The notes: a model not told the origin generated them from the sequence alone. A DNA stretch of 64,000 nucleotides from Antedon mediterranea (GCF_964355755.1 NC_092677.1:580101-644100), one strand, 5' to 3'; positions 1-64,000 are shown, counted from the stretch's first letter. A program made the numbers and translations.

Positions 1-1189
1 CCACTTCTATTGACGAGTTCTTTGTCACTGATTGACCCCTCAAATAATTGTGAAACAAAGATAACCCCTCCCTTAGGATCAACACCAAGAAGCCCTTTCA
101 TGGTAGTGTGGTGCTTATATTGTGAGTAGCTTTCACTTTGTTTTTGTAGAGAACTTGGGATTTGAATGAAAAGCTCTGTAGCATCTATTATAATAACTGT
201 ATTTGGATACTTCTTAAAAAATTTTGTTGGCGCATGCTTCAGTATGATATCACGATGTGGCCATATTTTAAGGGACCCAAGAGTTGTATAAAGTAGATTT
301 ACATGTGTGATTACTTTATTTGACACTGTTCCTTCGGCAATGTTGAACCGGACTGCTAGGTCGATATTTGAACACCCTGTTCGTAGTTTCATCAATGTCA
401 GTAGTAACTCATTCCAAACAGTCATCTTGCGACTTTTCTGGCGGGTATCGTCTAGACTATCGGTCTCGTCTTCAGTGTTCTCTAAACCAACCTCAAGCAA
501 TTGCTTCATGTTAACCCGCCTTCTTTTACAAGCTTTGGTGTTCCAATAAACAATATCATCATTGCCAAATGTTGGTATAACAAATTGAGCAAAATCAATG
601 AAACGCTGTTTTGACGGGAACCCAGTAAAATGCATGAAAATGTTGTACTCCATTTTTTCTGTATGACACTTATAGTAGAGTTGGTTTACTGAGAATGAGT
701 GATGGCATTCTTCTTCTACTTCATCTTCTTCATCTTCAGTATAATCCACTTTTCTGTATTGAGTTGACTTTGAAATAATTTCTGGATTTTCAGAGAAAAT
801 GTCGCATTCTCCCTCAGAAGCGGTATCTGTTTCATCCTCTTGCTCGGCCCTGAAATCTTCACGCTTTTTAAAGGCAGACCGTACTTCATCATCCTCTGAA
901 GATGACTCGCCAGCTGCAGGTATGGTCCAAGCAAATTTTGAAGGTGCACTATCTGGTTTTAGTCGACGCCGTCTGTTTTTTGATGTTGGGTTACAGAAAT
1001 CTTGTTGATGAAAATGACTTGAGCACACCTTTGCAGATGATGTTAACGACAAATGCCGTTTGTCTCTTTTTATGCGGTTGAACCATTTATTTCTTAGGAG
1101 ATGGTTGTGTGACGTACACTGTGATATGACAGTTCGGGATGTTCGGATGACACATTGTTGCAACCAAATGCAATACAGTAGTGTGGCAT
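1..1189 (-). mobile_element. Degenerate THAP-domain + DDE_Tnp_4 transposase (ISL2EU/PIF-Harbinger type), frameshifted, runs off the window start
   Basis: Manual minus-strand translation from ATG 1189: MPHYCIAFGCNN...NKWFNRIKRD...VCSSHF...LKPDSAPSKF (THAP C2CH pattern, broken by a frameshift), then ELLLTLMKLRTG..DLAVRFNIAEGTVS (HTH) and IIDATELFIQIPSS..QSESYSQYKHHTTMKGLLGVDPKG..FVSQLFEGSISD (DDE_Tnp_4-like). Confidence 0.85.
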
Positions 1190-2179
1190 TATATAACTGA
1201 AAATAAACCAATAAAACAATGAAATATGTATAAAAGTCATCCATCATTCACAATCATATTCCTAAAAATATCTCATATCTGTAGGTCTACATTAGACTAG
1301 GCCTATAATATTATAGTAGAATGGTGTTATCAAGTATTCAGTACTGGCGGTAGCCCCCCCCCCCCCCCCCCTACAGGAAGCATCACTAGCCACATAACAA
1401 AATGGCAGTTGTTGTCAAGCTGAAACTAATGCTAGGTCTACATCTACTAGAGATGCTCTATTTAGTCTTACTACCTAGCTAGGAGAGGCTTAGCAGCACC
1501 CTAGCTAAAGTAGTAGTACAGTATGCAATAACGAATTTCCAATATTATTATTGTATTATAATAACCGATAATCCGTGCAAGGCTCGAGTACTCAAGGTAC
1601 TACAGCATACAGGCCAACTACAGTATTTATTACTATTTTAGGGCCTAGCCTAGAGCTGGGTACAGTATATAACAAAAACGCGTCTTAATTCAACCCAAAT
1701 TAAAATAAAATATGTTAAGATTTGCCCATATAACATTAAAATTGTTAAGGGTGTTGCAAAAAAAAAAGATACTGCTATTATGTGTGTTTTAAACGTTCTT
1801 TTCTACCTACCTTTTTAACTCAACCCATCGGAATTTCCCATACAAAAACATGTGGCGAAATGGTTTGTTTACAATCTATACCCACTCGGTGAAATTTGAG
1901 TGACGTCATCGCGGTTCGCCATTTCTCTCTATTGTTGTATCTGGGTTGATTTGCATAAATGCCAGGCAACGTCGACGTATAATAGAATCTCACTGGCTAG
2001 TGTGGCTAGTTGAGATGATTCCAGCGTATAGAAGAAGTTACACTACTGTATATGGAGAATTTACAAAATAAAATATCTCGATTGTTGCATGATTACAAGC
2101 TTCCGTGTTCTTCCGTGTATTATCTGAACTCAAAGAAGTGGCCAGTGAGGCCGCAGTTACAATTAGGTATAATAATTAG

Positions 2180-2232
2180 ATTAGCGTCTTGAGCACTTTT
2201 AGTGGATATGTGCGCTATATAAATTGTTATAT
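2180..2232 (+). repeat. Short L2/CR1-type LINE or SINE 3' tail remnant
   Basis: agcgtcttgag...gcgctatataaat...tattatta; related tails at about 30690-30750, 36880-36940 and 49738-49800. Confidence 0.45.
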
Positions 2233-2704
2233 TATTACCTCCGCCAAGGAGGTTATGTTTTCACCCCTGTATGTTTGTGTGTGTGTGTGGGTGTGTGTGT
2301 CTGTGAACAGCCTGGAAGCCACAGTTTTTATCCGATTCTCACCAAATTTAGCCACAATGATCTATACCCAAAAAGCTCGGACGAGTTCGAATTTGAGGGG
2401 AAAAGGTCATAGGTCAAGGTCACAACTAACAAAATTCTATTTTACTGCCTAGAGACCACAGTTTTTATCCGATTCTCACCAAACTTAGCCACAATGATCA
2501 ATGACTCATCATATAATTTTGGTTAAATTTTGAAGGGTCAGGGTCAAAGATCAAGGTCCAAAAAAAAAAATAAAAAAACTCTGAGCAGGACTTGAACCAG
2601 TGATCTCAACTGTGAGAGGCTGGATACGTAACCATTACCATTACCATTTTATGTAGGGGAATTTTACAGTAGGCGGAGGTTTGTACTCTCGGAGTGCCCT
2701 CTAG
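2233..2704 (+). mobile_element. Non-autonomous Helentron-associated element (HINE/DINE-1-like)
   Basis: 5' TATTACCTCCGCCAAGGAGGTTATGTTTT, (GT)n microsatellite, internal duplicated block (ccacagtttttatccgattctcaccaaa), inverted sub-terminal GGCGGAGG, 3' hairpin ACTC-TCG-GAGT and CTAG end followed by TT. Confidence 0.75.
2581..2648 (-). pseudogene. tRNA-derived fragment (tRNA-Glu(CTC)-like) embedded in the HINE
   Basis: Reverse complement ggtaatggttacgtatccagcCTCTCACagttgagatcactGGTTCAAGTCCtgctcag has A-box-like, anticodon-loop-like and B-box motifs, but no intact acceptor stem. Confidence 0.45.
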
Positions 2705-4991
2705 TTATTATTATTATCGTTTTATAATAAAAAATATACATTTATTATTATAATCCTAAAACTACAGTATTACTATTAAGAAAAATTAGCTGTATCCACT
2801 TGTAGGCATCATACTGTAGAAAGATTTGTAATTGTAAAAATACGTAATACTAGTGTAGGCAGGCTCTGGTAACTAATTTTAAAATCATTTTCAAAACAAG
2901 TAATTTTTTAAAAAATGATTTTAAAAAGGAACATTACTTCATTGAAACTTGTAAAATAAAAATTAAAACACAAATTATGTATACAGTAATAGGATAAACA
3001 TATTATAAAATGTACTTTATACAAAATTTTAGCACGACCAAAATAAAATGCGATCAACATCAAACGCATACAACCTTCCTAACGGTAGGGATACCGAGAG
3101 CTGACTCCATTTTCATTACCACGATTAAACAACGTACACGTTACTATGTGCGCAATGTCATTTACGCAGTGTTTTTCTACTTTGGTAAACACTTTTTATT
3201 AGGTCATTATTTTCTGAAAATAAATTAATTATGAAAATATCCTTTTGAGTGAATATTTCTATACCTATTATTCTATAAGATCAAGTATTTTTATTTCCAT
3301 TTCATTCAACCAAAAATGTGAATATAGTGGAAAGATCATTATCATCTAGCGTGTATAGCTTTTGTTTACTACAAAACCCTTGGAAGGCTCAATGACCTAC
3401 CATTTTCAACCTTATTTTTGTAGTTGAGCCTCTTATGACCTCAAAATGTTTTTTCTTCCTACACCAAGATAATATAGTTCCACATACCATGTGCTTGTAT
3501 ATAATTTAAAATATTAATTTTAAGTGCTAAAAAACAGTTTTATCCCAATATGAGGCCTTTATGATTCGAATATTTCATAGTAACAACCCATATGCCATGA
3601 AAAATATCCGTTTTATCCATTTTTAAAATAATTTTTGGAAAATAACGAGGGGCGCAACTACCAAAACGCCATTTTGTGGTATGATGTCATCGTAAGCCAA
3701 TCAAACCTCCGCCTTCGACCGCTCCGCAGGGCTCACGATTGAACGATTTTGGATTCTTGCCCTTTGATTGGTTGACGCGAATTAACAATGAAGAAATTTT
3801 CTCGCAAGTGAAAATAGTAAAGTTTTTGTTCCATGGTAGATGGATGAAGCTATTGTTCTAACCACGTGACTATGTGGCGTAGGTTTTTTTTTTATATATC
3901 TATATATATATATAAATCAATGATGTTGCGTAGCACTGTGTAAATTATATATAAATCATACTGTAAATTTGACTTTAGCAATATAATAAACTAAAGTGAT
4001 AGAAATTGAATTCTTGTATTTACTTCAAATACAAGTTATTCACTTTCTGTAACAAAAAAATAATATTTATTCATGTATAAAAAGAGAAAAGAAACGTTTA
4101 ATTATAACTCAAAAACCAGTATTTTTTGCTTCAAATTACATTTTTTCAAGTAAATAATTGTTTGGTTAACGTGAATAACTATTATGTGACAATAAAATGA
4201 CACATTCAAAAACAAATTTGAAATAAAAAATATTTTTCAGGGGGACAATATATATCTTTAAAACTGTTACGTCAGCAAGCGAGCAGCGTTTTTTGTAAGA
4301 AATATTTCTTGTTTATATAATAAACAAGTAATATCATATTTTATTGAATTTTACAATGTTGATATCCAAAATATATTACTTAAAACTGTGATTTTTTATA
4401 TAATTATTTTTACGAAAAATGACTACGGTAGTTCATACAATTGTCGACTGAGGGCGCAATGTTTACATCGTTCATGGCTAAAAACGATCATTTTCGCCGA
4501 TGTTTTAAACACTATATTTCGAAAACTACATACAAGTCATATTTTCATAATTCTTTCTTTATTATAATATTGATACAAAATACTAACAGGCAATGTATAA
4601 TTTGTTTGAAAAATATTAACTTTTAATTTTACATCGAAATAAAACCGATCAAAGGTAGCCTAACTGAGAATACTTACTACTACAGTACTTCTTATTGTAA
4701 CTAGTTTGGAAAGATATTTTCCATATTTTTTTTTTCTCTTTTGTGGTGTAATCTACCACATTTATTCGTTCATCATAATTATTAAAAATACATACTGTAT
4801 TAACATATTACTCTCTTTTTTTCCCATTATTTTCTTGAATTTAGAATACTCAAGGTTATAATACTAATAGTAAATAAAAGTAACAATGTATATAATAATG
4901 TTTACAATACAGTGTAGTACTATACATCGATATATCTAAATTGGCTGTATAAAATATCTCATCAGGAGGTGGGAACACCATGAATAATTAA

Positions 4992-7900
4992 CACTTTGAC
5001 TGCCAGAGGTTTTTCCAGTTAGAAACTGCCACCGCCAGCGTTTTTAGCCCAATTCGATGTTTTTATTAAAGCTGATTTAGGGGATGCTAGTCAAGTCGCC
5101 CCATCGCAAAGTCGCCCCATACAAAGTCGCCCCTTACACAGTCGCCCCATCGCAAAGTCGCCCCAAAACAAAGTCGCCCCGACATAGTCGCCCTATCGCA
5201 AAGTCGCCCCAACGCAAAGTCGCTCCATCGCAAAGTCGCCCCATCACAAAGTCGTCCTATCGCAAAGTCGCCCCAAAACGTTAAAAAATAGTTTACAAGT
5301 GCGTAAAATGTTGCAATGATACACAAGATAACACAGAACGTGTAGGCATAGGGGAAGCCCCGCCATGTAGTCTCAGGTCACACGATCGGCACGCACCCCC
5401 ATATCAGAGAGGAAGCCCCCGACTAATCACTCCGCGGTCGCACTCCGCGGTCGCACTCTAACGTGCTAGCTTCTTACCATGAGAGGGAAACCCCCGTAAT
5501 TACTCCGCCGTTGCCGTTGTCGCACTCTACAACGCACCATCTGAAGATGGGGAAACCCCGCCGGAGTTTTACAATGATATCAGTCGCGTTCGAAATCGGT
5601 CGCGATAAAATGATGTTATACGATCTAGATTATTTTTACTTTGGTCGATGAATATTTATTATTATTATTAGGCCTATATTAATAATTGATTTTTTTTTTA
5701 TTTTACAGGTCAGTATGATGAGAAAGATGTGTGGCTTAAAAAATGACAATTTGTAAACATAGTTTAAGATATAGTATTATCCAGCATAATGTCATTTAAC
5801 AGTACATACGTACTTATTTAAATGTGAAATATTTTATAGGAAACGTAGGCTACGTCTGTGTCTTTTATTTTATATGCAACAAATTACGTAAAACAATTTA
5901 TTTATAAACATTCAGTTTACTATTATATACATAGTATTACAGTGAACATTGATTGTAAGACTCCTGGAAAGGCAATCCCATCATTATATCCATTATAAAA
6001 TTGCATCATATCACCGGCGCTATATGTCGTAAATGATAACGTGCGTGTGTGTATTTGTCGTACGTCCGTGTACGTATTATTCCGTGCCTCTTCACTGTCT
6101 TGTTTAATTTAAAATTAAATAAACACCCGATATGAGGATATTTATTAAGGCATTATAATTAGAATGTTCTATAACCAAAAGGATTGAAAAGAATTTCTTC
6201 AGTAAAATGATCATTGTGCTGTTGAATAAAAGGCGACTCGCCATCTGAAACATTCTCTGAATCCAATCGGAGCTGCGCCTTCTGGTATCTGTTTCCTCAC
6301 AGCTGCTACGTCTTTCTGCTGACCGTCGGGGATTCCCCTTTTTAAAAAACACGCACACGATACTGTACGATGGTTTTTCCATGGTCAAAATGTCGCGTTT
6401 TAATTTTACTAATACCTGCATGTAAAACAATCACATCGGCGATGAAATCCCCTTTTTTTTCTTCATTTTGAAAAGTCATTATAAAATTAAGACACATAAC
6501 TTGTCAATAAATGCAAAATGATCAATAAGTAGCCTATAACACTTATTGTCTTACAACACTGTTATTGTTTTAACTACTGTAAATCTATACGGCGAAGGCC
6601 TACTACACATTTATACATTTATTATATTATCCTAAAAAATTAGCTGGTATCCACGCGTAGGTTGAAGAAAGATTCGTAATTGTGGCTCTGGTAACTAATT
6701 TTAAAATCATATTAAATTAACATTTTCGAAACTATAAATCAGGGATAATCTTTTTAGGGACTATTTTTTTAAATGATTTTTAAAAAGCACATCACTCCAT
6801 TAAAACCTGTAAAATAAAAATTCAAACACAAATTACAGTATGTATATAATAGGATAAACATTATAATGTATACGACATTTAGCGCGACCAAAGTAACAAC
6901 GCAATCGATATCAAACGCACCCAATATGATTAAAACCGATAAAAACTCCGGCGGGGTTTCCCCATCTTCAGATGGTGCGTTGTAGAGCGCGACAACGGCA
7001 ACGGCGGAGTAATTACGGGGGTTTCCCTCTCATGGTAAGCTAGCACGTTTAGTGCGACCGCGGAGTGCGACCGCGGAGTGATTAGTCCTCTCTGATGGGG
7101 GTGCGTGCCGATCGTGTGACCTGAGACTACATGGCGGGGCTTCCCCTTTTTATGCCTACACGTTCTGTGTTATTTTGTGTATCATTGCAACATTTTACGC
7201 ACTTGTAAACTATTTTTTAACGTTTTGGGGCGACTTTGCAATGGGGCGACTTTGCGTTGGGGCGACTTTGCGATGGGGCCACTTTGCGATGGGGCGACTT
7301 TGTAATGGGGCGACTTTGCGATGGGGCGACTGTGCCGGGGCGACTTTGTTTTGGGGCGACTTTGCGATGGGGCGACTGTGTAAGGGGCGACTTTGTATGG
7401 GGCGACTTTGCGATGGGGCGACTTGACTGGATCCCATTGAGGATATGTATGTGATCTGATTTATGTAATTTAGACTAAAATAATAATCATAAAGATTTTA
7501 GCTTTACAATGGTACCAAGAACAATTTTCAAATCGCAATATGTAAATCGTAATAGTAAAATAAAAGTAACCCACTTTTGAGTTTTTCGTAGTTTCGCGCA
7601 AGAAAGTAGAGATATTCGCGATTTTGTGCAAGACATCACAATATGAAAATATCGCCAGGTGAGATCAACAAACAACGAAAAAGTTACTGACATGGCACCC
7701 ATACTGTAGGCCTATAAAAACAAGTTATCACTATCGAAAAATGTATTACATTTTATAAATCATAAATCTTACATCAATGTTTCGCGAAAAATCCGCATAG
7801 GCTAGTAAAGACACCAGGCCTAGTTAACCAGGCCTAAAGTTGGTCCGGAGCCGTTTTACGACTATGCCTAGGCTAGCATAGCATAGTATTACTAGCCTAG

Positions 7901-8396
7901 TAAACTGATGATAATATCCATACCATTTCTAAACAAGTTGGTTGCTTGAAACTCGGTCACTTACAGTGAAACACCAAACAAGGGTATACATACAATAATA
8001 AAATTAAAGACTTCATATTGAAAATGACTATTATTTTTTATTCAGATAACAAACATGCCAATCCACAAAAACCTTTGTAATGCTTCGGCGGCATAGCTAG
8101 CGCGCGACCGATACACAATGTGCCATGCCATCGCTCTACGCGCTACTGTGATGCGCGGTGTATTATGTTATTTCGACAGGTACCATTTTGACAGTCATTC
8201 GTAACCAGATTAGTTACTTTCAAATAGTAAAATATTGACGGTCCAGACCGAATATTGTGTCCATATTTAAAGTATATACCAATAATTAACCTATCTACCG
8301 GATTTCGTAAAAAACTCGAAACACGAAGATCTTCGTGTTTGGCAGTCAAGCGTTGTGTTTCCAAACACGAAGATCTTCGTGTTTGGCAGTAAAGTG
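4992..8396. mobile_element. Non-autonomous piggyBac-like element carrying a nested TIR element
   Basis: TTAA|CACTTTGACTGCCA at 4988-5005 and TGGCAGTAAAGTG|TTAA at 8384-8400: short TIRs with a TTAA target on both sides. Confidence 0.7.
5082..7434. mobile_element. Non-autonomous long-TIR DNA transposon (about 490-bp TIRs with 17-18-bp subterminal tandem repeats); Merlin- or Mutator-like
   Basis: GGATGCTAGTCAAGTCGCCCC... mirrored by ...GGGGCGACTTGACTGGATCC; inverted homology 5082-~5570 vs ~6943-7434; unit AAAGTCGCCCCATCGC; possible degenerate 8-bp TSD gatttagg/cattgagg (6/8). Confidence 0.8.
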
Positions 8397-8464
8397 TTAA
8401 TATTTTCCATACTTAGCAATAAAAAATAAATAAAAAACGATATTTGAATTTAAAACTATTTAAA

Positions 8465-8620
8465 TGTTTTGGGGCGACTTTTCGATTGGGCGACTTTGTG
8501 TTGGGACGAATTTGCGTTGGGACGAATTTGCGTTGGGGCGACTTTGCGTTGGGGCAACTTTGCGCTGGGGTGACTTTGCGAAGAAGGGGCGACTTTGCGA
8601 TGGGGCGACTTGACTGGATC
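8465..8620. repeat. Solo right-hand terminus of the same GGGGCGACTTTGCGAT-repeat element family
   Basis: Tandem ggggcgactttgcg(a/t)t units ending GGGGCGACTTGACTGGATCC, as at 7415-7434; no partner terminus found nearby. Confidence 0.75.
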
Positions 8621-9721
8621 CCGCCTGACCTAGCCCTAGCTAAAGTAGGCATACTGGATACTAAAGTACTACACGACGGGCCTAGGTTTTAGCTAGGCTA
8701 GATTTAGTCCAGTCAATCTAGTGATATTTAGAGGTAAACCCACCACAAATTGCAATAGTAACGAAACATTAATTTTTTCATTCCAAATGTAGTTTATAAT
8801 GACATATTAAAAGTCACCAAAAATTGAAGCATTGGAACACATTATTTTTTACGTAATCTCAACAACTATATAGTGATTTTATTCCATAAATATTTTGGGG
8901 TAGGGGGTAACATTTATGCCCATAACTTGTGGTTTTATAATCCAATCTCAATAATCTTGATATCAATGTGTAGAATATATATTTCTTTCTGATATGCAAT
9001 TTACAAAAACAAAATACAACATTTATTTATATAACTAGAGGTCAAAAGGTTATTGACCTTTTACAAAAACTCATTTTTTTCCTTAAAAAAATGATTAACT
9101 GTAATATTGTGCCATAATTGTATATGCATTTAATCAAAATTGTGTTTTATCTATACCTATCGATATATAAAATCGCAAACATGATGTTAACTAGAAGAAT
9201 TTTAAAAGTAATGATGTACTATTCTTATTGAAATTGATTCTTGGTCAAATGTAATGTAAACCATTTTGGGGTAGGGGGTAGCGTTTATGCCTATAATCCA
9301 TTGTTTTATAATCATATCTAAATAGCTTTAGTACCAATGTGTAGAGTATATATATCCTACTAATAATATACATTAAAAAAACAATTAATAACAGTTATAC
9401 GTAACTAGAGGTCAAAAGGTCATTGACCTTTTACAAAAACTCAAATGTTCTTAAAATAGCGCAAAACTAAATTATGTTTATATATATTATATTTATATTT
9501 TGGAAGTATTTGGTGCAAATAATGTTTTTCTTGTACCTATTGTATTGTCATGAAATAGGAAAAATGATACTAGCTAGAAGAAAATTGAAATTCATTAGCG
9601 GTATGTACTATTGATGATTAATTAATGAGTCTTGATAATTTGGAATCAACTCATGATTTACTATAGATAGATTTTTGATAATTTTAGTATCAACGAATGT
9701 ACGTAATGAGAAGTATTTTAT

Positions 9722-10560
9722 CTTCGCAGGGTTGCGTCTTCTCTCCTCTCTTGTATATTATATACACGGATGACTGTCGGAGCAAACAGGACAATCTTTT
9801 CAAATTTGCTGACGACACTGTCTTGCTGTCTCTCCTTCAAAATTCACAGGACGGTCATGGTTCCGCATTAGATGGTTTTATCCAATTTTGTGGAAACTCC
9901 TACTTGGAACTCAATGTCACCAAAACCAAGGAGATAATTGTAGATTTTAGGAAGGAGAAAGGACGCAGCCCTCTGGTATCCCCCACAAATGACGAACCAG
10001 CGATATTGTCCATTCCCTTAAATACCTAGGTACTATATTTGAGTACAATCTCAGCTGGGAATTAAATACAGAGGCAATAGTAAAGAAAGGACACCAGAGA
10101 CTTTATCTGTTAAGGAAGCTGAACCATTTTAATGTCAATAAAGTAATTCTCATGGTTTTTTATAATTCCTTTATTGAGAACGTTTTAACTTTTTTCCTTT
10201 ATATGCTGGTTTTTTAGTCTTAGGGTCAAAGAGAGAAACTCACTACAAAGTTGTTAACTTAAGTTCTAAATTAATAGGTTGTCAACTTCGTAGCTTGTCT
10301 TCCTTCTGTGACATGCAAACTCTAGAAAAAAGTAGAGCTATTCTAAAAAATGTTAACCATGCCTTGTTCAGTGATTTCGAGCTCATGCCTCATGGGCGTC
10401 GCTTTCAATGCCCGGCATGTAGAACAAACTGGAAAAGAAATTCGTTTTTGCCAGTTGCCATCCGACTCTTAAATTCTTGAACTTTGACTCTTGTTATATT
10501 GTACTGTATATTGTGATATTTTTGTATATTTTGTAAGATCATTTTAATCCAGACCTTTTT
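9722..10560 (+). mobile_element. 5'-truncated non-LTR retrotransposon fragment (Rex1/Babar-like RT C-terminus) nested in the Academ element
   Basis: QGCVFSPLLYIIYTDD...FKFADDT...LNVTKTKEIIVDFRK, then RLYLLRKL and CRTNWKRNSFLPVAIRLLN; frameshifted. Confidence 0.8.
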
Positions 10561-10629
10561 ATTTGAATTGCTCCGTGTGGGATGATATTGTTTAATCCTT
10601 CAAACAGAAAAGGACTCACAACTTATATG

Positions 10630-12470
10630 TCATCAGTATCACTTTCTTGTTCGGGTGTATTAGTACAGTGCAATGCCATTGCATTCACCACATGTAGTTC
10701 TAGTTACCCCTGAATGCTTCAAGGAGATACTCAGGTTCTGGCTTTAAGTTTGTGTGTAGAGGAACCATGTTTCCATCATCTGATCTTCCATCCCCAATCC
10801 TCGGTACACATATCAACCCCACTCCATTGCTAAAAGATAACTTGAACTTGAACATGATGTTAAGTACCTTGGTTGTGGTACGATTATGAAGTTGGCGATA
10901 TGCAAGGTTGTACTTGATTGGATGGAGTCAAAGGCATTCCACGTTGTCCAGGTAGTCCATTGTACAGACGCACTAAACCGTTTTCTCTAGCAACCACAAT
11001 GTCATCCTTTGTAGCTTGTTTGCATTTGAAGACTACAGCATAATGTCAGAAATAAGTGCAATGACAAGCTTTTTTTAGAGCCACTTGTTTTCCAATTCCG
11101 AAAACTCTGGATGTTGTGTCACCAGTATCGCATGAGCAAACAGAAGGTTATCACAGATGTCTCTCAAATGTACTGTTTGAACCAGTTTGATAGTCCAGCA
11201 TCTCAGCTCCAGTCTAAAGAATATCACAAGATGTTTTAAATGCTTGACTGCAGAGGAGCACTAGTAGATCCGTGTCATCGGATAATGACAGCTGTTTTCC
11301 TGTTTGCTGATTCAATGGTTTTTTGTACTATCCGAAAGAACATCTGCATCAGAAGCTGCATTCACTCATTGCCATGTTGTTCCAATACTAGTTACGAAGA
11401 TTTATAAATTGTTGTTTGTTACAGAAAGTGATCCTATTTTGTGGAACATGTCACTGGTAAAATGTACAGGGACACTACCACCTGACCCGCCTTACCATGT
11501 GCGCCGTCTTTGGTGGACGAGCCGCTTTCATAATTATCAAAGACTATGCAGAGCAATATTTTTTACAGATCTCTACACTATTCCATATGAATGCTGTGCA
11601 GTAGAGCACTACCATCTAAAATGTAGGCCTACTGGACATCATTCAGTGAGTTGGATGTATTAGACTTTTCAGAAGAAGTTGTTTCCACGTGGCATCATGT
11701 TGGTTTATTAGCTGAAAGTATTGTAAGTTGGTAGTTTCAAAAAGTGGTGGTGGGTAACAAAGTCACCTCGAGTCTCCTCTGGAACTGTAGGATTGATGCA
11801 CACATATGACTTTATTGCCAGGATCTTGAATACATTTGAAGACTTTCTGGCCAAAATATTCAATGCTTAATACCACATTGCTAATATTCCGAGTCACCTG
11901 CAGTAACTCCCGTGTCAATGGTATGAAGTCTCTGAGTCGTAACCAAATGGATTTTTCAATTGCCATTATGTTCCTGACGTGTGGCCATAAGGTCTTATGT
12001 TGGCCGCTGCTGCTCTGGAGTAACGCCCTGATACTATTACAAGGCATTACATACATTTCAGCGCAGATTTGGTCTGGATGTACGCATTCCTATATTTTCT
12101 TGTCAAACCTCTGGTTTTCTTTGAGGCTTCTCATAGAAACTTTTTCAATCACCTGCAGGTCTGTTGACAATCCAGCCCAGATGGTCCGAACGTCACACAA
12201 CATGGAGGTCATTGTCAAACTGCTGTTGAACATCTTTGTATTTCTACTGGTTAAAAAATACTTATACATTCCAATATAAATACTGTAACCATGGCAACAC
12301 AAATGCCAACTGGAAAAAATGGAATGTAGATCATCCAGAAGCAACAGGAACGGAGATGTCACTCATCTGCATCTTGAACTGGTCATGTGTATCGCGTTGG
12401 ACTGAAATGTTCACCCCAGGGAATCCCTGTGTGTATACCATTGTTGTTTACAGCGAAAACAACATTTTTA
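10630..12470 (-). pseudogene. Academ transposase pseudogene (C-terminal portion, many frameshifts)
   Basis: Minus-strand peptides WAGLSTDLQVIEKVSMRSLK, ADADVL, DDTDLLVLL, DTTSRVFGIGK, EDWGWKI and a Cys-rich end, all motifs I recognise from Academ transposases. Confidence 0.75.
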
Positions 12471-13202
12471 GCCAAAATTGACACATTATGTTGTGTTTTT
12501 CCGCAAAATTGACATTCTAAATAAAATGTTATGACTATAAGTTTGATATCACTGAATAGAAAATTTAATAAGCTTTCGGATGACATAAATCCCACTTGTA
12601 TATAAAGTATTTTAAATGGCAAAATATATGTAATTAATGGGGCATATTAATTTTGACTTAAAATGACCTTTATTGACCTCTGACCCCTTGACCCAATGCT
12701 TGGATTTTCGGTGACTTTTAGTATGTCGTTCTACAAATTATATCGAATTCAAAAATACTAGCTTTGTTACTATTGCAATTTGTGGTGGGTATATCATTAG
12801 ATTGACTGGACTAATTAGGCAGGCTTCTTAGTTAGGCCTAGCTAGTAGTAGCCTAGGCCTAAGGTAGAGGGACGATTCGTCACACTTACATTTATCGGCT
12901 TTCTTTGATATGCATTTATAAGCATAAAATAAGCTTTTTTCCCCAAACTTTATTTTCAGAGAGACTATGGGGTAGCACTATGGGATAGCACTACTAGGAA
13001 TAAAGATGCAATAAAGGAAACATTTTGAAAACATTGTCGAAAATGATCATTTTTTAGTCACGCGAACGATGTAAACAAGTTACGCCCTCTGTTGGCCGTT
13101 TGGCGAATGCACGAAATAAACAAGGTTTTCAAATAAATTGAATATAAAATTACGTTTTTTTCGTAATTTATTATATATAATAATTATATCAACTTTGTCA
13201 AT

Positions 13203-13695
13203 AGGGAGGTTTCGCAACCTTACGAATACGATAACGAAAAACGGATACGTCACACATTTGTTAAACTTTTGAGCTGATCCCCATTTCATATTCGTAAAGC
13301 GTATTCGTGTTGACGAATATCACCAGTCATATTCCTAACTACAAAACGAGTACAGTTTTTGATCTATTTTGCACATTTTGCATTTGAATCAGGAATTATT
13401 CATGATTATAATATAATTATAGATTTATTGAAAGTAATTTACTAAAGTAATTTACTAAAATGCCAAGTCAATTTTGATAAATAGCAGTCCTCACACGCTT
13501 TGATGTTACGCTGGGCCTAGGCCGCCAAGCACCAAGCAACACGTACCTGCGCTTCGCTCAAATTTACCGCAGTCATATTTCGGACGCACCTCAATATTTC
13601 GTTGCCATGCGAAACAGATTTTTTTATGGCTTACGAAAACGAATAGTGTGCGTGACGTATCCGTTTTCGTATTCGTAAGATTGCGAAACCTCCCT
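13203..13695. mobile_element. MITE with about 50-bp TIRs (Harbinger-like termini)
   Basis: AGGGAGGTTTCGCAACCTTACGAATACG...CGGATACGTCAC vs GTGACGTATCCG...CGTATTCGTAAGATTGCGAAACCTCCCT. Confidence 0.7.
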
Positions 13696-14292
13696 AAACT
13701 AATATCAATAAAATACGGATTGTTAAACACCTTTAAAAACTTGTTAAATACCAAAAAAATGAATATGAATTTGGTCTAAAGTGAGACGTTTCGGCCCACA
13801 AAGTGGGATGTTTCGGCCCAGAAGTGGGCCGAATAGTCCCGGGCCGAATCGTCCCTGAATCTAGGCCTAGCCTAGCTAGTAGAAGAGTAGGCTAGGTCTA
13901 CTAGGCCTAGCTAGGGCCTAGCCTAGCCCTAGCTAGCTTGATAGCCAACTAAAACTTAAAACGTAAGGCAAGAAGCCTACCAACACTCATAAACAATCAA
14001 GCATTCAAGATAAAAAACCGTTTCGTTGCTTCTCCAAATCAAGCCTTTTCTTTAAAAATAAAACACGCATTATTGTAAGCCGACGACGTGACATATAGGC
14101 TAGGTCTCTACTGCTCTAGATCTCAAGAGTTTACGTGAACTTCCTATTATATACGGGGCGCAGTTTGGGACAATTACTAGCAATTATGTCAACAATGTGT
14201 GTTCTCTCTTACCGACTCAACGGCGAGAATCTGATGATTTTGTTGTACTCAATAGTAACACTAAGAAATATTTTTATTGTAATTGAAATCAT

Positions 14293-14457
14293 GGATCAGG
14301 TGCCGTTTTCGGCTGTTTGTACTGTAGGTTACATAACAGAACAATTGTATTGTCTTACCATTCAATAGACACCCTTCTCTACATAAAACACCACACCCCT
14401 ATCATAATAATGGTATAGTCCATATAAGTCGAGGTGGCCAAAAACGGCACCTGATCC
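14293..14457. mobile_element. 165-bp MITE with GG termini and an 8-bp TSD (Merlin-like)
   Basis: GGATCAGGTGCCGTTTT...AAAACGGCACCTGATCC; flanks gaaatcat / gaaattat (7/8). Confidence 0.7.
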
Positions 14458-14669
14458 GAAATTATTTTATTAATATTTGTATTTATAAACAATTAAAAAT
14501 GCTAGGAATGTATAAATGTTGCTTGTATAAAACAAATTAGTAGGAATGTTGACGTAATCCGTTACCGTAATTTACGTTTACGCAAAAGCTCCCTATTGTC
14601 TCTGCCCAACATATATTTTTTTTATTGGGATGGGAAGAGGAGAGGGGTCACTCAATATGTTTATACATA

Positions 14670-15138
14670 CCGTAAAACCTCAAAAAGAAGCCACCCTCTT
14701 TGGTCTGCAAAAGTCGGCCTAATCTCAAAAAGAAGCCCATCTCGAGATCAAGCCCATTGGGCTTCTTTTCAAGATAACATAGGCGTCTTTTCGAGATAGA
14801 CGATTGGATATCAAAGGAACAATTAGGTGATTTACTTCCAGATAACTTGTGATGCAAATAATGTGATCGAGTTTATAATATCATATTTATTTTACATTTT
14901 AAAATGGTGTTATGATAACAAAATGCAAAATTGGCAGGTAATGGCTCAAAAATTACATTGTAGTATAAAATTCAAATATTTACAGCATAATTTTCGAAAA
15001 GAAGCCCCTCTCTTTGGTTTGCAAAAGTAATCTCGAAAAGAAGCCCATCTTGAAAAAAATCACATCTTGAAAATAATTAAGCTCACCCAAGGGTACTAAA
15101 AAGGAAGAAGCCCATGGACTTCTTTTCGATGTTTACGG
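14670..15138. mobile_element. Tc1/mariner (pogo/Tc2-like) MITE
   Basis: TA|CCGTAAAACCTCAAAAAGAAGCC...GACTTCTTTTCGATGTTTACGG|TA; internal repeats of AAAAGAAGCCC. Confidence 0.7.
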
Positions 15139-16399
15139 TACGTACTTTCTGTAATGTTGATTATTAGCTCAGTGCACTTACAGCCATCTAGAGTTGTAAT
15201 TTCTAAAATTTTCTCAAAACAATTAATTAAAAGAATTAAACTGAGGTCGGCAATCTAAAGACCTTGATTATACATTTTTGTTTTTGGATGTCCTCTTGAA
15301 AAATACCTGCACACAATAATACGAGGATGCTTCGCATTTTTCTATCTCCTCCTACGATTTCTGCAAACCGCTTGAACAGCTCGAGTACAGTATCATAATG
15401 TTGAAGACAGGCCGATTTTCTTAAAAAATACTATTTTGATAGATTTAATATACGTTTATACAAATGTATTGATTTGCGATGAATGGAACGTTCCAAATTA
15501 TTTGGTTTAACCATGGTTTAAGGTTTAACACAAGTAGGTAAATTTATGAGCCCTTAGAAAATAAACTTAAAACCGTATTGTATAGTATTGCAATACTACT
15601 ATACAATGCTGTACCTATTAACCACTTTTGGTCGCCATTTGAATCGCAAATTTCTTACTGTGAGTGTTGGTACTGTGAGATATAATCAATCAATCAATCA
15701 ACGTAAACATTTATTTTCTTTCTTTCAATCAATTACAATAAAACAAATGAATAAGGTAGGCTATTAAAAAAGAAAGAACGAATTTAATATAAACATATAT
15801 AAAAATAAACTGAATTACTGTGAGTGTGGGAGGCCCTACTGATTATAATAAACTATAACTAAATAAATAAACTATATTACTGACAGTTGCTTCTCAACGT
15901 TTGTATTAATTAATAAATACAAAAAAATAAACGTATACAAAAAAATAAACGTCGTACTTTACTATTTCAATCGACAGTGACAGTTTTAACAAAGTATTAA
16001 ATCGCAAATGTTTTACTGTATTTAGTGGTATATTATTTATAGGCCTATAAAACAGGAAAAAAATATTTCGTTGCTAAGTGGATAAAGAATATATTTAAAA
16101 ATGGTTCCTCTTTGTACATTCCCTCAACCTTAATGTTAGTTACATACAAAACACAAAAATATGTGTCCGTATGTTTATTGTATGTTTGCGCCCCGTACTA
16201 AAGTGTTATCGATCGATTGAGGGCGAACTCCAAAGCAATCCCAGTTCAAAAAAGTGTCGTAATAGTAGAGGGGGCATGGCAACAACGACATTCTGTCATG
16301 TGTAAAAACTCCTGGAAATGTTAAATTTCATCTTGAAACTAATAATCTGCTGAACAACTAACCAACTTTTAGAATTCGTCTTCATTGATCTGCGTAGGT

Positions 16400-18200
16400 C
16401 TAATACTATAAAGCCACAATGCGTGAGGAAAATATCTATCGTGTCCGTCGTGTCATTTTCTTCACAGTGTGCACAATTTTTTACAGATGTTCCAACAAAT
16501 AAAAGTACATACAAGTTGTTAACATAAAACAACATAAAGAGAGCTCTATCAAATATATTAATTTTGGCCAGCGGTATTCTTCTATATTTTTTAACCTATA
16601 AAAGTATGTCAGGATTCTATCTGATTGTATTGACAAACTCAATAAATTGCCAGACAAGTTCACCATATAGGGCTTCCTTTGCGACATATCTGGGTGCCTT
16701 TAATTAGTATCTGGCCATTTGGTGTTGAATATTATAAATTTTATCCACAGAGCTTTTATTATCACAGAACCATCAGCTTGCATAATTTATAGATGGTATA
16801 CCGATTGATTTCCAGAGGAGCACCATAGTATATTCTATTAAATTCTTCCTGTACATTATAATATTTTATATATGCCATCACTCTCTTTTAACTACTTCAT
16901 CTATGTGAGAGAGTTTCCTTGATACAAACATTCCCAGATATTTATATTATCATTAGTTTCATCAATAAAACTATTACCAATTGGCCATTTCTTATATTCA
17001 TTAAGGCGTTGTCCAGTTACAATAACGTTGGATTTATTAAAATTAAATACCGTACTCCATTGTTGCAAAATCTGCTGCATTTAAAAGTAATTCTAACTCA
17101 GGCTCATTGTCTCCAATTTAAATGATATCATCAGCCCAGAATAAGCTGCCAACTTTTACATCAAATATATTAATTCCTAATTCTCTTTCTTTTATTATTT
17201 TGTTAAGTTCATTCATATTAATAGTGAAAAGAATTGGAGACAGTGGGCAGCCTTGTTTGACACCTTCGTCAATATTAAAAACATCTGTTTCAGAGTCTCC
17301 AATGAAACTTTACCTTTTACATTTATACAAATTCTTTATACCATAACAATTTATCTTTAATTCCTATATTTTCGATTGCATAAAAGAGACCTTCTCTCCA
17401 AACGGTGTCGAATTCCTTACTGAAATTCATGAAGGCGAGTAAGTTTTGTTACCTTCAACACGGTCGGCAAGCAATAATACTCTTAAGTATAAAGATGTGG
17501 CATTCACATTGTCTGTCCTTACGAAATCCTCCTTAGTACCGCCTTTATTCATTATTTCAGAACATTTAGTTACTTTCTTTTCTAATAAGTTTTGTTTAAT
17601 TAAAGGTTTGCATTGTTTACGTTTCCCTTGATACTCATTCCATAGTGATTCACATTCTACTTGATGCACTATCATTTGTTTTACAATATTAAAGACGATG
17701 TGCCCTACAGGAACTTTTTCCTTTCTCAATACAAAGATCAATTTCTTCATCATACCATACTTTGCGTTTTCTATTATTATTCCGTTGACCAATTGTATTT
17801 TCGGTTATGGCTATAACATTGTTTTTCCAAAAAGTCCATGCCTCATTTGGCATTTAAGGATGAGGGGGTCCCAGTTTTCAAATTTGCTTTTAATTTTATT
17901 TTGGAAAGGTATCCACTTAGTAAATGTCTATTTATGTTCCAACTTATTATATTAGTATCATTAATATTTATTTTATTATTTTATCATTAGTTGTCGGTAA
18001 ATTCCAATAACAATAAGTTGTGATCACTACCAAGATGGTATATACATAGATCATCAATTATAAGTTTTTTAGTGATATATACATTTTGAGAAACAAGTAC
18101 ATATTCGAATAATACTAGTATGGTCACCTTTTGTCCATGTATATTTTCCAGTACATTTATTAGAGCTATTCACTGAAATCACATATTGTAGATTTTTGTA
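16400..18200 (-). mobile_element. Old, degenerate LINE ORF2 (end of endonuclease to RT to Cys/His C-terminus)
   Basis: Minus-strand peptides GVKQGCPLSPILFTINMNEL..GSLFWADDI (RT), YTWTKG and GSDHNL (APE end), CAHC..THC; many stops. Confidence 0.7.
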
Positions 18201-18485
18201 CTTATATGCTAGATAATGATTACTAGAATAAGAATAAAGTCTTTGTAATTAGTAATTCGGTCGAATTCATATTTTAAAAATATTTTTTAATTACGTTGTT
18301 CAAAATTGGGACAAATTGTCATAAAAAAGCGGCAACCCTATAGGTCATCACTGCTACGTCACAAGTTGGAGTCAAAAAGGCCGGAAAGGTTACACACGCT
18401 GGGCCGGCGGCGATTTTTTTTTCGTACATAAGTTGGGGACCCCCCTCATGTATATATGGGTATGAAAATTCATACTATTATGCTA

Positions 18486-20066
18486 TCAATCAATCAATCA
18501 ATCAATTCAACTTTATTTCAGACAAACTGTCCATATGAAACATATTATAAATACAATAAAAAATAATACAAAGCATTATGTGACAACCGTCATGGAGAGA
18601 GGACTAATAATTATTTGTTGACATATAGTGCCTCTTAAAATACATGTGGATTATGTTTTGGGATTTATTGGATGTAGACTGTAGACATTATTATATTATT
18701 GATTACTATAGTTTACAAAACAACATATACTGATACTAGGTAACACGCGTAAAAGTATACATGAGATTATATATACAAAAGTTCTATCCATTTTCTATGC
18801 AACTTTGAATCTTTTAGAATACGAGAAAAAACACATGTAATTAAAGTATTACAGCTTTTTACAATTTTTGTTTTGAAACAAAAAATTGATTTCCGAATGT
18901 ACTCATAGAAGGAGGGAACATGGTTATCAACAAACATAGCACTAGCACTACAGCTCCTTGAGCGTCTTAAAATCTTTCTAAGTGCGTTATTATAACAGAC
19001 CTGTAATGACTTCATAGTTTTTACATTAAAATCGCACCATAAGGCCGCACAATACATACTAATACAGTATGACTTAAACAAAGTAATCTAAACATCTGTT
19101 GAGCATTTACTAAATTTTCTACAAAGAGAGTTACCTCTAATACATAATATTCGAATTTAATATCCAATTCGAACCTAGTATCATTGCTGATAACACAACC
19201 AAGGTAGGTAGTGGATTGAACGTAATTTAGTTCTTTACCACATGAACAGTAACATAATTACCATTCAGTTTTCTTTTCCTAGGGCAAAAACACATGCAAA
19301 TAGATTTTTTTGAATTATATAATACATCAAAGTCATTAGCAAAATCCTCACATATGTTAACCATCTTTTGGAGGGCATCTAAAGAGGGCGCAAGTAACAC
19401 CATGTCATCTGCATAACTTAAGTTGTTGAACTTTGTATTATTGAGCTCAGAACCAAAATTACAATCACTAAGCATACTGTTTAAATTGTCAATGTAAACA
19501 TTATATATAACCAAAGAATATAAATAGGTAAAGAATCAACAGTACGCGCTGTTATACATAGAAGGATAGGAAACGCGGACGCTTATTCATGGACGCGTAA
19601 GAATCCAGCAGCCGAACGACGGCGGGCTCTAGATATGGTTCCCGTCTAATCCCACGTTTCGATGTATCGTGATGATCTGATGTGTTCTCGCGTCTGTGCT
19701 CTACTAATTTTGATATTATTAATATTTTGATAATTATTTTGATAAATAATCATCGTTTGCATTTTTATAGATATTTACAATAAAAGTTTTACCTTACCCA
19801 CGCCTGAAGGTGGCGCACCTCTTCTAGAGAAAAAGAAATGCGCCACCTTCAGGCGTAGGCAAATGGTAACCCGGATGTGGTTTACACCGCCAACGGAACT
19901 GTTGTATCTTCTCCTTTTATTATCTTTGATATAACGGAGGAGACATAACACCACCCTGTCTAACGCCATTGGTAACTTTAAAACCTGAATACTAATAGCA
20001 ATAATGTTTGTTTCTCTCATAATTAATTGCCTGTACAATGACCAGTGATTGACTCGGTCGAACGCT
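18486..20066 (-). mobile_element. 5'-truncated LINE (RT to 3' end) with a (TTGA)n tail, interrupted by a MITE
   Basis: KAFDRVNHW, GVRQGGVMSP, YNVYIDNL..LSYADDMVLLAPS, FKSYCISMY...YNNALRKIL..CSASAMF; 3' end AATAAA then (TTGA)n at 18486-18518. Confidence 0.8.
19512..19928. mobile_element. P-element-like MITE with a 7-bp TSD (ATATAAC)
   Basis: ATATAAC|CAAAGAATA...TATCTTTG|ATATAAC; removing it roughly rejoins the host LINE motif SPPLY|NVYID. Confidence 0.7.
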
Positions 20067-21122
20067 TTAAGAGCGCCAGTCACTAAAAATCAAACATTAG
20101 GTGGCAAGGGTCAAAATTTCGAATTGGCTCATATTTTGCACATTGGTAGACCTTGATGTAAGTAAACCTGATGTGTAGATTGTTTTGTAAAATATCGCTT
20201 AGTTTTCGAGAAAATCGAAAAATAACGATTTTCGGCCAATTTTGTTAATTTTTGGTGTATAATTTACATTAAGTTTAACAGCCTCTGGAAGCCAAACGTA
20301 GCAACCTAGCGTTTTAATATTTTACACTTACGTTAACTAGCATCTTGACAATAATTTGGTAAAGTTTCAAAAAATTTGATGAAATTTTAAGATTTTGACT
20401 AATTAATTACTAATTAGCATATATAAAACTCTTAAAAAGTAGGGTAAAAACAAACGTTTTTTTTTTCATGTGCGACGAATTTTTATAAAATAAAAAAGTC
20501 ATCAATCTAAAGTTTAGATACTAATATTTATGAATCAAGTAAAAAAAATTTGAGGAAATTATTTTGCGCTCCGCGCCAGAGCCACAAAGTTGTAAGAAAT
20601 TCAAAGATTTTATCTGTCGGCAACATCAATCAGATGTACCTATTGTTCTCTATTTAGCAATCTAAGTCGAATTAAGCCAGACTTTTATTACGAGAAACAA
20701 ACTTGAAAGATAAATTTTGAATTAAGTTGCAATTTAAATACAAACTAAAAATACGTTTCTGGTAAAATTTCAATTACTAACCAATATACGAAATTAAACA
20801 ATTAACTAAAAATCACTCGCTTATTCTTTGTCAAACCACATTATTATAAATTATTCCATCCTCTCATAGTTTATAGGATAAAACTGAAAAACAAATTAGT
20901 TTTAACTTGTTATCGTTTTCCTGTTTGTTGAACCTGGTCGAACGTACTCAACGAGAATGTTTCAAAACATTAACCACAGTAGACAAAACACTTTACTGCG
21001 TATATTCGATAGATAACGATCTTCATTGACGTTGAAAACGGAACAGATTTGTTATCCATTTTAGTTTATGTCTTACAATGTAAAGACGTGTTGAAAATAA
21101 TTCTTATATATAATTATTGTCT

Positions 21123-22440
21123 GATGGCTTTAAGTTCAAACAAAATGAAGATTTCATGTTCTTTTAAATCGGTTGTCGGCGGAGCTTGTGGATTCGATAG
21201 AAAAGACCGCAAACAGAGCACTGAAGTCCTACCTTTACAAGCATGCCAGAAGAAAATCGCTGCACACAGATACATGTTTAGGTTTACGGGCATCGATAGT
21301 GAGTGGTACTATTTGTGCAGCAGGGAAATGGAAATAAAAGGCGTGAGTCACATCAACAACATAGAGTATGGAAGCAGGTCCATGAAGGTGCGGATGGCGT
21401 ATGGTGTTGGTGCAGGACAAAATCTACTTTTGAGTAAATTCTATGTGCCTTCGAAGCTACCCAATTTAATTCATAACCAAGATACAACGTCTGATTAAAA
21501 TAAATCAAGTATCATCTATTGCAGTAAAAGCAAGAATACAAGCCAAGACATCTCATGAAGAACAAGCTGATATAAATAACGACGAACAAATAGAAAGAGA
21601 AGAAAGTCCTGGCACCCTCAGCAAACTGTTCTTTTGTCGCGAACAAGGTTGCATTAGGTCATATCAGAGGTACTCTTCCCTAGAGAAACACTTAGATTAT
21701 GAAAATCACAAGAACGCACTAGAACATAAAACACTTTATGACAGGGCAATGAAATTAATCAACACAACTAGAAGAGGGTACTTCTAAAAATCCAGAACCA
21801 ACAAGAACCAACGATTTGCCACGGTTTGACATTGGCCCCAAACTGCAAATGGGCTGGGCGTTAAAGTCCTCTGCAAAAAAAACCCGATTTTCTGTACCAC
21901 AGAAAACCTACCTTATTGATGTTTTTGACGCTGGAGGAGCAGACGGGACAGAAAGCTGATCCATGTCTCACGAGAGATGAGATCGGCCAGGCACAGCGAT
22001 GGTTCACATCTATATAGTAGCAAGACTGAATTTTTAACAGCAGATTGCAAGTTTTTTCTCACACTTGGCTAAAAAAAGGAGGACAGATGCAGCCGTTCAT
22101 GATGATGATGATGACGAAGATGATGATTACGATAGTAATGAAGATGGTGACAAAGTCGAAGAAAATGGAGACGATTCAAAAACGGAAAAGGAAAGAGAAA
22201 TTCAACTTTTGTCGCAAACCGTACTGGACACAATAGGCTTGCAGCATCCAATAATGTTTGAAAGCATAATATTTGTGAACTGAAAGCTCAAGAAAAACTC
22301 TCCAGATTCTCTTTGCCAATGTTGCAAGAAATGTGTACTTCTCTTGAACTTGATACCACAGATATAACCATAAAGCGCAAGAATCCATACATTGATTTGC
22401 TGGGAAAGATGGTTTCCATGTGCAGTTGCTCGAGTGATTA
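21123..22440 (+). pseudogene. Sola3 transposase remnant (N-terminus fused to C-terminus, catalytic core missing)
   Basis: SCSFKSVVGGACG.. then EIKGVSHINNIEY..AYGVGAG, LFFCREQGCIRSYQRYSSLEKHLDYENH (C2H2-like), MGWALK..RFS..QKTYL..F..G; stops and frameshifts. Confidence 0.7.
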
Positions 22441-22455
22441 AGGTAGCAATGAAGG

Positions 22456-22813
22456 TTTTTTATTTATTTATTCGACTTCTCACTAACTCAGTTAGTAAAG
22501 GATCTGGACCAACAGGTGGTAAACACCTCTAAAACGGCCCAGTCCCAATTTGCACAGTGGCTGTGTGTGACAGTGGCTGTGTTTGTGTGGACTAGTACAC
22601 CGGGGTAACCCCCTACTCGTCTCGAAAGATGTACTAGGTTCTTTAAAGTGCGCATGAGCTATGTGTACACTGGACCTACGGTTTATAGTCCTTATCCGAG
22701 AAGACTCGTTCTACCACCAGAACCATGGAGCGAGTGAGCCTCGAACCCTTGCCGATGTTATGGCTACTTAATTACGGTTCCACTGTCTTAACCGCTCGGC
22801 CACTCACTCACTC
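22456..22813 (-). mobile_element. tRNA-headed SINE with a Nin/Deu-type core, nested in Sola3
   Basis: Minus strand: A box TGGCCGAGCGG, B box GGTTCGAGGC, core CTTCTCGGATAAGGACTATAAACCGTAGGTCC..GCACTTTAAAGAACC, (AAAT)n/A-rich tail. Confidence 0.75.
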
Positions 22814-24524
22814 ATAAGGTAAAAAATAAGGTAAAACTATGTCTGTAAGAATTCTTTAAAATAACAATTTAATATGTGGGACGATTCTGTAAATTTTTAA
22901 TAAAGCGAAGGGATGAAACAATGGTTTACAAGTTTACAAACAATGTATTGTTTAGGCTACGAATTATATCGGAACGTTATCGGATGTCACCATTCTACTC
23001 ATTTGCATAACAACAGAGTTCAGTGAACATTTGCGTTAACGTACTTGCTCGTTTTGATTTCGCGCTTCGACGGGAAGTGTAGAACGCAACGCATGTGTAG
23101 CGCACGCAACATACGCCACACGTATTAAAACAAATCATGGGTTTATAGAGACTAAGCCTAGCCAGGCATGTTTAATCATGTTTTGGTTAACGTTTTCATT
23201 TACGCTATTTAAAAAAAATAAGGTTCTCGACGCACGTAACTAAAGTTTTTCGTAATGCTTGCGCACGCACAGCAAGTTGTTTACAAAGTGGGCGAAGCTT
23301 GGAAAATAGCGTTAACATGCTTGTGCGAATACTCCCTATATGAGAAGATAAGAACATTATGTTATATATACGCGCACGTCAAAGGGAACACTTTGTTGAT
23401 AAAAAATAAACTGCGCATGCGCGCGTATAGTGCAAAAAATAATAATATTATTATTATTATATTATAATAATAATAAGAATAAATTCACCTAGTGGAAAAT
23501 ATAACAGGTGATGAAGCTAAGCGAGTTATTGGTTATTTTAAGAGGACGATGATGTGTTCACTTCTTGAACAGTCTGCATAACCTGTTTTAATTGAAATTT
23601 TTTATGGCATGCCAATCTATGTTTTTTATATATATATATATATTTTATCTGTATTTTATTGTTAACCGTTTTTGATGTTGTATTGTTTTATGTTTCAAAC
23701 CTGTTAGTGGCGGTATTTATCGCTGTTGGTTTTGATTGAATAAAATAAAAAAAAAATAAAATAATATTGAGCTCAGATAGTAATTGCTTAATTTCATGGG
23801 TCAGTCGTTTAAATTTGAATAGAAATTTATTTTTAGATGTTTTTATATTAAAACGTAATTCCAAATTATTCAGGACCTTTCAGTTTACCTTTAAAGTTTG
23901 TTTCTCGTAGTAAAATTTACCTTAAATCTGTAAATAGAGAACAATAGGTACATCTGATTGATCTTGCCGACAGATAAAATCTTTGAATTTCTAACAACTT
24001 TGTGGCTCTGGCGCAGAGCGGAAAATAGTTTCCCCAAATTGTTTTTACTTGATTCATAAATATTAGTATCTAAACAGTAGATTGACGATTTTTTTATTTT
24101 AAAAAAATTCGTCGCACATGAAAAAAAACGCGTTTGTTTTTACCCTACTTTTTAAGAGTTTTATATATGCTAATTAGTAATTAATTAGTAAAAATATTAG
24201 AATTTCATTAAATTTTTTGAAATTTACTAAATTATTGTCAAGATGCTAGTTAACGTAAGTGTAAAATATTAAAACGCTAGGTTGCAAAATTTGGCTTCCA
24301 GAGGCTGTTAAACTTAATGTAAATTATACACCAAAAATTAACAAAATTGGCCGAAAATCGTTATTTTTCGATTTTCTCGAAAACTAAGCGATATTTTACC
24401 AAACAAACTACACATCAGGTTTACTTACATCAAGGTCTACCAATGTGCAAAATATGAGCCAATTCGAAATTTTGACCCTTGCCACTAAATTACGAATATG
24501 TCTGATTTTTGGTGACAAGCACTC

Positions 24525-24822
24525 TTAATTGGTATAGTGGTTTTGGCTAAAACTTTTGACATAATGCTATTCTTAACATCTAAATGAAATGGTTTGTAGT
24601 AGGCCTGCTAGCTCAGCGCATCAGTGGCATGATTTCATAATGGTTATGTTACTGGTGCTTAATATGGGGATTTTTATATTCTAATTAAAAACAATTATTT
24701 TGTTTGCATTGCATTGCAGTTGATCATGGAAAAATATAAATTGTTACGGTACTCTGTATCTTAACACAAACATTAATATGAAATGACATTTATAATTAAA
24801 TAAAGAACTCATAACAGCAGTG
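24525..24822 (-). repeat. Inverted copy of a segment of intron 4 of the Ig genes
   Basis: Reverse complement aligns by eye with 40460-40775 (and ~46215-46530, ~51395-51710), e.g. gcctgctagctcagcgcatcagtggcatgatttc; a more diverged repeat follows at ~24870-25075. Confidence 0.8.
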
Positions 24823-25326
24823 GGAAATTAATTACTGAAATCATTTTAGGAAAAATCTAAATGAACTAAGTTGGTATAGTCCTGATCATTGATTGATTTA
24901 ATAATGTTTACTGGTGTTAAATAATATTGTGATTTTGATATTCTAACCAATATATTTAATAGATTTTTCTTTCTTTATCATTGCAGTAAACCATAGAAAA
25001 AATATTGTTTTGTTGTATCTTGATGCATAAATTGATAGAAACGCGTAATTACATCAGATAACAGCAGGGGAAAATTAATTAAATAATATCTATAGGCCTA
25101 TAGTATAAATTTCGAAGTAGCTTCCATACCCTTAAGTCAGGGGATCACCAGTTTGCTTTTAAAAGTCAACACTCAACGGATACTTGTATCTTTGTTTTTA
25201 AGCAGATAGTGGATTACTATAATAGGAATGGGAGCCCCGTATTTACTTGTTTTCTCGACGTACGTCGACAGGAAACTAGGCTTTACAGTTAAAAATGGCA
25301 TTATGTTAGCGGTTTCAGCAAAAACC

Positions 25327-28300
25327 TACGGGGCGCCGTTTGGGACATTGCTAATTTTGTCGAAATATTACAATTTTGTCTACACATAATTAATTTTGTC
25401 AATACAAAATTCATTTTGTCAACACAAAATTCATTTTGTATTGACAAAATTCATTTTGTGTTGACAAAATTTATTCTGTGTGGACAAAATAAATTTTTTC
25501 TTGACAAAATTCATTTTGTCTCGACAAAATTAATTCTGTGTAAACAAAATTCTTTCTGTGTACACAAAATTAATTCTGTGTTGACAAAATTAATTCTGTG
25601 TAGACAAAATTCATTCTGTAACGACAAAATTCATTTTGTGGCAACAAAATTTATTCTGTAACGACAAAATTCATTTTGTGTAGACAAAATTAATTCTGTG
25701 TGGACAAAATTAATTCTGTGTAGACAAAATTCATTCTGTAACGACAAAATTAATTCTGTGTGGACAAAATTAATTCTGTGTGGACAAAATTTATTCTGTG
25801 TAGACAAAATTCATTCTGTGAAGACAAAATGAATTTTTTTGCAACAAAATTCATTTTTGTCGCGACAAAATAAATTTTGTTAGCCGAGCCTACTCAAGCG
25901 TGGGACAAAACGTTTTTTAAAACATTTTGTCCCACGCTTGAGTAGGCTCCGTTTTAATATTTAAATTAGAAGGCGGAGTTTAAACGTGAAAAGGGCAAGA
26001 CAGGGTGAAGCTATCTTTGACATTTGTTATTGGTTAAGTTATTATGGCTGAGCATGCCTCCGTCTCTATTGCTATCATATTAATCTATTTTATTATCAGG
26101 GAACCCCTGAAAATATCAGATATGATCAGTATTCATACTTTGACAATTTAATATCTACGTCGTCAGTAATAATTATTATTATAATGTATTCTATATTAAA
26201 AATCGGAAAATGGTTTTCATTAGAGCCCTGCTTATTACTTAAGTAAAATTGTAGTAATGGGGCTATTTAATATTTTGTCGTTTAAAATATTATTTATTAA
26301 TCTTATAAAATGTATATACTTTATTTTAAAATTAAAGATGTATTGTCTCCTAAAATCATGAAAAATAAAGAATAGGCCATTATGCAGTTTTAATGAAGTT
26401 GTTCACTTCCATAAGAAAAAAAAACGGGAAAAAATTATTTCAACTATAAAAAGACAAAATAAACAGTTAAATTACCCAAAAACTCATTGGCTTCCAGACA
26501 ATTTGACAATTTTTTGCTTTAAATTACAGTTTTTTCAGGTAAATCATTTTTTTTCAGACCCAATTTTTTGTGAAAGTGAATAACTATTATGTGACATTAA
26601 AATAACATATTCAACAAAAAGATTAAAAAAAACATTTTTTTCAGGGGACAATATATCTTTAAGATAATAATAATCATTGCAGAAATAATGATGCTGAAAG
26701 CTGTCCGTTATTTGAAAAAAAAAAAACATTTAAAGAACTGACTACAAAAGATTGCTCACGTTAGTTTTATTATAACAATCATCCACCCTGCGAAACCTAA
26801 TAACCTTTAACCTACAGTAGTAAGTAGGCCAGGTAGCCTACGTTGGCTAGGTTCAAGATTACGCAAGTTGTCTAGGACCTCTTCAGGTAAAGGTTCAATA
26901 ATGGGGCTATTCGATTCGATTCGAACATTCGATGTAAAATATCAACACCCCAGACAGTGTAATAATGACCTTTCCAGACCGAAAACCATTCTGCCCGAAA
27001 TTACAATACTTTCTCGATACAACTCCATATTTTATTAGTGGAAAATGCATTTTTATTTAACATCAATCTTATCAAGCCAGGCAAAGACTGAATACGTACA
27101 TTAAAAGTACAAAGAACAATGTAAACCTATAAACAATTATTTGCAATTACCAATGTATAATAAATAAAATCAATCATGGAGAAGGTGGAAAGATTATATA
27201 CACTGCCATGGGAATGGATACTTGAGTGGCGCCATATGTCAGTTGTGTGAACACCCATATAACTATTTGGTCAAAGTTGAATTATATCTTTCGAGGGTGT
27301 AAATATATAATAATATGCAACCGAGAGTAAAATTAATAGTTAAACGTAAATTTGAAATTAAATTTAACTTTTTAACGACAATTTGCAATATCATAATCTA
27401 TATGGCGCGTACCAAACTGTCATTTATTTAGGCAACTAAAATATCTTAGTTTTTAATAGATGTAGTTAGTTTACAATATAGATCTTAGGTTCCAATAGAG
27501 ATATATCCCTGTTATAACCAAGATATCTTTTCAATATAGATATCTCTATTATTCCAATTAGAGACAATTAATATATGTCTTAAGAGATATATCATAGTTT
27601 TGTTCCCTTGAGTTAGGCCTATTAGCAATTTAGTATTCCTATCCAAATAAACTTGGTAGGCCTATATAGACGACGCAATTCCCATAAGAATAAATAGGCC
27701 TATACTAACTATTATATTAAAATAAATGTATTAACTAAAATCATTTCATTACTACTCAACTTATCAGATGTTATCGTAAATAGTGTTGTCATTTTCTTTA
27801 TCAATATTATCGGTATCGATATAAATCTTCAACCATCTTTAATATTTATTACCAAAATTGGTAGGCATATAGGGCTACCCGGGAGGGCTACGTGTTCCGT
27901 TTTGCTGAATCGGAATTAATTTTAAGTATACAATAATATTGTTATACGTCAGTATAAACTGTACTTGTACTCGACGCAAAGTATTCAAGTTCACCGGTGT
28001 AGAGGAGGTCGTAAAATGATATTCGCGAGCTGTTTGATCGTAGGCCTATAACTGTCAATCTTCGAGTTTCCAATAACAACCCCGCCTTCTAATTTAAATG
28101 TTAAAACGTTTTGTCCCACGCTTGAGTAGGCTCGGCTAACAAAATTTATTTTGTCGCGACAAAATAAATTTTTTTGCAACAAAATGAATTTTGTCTACAC
28201 AGAATTAATTTTGTCTACACAGAATGAATTTTGTCTACACAGAATAAATTTTGTCTACACAGAATACATTTTGTCGCCACAAAATGAATTTTGTCCACAC

Positions 28301-28496
28301 AGAATTAATTTTGTCTACACAGAATTAATTTTGTCCACACAGAATTAATTTTGTTTACACAAAATGAATTTTGTCGTTACAGAATGAATTTTGTCGCCAC
28401 AAAATGAATTTTGTCGTTACAGAATGAATTTTGTCTACACAGAATTAATTTTGTCAACACAGAATTAATTTTGTCTACACAGAAAGAATTTTGTTT
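25327..28496. mobile_element. Foldback-like element with inverted 20-bp tandem arrays (IS3EU-like TACGG terminus); right terminus lost
   Basis: Array GACAAAATTAATTCTGTGTA at ~25360-25880 mirrored by TACACAGAATTAATTTTGTC at ~28140-28496; inner unique inverted block ttagccgagcctactcaagcgtgggacaaaacg / aaattagaaggcgg; left end TACGGGGCGCC. Confidence 0.7.
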
Positions 28497-29026
28497 AAGT
28501 TATCTAAACATCGTTAACGTTACATTTTGTCCCCACTTAAGATACACGAGTAATTGAATTGTGGATAATGCTATCAAGGCAGGATATTTATTTGCATCTC
28601 TTTCTTTTATGCTGTAAGTATAATCGAATATGGTCCAATTTGTATTTTTTTTTATAACATTAACAATTGAATACTGGTATACTTTAATGTATAATGTTGT
28701 ACAGTAGTTTAAAACATAATTTTTACAAATACTAATAGATCACAGCATTTTCCTCAATATACAATTGTGGAAAGTTGCCCATATCGGGTTGTTAAAATAA
28801 AATTAATCAATTTATTGGTTGATCAACCATTACTTTTTTGTTTAACAAAATTCAGTCTTACGAAAATGTTCTGCAGTAACAGTGACTGCTGATGACATAG
28901 ATGTAGCTGAAGGATCTGAAGCAAGAATAACATGTAACATTGTACCAGCTAGCAGTGGAGCCGTTCCTGTTGTAACATGGTATAATGTTACCAATGCGGC
29001 AAATGATTTAATAGCATCTTATCAGA

Positions 29027-30354
29027 TAGCCTGGGTGCAGTACAAATTTTGCGGGAAAAAAGTATAGGAAAATTTTTTTCTTTTTTTTCTGATAGAGTAT
29101 ACCATATAGAATGTCAGAAAAAAAATCCCCATCCCAGGGTCTTGGGGAAAATTTTTTACGGCACTTTTAAATTTTGGCCTATATAACACACACAAATGCC
29201 TATTAACACACACAAATACCTATATATAGGGGATAGGGAAAACCAATTCACGTTTTTTTTAACTTGGAGTTGTGTTATGATTATTAAAATTAGCTGAGGC
29301 TTACTTTAATAACTACTTATCATAGTAGTTGATAAATCGAGTCGATAACAATGACATCATCATGCCAGAATCCAATATGGCGTCCAATTTGGCGGAAAAA
29401 AACAGGGTATTGCTAAACCCCCGCAAACCCCTGGAAACCTCCAAAATAACATAGCAAACCCCCACCGAACCAACATAAAAGTGATTGAATCATGTAGTGT
29501 ACGACCCACTGGGTACATCCATGAAAAAAAAAATTAAATTTCTACTGTTAACTACTTATTTTTGGGTCAAAACATCATATTTTGGTCAAAAATGATTGCT
29601 AAACCCTGCAAACCTCCAAAAAAACATAGCAAACCCCACCGAACCAACATAATAAAAGTGATTGAATCATGTAGTGTACGACCCACTGGGTATATCCATG
29701 TTTTAAAAAAAAAAAATTTCTACTGTTAACTACTTATTTTTGGGGTAAAACATCATTTTTGGGTAAAAAATGATTGCTAATTTTTAACCAAAAAATGACG
29801 TTTTATCCCAAAAATAAGTAGTTAACAGTAGAAATTTTAATTTTTTTTTACATGGACATACCCAGTGGGGTGTACACTCCATGATTCAATCACTTTTATG
29901 TCGGTTCGGTGGGGTTTTCTATGTGTTTTTTGGAGGTTTCCAGGGGTTTGCGGGAGTTTAGCAATACCCTATTTTTCCCGCCAAATCGGACGCCATATTG
30001 GATTCTGGCATGATGATGTCATCGTATCGACTTGATTCATCAACTACTATGAGAAGTAGTTATTAAAGTAAGCCTCTACTAATTTTAATCATTAAAACAC
30101 AACTGCAAGTAACAAAAACTGTTAATTGATTTTCCCTATCCCCTATATATAGGTATTTGTGTATGTTAATAGGAATTTGTGTGTGTTATATAGGCCAAAA
30201 TTTAAAAGTGCCATAAAAAATTTTCCCCAAGACCCTGGGATGGGGATTTTTTTCTGACATTCTATATGGTATACTCTATTAGAAAAACAAAAAAAAAATT
30301 TTCCTATACTTTTTTCCCGCAAATGTGTATAATAATTGTTCTGCACCCAGGCTA
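29027..30354. mobile_element. Palindromic non-autonomous Academ-type element (1328 bp, 3-bp TSD AGA) inside the V exon
   Basis: AGA|TAGCCTGGGTGCAG...CTGCACCCAGGCTA|AGA; the arms are inverted over about 580 bp; removing it restores YQSGFGTV, matching YQGGFGTV in the paralogs. Confidence 0.9.
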
Positions 30355-31053
30355 AGAGTGGATTTGGAACAGTAGAACCTGGATACAGTGACAAATTTAG
30401 TGTTGAAAATGACATTACTCTTGTAATTACCAACACTCTCAGAAGTGATAGTGGAACATATCAATGTAGTGTCAATTTAGTTGGAGATAGTCCATCATCT
30501 GATAATGATATATGCACTCTGACTGTAAATTGTGAGTAAATCTTTTATTTTTTATCCATGGGTACGCTTACTTAAAAACGCAGTAGTGTCAGATTTTCAG
30601 AAAAAAACCTAATTACGAATAACTTTAATCCCACCTTTTTAATTTCCATTTTCTTTAGTTTTTTCTCATCTTTTTTCTGTTGATTGTTCAGCGCTTAGAG
30701 GCGTCCTGCATTTTGCGCTATAGTAAATTGAACATTATTATTATTATTATAACTTGGATAAGTACCATGGTTGAGGGGTAAAAGTTCATACTCCACTCAA
30801 ATTCATCTGGATTCTTTCCTGCCTGGACTACGTATTGCATAGGCTTAAACTTCGCGATTTATTATATCGTCTACAAAGCAAACTACAACTCAACTAGTGC
30901 TGATTGTTATACGACCGTCTAAAATACTATTTTATATACAAAAAAGTGCTGTAACTGAGTTTTTTCTAAAGCTTTACTTAATTTGAACAACATAATCTTG
31001 ATCGTCAAGGTTCAAATCCAAACGCGGTCGTCACACCTAAGCAAGCACAAACA

Positions 31054-32608
31054 ATGGCATTGTCACCAAATGATAGCGCTGACTTGATTGAATTATTTCA
31101 ATCAATGAAATCGTCCCCGGTATTATCACCGGTTTCTCCAGATCCTGTTTACAACAACTCAACGAAATCGCCTCCGATACTGTCACCGGTCTCTATTACA
31201 CAAAATCCAGTTAAAAATAAACTTGAACAATATCTTGTGGAAGAAAGAGGCACAATAGAATGTATAGCAGGGTGTGATTCAACAGGAAAAAACGAAAACA
31301 CAATAGCATGTACTCTTTGTTCAAAGCAGTACCACAGGACATGTGCAGACGCAAAAGGAAAAAAAGGCCCATGGATATGCTTAGTGTGCAAACGTATTCC
31401 TAGCATACTATCAACTCTAACAGAGACTATCTTAGTATTTGACCAACGTTTAAGATATATTGATGAAAGGCTGACCAAAAAGAAACCTGATTCAACCAAT
31501 GAAGTGACCAAGACCCAGGAAAAAAAACAACTTCTCATAAACAGTGAGTCAATGAAAAAAGAAATAGAATGTCTGCGACATGAACTAAAAGAAAGTAACA
31601 ACATCCTCATTGAAAACACCAAACTAAAGGCTGAAATAAAACTCCTAAGACAGGAGCTAAAGTACACAGAAAACAACAGACAACCCAACGCTACCGGCCT
31701 ACAAGAAATAAGGGTAGAAATGGAAAAAATGAAAGAAAAAATCAATAAAACAGAAAGAGAAAACAAACTAACAGCTAATGCTTTCATAGATGTCAAGCGA
31801 AACAACGATATGATCCTGCAGAAAGATAAACAAATAACAAATCTCTAGGACAAACTACAGACAGCAATACACGAAACAGAAAAAGCAAGGGAGTACGCGT
31901 ACGAAGCAAAACGAACCCAGGTAGCCATCGAAGCATCAGACTTCCAAACCGTTAACTCAAAAAAAGACAGTCAAAAATTTTCGTATGCAGAAAGTCTAAT
32001 GAAAAATAATGACACACATCGAGCCTACGAAAGCAAGAAACCATCTGTATTACTATTAGGAAATTCGCACTTAAAAAAAGTCGAAGCAAGTCGTATTTTA
32101 CCAAAAGCAGATGTAAGCATTACACACGCATACACTAATGACCAAATTTGAAATGCACTCGATGAAATCCACGAAACACTTTGAAGACTGTATAGTAATC
32201 CACGAAATAACTAACTCTGTAAAGGAATCAGCTCCAGAAAAGTGCGCAGAAACGCTATACAACACAGTCAGTGAGTATGCCACAAAACATCCAGACACTG
32301 AATGTTTGATATCACTTGGCTTACCACGAGCAGGCCCACTAAATTTCAGAATTGAAATAGCAAACTCATGTATAAAGCACAAGATACGCACAGACAAAAT
32401 ACCAAACCTAACATTCTGCGACAATAGCAACTTCTTACGAAACGGCGAGCTGGTCGACACACTTCTAGCACCTGATGGATACCATCTATCAGATGGAGGC
32501 ACCAGCCTATTGGCCAGTAATGTCAGATACAAAGTTGAAAACGTTCTAGGTCTATCTCGCAGAAAAGCTAACACAGGAAGAGGTAGACCACGTTACCACA
32601 AATTTTAA
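31054..32608 (+). pseudogene. LINE ORF1: PHD finger + coiled coil + SGNH esterase-like domain (stop at 31846 and a frameshift)
   Basis: CIAGC..CTLCSKQYHRTC..WICLVC; long heptad region; LLGNSH, HEITN, DGYHL. Confidence 0.8.
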
Positions 32609-32910
32609 CAATTGTAAGGTAACACAAATTCAGAAAGTTATTGTAACTGAAATTAAGCAGTAGACATAAGCATAGTATTATAAATTATATTAATTAAAAT
32701 AGTTTTTTATAGACAAATACAATCAATAAACATACAAAATCAAAGCATGGATAACAATTAAAATAACGGTGATGAAAACGAAATATCAAATCCAATGGAT
32801 ATACTATTTAATCCAATTTCTATTGATAATGGTAATATAATAATGACCATGACGAATTCATTGAATATAGTCTCAGAAACAAGCTAAATGCTATTGAGAC
32901 ATGTTCTTAT

Positions 32911-35692
32911 ATGAGTCCATATGACTTGAATGAATCTGTGAAGAAATTAAAAAATATTGGCTACTCATTTCTTCACTATAATATTCGAAGTATCAATAAA
33001 CACATTGATGAACTAACTACATACCTAAACTTAATCAACCACCCCTTTACAGTTATTGGTATATCGGAAACATGGTTAAACAGTACATCGTGCAAACCAT
33101 ATTTACCGAGCTATGACTTCCTCGCATTAGATAGGAAGAACCGTAAAGGAGGGGGAGTTGGTATGTTTGTTTCTGCTACAATTGACATAAAAGAAAGAAA
33201 AGATCTATTTATTGAATCTTGTGAATGTATTTTTATTGAAATAATTGAAAAAAAATGTAACAATACGATTGTTGGTATAATATATAGACCTCCCGATTCG
33301 AATATAGAACTTTTTAATAGATCACTAGACGATATTCTTAATACTATTGATATCGAGGGAAAATCATGCCACATTATGGGTGATTTTAAAATTAATTTAC
33401 TTAAGCATGCATCGACTGATTTTGTAAATAATTTTCTAGAAGTAATGATGTCGCATTCCTTCTACCCATCGATTTCAAGACCCACTAGAATACAAAACAA
33501 CACATCTTCATTAATTGATAACATTTTCTCCAATACACTTTCTGAACAAATGTCATCTGGTATACTAATCTCAGACATATCTGATCATTTACCGGTATAC
33601 CAAATTATCCACTCCGTGCCCGACAAACATATTAAAGTAAAAACCGGTAATATAGAACCTCATAAATATGCAATAAACGAAAGAAATATAAATAAACTAT
33701 ATAATGACTTATTACCTGTTGATTGGGCTGATGTATATGTAAGGACAAACCCTGATGATGCTTAAAATGCTTTTATCAACACTTTCAAAAAATTATATAA
33801 TAAAAACTTTAAAAAAAAAGAAAAAGTTCAAGAAAATCACAAAAAGTATAAAAAGTTCAAACAACCATGGATGAGCTCAAGACTCTTAAAGTCTAGCAAA
33901 AGAAAACATGTGTTGTACAACAAATTTATAAAACATCCCTCGTCTAAAAATAAGGATATTTATAAAGAGTTTAATAAGTCATTTATGCGTACATGCAAAA
34001 AGGCAAAGAAATCATATGAAAATGTTTTTAACAATACTAAAAGAAATAAAAAAAAAACATGGAATATTATAAATGATATTATAAATCCAGGTGGAGGCAA
34101 AAATAATGTTCCATCCACTTTTACATCTGGTGACAAACTCATAGAGGGTTGTGAGCCTATTGCAAACCACATTAACGATTATTTTATTAATGTTGGTCTC
34201 AAGGTACGAGACAGTATTGAGCCATCAACGGCACAATACTCTGATTACCTGCTAAACAGGCAAAGTAACTCTATGTTTTTCTACCATGTAAATGAGGAGG
34301 AAGTGTTAAAAGTGATTCAATCACTTGATGCAAACAAAACACCTGGTTTTGATGATATTTCACCAAAGGTAGTCAAGGCAGTTGGTGATGCTATTGTAAA
34401 GCCCTTGACTTATATATTTAACGTATCTCTTCACTCCGGCTCAATACCGGAACAGATAAAAATTTCAAAAGTAATTCCCATATACAAAAAAGGGGACCGT
34501 CATTTAGCCTCGAATTATCGCCCGATATCACTACTACCAATTTTCTCTAAAATCTTTGAAAAGATAGTCCATTCCAGATTGTATAATTACTTTAAAACTT
34601 ACAATATACTAAATGATTGGCAATATGGCTTCCGAAACAATCATTCAACCTCCCACGCTATAATTGATCTGATCCACAAAATACTAAAGGCATTTGAAAA
34701 CAAAGAGTTCGTAATTGCCACATTTATGGATTTGTCAAAGGCATTTGATATTATTGACCACAGTATATTACTGAACAAGCTATTCCACTATGGTATAAGA
34801 GGTGTTACACTAAAATGGTTCAGTAACTACTTAAAATCACGAAAGCAATATGTTTTTATAAATGGTACTTCGTCTAATATTAAGGAGACTAGTATTGGTG
34901 TTCCACAAGGGTCCGTTTTGGGACCTTTGTTGTTTCTTGTATATGTAAACGATATATGTAACTCAAGTACACAAATTGAATTAATTAGCTTTGCCGATGA
35001 TACAACAGGATTCAAGTGTGGAAATAACCTGAACGCATTGGCAAACACTATGAATGTGGAACTATATAGAATTAATATGTGGTTCAAAGCTAATAAACTT
35101 TTATTAAACACCAGCAAAACAAATTACGTAATCTTTAAAACTGCCCAAAGGCGTATTATTACAACCAATATTGAATTGAAAATGAATAACATTACTTTAG
35201 AACAACAAAAAAATGTAACATTTCTTGGGGTTGTAATAAATGAGAACCTTTGCTGGAAAAATCATATAAGGCTTATTAGCAAAACAACCGCTAGGGCTAT
35301 TGGAATATTGATAAAAACTAGACATTTTTTTGCTAATTATATTTTAACAAATTTGTATAATACATTAATTCTACCGCACCTTCAGTATGGAAACATTATT
35401 TGGGGCAGTACATATGATAGTACACTGGAATCCCTTCTTAAACTCCAGAAAAAGGCTGCTAGAATAATTTTATTTAAAAAGCCATGGCAACATTCTGAGC
35501 CACTGTTTAAGCAATTAAATATACTTAACATACAAGATATCAACAGAGTTACTGTCCTAGGTTTCATGGCCCAGATAAAAAGCAATGTTTTACCCAGACG
35601 AATCCAAATGATATTCAAAAGAAACGAAAATACTACCCATAATCTTCGAAATATTTGTAGCGTAAAACAACCATACTCTAGGTTAACGTCTG
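32911..35692 (+). pseudogene. LINE ORF2: AP endonuclease + reverse transcriptase (stop at 33763, frameshift, broken by an insertion)
   Basis: HYNIRS, ISETWL, IYRPP, MGDF, IDNIF, SDHLP; NYRPISLL, DLSKAFD, PQGSVLGP, FADDT. Confidence 0.9.
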
Positions 35693-38600
35693 TAGGCTAG
35701 TCAATCTAGCAAAAAAAACAGCCCAAAGTGAAACAAATTGCAAACAGAGATTTTTCTTTTTTAAATGGTCATATATGATGAGGAGATCAAAATTTGAGCA
35801 TCACACCTCTGTCACTCATCCCGATGATATGCAAATTAGCTTAAATATGCAAATTAGGGTGAAATTACAAGGTTACCATATCTCAAAAACTACTAGTCCG
35901 AGAGAGTTGATTTTTTCACTGATCTATTCAAAATGTATATATTTATATTTACTCTAATGAAACATTTTACGAAAAAATGACCGGAAGTACAACATTTGAC
36001 CTTCGACCCCATTTCTCAATGTTTGCATATACAATGTGACTAAAATGTCTGTAGAGACTTTATTTTGCCCTCAAATGACCCAGACATGGGTTCCTAATAG
36101 CCAGCATAGGATCACTTTGTAATTCCCAAAATCACACCTTTGTCACACACCTCGAAAGTATGCAAATTAGTAGTACAATTTAAATAAAATATGCAAATAA
36201 GGGGAAAAAATTACAGTTGTCCTATATCTCAAAAACCACTAATGCTAGAGAGCTGATTTTTTCACAGCCGTATTCAAAATGTACATATTTCTATTTGCTC
36301 CAATGAAACATTTTACAAAAAATTGACCGGAAGTATGACATTTGACCCTCGACCCCATTTCTCAATATTGCATATATAAATGAAACTAAAATGTCTGTAG
36401 AGACTTTGTTTTGCCCTCAAATGACTCCGATACAGGTTTCTAATAGCCAACATAGGACTGTTTAGTAGATCTCAAAATCACACCTGTATCACTCACCTCC
36501 AAAGTATGCAAATTATTAGTACAAGTTACATGAAATATGCAAATTAGAGGGTGAAATTAAAGGTTCCTATATATCGAAAACCACTAAGGCTAGAGAGTTG
36601 ATTTTTTCAATAACTTGTTCAGAATGTACATATTTATATTTACTCTAATGAAACATTTTACGAAAAAATTACCGGAAATACAACAATTGACCCTCAACCC
36701 CATTTATTAATGTTTGCATACATAATGCGACTAAAATGTCTGTAGAGACTTTGTTTTGGACTCAAATAACTCGGATACTTGTTTCCTATAGTCAGCATAG
36801 GACCGCTTTGTAATTCCCAAAATCACGCCTTCGTTTTGGCATGGTTGGAATTCCCTTTTTTCATATTAGTTTATGTACAGCGCTTAGAGGTTACACAACA
36901 TTAGGCGCTATATAAATCTAGGATATTATTATTATTATTTCTCAATATTTGCATATAATGCGACTAAAATGTATGTACAGACTTTGTTTTGGCCTCAAAT
37001 GACTCGGATACAGGTTTTATATAGCCAGTATAAGTCAAGCACCTCGAAAGTATGCAAATTAGTAGTACAAGCTATATGAAATATGCAAATTACAGTGAAT
37101 TGCCTTATGTATCTCGAAAACGCTAATGACCGAGAGAGAGAGATATGGCAACTTTCTTGTACTACTGATTTGCATACTTTCAAGCGAAGTAACAGAGGTG
37201 TGATTTTGAGAATTACTAAACAGTTCTATGCTGGCTATAGAAAACCTGTATCTGGGTCATTATTGAAAAAAAAATTTATCGAAAGTATGACATTTGACCC
37301 TCGAACCTATTTCTCAATATTTGCATATAATGCAACTAAAATGTATGTACATACTTTGTTTTGGCCTCAAATGACTTGGATACAGGTTTTATATAGCCAG
37401 TATAGGATCGTTTAGTAATTCCAAAAGTCAAGCAACTCGAAAGTATGCACATTATTAGTACAAGTTATATGAAATATGCAAATTACAGCCTTATGTATCT
37501 CGAAAAACGCTAATGACCGATAGAGATATGGCAACTTTCACCTCTTGTACTACTAATTTTCATATTTTCTAGGGAAGTAACAAAGGTGTGATTTTGAGAA
37601 TTACTACAGTTCTATGCTGGCTATAGAAAACCTGTATCTGAGTCATTTGAGGCCAAAACAGTCTGTACAGATATTTTAGTTGAATTATATGAAAATATTG
37701 AGAAATAGGGTCAAGGGTCAAATGTCATAATTCAATCAAGACAATTTTTGCATAAAATGTTTCATTACAGCGAATATAAATATGTACATTCTGAATCAAC
37801 TCTGAATTCAAATCAACTCTCTAGCATTAATGGTTTTCGAGATATGGGAAGACTGTAATTTCACCCCTAATTTGCATATTTCATGTAACTTGTACTAATA
37901 ATTTGCATACTTTCAAGGTATGTGACAAAGATGTGATTTTGGGAATTACAAAGAGGTCCTATGCTGACAATAGGAAAACTGTATCCGAGTCATTTGAGTC
38001 CAAAAAAATTATCTACAGACATTTTAGTCGCATTATGTATGCAAACATTGATAAATAGGGTCAAGGGTCAATTGTTGTATTTCCAGTCATTTTTTCGTAA
38101 AATGTTTCATTAGAGCAATTATAAATATGTACATTCTGAACAAGTTTTTGAAAAAATCAACTCTCTACCTTAGCGGTTTTCGATACATATAGGAACCTGT
38201 AATTTCACCCCCTAATTTGCATATTTCATGTAACTTGTACTAATAATTTGCATACTTTGAAGGTGAGTAATACAGGTGTGATTTTGAGATTTACTAAACA
38301 TTCCTATGTTGGCTATTAAACCTGTATCCGAGTCATTTGAGGGCAAAACAAAGTCTCTACAGACATTTTAGTTTTCATTATATATGCAATATTGAGAAAT
38401 GGGGTCGAGGGTCAAATGTTATAGTTCCGGGCATTTTTTTGTAAAATGTCTCATTACAGCAAATATAAATATATACATTTTAAATATTTTAGTGAAAAAA
38501 TCAACACTCTAGCATTAGCGGTTTTCGAGATATGGCAACGGTGTTATTTCACTCCCTAATTTGCATATTTAATATTACTTGTACTACTAATTTGCATACT

Positions 38601-39052
38601 TTCGAGGTGCGTGACGAAGTTGTGATTTTAGGAATTATAATACAGTTCTATGGTGGGTATTGAAAAACAATATCCAAGTCATTGAGTCGAAAATAAAGTC
38701 TCTTCAGACATTTTAATCACATATATATGTAAATATTGAGAAATGGGGTCAAGGGTCAAAATTTGGTACTTCCGGACATTTTTATGTAAAATGTCTTATT
38801 AGAGCAAATATAAATATATATATTCTGAACCAGACTGTGCAAAAATGAACTCTCTACGATTAGTAGTTTTTAAGATATGGTAACCCTGTAATTTCACCCT
38901 AATTTGCATATTTAAGCTAATTTGCATACCTTCGGGATGAGTGTCAGAGGTGTGATGCTCAAAAAATAATTACCTTATCATATGTAAACATTTAAAAAAA
39001 AAAATCTCTGTTTGCAATTTGTTTCACTCAAAATGCTAGATTGACTAGCCTA
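35693..39052. mobile_element. Non-autonomous Academ-type foldback element (3360 bp, TSD CTG) made of inverted ~350-bp tandem units
   Basis: CTG|TAGGCTAGTCAATCTAGCA...TGCTAGATTGACTAGCCTA|CTG; the empty site acgtCTGgtcaa is present in sister LINE copies (~59050-59065, ~61877-61892); repeated unit ...tatgcaaattag...gacatttgaccc... Confidence 0.92.
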
Positions 39053-42000
39053 CTGGTCAACATTTTATCAGTATTCACGGACCGAAACTATGGAACGAGC
39101 TCTGTAGAAATCACTTAGATATTGTTAACAAAAATTATAAAATACTAAAAAAATATGTAAAAAGAGACATTTTATCGAATTAAAGAACTTAAAATGCTTC
39201 ACTCATAAAATATAGATGCATATATTATGCATTTGTGTTGGTGTGTGCGAGTATACACACATAGCCTGTTTTATATTATATGTACTCATACTTTTGCTAT
39301 AATATATATAGAAAGAATCCACATGTACTGGAAGTAATAAACTGAATATCTTCTTTTTTAAGACAAAATGTATAAATAATCATGTTAGAAAAACAGTATC
39401 GCTTTTTGATGATGAACAACTCTAAAATGTATATAGGAAATGTTTTTTTTTTTATTTTTTATCTATTATGTTGTGTTTATTGTTTTATGTTTTTTATGTA
39501 AAAGGGTCCTGCGAAAACAGAAGTGTAAACTTCTCTATGCAGGATCCTTGCCATCATTTATGCTATGAAACTGTATTTATAAACGATGAGTAAATAAATG
39601 TGAATTGAATAGTGTTACATGGGTTACGTTACGGTTTAAACAAGGTTTAAACAAATTATTAATGTTATAGGTTTAAAACTGAACAATTAAACACACGACT
39701 TTTGGTTTTCAGATAAACCTGATGAGGATATTGCAAATGATCAGACTGTTCCTCCTGGTGAGACTTTTACAATAACATCTACTGTAACAGCTAATCCTTC
39801 TGACGTCACTTATTTGTGGACTACTGATCTTCCTGGAAATGAAGATTCTGTCAACTATCGACCAACATTTACACTGAAAGTATCGGAAACAGAGGTTGAT
39901 GGCACTATTTATTTAGTAAATATAACAGTTACAAACATTATTGGATCAACAACGGATTCAGCTAATATCACAATATCTGGTAAGATTTTAAATGAAATGA
40001 TATTCATGAGAAATATTTTAGCTTTATCTACTGGATACAACTGTGAATACCAGTGATTCTGAGATTGATCTAAATGTTATCTGCTAGCTTCATTTTTGGT
40101 ATTAGGTGTTAACTTCATCAATTCATTTTTGTAAAATATTAAAGCAAACGATGGATGGACTGGAATTGCATTTACATGAGCAAGATTTATACAATATTAG
40201 TTTAACTATAGATTGTTCATTAAAATACAATTAAGTAGTTCATGTTTCGATTTGTTAACTATAAGTAATAATTATTTTAATTGCATAGCAAGTATTACTA
40301 ATAATTGAGGTAATTTATACTGTAGGCCTACAAACGACTTAAACATAAAAACAGTCGTTTAGGAGTATGGAAATGTATACTACTGTATTATGCTATGGAT
40401 GTATTAGTTCCTTCAACTTAGTTCATTTAAATTTTTCCTAAAACTATTCCAGTAATTATGACTGCTGTTATGAGTTCTTTATTTAATTATAAATGCCATT
40501 TCATATTAATGTTTGTGTTAAGGTACAGAGTAACAATTTATATTTTCCATGATCAACTGCAATGCATTAAAAAAAAAACACCCAGTTTTTAATTAGAATA
40601 TAAAAATCCCCATATTAAGCACCAGTAACATAACCATTAGGAAATCATGCCACTGATGCGCTGAGCTAGCAGGCCTATTACAAACTTGTTTCATTTAGTT
40701 GATGAGCGTTTGCGTGTTTTCGGTTAAAAATAGCATTAAGTCAACAGTTTCAGTCAAAACCACGTCTATACCAATTACAAGTAAGCGTCGTTTAATTAAT
40801 GAATTTGTGTTTTAGATATTCAGTACTGGAGTTTCATACAAACGACATTGGCTCATATTCTACAATACCAGATTTTACTACAATTTAATTTCAATATCAA
40901 TATACACCCGTTATGTTTACATATTGAAATAAACAAATCATATAAAATACATTGATAGATTAGGACTGTAATATGCTAACAAAAAACATTTTCCTTCAGA
41001 GACAACAGCCGAGTCATGTAATGATACTACGGGTTTGACCATCGGGATGTTCTTTGTTGGCATCATACTTGGTGTCTTAGGATTTTACATTGCAGTAATT
41101 ACTCACAACAAGATAAAGAAGGTTGGTAAAATGCAGTATGAATATTATATTTATATAACCATTATAATTTTCGAACTATTCATGCTGACAGTGGCAAAAA
41201 TAATTCAAATTGATGGACTACATTCTACTAAAATAAAATGTCCAACATTATTGCACAAAATATAATTGAAAAACATACAGTAGTGTATACAGAGTAATAA
41301 TAACTTTATATTAATCTAATAGAAGTCACTGTCAAAGGAACAAGACTCAGACAAAAGGAAACAAGATGTAAGTATCGATATAATCTATAAAGAGGACAAA
41401 CCAACGACTGGTAATCCAATTGAAAATATTATGATTGTGCATACTATATTTTAGTTACTTTTAGTACGATCACCACAAGTTATTGTATTGTGACTTTATT
41501 GCTTATTTACTACATTGTATAATAGTTTCTTATGTTAGCAATCCTTTGCTTTTTAACAGACTTACATGGATTATGGAGGAGACACTGGCGAGCAAAAGCA
41601 AACCTATCAAGATTTACAACATAACGTAGAAGAGTCAGCTTATGTTAATGTTAAGGCTGGGAATAAGCAAAAGGGAAAAGTATGAACTATTAAGAAATGA
41701 ACTAAAAGCATAAATCAATAGATATAAGCTTTTAAGGACTGTGTTTAATAAAGTAAATGTAAATGTATGTATAGCGCATTCCACAAACTATGCCGTCTTT
41801 TGTTTATATTGTTATCTTTATTTGCTACATTTTATATTTACAAATTCAATAATGTTACAGTAATTTTAAATTGTATGATAACTTGAAATGTTATTGTAAC
41901 TTTACATTTTTTTAATAATTGTCTTTTTATGAAATGTATTTTTGTAACTGTAATTGTATTATCGAGGACCCCAATGATCATCTTTTGGTGAACGGGCTAC

Positions 42001-42309
42001 CCTCATTGAAAATGAATAAAAAACGTACGATTCATTACTTAACCTCTCAATGTGTAGTTATTTGTTCGTGTCTATATTTATAAGGCATTTGAATTAGCAT
42101 GAGATACTTGAGTTATTGTTGCTGTTGCATTTGCCTACTGATAGGTGACAGTATTTAGATTACAATAAAATACTTCCTTGATAGGGATGGACTTAATATT
42201 TGGTGTAAATGACGACTAAATGGGTGCGAACTTTGTGTACGGTGCAAGAGTATTTGTAATAAACGTTCGGTAAACAATTCTGTGCAGTCGTAAAGAGCGG
42301 TTCATTGTC

Positions 42310-42935
42310 ACTTCCGGCATCGATAGGTCTAAATTAAATTTGTTATTTTATGGCAATGAAACAATTGTGAGTTGGGAGAGGAGTTTTGTCAACGAAATAT
42401 ACTAGACGGCCGCCGGATCATCAAACATAAGGTATGTCATTACTATAGAACTTCGCCCGAGAGCTGGTATCCCAAACTCTCATTTTGATATTCCATTTAC
42501 TGATAAAACCTCTATACCCTAACTCTCTCGATCCCGGTGGAAATGTAGTTTATAAACTTTCCAGTACAATTCTAGCAATGTTGATACCGGCCTTCCCCAA
42601 TGGATACATTCTCCCTCCTCTCTCTGCTGATATACATTAGCTGTTTCCTTTATAGGGATGAACTTATTTTGTGCAAATGACGACCAAATTAGTGCGAACT
42701 TTGTGTACGGTCTAAAAGTATTTTGTTTTTAAACTTACGTTGTAAAATTCTTTGCAGTACTAAAGAACGGTTTATTGCCGCTTCCGGCATCGACAAACAT
42801 ACATGTAAATTTATGAAAGAATTATGAGTTGGACCCGGGACTTTCCCCACTAAATTCTTAATTATGTCTAGTCACGTGCAGTGGCACGATAATACAATCC
42901 TGTACTACCTATTGAAATGGGGTTGTAATGTGGTT
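42310..42935 (+). promoter_or_regulatory. Putative proximal promoter of copy 2: NF-kB, ETS, E-box and RUNX motifs
   Basis: GGGACTTTCC 42837-42846; ACTTCCGG 42310-42317; GCTTCCGG ~42780; CACGTG 42873-42878; TGTGGTT 42929-42935; ATG at 43049. Confidence 0.55.
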
Positions 42936-43048
42936 AAAAAACTGTATTTGTTAGACAATGAAATGTATTAGGTAAATTATCTAAACATCGTTAAACATTC
43001 TTTCTATTTACGATAGGTAGCCTACACGAGTAATTGAATTGTTGGATA

Positions 43049-46000
43049 ATGTTATCAAAGCAGGATATTTATTTGCATCTCTTTCTTTTATGCTGTAAGT
43101 AATCAAATATGGTTCTATTTGTGCTTTGCTTTTTTTTTATTTTGTAACATTACAAAGTTATTATAATACTGGAATACTTCTTCATTTTCTACGTTGTTTT
43201 CTGCCTTTGATATTTTATTCGGACCCCAATGGAAACTAATTCTTTTTCTTAGGATTAATTGGGTTGTCCTGAATTCATCATCAAATGTTTCTCTTTTGTT
43301 TTCTCTCTTATGTTTTTTCATTTGACTGTTTTTATGTATGATATTTATGATGTATGGATTCGAAATAAAAACAAACAATATCATTCTGTACAGTAGTATA
43401 AAACACTTAAAAGTAAAAACAATCCCATTATTGTTTGATCATGTTCTATTACTTTTTTGTTTAACAAAATTCAGTCTTACGAAAATGTGTTGCTGTAACA
43501 GTGGCTGTTGATGACGTAGATGTAGCTGAAGGATCTGAAGCAAGAATAACATGTAACATTGTACCAGCTAGCAGTGGAGCTGTTCCTGTTGTAGCATGGT
43601 ATAATGTTACCAATGCGGCAAATGATTTAATAGCAAACTATCAGGGTGGATTTGGAACAGTAGAACCTGGATACAGTGACAAATTTAGTGTTGAAAATGA
43701 CATTACTCTTGTAATTACCAACACTCACAGAAGTGATAGTGGAACATATCAATGTAGTGCAAATTTAGTTGGAGATAGTCCATCACTGGATGATGACACA
43801 TGTGCCCTGACTGTAAATTGTGAGTACAGTAACTCCTTAATTAGGTGTGGTACATAACTTGAGTCTCATAATTCTCATAAATTGAAATGCTGTTTGTCAA
43901 TAGGATAGGACGGTCAAAGGTTTAAAGAGGAATCCTAGTTTAGAATTTCTCTTATCGTTCCAGTCCTTAACAGTGTATTAAGTGAAGACAAAAAAGGATA
44001 TGTTGATAGAAGATTAAACAATAATTATTGTTTTTACTCAATAACTTACTGTATTCTTTAAATTTTACCAAATATTGCCTAATATAAATTATTCTTAAAA
44101 TTTATAGATTTAGATAAACCCGAAATTAACTTTTTGACACTTGTAACTGAAGGAGATGAAGTTGTCATGACCTGTGTTGTGGATTCGAGTCCAGAAGCTA
44201 TGTGCAACTTTATAAAAGATGGTGACGTACTACCACATGATGGTTCATGTACGTTTACAATTCCATCAGCCAGTCGTGCTGATGATGGAAGTTATGAGTG
44301 CGAGGCGGATAATGGTGTTGGTAACAAACAAAAAAGTGACCATAGAAACCTAGAGGTACAATGTAAGTAGTTTGTGATGATTTGATGTTAAGGTAAAATG
44401 ATGATCAGATCTAAGTTTATAATTCCACAATACACGAAAATGGGCCGCCATGTGTGCTAATTAATGTAGGATTGCAAATTCCAATAAATAGATATCTACA
44501 ATGTAGGCCTACACGTTTATAAGAATGGTGACATGACATAATTGTCACGTGGTGATTAAAATACATCAACCATCCGTTAATCGCAGTAGCGAGTGGGACG
44601 CGGAAAAATGTTTATTTACCAAGACCAAATCTTATACAGGCGACATGGGTTACGTTACGGTTTAAACAAGGTTTAAACAAATTATTAATGTTATAGGTTT
44701 AAAACTGAACAATTAAACACACGACTTTTGGTTTTCAGATAAACCTGATGAGGATATTGCAAATGATCAGACTGTTCCTCCTGGTGAGACTTTTACAATA
44801 ACATCTACTGTAACAGCTAATCCTTCTGACGTCACTTATTTGTGGACTACTGATGTTCCTGGAAATGAAGATTCTGTCAACTATCGACCAACATTTACAC
44901 TGAAAGTACCGGAAACAGAGGTCGATGGCACTATTTATTTAGTAAATATAACAGTTACAAACATCATTGGATCAACAACGGATTCAGCTAATATCACAAT
45001 ATCTGGTAAGATTTTAAATGAAATGATATCCATGAGAAATATTTTAGCTTTATCTACTGGATACAACTGTGAATACCAGTGATTCTGAGATTGATCTAAA
45101 TGTTATCTGCTAGCTTCATTTTTGGTATTAGGTGTTAACTTCATCAATTCATTTTTGTAAAATATTAAAGCAAACGATGGATGGACTGGAATTGCATTTA
45201 CATGAGCAAGATTTATACAATATTAGTTTAACTATAGATTGTTCATTAAAATACAATTAAGTAGTTGATGTTTCGATTTGTTAACTATAAATAATAATTA
45301 TTTTAATTGCATAGCAAGTATTACTAATAATTGAGGTAATTTATACTGTAGGCCTACAAACGACTTAAACATAAAAACAGTCGTTTAGGAGTATGGAAAT
45401 GTATACTACTGTATTATGCTATGGATGTATTAGTTCCTTCAACTTAGTTCATTTAAATTTTTCCTAAAACGATTTCAGTAATTATGATTCAAGATTCAAG
45501 ATTCAAGAAATTTTATTTGTCCATAAAATGGAAATTCACTTTGCTTGGTAGATTAAAACAACAGTATTGCAACAATTTAAAAACGTGCAGTATTATAACA
45601 GATTAAAAATACAAGATAAAAAGTTAAAAATACTGTTAAAAATGTAAAACTATTAAAAATTGCATTAACGTCTTACATTAGAATTAAAAATATGAATGCT
45701 ATTTACAACGAAGGATTTTCTAGTTCTACAATGATTTGCTCTTGGAGGTCGTAGCCTAATGCCTGATCTATTTAAGTTATAACAGTAATGTAACGGATGA
45801 GTGGGGTCTTTCATAATATTGTTAACTTTTTTTTAGAATACTCTTTTCATAGATAAATGAACAAGGCGTTAGATCAGCTTTAATAATACGTTGTGCAATT
45901 TTACGTGGTCTCTCAATATTTTTCTTATCATTTTCAGTAAAGTTACCATAAAAACATCCAATGCTAAAAGATAAAATACTTTGAATAATACTTTGATAAA

Positions 46001-47443
46001 ATAGAATTAAAATAGTGTTATCAACTCTAATTTGCTTGAGTTTTCTGAGAAAGTAGAGCCTTTGAGATGCCTTCTTGGAAATCATGAGAGAGTTTGACTC
46101 CCATTTTAATTTGTTGTCAATTATAGTACCTAAGTATTTGTATTGAGTTACTCTTTCAACCTCGGTTTCTTTAATAGTTATTACATTATGTTCAACTGCG
46201 GTTTTACGAAAATCTGACTGCTTGTATGAGTTCTTTATTTAATTATAAATGTCATTTCATATTAATGTTTGTGTTAAGGTACAGAGTAACAATTTATATT
46301 TTCCATGATCAACTGCAATGCAATTAAAAAAAAAACACCCAGTTTTTAATTAGAATATAAAAATCACCATATTAAGCACCAGTAAGATAACCATTATGAA
46401 ATCATGCCACTGATGCGCTGAGCAGGCCTACTACAAACTTGTTTTATTTAGTTGATGAGCGTTTACGTGTTTTCGGTTAAAAATAGCATTAAGTCAACAG
46501 TTTCAGTCAAAACCACGTCTATACCAATTACAAGTAAGCGTCGTTTAATTAATGAATTTGTGTTTTAGATATATTCAGTACTATACTGGAGTTTCATACA
46601 AACGACATTGGCTCATATTCTACAATACCAGATTTTACTACAATTTAATTTCAATATCAATATACACCCGTTATGTGTACTTATTGAAATAAACAAATCA
46701 TATAAAATACATTGATAGATTAGGACTGTAATATGCTAACAAAAAACATTTTCCTTCAGAAACAACAGCCGAGTCATGTAATGATACTACTGGTCTGACC
46801 ATCGGGATGTTCTTTGTTGGCATCATACTGGGTGTCTTAGGATTTTACATTGCAGAAATTACTCACAACAAGATAAAGAAGGTTGGTAAAATGCAGTATG
46901 AATATTATACTTATATAACCTTTATAATTTTCGAACTATTCATGCTGACAGTGGCAAAAATAATTCAATTGATGGACTACATTCTACTAAAATAAAATGT
47001 CCAACATTATTGCACAAAATATAATTGAAAAACATACAGTAGTGTATACAGAGTAATAATAACTTTATATTAATCTATTAGAAGTCAGTGTCAACGAAAC
47101 AAGACGCAGAGAAAAAGAAACAAGATGTAATATTGATACAATCTATAAAGAGGACAAACCAACGACTGGTAATCCGATTGAAAATATTATAATTGTGCAT
47201 ACTATATTTTAGTTACTTTTAGTACGATTACCATAAGTTATTGGACTGTGAGTTTATTGCTTATTAACTACATTGTATAATAGTTTCTTATGTTAGCAAT
47301 CCTTTGCTTTTTAACAGACATACATGGATTACGTAGGAGACACTGGCGAGCAAAACCAAACCTATCAAGATTTACAACATAAAGAAGAAGAGTCAGCTTA
47401 TGTTAATGTTAAGACTGGGAATAAGCAAAAGGGAAAAGTATGA
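43049..47443 (+). CDS. IgSF type I membrane receptor copy 2 (SP-IgV-IgC2-Cys-less Ig-TM-ITAM-like tail), 7 exons, 401 aa
   Basis: GT-AG exons 43049-43094, 43475-43819, 44108-44362, 44739-45005, 46760-46881, 47082-47126, 47318-47443 (phases 1,1,1,1,0,0; 1206 nt, open). V: ITC..WY..DSGTYQC; C2: MTC..DDGSYEC; TM GLTIGMFFVGIILGVLGFYIA; tail TYMDY..TYQDLQHKEEESAYVNV. Confidence 0.88.
45489..46215 (-). mobile_element. 5'-truncated Rex1/Babar-like LINE inserted in intron 4 of copy 2 only
   Basis: KKASQRLYFLRKL..LFYQSIIQSILSF; (TTGAATC)n tail; apparent TGA duplication; absent at the equivalent sites ~40460 and ~51395. Confidence 0.85.
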
Positions 47444-48068
47444 ACTATTAAGAAATGAACTAAAAGCATAAATCAATAGATATAAGCTTTTAAGGACTGT
47501 GTTTAATAAAGTAAATGTAAATGTATGTATAGCGCATTCCACAAACTATGCCGTCTTTTGTTTATATTGTTATCTTTATTTGCTACATTTTATATTCACA
47601 AATTCAATAATGTTACAGTAATTTTAAATTGTATGATAACTTGAAATGTTATTGTAACTTTACATTTTTTTAATAATTGTCTTTTTATGAAATGTATTTT
47701 TGTAACTGTAATTGTATTATCGAGGACCCCAATGATCATCTTTTGGTGAACGGGCTACCCTCATTAAAAATGAATAAAAAACGTACGATTCATTACTTAA
47801 CCTCTCAATGTGTAGTTATTTGTTCGTGTCTATATTTATAAGGCATTTGAATTAGCATGAGATACTTGAGTTATTGTTGCTGTTGCATTTGCCTACTGAT
47901 AGGTGACAGTATTAGGATTACAATAAAAAACTTCCTTGATAGGGATGGACTTAATATTTGGTGTAAATGACGACTAAATGGGTGCGAACTTTGTGTACGG
48001 TGCAAGAGTATTTGTAATAAACGTTCGGTAAACAATTCTGTGCAGTCGTAAAGAGCGGTTCATTGTCA

Positions 48069-48697
48069 CTTCCGGCATCGATAGGTCTAAATTAAATTTG
48101 TTATTTTATGGCAATGAAACAATTATGAGTTGGGAGAGGAGTTAAGTTTTGTCAACGAAATATACTAGACGGCCGCCGGATCATCAAACATAAGGTATGT
48201 CATTACTATAGAACTTCGCCCGAGAGCTGGTATCCCAAACTCTCATTTTGATATTCCATTACTGATAAAACCTCTATACCCTAACTCTCTCGATCCCGGC
48301 GGAAATGTAGTTTATAAACTTTCCAGTACAATTCTAGCAATGTTGATACCGGCCTTCCCCAATGGATACATTCTCCCTCCTCTCTCTGCTGATATACATT
48401 AGCTGTTTCCTTTATAGGGATGGACTTATTTTGTGCAAATGACGACCAAATTAGTGCGAACTTTGTATACGGTCTAAAAGTATTTTGTTTTTAAACTTAC
48501 GTTTTAAAATTCTTTGTAGTACTAAAGAACGGTTTATTGCCGCTTCCGGCATCAACAAACATACATGTAAATTTATGAAAGAATTATGAGTTGGACCCGG
48601 GACTTTCCCCACTAAATTCTTAATTGTGTCTAGTCACGTGCAGTGGCACGATAATACAATCCTGTACTACCTATTGAAATGGGGTTGTAATGTGGTT
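48069..48697 (+). promoter_or_regulatory. Putative proximal promoter of copy 3 (duplicate of the copy 2 promoter)
   Basis: GGGACTTTCC 48599-48608, with ACTTCCGG, CACGTG and TGTGGTT in the same order; ATG at 48810. Confidence 0.55.
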
Positions 48698-48809
48698 AAA
48701 ACACTGTATTTGTTAGACAATGAAATGTATTAGGTAAATTATCTAAACATCGTTAAACATTCTTTCCATTTACGATAGGTAGCCTACACGAGTAATTGAA
48801 TTGTGGATA

Positions 48810-51800
48810 ATGTTATCAAAGCAGGATATTTATTTGCATCTCTTTCTTTTATGCTGTAAGTAATCGAATATGGTTCTATTTGTGCTTTGTTTTTTTTTTA
48901 TTTTGTAACATTACAAAGTTATTATAATACTGGAATACTTCTTCATTTTCTACATTGTTTTCTGCCTTTGATATTTTATTCGGACCCCAATGGAAACTAA
49001 TTCTTTTTCTTAGGATTAATTGGGTTGTTCTGAATTCATCACCAAATGTTTCTCCTTTGTTTTCTCTCTTATGTTTTTTCATTTGACTGTTTTTATGTAT
49101 GATATTTTTGATGTTTGGATTCTAAATAAAAACAAACAATATCATTCTGTACAGTAGTATAAAACACTTAAAAGTAAAAACAATCCCATTATTGTTTGAT
49201 GATGTTCTATTACTTTTTTGTTTAACAAATTCAGTCTTACGAAAATATGTTGCAGTAACAGTGACTGTTGATGACATAGATGTAGCTGAAGGATCTGAAG
49301 CAAGAATAACATGTAACATTGTACCAGCTAGCAGTGGAGCTGATCCTACTGTAACATGGTATAATGTTACCAATGGGGCAAATGATTTAATAGCCAATTA
49401 TCAGGGTGGATTTGGAACAGTAGAACCAGGTTACACTGACAGATTTAGTGTTGAAAATGACATTACTCTTGTAATTACCAACACTCTCAGAATTGACAGT
49501 GGAACATATCAATGTAGTGCAAATTTAGTTGGAGATAGTCCATCATCTGATAATGATATATGCACTCTGACTGTAAATTGTGAGTAAATCTTTTATTTTT
49601 TATCCATGGGTACGCTTACTTTAAAACTCAGTAGTGTCAGATTTTCAGAAAAAAATCTAATTACGAATAACTTTAATCCCACCTTTTTAATTTTAATTTT
49701 CTTTAGTTTTTTCTCATCTTTTTTCTGTTGATTGCTCAGCGCGTAGAGGCGTCCTGCATGTTGCGCTATAGTAAATTGAACATTATTATTATTATTATAT
49801 AACTTTGATAAGTACCATGGTTGAGGGGTAAAAGTTCATACTCCACTCAAATTCATCTGGATTCTTTCCTGTCTGAAAATTGTATTCAGTGATTTTATAA
49901 AGTGAGACAATTGTGTTAATATAAGATTAAACAATATTGTTTTTAACTCAAATGATCCCATTTTTAAATTGTACTATTTTTTGCCAAATACAGTAATATA
50001 GATTATTCTTAAATTTTATAGATTTGGATAAACCTAGAATTAGGTTTTCGACACTTGTAACTGAAGGAGATGAAGTTGTCATGACCTGTGTTGTGGATTC
50101 TAGTCCAGAAGCTATGTGCAACTTTATAAAAGATGGTGACGTACTACCACATGATGGTTCATGTACGTTTACAATTCCATCAGCCAGTCGTGCTGATGAT
50201 GGAAGTTATGAGTGCGAGGCGGATAATGGTGTTGGTAACAAACAAAAAAGTGACAATAGAAACCTAGAGGTACAATGTAAGTAGTTTGTGATGATTTGAT
50301 GTTAAGGTAAAATGATGATCAGATCTAAGTTTATAATTCTACAATACACTAAAATGGGCCGCCATGTGTGCTAATTAATGTAGGATTGCAAATGCCAATA
50401 AATAGATATCTACAATGTAGGCCTACACGTTTATAAGAATGGTGACATGACATAATTGTCACGTGGTGATTAAAATACATCAACAATCCATTAATCGCAG
50501 TAGCGAGTGGGACGCGGAAAAATGTTTATTTACCAAGACCAAATCTTATATAGGCGACATGGGTTACCTTACGGTTTAAACAAGGTTTAAACAAATTATT
50601 AATGTTATAGGTTTAAAACTGAACAATTAAACACACGACTTTTGGTTTTCAGATAAACCTGATGAGGATATTGCAAATGATCAGACTGTTCCTCCTGGTG
50701 AGACTTTTACAATAACATCTACTGTAACAGCTAATTCTTCTGACGTCACTTATTTGTGGACTACTGATCTTCCTGGAAATGAAGATTCTGTCAACTATCG
50801 ACCAACATTTACACTGAAAGTATCGGAAACAGAGGTTGATGGCACTATTTATTTAGTAAATATAACAGTTACAAACATCATTGGGTCAACAACGGATTCA
50901 GCTAATATCACAATATCTGGTAAGATTTTAAATGAAATGATATCCATGAGAAATATTTTAGCTTTATCTACTGGATACAACTGTGAATACCAGTGATTCT
51001 GAGATTGATCTAAATGTTATCTGCTAGCTTCATTTTTGGTATTAGGTGTTAACTTCATCAATTCATTTTTGTAAAATAATAAAGCAAACGATGGATGGAC
51101 TGGAATTGCATTTAACATGAGCAAGATTTATACAATAGTAGTTTAACTATAGATTGTTCATTAAAAAACAATTAAGTAGTTGATGTATCGATTTGTTAAC
51201 TATAAGTAATAATTATTTTAATTGCATAGCAAGTATTACTAATAATTGAGGTAATTTATACTGTACAAACGACTTAAACATAAAAACAGTCGTTTAGGAG
51301 TATGGAAATGTATACTACTGTATTATGCTATGGATGTATTAGTTCCTTCAACTTAGTTCATTTAAATTTTTCCTAAAACTATTTCAGTAATTATGACTGT
51401 TGTTATGAGTTCTTTATTTAATTATAAATGTCATTTCATATTAATGTTTGTGTTAAGGTACAGAGTAACAATTTATATTTTCCATGATCAACTGCAATGC
51501 AATTAAAAAAAAAACACCCAGTTTTTAATTAGAATATAAAAATCACCATATTAAGCACCAGTAAGATAACCATTATGAAATCATGCCACTGATGCGCTGA
51601 GCAGGCCTACTACAAACTTGTTTCATTTAGTTGATGAGCGTTTGCGTGTTTTCGGTTAAAAATAGCATTAAGTCAACAGTTTCAGTCAAAACCACGTCTA
51701 TACCAATTACAAGTAAGCGTCGTTTAATTAATGAATTTGTGTTTTAGATATTCAGTACTGGAGTTTCATACAAACGACATTGGCTCATATTCTACAATAC

Positions 51801-52617
51801 CAGATTTTACTACAATTTAATTTCAATATCAATATACACCCGTTATGTGCACTTATTAAAATAAACAAATCATATAAAATACATTGATAGATTAGGACTG
51901 TAATATGCTAACAAAAAACATTTTCCTTCAGAGACAACAGCCGAGTCATGTAATGATACTACTGGTCTGACCATCGGGATGTTCTTTGTTGGCATCATAC
52001 TTGGTGTCTTAGGATTTTACATTGCAGAAATTACTCACAACAAGATAAAGAAGGTTGGTAAAATGCAGTATGAATATTATACTTATATAACCTTTATAAT
52101 TTTCGAACTATTCATGCTGACAGTGGCAAAAATAATTCAATTGATGGACTACATTCTACTAAAATAAAATGTCCAACCTTATTGCACAAAATATAATTGA
52201 AAAACATACAGTAGTGTATACAGAGTAATAATAACTTTATATTAATCTAATAGAAGTCGCTATCAAAGGAACAAGACGCAGAGAAAAGGAAACAAGATGT
52301 AAGTATCGATACAATCTATAAAGAGGACAAACCAACGACTGGTAATCCGATTGAAAATATTATGATTGTGCATACTATAGTTACTTTTAGTACGATTGCC
52401 ACAAGTTATTGGATTGTGAGTTTATTGCTTATTTACTACATTGTATAATAGTTTCTAATATTACCGGTAGCAATCCTTTGCTTTTTAACAGACTTACATG
52501 GATTATGTAGTAGACACTGGCGAGCAAACCCAAACCTATCAAGATTTACAACATAAAGAAGAAGAGTCAGCTTATGTTAATCTTAACGCTGTGAATAAGC
52601 AAAAGGGAAAAGTATGA
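48810..52617 (+). CDS. IgSF type I membrane receptor copy 3, 7 exons, 401 aa, tail with consensus ITAM spacing
   Basis: Exons 48810-48855, 49235-49579, 50022-50276, 50653-50919, 51932-52053, 52254-52298, 52492-52617; same lengths and phases as copy 2; tail TYMDYVVDTGEQTQTYQDLQHKEEESAYVNLNAVNKQKGKV*. Confidence 0.88.
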
Positions 52618-54492
52618 ACTATTAAGAAATGAACTAAAAGCATAAATCAATAGATATAAGCTTTTAAGGACTGTGTTTAATAAAGTAAATGTAAATGTAT
52701 GTATAGCGCATTCCACAAACTATGCCCTCTTTTGTTTATATTGTTATCTTTATTTGCTACATTTTATATTTTTCAAATTCAAATATTCTTTATTCATCCT
52801 CAATCATGAAAATATACAACAACAATATATGAGAACATAAAAAAGATGAAAAGGAAACACATACAAACTCAAAAGAGCTTGATTAGTTGTGTCCCCCTAT
52901 GTCCCTAACTAGCCTAAAAAACTAAAACATAAATAATAAAAAAAGCTAAATCCTGCAACAAGTATTTTTAAAATTATTTGTAAAATGATAAATGTTCTTT
53001 AAACAATGATTTAAATATATATATTGATTTGGTACTTTGTAGTTCGTAATTCAAGTCATTCCACAATTTGGGTCCCACACATGACACAGTAAAACTAGTA
53101 GAAGTACGATTACGTTTTCTGAGTCTCATTTTGTCTTTAGATCTTGTATTATAATTATGGTAAGAACCATTTTTAATAAAGAGCGATGAAAAACGCACGT
53201 CCTGATTAGTAGTAACATTATACATGAAAAGCCCAATTTGGTACTTATTGATATCCGCAATTTTAAGAAGTTTAAATTTATAGAAACATTCAGTCATTGA
53301 ATCATTAAACTTTGACCATGTTATAGCTCGTAATGCCCTTTTCTGGAGTTTAAATAAATAACAACAATATATGAGAACATAAAAAAGATGAAAAGGAAAC
53401 AAATAAAAACTCAAAAGAGCTTGATTAGTTGTGTCCCCCTAAGTCCCTAACTAGCCTAAAAAACTAAAACATAAATAATAAAAAAAAGCTAAATCCTGCA
53501 ACAAGTATTATTTTAAAATTATTTGTAAAATGATAATAAATGTTCTTTAAACAATGATTTAAATATATATATTGATTTGGTACTTTGTAGTTCGTAATTC
53601 AAGTCATTCCACAATTTGGGTCCCACACATGACACAGTAAAACTAGTAGAAGTACGATTACGTTTTCTGAGTTTCATTTTGTCTTTATATCTTGTATTAT
53701 AATTATGGTAAGAACCATTTTTAATAAAGAGCGATGAAAAACGCACGTCCTGATTAGTAGTAACATTATACATGAAAAGCCCAATTTGGTACTTATTGAT
53801 ATCCGCAATTTTAAGAAGTTTAAATTTATAGAAACATTCAGTCATTGAATCATTAAACTTTGACCATGTTATAGCTCGTAATGCCCTTTTCTGGAGTTTA
53901 AATAACTCGTCTAAATAACTTGGAAATGTGCTACACCATATTATGTTGCAATAATTTAATACTGGTTCAATGAGTGATTTGTATATTGTCCAGAGAGCAT
54001 AGGTTGGTAAAAAATGTCTTACTTTATATAGTATGCCTACATATCGAGATATTTTCCTAGCTGTAACATTGATGTGGTTCTTATGTGAGAAATTCATCAA
54101 TATGTACTCCAAGGAATTTAGTCGATTTAACTCTACCTATTCTTTTATTGTTGACATAAATATTTACATTCTCTAAATTACTTGGATTTCGCTGATTGCG
54201 GAAAATTATGTAATTAGTTTTTTTAACGTTGATTGATAGTTTATTGCACATGAACCAATCCGAAACATTTTTTAGTTCACCATTAACTAGTTCTATGAGA
54301 TAGAGGGCGCACTAGCGGTGGTTGGTCGTGTTTGTGATTTCGTAGTCTGGAGATCTTTTTACTATCATAATTTTTACACTTTTCGATCGCAAGTATTTAA
54401 AAAACATAACGCTATTTGCTCTTTAGTATTATTGCTTGACGGATTCATAGAAAATAAGCCTTTTTGTTCAAGGATTGTTGTGATTTTTAAGG

Positions 54493-55353
54493 ATGGCTAG
54501 TGGAGGCTATATTGGAGGTGGTGGTAGGCCTAAGTCTAAGACAGCTCGTAAGCTTAGGTCGGCGTTAACCCCAGCGGGGGATGATTCGATACCTCATCTA
54601 GGCCTATGTGGTAGTTGTAGTAAAGCTGTTGATAATCAATCAGTAACGTGTGGCATGTGTGGGTTTTGTTTTCATTGTTCATGTCAAGACGTAGGAAAGT
54701 CTTTATTTGATGTTATTTCATCTGGTGAACAGGGCCTTCATTGGTATTGTCGTACCTGTAATAAGTCTGCTTATGGTTTTTTGAAAGCGTTGTCGACGAT
54801 CGGTAAAACACAAGAAAATATTCTCAAAGACATAAAACGTATAGATGAAACTATCACACGAAATTCAAGTGATATTGCTGATCTCAAGGCTAAGGATTCA
54901 ACTGATAAGATTGATTTGTTAACAGCAATAAATGAGAGATTTGAAGATGAAGCTGAGAAGGAAAGAAGAAGGTGTAACCTAATGTTATATAATATTGAGG
55001 AAAATACAAGTAGTGATCCCATGATCCGGAAACAACATGACGTATCTGTTATCCGTTCTTTTTGTAACGGTTCAGTTGATATCGACGCCGAAATGAAAGT
55101 TATCTATCGTGTTGGAAAAGCTGAGAAGGATGTTAAGAGGCCTTTGAAATTAGTTTTCAGAAAGGAGTCTATTAAACGTCAAGTTTTTTCTTTAGCATTT
55201 CAAAAGGGTTTTGCTGTTAGTAATGATAGAACCATGAAAGAAAGAGAAGCATTCACTAAGTTAAAAGGTGAATTAAAAACGCGATTAGATGCAGGTGAGA
55301 AAGACATAGTTATCCGAAGTGGGAAGATTGTGAAGCTTTTTCGTTCCCAATAA
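54493..55353 (+). CDS. CR1 ORF1 protein (PHD finger, coiled coil, RRM-like C-terminal region), 286 aa
   Basis: CGSC..CGMCGFCFHCSC..WYCRTC; ERRRCNLMLYNIEE..RVGK..RPLKLVF..NDRT..ER. Confidence 0.85.
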   Translation: MASGGYIGGGGRPKSKTARKLRSALTPAGDDSIPHLGLCGSCSKAVDNQSVTCGMCGFCFHCSCQDVGKSLFDVISSGEQGLHWYCRTCNKSAYGFLKALSTIGKTQENILKDIKRIDETITRNSSDIADLKAKDSTDKIDLLTAINERFEDEAEKERRRCNLMLYNIEENTSSDPMIRKQHDVSVIRSFCNGSVDIDAEMKVIYRVGKAEKDVKRPLKLVFRKESIKRQVFSLAFQKGFAVSNDRTMKEREAFTKLKGELKTRLDAGEKDIVIRSGKIVKLFRSQ

Positions 55354-58265
55354 AGAAAATAAAAACAGAAAGTTCTCTAATTTAAAAGAAAGTACGTTTT
55401 CCAATCAGAAATTTAACTTTTGGTACTCAAATTGTGATGGTTTTCTAAATAAGAAGTCAGAGTTACTTTCCCGTTTGGTTTCAGAAAAAGTTGATTTTAT
55501 TGCATTGACAGAGATTTTACCAAAGCATTGTTTGTACCCGCCACTGATAAATGAATTTCGTGTCCAAGGTTACCAAGCATTTTTTTCGAATGAGGATTTT
55601 ACTTCTGGTCGTGGTGTTTTAATTTATGTCAGAAATGGAATTTCAGTTTCTCAAATTTTCTTTAAGAAGAATAAGTTTGTAGAGTCAGTTTGGGTTAGAG
55701 TAAAAGAAGTAAAAACGGATCTTTTATTAGGTTGTGTTTACCGTAGCCCGACTTGTAGTATGGATAATAATATCAAGCTGAACTCATTGTTCCGTGAAGT
55801 ATATAAATCATCTTTTTCTGATTTAATCGTTGTCGGCGATTTTAACTATAAAAGTATTAACTGGGAATTAAATTGTGTGTCTTCGGAAGATGGAGATTCC
55901 AGCAGAAGTTTCTTTGACACCATCAACGATCTATTTTTAATTCAACACGTTATGGAACCTACTAGATACAGAGAAGGCGAAACACCCAATGTTTTGGATC
56001 TGGTTTTTACAGACAAAGAGAATACTATAAATGGCATTATGCAGTCTCCACCACTGGGTAAAAGCGACCATATGATGTTACAATTTTCTTGTAAAGGATG
56101 ACAGAATTGAACCAAATATTCGAAGTTACAGGCATGGTAACTATGATTTGCTGCGCGAGAAAATTGGTTTGGTAGATTGGGATGTGGTTTTCAATGACAA
56201 ATCAGGTATTCAATCGTGGGACGAATTCGAGCATATTCTTGCGAAGAATATTGATGAGTGTATCCCGATGAGGAAGGTTTGCCACGGAAGAAAACCTCTT
56301 TGGATGAACAAAAAAATTGAAAAGCAGATTGCCAAAAAAAATAAATGTTGGAAACAGTATGTAAAGGCCAAGAGAAAACAAAAAGTATGTGTGTCAGCAA
56401 AATGGTCGAAGTTTGTCCAAGTAAGAAATCAAACAGTAGATCTGATTCGATGTAGTAAATCTGACTTCGAAAATAAAATAGCAATTGAGATCAAATCTAA
56501 TGAAAAGTCTTTTTGGAGGTATCTCAGTTCTCAGATCAATATAAAGTCTGGTATACCCAACTTAACTGATAGTAATGGAGGCATGTGTCTGATGACAAGG
56601 ATAAGGCTGAGTTGCTAAACACGTTTTTTAGTAGTGTATTTGTCGATGAAAATTTTTCGAATGTACCGGCTGTTGATGACATTTCAGAGGATTTTTTTAT
56701 CTCAAGTTGACTTTCCTTGTGACGAAATCTTAAATATTTTATCAACGTTGAATATTACTAAAACAGCTGGACCTGATGGTATTCACCCACGCATCTTAGT
56801 CGAACTAAAGGATATCATTTGCTACCCCCTCCATATTATTTTTACGAAATTGTTTCAAGAAGGAGCCGTCCCTAATAGTTGGAAACGGGCTACAGTGGTA
56901 CCGATTTTTAAAAAAGGAGTGAAGTCTGACCCAAGCAACTATAGACCTGTGAGTTTAACTTCGGTAGTTGGTAAAATTATGGAGAGAATTATCAGGAAGG
57001 AATTATTGGACTTTCTTGAACATCACTCACTTATTTGTTATGAGCAATTTGGTTTCCGGCAAGGTCGTTCCTGTGCTTTACAATTACTTGATGTTCTTGA
57101 AAACTGGTTTTCTTATTTTGATAATCAGGATTGTTTTGATTGTATCTACCTTGACTACAAGAAGGCTTTCGATAGTGTGCCTCATCATAGACTCCTTCTG
57201 AAAATGAGTGCATTGGGTATTAGAGGTAAACTTCTAAACTGGTTTCAAGAATTTCTTAACGATAGACAACAACGGGTTAGTGTCAATGGATGTGTTTCAG
57301 ATTGGGCTGATGTTCGTAGTGGTATCCCGCAAGGAAGCGACGTTGGACCTGTTCTTTTCATTATGTTTATAAATGATTTACCTTCTGTTATTTCTTCCTC
57401 TGTACGCATGTTTGCAGATGATACTAAATTGTATAGAGTAGTTAACACTGTGAATGATGCTCAAGTCCTACAAGAAGATTTAGAGAAAGCATGTGACTGG
57501 TCTGACAAATGGCAATTACCTTTTAACGAGGGTAAGTGCAAAGTAATGCACTTTGGGATGAAAAACAACAAACATCTGTATGCCATGCGTGGTTTCTTAT
57601 TGAATGAAGTTGATCATGAAAAAGACCTCGGTGTTACTATTGACTCTAAACTTGTTTTTAATGTACATGTGGCAGATGTAGCAATGAGAGCAAATCGGAA
57701 GTTGGGCATGGTATATCGAGCTTTCAAGTTTTTAAATATGGATGGGTTTCTTCGTTTATATAAAGCTATTATTCGTCCGACCTTGGAATACTGCAACGTT
57801 GTTTTTAACTCGCTACATTGTAAGGAGGAAGACCTATTGGAAAAAGTCCAAGAACGTGCCACCAAGCTTATTTTTTCCATTCGTCATTTACCTTATTCAG
57901 AAAGGCTGAAAATTCTCAACCTACCTACTCTCGCATACAGAAGGCAAAAAGCTCATTTGATACAGATTTTTAAAATTTTACATGGAGTGGATAGTATTTC
58001 TGCTGATTCTTTTTTTGAGCGTGATGAAGATGTTAGAACACGTGGTCATTCTTTTAAATTAAAATTTAAGTTCTCACGCACAAATTGGATGAGGGACTCA
58101 TTTGGTCGAAAAGCTATTATATTATGGAATTCGTTATCGGAGGATGTAGTAGCTTCAAGATCAACCAATCAATTTAAGTCCGGTCTTGAACGGGCATGGT
58201 CCAACCACCCTCTTAAATTTGCGCCATATTCAAGAGTTGATATAATTATCAAGAGGGGCTTATAG
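55354..58265 (+). pseudogene. CR1 ORF2 (APE + RT), broken by a stop at 56099 and a frameshift near 56590
   Basis: ALTEI, VYRSP, VGDFN, LDLVFT, SDH; GPDGI, NYRPVSLTS, DYKKAFD, PQGS, FADDTK. Confidence 0.9.
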
Positions 58266-58508
58266 GCATAGCCTAGCCTCGACTCCGGACCCAGCATTGC
58301 TGAGCTCCGGAAACAAGTAAACAAGCAAGTAAGTAAACAAGTAAATGAGCGTATCCAAGTTTTCGTGAGATGCAGATATGTTTGTGTCGTCAGCAAATAA
58401 AACAAAAGATAACGAGTTTGAGCAATTAAATACATCGTTAATGTACAAAATAAAAAGTAGAGGCCCCAGAATTGAACCCTGTGGTACACCGCAATTTATA
58501 TCCATCAA

Positions 58509-61362
58509 ATTCAATTCACATTTATTTACTCATCGTTTATAAATACAGTTTCATAGCATAAATGATGGCAAGGATCCTGCATAGAGAAGTTTACACTTCT
58601 GTTTTTGCAGGACACTTTTACATAAAACAATAAACACAACATAATAGATACAAAATAAAAAAAAAACATTTCCTATATACATTTTAGAGTTGTTCATCAT
58701 CAAAAAGCGATACTGTTTTTCTAACATGATTATTTATACATTTTGTCTTAAAAAAGAAGATATTCAGTTTATTACTTCCAGTATACATGTGGATTCTTTC
58801 TATATATATTATAGCAAAAGTATGAATACATATAATATAAAACAGGCTATGTGTGTACACTTGCACACACCAACACAAATGCATAATATATGCATCTATA
58901 TTTTATGAGTGAAGCATTTTAAGTTCTGTAATTCGATAAAATGTCTCTTTTTACATATTTTTTTAGTATTTTATAATTTTTGTTAACAATATCTAAGTGA
59001 TTTCTACAGAGCTCGTTCCATAGTTTTGGTCCGTGAATACTGATAAAATGTTGACCAGACGTTAACCTAGAGTATGGTTGTTTTACGCTACAAATATTTC
59101 GAAGATTATGGGTAGTATTTTCGTTTCTTTTGAATATCATTTGGATTCGTCTGGGTAAAACATTGCTTTTAATCTGGGCCATGAAACCTAGGACGGTAAC
59201 TCTGTTGATATCTTGTATGTTAAGTATATTTAATTGCTTAAACAGTGGCTCAGAATGTTGCCATGGCTTTTTAAATAAAATTATTCTAGCAGCCTTTTTC
59301 TGGAGTTTAAGAAGGGATTCTAGTGTACTATCATATGTACTGCCCCAAATAATGTTTCCATACTGAAGGTGCGGTAGAATTAATGTATTATACAAATTTG
59401 TTAAAATATAATTAGGAAAAAAATGTCTAGTTTTTATCAATATTCCAATAGACCTAGCGGTTTTTTTGCTAATAAGCCTTATATGATTTTTCCAGCAAAG
59501 GTTCTCATTTATTACAACCCCAAGAAATGTTAAATTTTTTTGTTGTTCTAAAGTAATGTTATTCATTTTCAATTCAATGTTGGTTGTAATAATACGCCTT
59601 TGGGCAGTTTTAAAGATTACGTAATTTGTTTTGCTGGTGTTTAATAAAAGTTTATTAGCTTTGAACCACATATTAATTCTATCTAGTTCCACATTCATAG
59701 TGTTTGCCAATGCGTTCAGGTTTTTTCCACACTTGAATCCTGTTGTATCATCGGCAAAGCTAATTAATTCAATTTGTGTACTTGAGTTACATATATCGTT
59801 TACATATACAAGAAACAACAAAGGTCCCAAAACGGACCCTTGTGGAACACCAATACTAGTCTCCGTAATATTAGACGAAGTACCATTTATAAAAACATAT
59901 TGCTTTCGTGATTTTAAGTAGTTACTGAACCATTTTAGTGTAACACCTCTTATACCATAGTGGAATAGCTTGTTCAGTAATATACTGTGGTCAATAATAT
60001 CAAATGTCTTTGACAGATCCATAAATGTGGCAATTACGAACTCTTTGTTTTCAAATGCCTTTAGTATTTTGTGGATCAGATCAATTATAGCGTGGGAGGT
60101 TGAATGATTGTTTCGGAAGCCGTATTGCCAATCATTTAGTATATTGTAAGTTTTAAAGTAATTATACAATCTGGAATGGACTATCTTTTCAAAGATTTTA
60201 GAGAAAATTGGTAGTAGTGATATCGGGCGATAATTCGAGGCTAAATGACGGTCCCCTTTTTTGTATATGGGAATTACTTTTGCAATTTTTATCTGTTCCG
60301 GTATTGAGCCGGAGTGAAGAGATACGTTAAATATATAAGTCAAGGGCTTTACAATAGCATCACCAACTGCCTTGACTAACTTTGGTGAAATATCATCAAA
60401 ACCAGGTGTTTTGTTTGCATCAAGTGATTGAATCACTTTTAACACTTCCTCCTCATTTACATGGTAGAAAAACATAGAGTTACTTTGCCTGTTTAGCAGG
60501 TAATCAGAGTATTGTGCCGTTGATGGCTCAATACTGTCTCGTACCTTGAGACCAACATTAATAAAATAATCGTTAATGTGGTTTGCAATAGGCTCACAAC
60601 CCTCTATGAGTTTGTCACCAGATGTAAAAGTGGATGGAACATTATTTTTGCCTCCACCTGGATTTATAATATCATTTATAATATTCCATGTTTTTTTTTT
60701 ATTTCCTTTAGTATTGTTAAAAACATTTTCATAATATGATTTCTTTGCCTTTTTGCATGTACGCATAAATGACTTATTAAACTCTTTATAAATATCCTTA
60801 TTTTTAGACGAGGGATGTTTTATAAATTTGTTGTACAACACATGTTTTCTTTTGCTAGACTTTAAGAGTCTTGAGCTCATCCATGGTTGTTTGAACTTTT
60901 TATACTTTTTGTGATTTTCTTGAACTTTTTTTTTTTCAAGTTTTTATTATATAATTTTTTGAAAGTGTTGATAAAAGCATTGTAAGCATCATCAGCGTTT
61001 GTCCTTACATATACATCAGCCCAATCAACAGGTAATAAGTCATTATATAGTTTATTTATATTTCTTTCGTTTATTGCATATTTATGAGGTTCTATATTAC
61101 CGGTTTTTACTTTAATATGTTTGTCGGGCACGGAGTGGATAATTTGGTATACCGGTAAATGATCAGATATGTCTGAGATTAGTATACCAGATAACATTTG
61201 TTCAGAAAGTGTATTGGAGAAAATGTTATCAATTAATGAAGATGTGTTGTTTTGTATTCTAGTGGGTCTTGAAATCGATGGGTAGTAGGAATGCGACATC
61301 ATTACTTCTAGAAAATTATTTACAAAATCAGTCGATGCATGCTTAAGTAAATTAATGTTAAA
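58509..61362 (-). mobile_element. 5'-truncated copy of LINE family A (653-aa RT ORF 58919-60880) inserted into family B
   Basis: Near-identical to 33385-35692 + 39056-39610; complete 3' tail; 5' end lies within the endonuclease. Confidence 0.92.
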
Positions 61363-61589
61363 CACGAACTTGTGTTATCAATAGACGTAAATTGTTTCCT
61401 TCCACTAATATAGTTTCTAAACCATTTAAGAGCCGTGCCTGTTATGCCATAGTGTTCCAATTTTTTAAGAAGTATATCATGGTTGATGGTGTCAAACGCT
61501 TTTGACAAATCAATAAATATTCCGATGGTATTTTTTTTCTTATCAAGCGCATCGGTTATTCGTTCAACCAGATCTATAACGGCCATAAA

Positions 61590-64000
61590 TCAGTTTATTA
61601 CTTCCAGTATACATGTGGATTCTTTCTATATATATTATAGCAAAAGTATGAATACATATAATATAAAACAGGCTATGTGTGTACACTTGCACACACCAAC
61701 ACAAATGCATAATATATGCATCTATATTTTATGAGTGAAGCATTTTAAGTTCTGTAATTCGATAAAATGTCTCTTTTTACATATTTTTTTAGTATTTTAT
61801 AATTTTTGTTAACAATATCTAAGTGATTTCTACAGAGCTCGTTCCATAGTTTCGGTCCGTGAATACTGATAAAATGTTGACCAGACGTTAACCTAGAGTA
61901 TGGTAGTTTTACGCTACAAATATTTCGAAGATTATGGGTAGTATTTTCGTTTCTTTTGAATATCATTTGGATTCGTCTGGGTAAAACATTGCTTTTAATC
62001 TGGGCCATGAAACCTAGGACGGTAACTCTGTTGATATCTTGTATGTTAAGTATATTTAATTGCTTAAACAGTGGCTCAGAATGTTGCCATGGCTTTTTAA
62101 ATAAAATTATTCTAGCAGCCTTTTTCTGGAGTTTAAGAAGGGATTCTAGTGTACTATCATATGTACTGCCCCAAATAATGTTTCCATACTGAAGGTGCGG
62201 TAGAATTAATGTATTATACAAATTTGTTAAAATATAATTAGGAAAAAAATGTCTAGTTTTTATCAATATTCCAATAGACCTAGCGGTTTTTTTGCTAATA
62301 AGCCTTATATGATTTTTCCAGCAAAGGTTCTCATTTATTACAACCCCAAGAAATGTTAAATTTTTTTGTTGTTCTAAAGTAATGTTATTCATTTTCAATT
62401 CAATGTTGGTTGTAATAATACGCCTTTGGGCAGTTTTAAAGATTACGTAATTTGTTTTGCTGGTGTTTAATAAAAGTTTATTAGCTTTGAACCACATATT
62501 AATTCTATCTAGTTCCACATTCATAGTGTTTGCCAATGCGTTCAGGTTTTTTCCACACTTGAATCCTGTTGTATCATCGGCAAAGCTAATTAATTCAATT
62601 TGTGTACTTGAGTTACATATATCGTTTACATATACAAGAAACAACAAAGGTCCCAAAACGGACCCTTGTGGAACACCAATACTAGTCTCCGTAATATTAG
62701 ACGAAGTACCATTTATAAAAACATATTGCTTTCGTGATTTTAAGTAGTTACTGAACCATTTTAGTGTAACACCTCTTATACCATAGTGGAATAGCTTGTT
62801 CAGTAATATACTGTGGTCAATAATATCAAATGTCTTTGACAGATCCATAAATGTGGCAATTACGAACTCTTTGTTTTCAAATGCCTTTAGTATTTTGTGG
62901 ATCAGATCAATTATAGCGTGGGAGGTTGAATGATTGTTTCGGAAGCCGTATTGCCAATCATTTAGTATATTGTAAGTTTTAAAGTAATTATACAATCTGG
63001 AATGGACTATCTTTTCAAAGATTTTAGAGAAAATTGGTAGTAGTGATATCGGGCGATAATTCGAGGCTAAATGACGGTCCCCTTTTTTGTATATGGGAAT
63101 TACTTTTGCAATTTTTATCTGTTCCGGTATTGAGCCGGAGTGAAGAGATACGTTAAATATATAAGTCAAGGGCTTTACAATAGCATCACCAACTGCCTTG
63201 ACTAACTTTGGTGAAATATCATCAAAACCAGGTGTTTTGTTTGCATCAAGTGATTGAATCACTTTTAACACTTCCTCCTCATTTACATGGTAGAAAAACA
63301 TAGAGTTACTTTGCCTGTTTAGCAGGTAATCAGAGTATTGTGCCGTTGATGGCTCAATACTGTCCCGTACCTTGAGACCAACATTAATAAAATAATCGTT
63401 AATGTGGTTTGCAATAGGCTCACAACCCTCTATGAGTTTGTCACCAGATGTAAAAGTGGATGGAACATTATTTTTGCCTCCACCTGGATTTATAATATCA
63501 TTTATAATATTCCATGTTTTTTTTTTTATTTCCTTTAGTATTGTTAAAAACATTTTCATAATATGATTTCTTTGCCTTTTTGCATGTACGCATAAATGAC
63601 TTATTAAACTCTTTATAAATATCCTTATTTTTAGACGAGGGATGTTTTATAAATTTGTTGTACAACACATGTTTTCTTTTGCTAGACTTTAAGAGTCTTG
63701 AGCTCATCCATGGTTGTTTGAACTTTTTATACTTTTTGTGATTTTCTTGAACTTTTTTTTTTTCAAGTTTTTATTATATAATTTTTTGAAAGTGTTGATA
63801 AAAGCATTGTAAGCATCATCAGCGTTTGTCCTTACATATACATCAGCCCAATCAACAGGTAATAAGTCATTATATAGTTTATTTATATTTCTTTCGTTTA
63901 TTGCATATTTATGAGGTTCTATATTACCGGTTTTTACTTTAATATGTTTGTCGGGCACGGAGTGGATAATTTGGTATACCGGTAAATGATCAGATATGTC
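61590..64000 (-). mobile_element. Third copy of LINE family A, missing the last ~250 bp of the 3' UTR; continues beyond the window
   Basis: Near-identical to 58764-61173; frameshift in the poly-A run near 63520. Confidence 0.92.

Follow-up and report, generated by a model that had tools for sequence, protein, structure and literature searches.

A tandem array of V-C2-Ig receptor genes with ITAM-like tails in the feather star Antedon mediterranea, the candidate activating arm of a crinoid paired-receptor family

The window analysed here is a 64,000-nt stretch of the Antedon mediterranea genome (GCF_964355755.1 NC_092677.1:580101-644100), and all positions given are relative to it. Three receptor gene copies lie head to tail on its plus strand, A (28568-41685), B (43049-47443) and C (48810-52617). 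B and C are intact genes of seven exons, with GT-AG at 6/6 introns and open frames of 401 aa, whereas A is a broken gene, its V exon split by a mobile element and its C2 exon gone. An earlier, sequence-only reading had described three seven-exon copies, the second and third of which splice to open 401-aa proteins; the latter part is borne out, and the former stands for the number and orientation of the copies and for the exons of B and C, but not for copy A. The features are the following:

28568..28613, + strand, copy A exon 1, signal peptide (2 nt differences from B and C)
28856..29026, + strand, copy A V exon, 5' piece
29027..30354, strand not assigned, 1328-bp non-autonomous DNA element with TAG...CTA ends inside the copy A V exon
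30355..30531, + strand, copy A V exon, 3' piece, its first 3 bases being the target duplication
30826..39616, + strand, LINE with PHD-type ORF1, endonuclease and reverse transcriptase, and a nested foldback
39713..39979, + strand, copy A exon of the third Ig-like domain
41000..41685, + strand, copy A TM exon (41000-41121) and cytoplasmic exons (41323-41367, 41560-41685)
41686..43048, strand not assigned, spacer A to B (15 mismatches in 1361 aligned bases vs. the B-to-C spacer)
43049..43094, + strand, copy B exon 1, signal peptide (splicing; RNA joints depart at 43094)
43475..43819, + strand, copy B exon 2, V-set Ig domain with canonical Cys-Trp-Cys core (Pfam; RefSeq model P0018 identical)
43786..44140, + strand, tract where B departs from A and C (V-exon end, intron 2, C2-exon start)
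44108..44362, + strand, copy B exon 3, C2/I-type Ig domain (Pfam, splicing)
44739..45005, + strand, copy B exon 4, cysteine-less Ig-like domain (AlphaFold2, Foldseek)
45485..46214, - strand, LINE fragment of about 730 bp in B intron 4
46760..46881, + strand, copy B exon 5, transmembrane helix with two GxxxG motifs and phase-0 donor (splicing; RNA)
47082..47126, + strand, copy B exon 6, basic cytoplasmic exon (14 codons longer in RefSeq)
47318..47443, + strand, copy B exon 7, four tyrosines, YMDY and YQDL-x8-YVNV (conserved in Anneissia)
48810..52617, + strand, copy C, exons 48810-48855, 49235-49579, 50022-50276, 50653-50919, 51932-52053, 52254-52298 and 52492-52617 (splicing, RNA joints)

As spliced, B and C share the order signal peptide, three phase-1 Ig-like exons, TM exon and two phase-0 cytoplasmic exons, and their proteins are identical at 369/401 residues. 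This agrees with the exon plan read earlier, except that the third Ig-like domain is devoid of cysteine and that the four tail tyrosines (Y362, Y365, Y376, Y388), previously ascribed to the two cytoplasmic exons together, all lie in the last one. Both genes correspond to A. mediterranea RefSeq models that bear automatic names only: residues 151-401 of C, whose tail reads YQDL-x8-YVNL, are identical to model P0011, and the model of B (P0018) has 415 aa, its first cytoplasmic exon being 14 aa longer. Because of this longer exon and the deviant donor of the exon in B (gtaata, vs. gtaagt in A and C), B may be 401 or 415 aa long. A TM-exon donor 4 bases downstream, which would lead to a 382-aa protein without the motifs, was rejected since RNA aligned on copy C uses the phase-0 donor at 52053.

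B and C are thus predicted to encode single-pass V-C2-Ig surface receptors. Pfam assigns domain 1 to V-set (E 2e-12) and domain 2 to Ig_2/Ig_3 (E 1e-11), both of which keep their cysteine pair (Cys42 and Cys109 in V), and gives only weak PKD/Ig_3 matches for domain 3. The latter, taken from copy B, models as Ig-like, with an AlphaFold2 pLDDT of 85.6 and Foldseek matches that are best for the Ig domains of Axl (TM 0.73-0.74) and include those of Tyro3, an Fn3-like module appearing at rank 20. An adaptor-pairing role for the charge of the glutamate in the TM helix of B and C was considered and discarded for lack of conservation, relatives having Val, Gln or Tyr at this position.

The 1328-bp element in copy A has Academ-like ends that form perfect terminal inverted repeats of 14 bp, and it is accompanied by a target duplication of 3 bp. 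The LINE, together with a 3.36-kb foldback element nested within it (35693-39052), occupies a site of 681 bp in copy C, C2 exon included, and blastn and tblastn searches of the window found C2 exons in B and C only. The LINE fragment in B intron 4 is missing from A, from C and from the contigs of DNA runs X2-X4, which come from two other samples. Run X1 is probably RNA, since its joints are GT-AG and its coverage is mostly exonic, although the LINE fragment and parts of introns 1 and 2 are covered as well. Its contigs represent spliced transcripts and are mostly 85-95% alike to B or C; hence, checking the predicted junctions against RNA, as had been proposed, confirmed spliced transcripts for the family but not for B or C specifically. 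Contigs of the B/C-like unit in X2 and X3 were about three times as deep as those of diverged paralogs, a ratio that is not a copy number and was set aside.

The tail is ITAM-like but not an ITAM. The pattern YxxL/I-x6-9-YxxL/I is present in copy C alone (YxxL-x8-YxxL), A and B finishing in YxxV, and among the 19 crinoid-type matches to the family a strict ITAM is found in two (spacers of 6-12 allowed), rising to 12 if Val is allowed at the end. By chance, the strict pattern arises in 0.24% of 20,000 tail shuffles (C), and a relaxed paired-tyrosine pattern in 1.1% (B) and 2.1% (C). Of the 19 matches, 18 retain YxxL and 18 retain YxN, the two standing 6-13 residues apart in 17, although these matches were picked by a profile holding the same motifs, which three of them helped build. 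ITAM-like, the term proposed earlier, fits these tails only loosely, since what is conserved of the last tyrosine motif is YxN. The motifs of copy B exon 7 are conserved in Anneissia, that is, the tail has been kept across two genera.

A profile of the TM segment and tail recovered 19 clusters among 1.84 billion representatives, and all 13 of those that are named are crinoid. Of the 13 matches to a family profile, 12 are crinoid as well, the other being a mussel hemicentin with 28% identity over 49% of the query. No one-to-one orthologue, which would have contradicted the earlier reading, was found among conserved adhesion or neural IgSF genes (Robo, contactin, JAM, hemicentin) in a search that needs shared 5-residue words and that remote orthologues may escape. 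These results, with Ig-TM-tyrosine-motif genes expanded in Antedon and Anneissia, uphold the proposal of a lineage-specific, duplicating invertebrate family, whose members RefSeq names automatically as CEACAM6-like, Robo2-like, JAM-A-like or uncharacterized.

The relatives of B and C elsewhere in the genome were compared by identities and by a third-domain clade, the V and C2 trees being weakly supported among close members. A fourth close gene, P0003, is 92.5% identical to B and 94% to C, and P0002 is a mosaic with respect to B (V 93%, C2 32%, third domain 36%). P0001 (RefSeq XP_071959156.1, with three isoforms) shares with B 93% of V residues, 94% of those of C2 and 72% of those of the third domain, its V being nearer to that of B than B's V is to that of the adjacent copy C (87%). 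The TM segment of P0001, which is single and differs from that of B, is followed by a fourth, cytoplasmic Ig domain (predicted, as in P0022, from Pfam and hydropathy) and the motifs LQYADL (ITIM) and TTYASI (ITSM). A tail of this type is joined in P0022 (RefSeq XP_071959158.1) to a second ectodomain subtype, and both tail types thus occur on both subtypes; the third domain of P0022 clusters with that of P0002 (62% identity, UFBoot 88), and its model is without signal peptide and V domain. The gene models of P0001 and P0022 were built automatically, within a tandem family, and were read here as proteins and not as DNA. According to these models, near-identical ectodomains stand on YxxL/YxN tails and on ITIM+ITSM tails, the pattern that defines paired receptors, and both tail types are encoded on one chromosome-scale contig of 28,587,047 bp; the 64-kb window has no ITIM/ITSM-tail exon. 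A search with the TM segment and tail of P0001 returned P0022 only, and their language-model neighbours were CEACAM1-like, BTLA and G6b-B clusters (0.91-0.92), which we treat as a lead only. That the ITIM/ITSM tail belongs to the family follows from the Anneissia gene LOC117102741, which joins a homologous ectodomain to the GGxLYTxV motif common to P0001 and P0022 and bears motifs of both Antedon tail types within one tail.

The copies also appear to exchange exons. B and C differ at 27/345 positions of the V exon vs. 45/3327 in introns 1, 3, 4 and 5 plus spacer (Fisher p 6e-11), a divergence about sixfold higher in the V exon, where the excess extends to synonymous sites (about 10/80, p 4e-7). 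This excess points to exon exchange among paralogs. In the tract at 43786-44140, which was likely exchanged with another paralog judging by its sequence, B has nine consecutive sites of its own at the V-exon end and an intron 2 mostly unalignable with that of C. Mosaicism is seen among the window copies at the DNA level and in P0002 and P0001 at the protein level. Positive selection was looked for between B and C, and no sign of it was found because pN/pS is about 0.5 both in the V exon and overall.

Several receptor systems share parts of this organization. NITR, CD300 and SIRP are clustered V-domain receptors with activating and inhibitory members, built as V or V-I, a single V, and V-C1-C1, respectively, and in most cases their activating members signal through an adaptor with the help of a charged residue in the TM segment; the crinoid genes differ from them in the V-C2-cysteine-less Ig order and in a TM glutamate that the family does not conserve. 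The "ICRs" of amphioxus and oyster are invertebrate ITIM receptors with a cytoplasmic Ig domain, a layout (Ig-TM-cytoplasmic Ig-ITIM) that P0001 and P0022 appear to share, unlike the window copies, which lack the cytoplasmic Ig; no ICR paper was found in the literature searched. The N domains of CEACAMs are without the Ig disulfide, in contrast to the V domain described here, and similarity to CEACAM is remote, at the Ig level only ("CEACAM6-like" being an automatic RefSeq name), with a predicted cytoplasmic Ig domain setting the crinoid inhibitory form further apart. However, as in CEACAM1/CEACAM3 and the Xenopus ceacam pairs, V precedes C2-type domains in a tandem cluster, and paired CEACAMs have near-identical ectodomains on ITIM/ITSM vs. 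ITAM-like tails and a YxN kept beside the ITAM-type motif, both with counterparts here, as well as V-exon exchange, for which the mosaicism of the crinoid genes is a candidate counterpart (PMC5112662, PMC2832619). The CEACAM ITAM-type YxxL is split by a phase-0 intron (PMC5112662), whereas the crinoid motifs are contained in exon 7. The Botryllus fester co-receptors (FcoR) are likewise multigene TM receptors of an invertebrate deuterostome with tyrosine motifs (ITIM, hemITAM and core motifs), but they are described as related to fester and as switching motifs between alleles and through splicing (bioRxiv 10.1101/2024.10.16.618699), and no sequence relation to them was found here.

Since predicted relatives join nearly the same ectodomain to an inhibitory-type tail, we lean, by a modest degree, towards a paired Ig-receptor family of crinoids, a design familiar mainly from vertebrates, in which B and C form the activating arm and the predicted inhibitory arm lies elsewhere on the same chromosome-scale contig. 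The matched ITIM/ITSM relative also strengthens the earlier proposal of an immune receptor family, although the immune function itself we infer. Under this hypothesis, the N-terminal V domain would bind a ligand carried by a microbe or by another cell, receptors may pair or cluster through the GxxxG membrane helix, and a Src-family kinase would phosphorylate the tail. The phosphorylated tail would then recruit Syk/Shark via YxxL and a Grb2-type adaptor via YxN, triggering engulfment or coelomocyte activation, while an ITIM/ITSM partner on the same ligand would recruit SHP/SHIP phosphatases and damp the response; tandem duplication, exon exchange and transposon loss, as in copy A, would keep turning over the repertoire. 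More tentatively, crinoids may have evolved a true paired Ig-receptor system independently of vertebrates, with binding exons exchanged between the YxxL/YxN and ITIM/ITSM classes; such a system might comprise a dozen or more V-C2-Ig receptors, the ITIM/ITSM class having an intracellular Ig domain.

Alternatively, the genes might encode adhesion, neural or tissue-remodelling receptors (e.g., for clearing the animal's own dying cells in regeneration) that signal through Grb2-type sites and take no part in defence. As an adaptor site YxN is generic, B and C are under purifying selection, several Anneissia members bear EGF domains, and when the family profile is compared with solved structures, Robo2, contactins, DSCAM and MDGA are among the best matches, alongside FCRL5 and CEA. 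We nonetheless consider this alternative unlikely: the profile search, which needs shared 5-residue words, found no conserved orthologue outside crinoids, and conserved adhesion genes do not typically show turnover of copies, a disrupted copy, mosaic domains or an ITIM/ITSM counterpart.

Self/non-self recognition, in which polymorphic V domains bind like V domains, the ITIM form reports "self" and the window form attack, seems improbable, feather stars being solitary animals, even though the divergence of B and C is concentrated in the V exon. Such a scheme was proposed for Hydractinia Alr, which has the same layout, a tandem invertebrate IgSF cluster with one exon per domain, exon shuffling, pseudogenes, and ITAM and ITIM tails (bioRxiv 10.1101/2022.03.04.482883). 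However, Alr Ig domains are mostly without a disulfide and the third fold is Fn3-like, as opposed to the V and C2 cysteine pairs and the Ig-like third domain found here, and no sequence search returned an Alr protein. The suggestion of a candidate allorecognition family, also made earlier, drew support from no tested feature.

It is similarly doubtful that the window receptors are inhibitory or switch-type, with the last tyrosine acting as an ITIM and the family forming a dampening set and not pairs. This tyrosine fits a relaxed ITIM (SxYxxV/L; SAYVNV/L) in 3/3 copies, LOC117102741 combines motifs of both tail types, and in the Atlas the third domain-TM-tail part has neighbours of mixed kinds (allergin-1, ICAM5, FCRL1 and CD22, with shared features <170 in all rows), so that the tail may signal with either polarity. 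Yet a relaxed ITIM anywhere in the tail occurs in only 7/19 matches and the I/V/L form in 1/19, and in the last motif the +3 residue drifts to A or S while the +2 Asn stays. Finally, an origin partly in artefact or drift (B and C as alleles assembled in tandem, ITIM-tailed relatives as chimeric models, the array as neutral recent duplication) is highly improbable: B and C introns and spacers differ by 1-3%, within the range of alleles, and X2-X4 show one dominant, mostly C-like version without the B insertion (matching C at 16/20 listed differences outside intron 2), but three copies plus P0003 cannot be two alleles, a DNA contig found in both X2 and X3, which are one sample, connects a 3' flank via the spacer to the next exon 1, and both the Anneissia GGxLYTxV gene and the tail conserved across two genera speak against it.

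What is known of echinoderm immunity centres on expanded sets of TLR, NLR and scavenger receptors. No paper on this crinoid family was found by title or abstract start, most subscription journals lying outside the scope of the search, and no report of a paired Ig-receptor system in echinoderms was found either. The genes are annotated in RefSeq already, under automatic names that hide their membership in a single family, and the family provides named genes for coelomocyte work. If a matched activating- and inhibitory-type crinoid Ig family is indeed present, the paired-receptor design would have arisen again outside vertebrates and urochordates, and the decoy logic of CEACAM1/CEACAM3 would become testable at the base of living echinoderms.

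When the window (eukaryotic, GC ~33%, no N) is compared with itself, three related + strand blocks stand out within 28.5-52.8 kb, amid LINE and inverted-repeat elements. The sequence-only reading had counted three seven-exon copies of an Ig receptor gene here, which is correct for copies B and C but not for copy A, whose V exon is split and whose C2 exon is gone:

28568-41685, + strand: copy A, broken gene
43049-47443, + strand: copy B, seven exons, GT-AG at 6/6 introns, open 401-aa frame
48810-52617, + strand: copy C, seven exons, GT-AG at 6/6 introns, open 401-aa frame

The open 401-aa proteins obtained earlier by splicing the second and third copies are borne out by the GT-AG boundaries at all six introns of B and C, and the two proteins are identical at 369/401 residues. 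Exon 2 encodes a V-set and exon 3 a C2/I-type Ig domain, with a cysteine pair in each. Exon 4 has no cysteine and weak PKD/Ig scores; its domain is modeled as a beta-sandwich (pLDDT 85.6, fold prediction from a 12-sequence alignment), with Axl Ig domains as the top Foldseek matches (TM 0.73-0.74, E 3e-4). A single hydrophobic segment with two GxxxG motifs follows and then a basic exon; two cytoplasmic exons and four tyrosines had been predicted, and both counts stand, although all four tyrosines lie in the last exon. The V exon of copy A is interrupted by a 1328-bp element bounded by terminal inverted repeats, and the place of its C2 exon (681 bp including the C2 exon in C) is taken by a LINE and a nested 3.36-kb foldback element.

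Several other elements occupy the window. An open 398-codon frame on the - strand (3-1196), which runs off the window start and carries THAP, HTH_Tnp_4 and DDE_Tnp_4 domains, is a Harbinger/PIF-type transposase. Two unrelated-looking non-autonomous elements (29027-30354 and 35693-39052, the larger containing an inverted array of 345-bp repeats) both have TAG...CTA ends and 3-bp target duplications, and we take them to be Academ-like. A young LINE is present in three copies at 98.6-99.8% identity (33385-35692, 58764-61173 and 61590-64000), the latter two forming a near-exact 2.4-kb tandem repeat that could be a recent duplication or an assembly artefact; a second LINE family (54484-58265) has a PHD-type ORF1, endonuclease and reverse transcriptase spread over several frames. 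A 20-bp minisatellite, palindromic in part, forms two related arrays in opposite orientation at 25352-25949 and 28138-28497, the second ending immediately upstream of copy A. Finally, several short + strand frames with Cys/His-rich and acidic stretches (21013-22283), with no Pfam match of note, lie within an inverted repeat pair (20067-20804 / 23781-24528) and are probably a decayed DNA transposon.

RefSeq models match both intact genes: XP_071958967.1 (P0018, "CEACAM6-like") agrees with copy B throughout, except that its exon 6 is longer by 14 residues, and XP_071958592.1 (P0011) is identical to copy C over 251/251 residues. The genes have therefore already been annotated automatically, and, as far as our literature and database searches show, without prior description. 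No paper on crinoid Ig proteins and ITAMs was found, and among the papers listed on Antedon immune receptors none deals with this family, judged by titles and abstract starts; the one match on sea urchin IgSF/ITAM in coelomocytes is a general review, and in the passages available a 2025 review devoted to IgSF proteins in invertebrates (PMC11999971) mentions echinoderms only within a list of phyla.

A V-domain search gave 6 matches among 331 candidates, 6/6 from A. mediterranea, and a family profile search gave 13 among 7996 scored. The window-type tail is carried by at least ten A. mediterranea RefSeq genes (P0018, P0011, P0003, P0009, P0002, P0014, P0015, P0016, P0029, P0037) and a different tail by at least two, P0001 and P0022, these counts being lower bounds since the searches return cluster representatives. 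P0004 (A. mediterranea) has a short unrelated tail, and P0006/P0010, from the same species, lacks a membrane helix and is possibly a secreted decoy form; it lies on another contig, the other A. mediterranea genes named here being assigned to one contig of 28,587,047 bp. A six-sequence TM+tail profile picked out 19 clusters from 1.84 billion representatives, 13 of them with names and 13/13 crinoid (5 Antedon, 8 Anneissia japonica), which upholds the earlier proposal of a lineage-specific invertebrate receptor family. The ectodomains of these matches are variable (V, I, C2, EGF). P0023 (Anneissia) has four copies of the tail module and P0024 has two.

YxxL and Y-[VIM]-N are each present in 18/19 of these matches and lie 6-13 residues apart in 17/19, although profile-based selection biases this set. 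The suggested ITAM-like character survives as a retained YxxL...YxN pair but not in the strict sense, the strict ITAM occurring in 2/19, a Val-tolerant form in 12/19 and a relaxed ITIM pattern in 7/19. At the last tyrosine the +2 Asn is kept whereas the +3 position varies (V, L, A, S), so the conserved unit is YxxL plus YxN, the latter motif being a Grb2-type site. Atlas neighbours of the window-type tail are of mixed polarity.

Divergence between B and C is uneven. Against a background of 45/3327 differences in introns 1, 3, 4, 5 and the spacer (excluding the mostly non-alignable intron 2 and intron 6, with 8/186), the V exon shows 27/345 (p 6e-11) and the cytoplasmic exons 14/171 (p 5e-7), whereas the third-domain and TM exons are at background level (7/389, p 0.49). 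Synonymous sites in the V exon are raised too, and the V exons are therefore of older ancestry than their flanks, a pattern that fits exchange with other paralogs. Nine consecutive B-only sites run into B's distinct intron 2, and no positive selection is evident between B and C (pN/pS ~0.5).

Five sequencing runs were found, none recorded as RNA, and four were compared with the copies. Contigs of one, X1, which we read as likely RNA, have mainly exonic coverage and, on copy C, a GT..AG joint of exons 1-2 (48855 to 49235), joints entering and leaving exon 3 (50022 and 50276) and, from the TM exon, one that uses the phase-0 donor at 52053; exon 7 is linked by loose ends to the end of exon 6. Of 110 X1 contigs on copy C, 9 are >=99% alike, 26 at 95-99% and 75 <95%. 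X1 shows that numerous members of the family are expressed and is no proof of expression of B or C; the predicted junctions are seen for the family but not specifically for either copy. None of the DNA runs X2-X4, which come from one sample, contains B's 730-bp intron insertion, and a contig present in X2 and X3 extends from a 3' flank across the spacer into the next exon 1.

P0001 (XP_071959156.1) matches copy B at 93% identity in the V domain and 94% in the C2 domain, compared with 87% between B and C in V. Beyond its sole membrane helix (324-353) lie another Ig domain and two xLYxxV motifs, together with one ITIM and one ITSM; P0022 (XP_071959158.1) shares this tail, at 63% identity across 89% of the query, on an ectodomain of the second subtype. 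Both are known from protein models rather than from their own DNA or reads, and in both the single-pass receptor is predicted to carry an intracellular Ig domain ahead of its ITIM and ITSM. In Anneissia, LOC117102741 combines the homologous ectodomain with a tail that has the GGxLYTxV motif as well as the YMDY/YQDL/YVN module, which argues against reading P0001 simply as a mis-joined model. In the Atlas, the P0001 TM+tail has CEACAM1-like, BTLA and G6b-B clusters as neighbours, which serve as a lead only. ITIM receptors that carry an Ig domain in the cytoplasm have reportedly been described in invertebrates, in a report not found in the literature searched; if it exists, the P0001/P0022 architecture is not new in itself.

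In the portions available, work on paired CEACAMs describes a like pattern (PMC5112662, PMC2832619) and gives YxN as a Grb2-type site (PMC5112662), but the CEACAM exon signature set out there (PMC5112662) is absent from the crinoid family. ITIM/hemITAM receptors are known in invertebrate deuterostomes from the parts seen of work on Botryllus FcoR (bioRxiv 10.1101/2024.10.16.618699) and amphioxus BbLcLRR (PMC8211107). Adhesion or tissue clearance is an unlikely alternative role for these receptors, though one worth naming. Allorecognition seems improbable: Hydractinia Alr has a similar layout, but structural features in the accessible part of that account (bioRxiv 10.1101/2022.03.04.482883) are lacking in the crinoid family. 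Inhibitory polarity is equally doubtful. Artefact or drift is the least credible explanation. The window holds two intact genes, and a third that is broken, of an Ig receptor family that is real, expressed and restricted to crinoids, and we lean, by a modest degree, toward these genes forming the activating side of a paired-receptor system.
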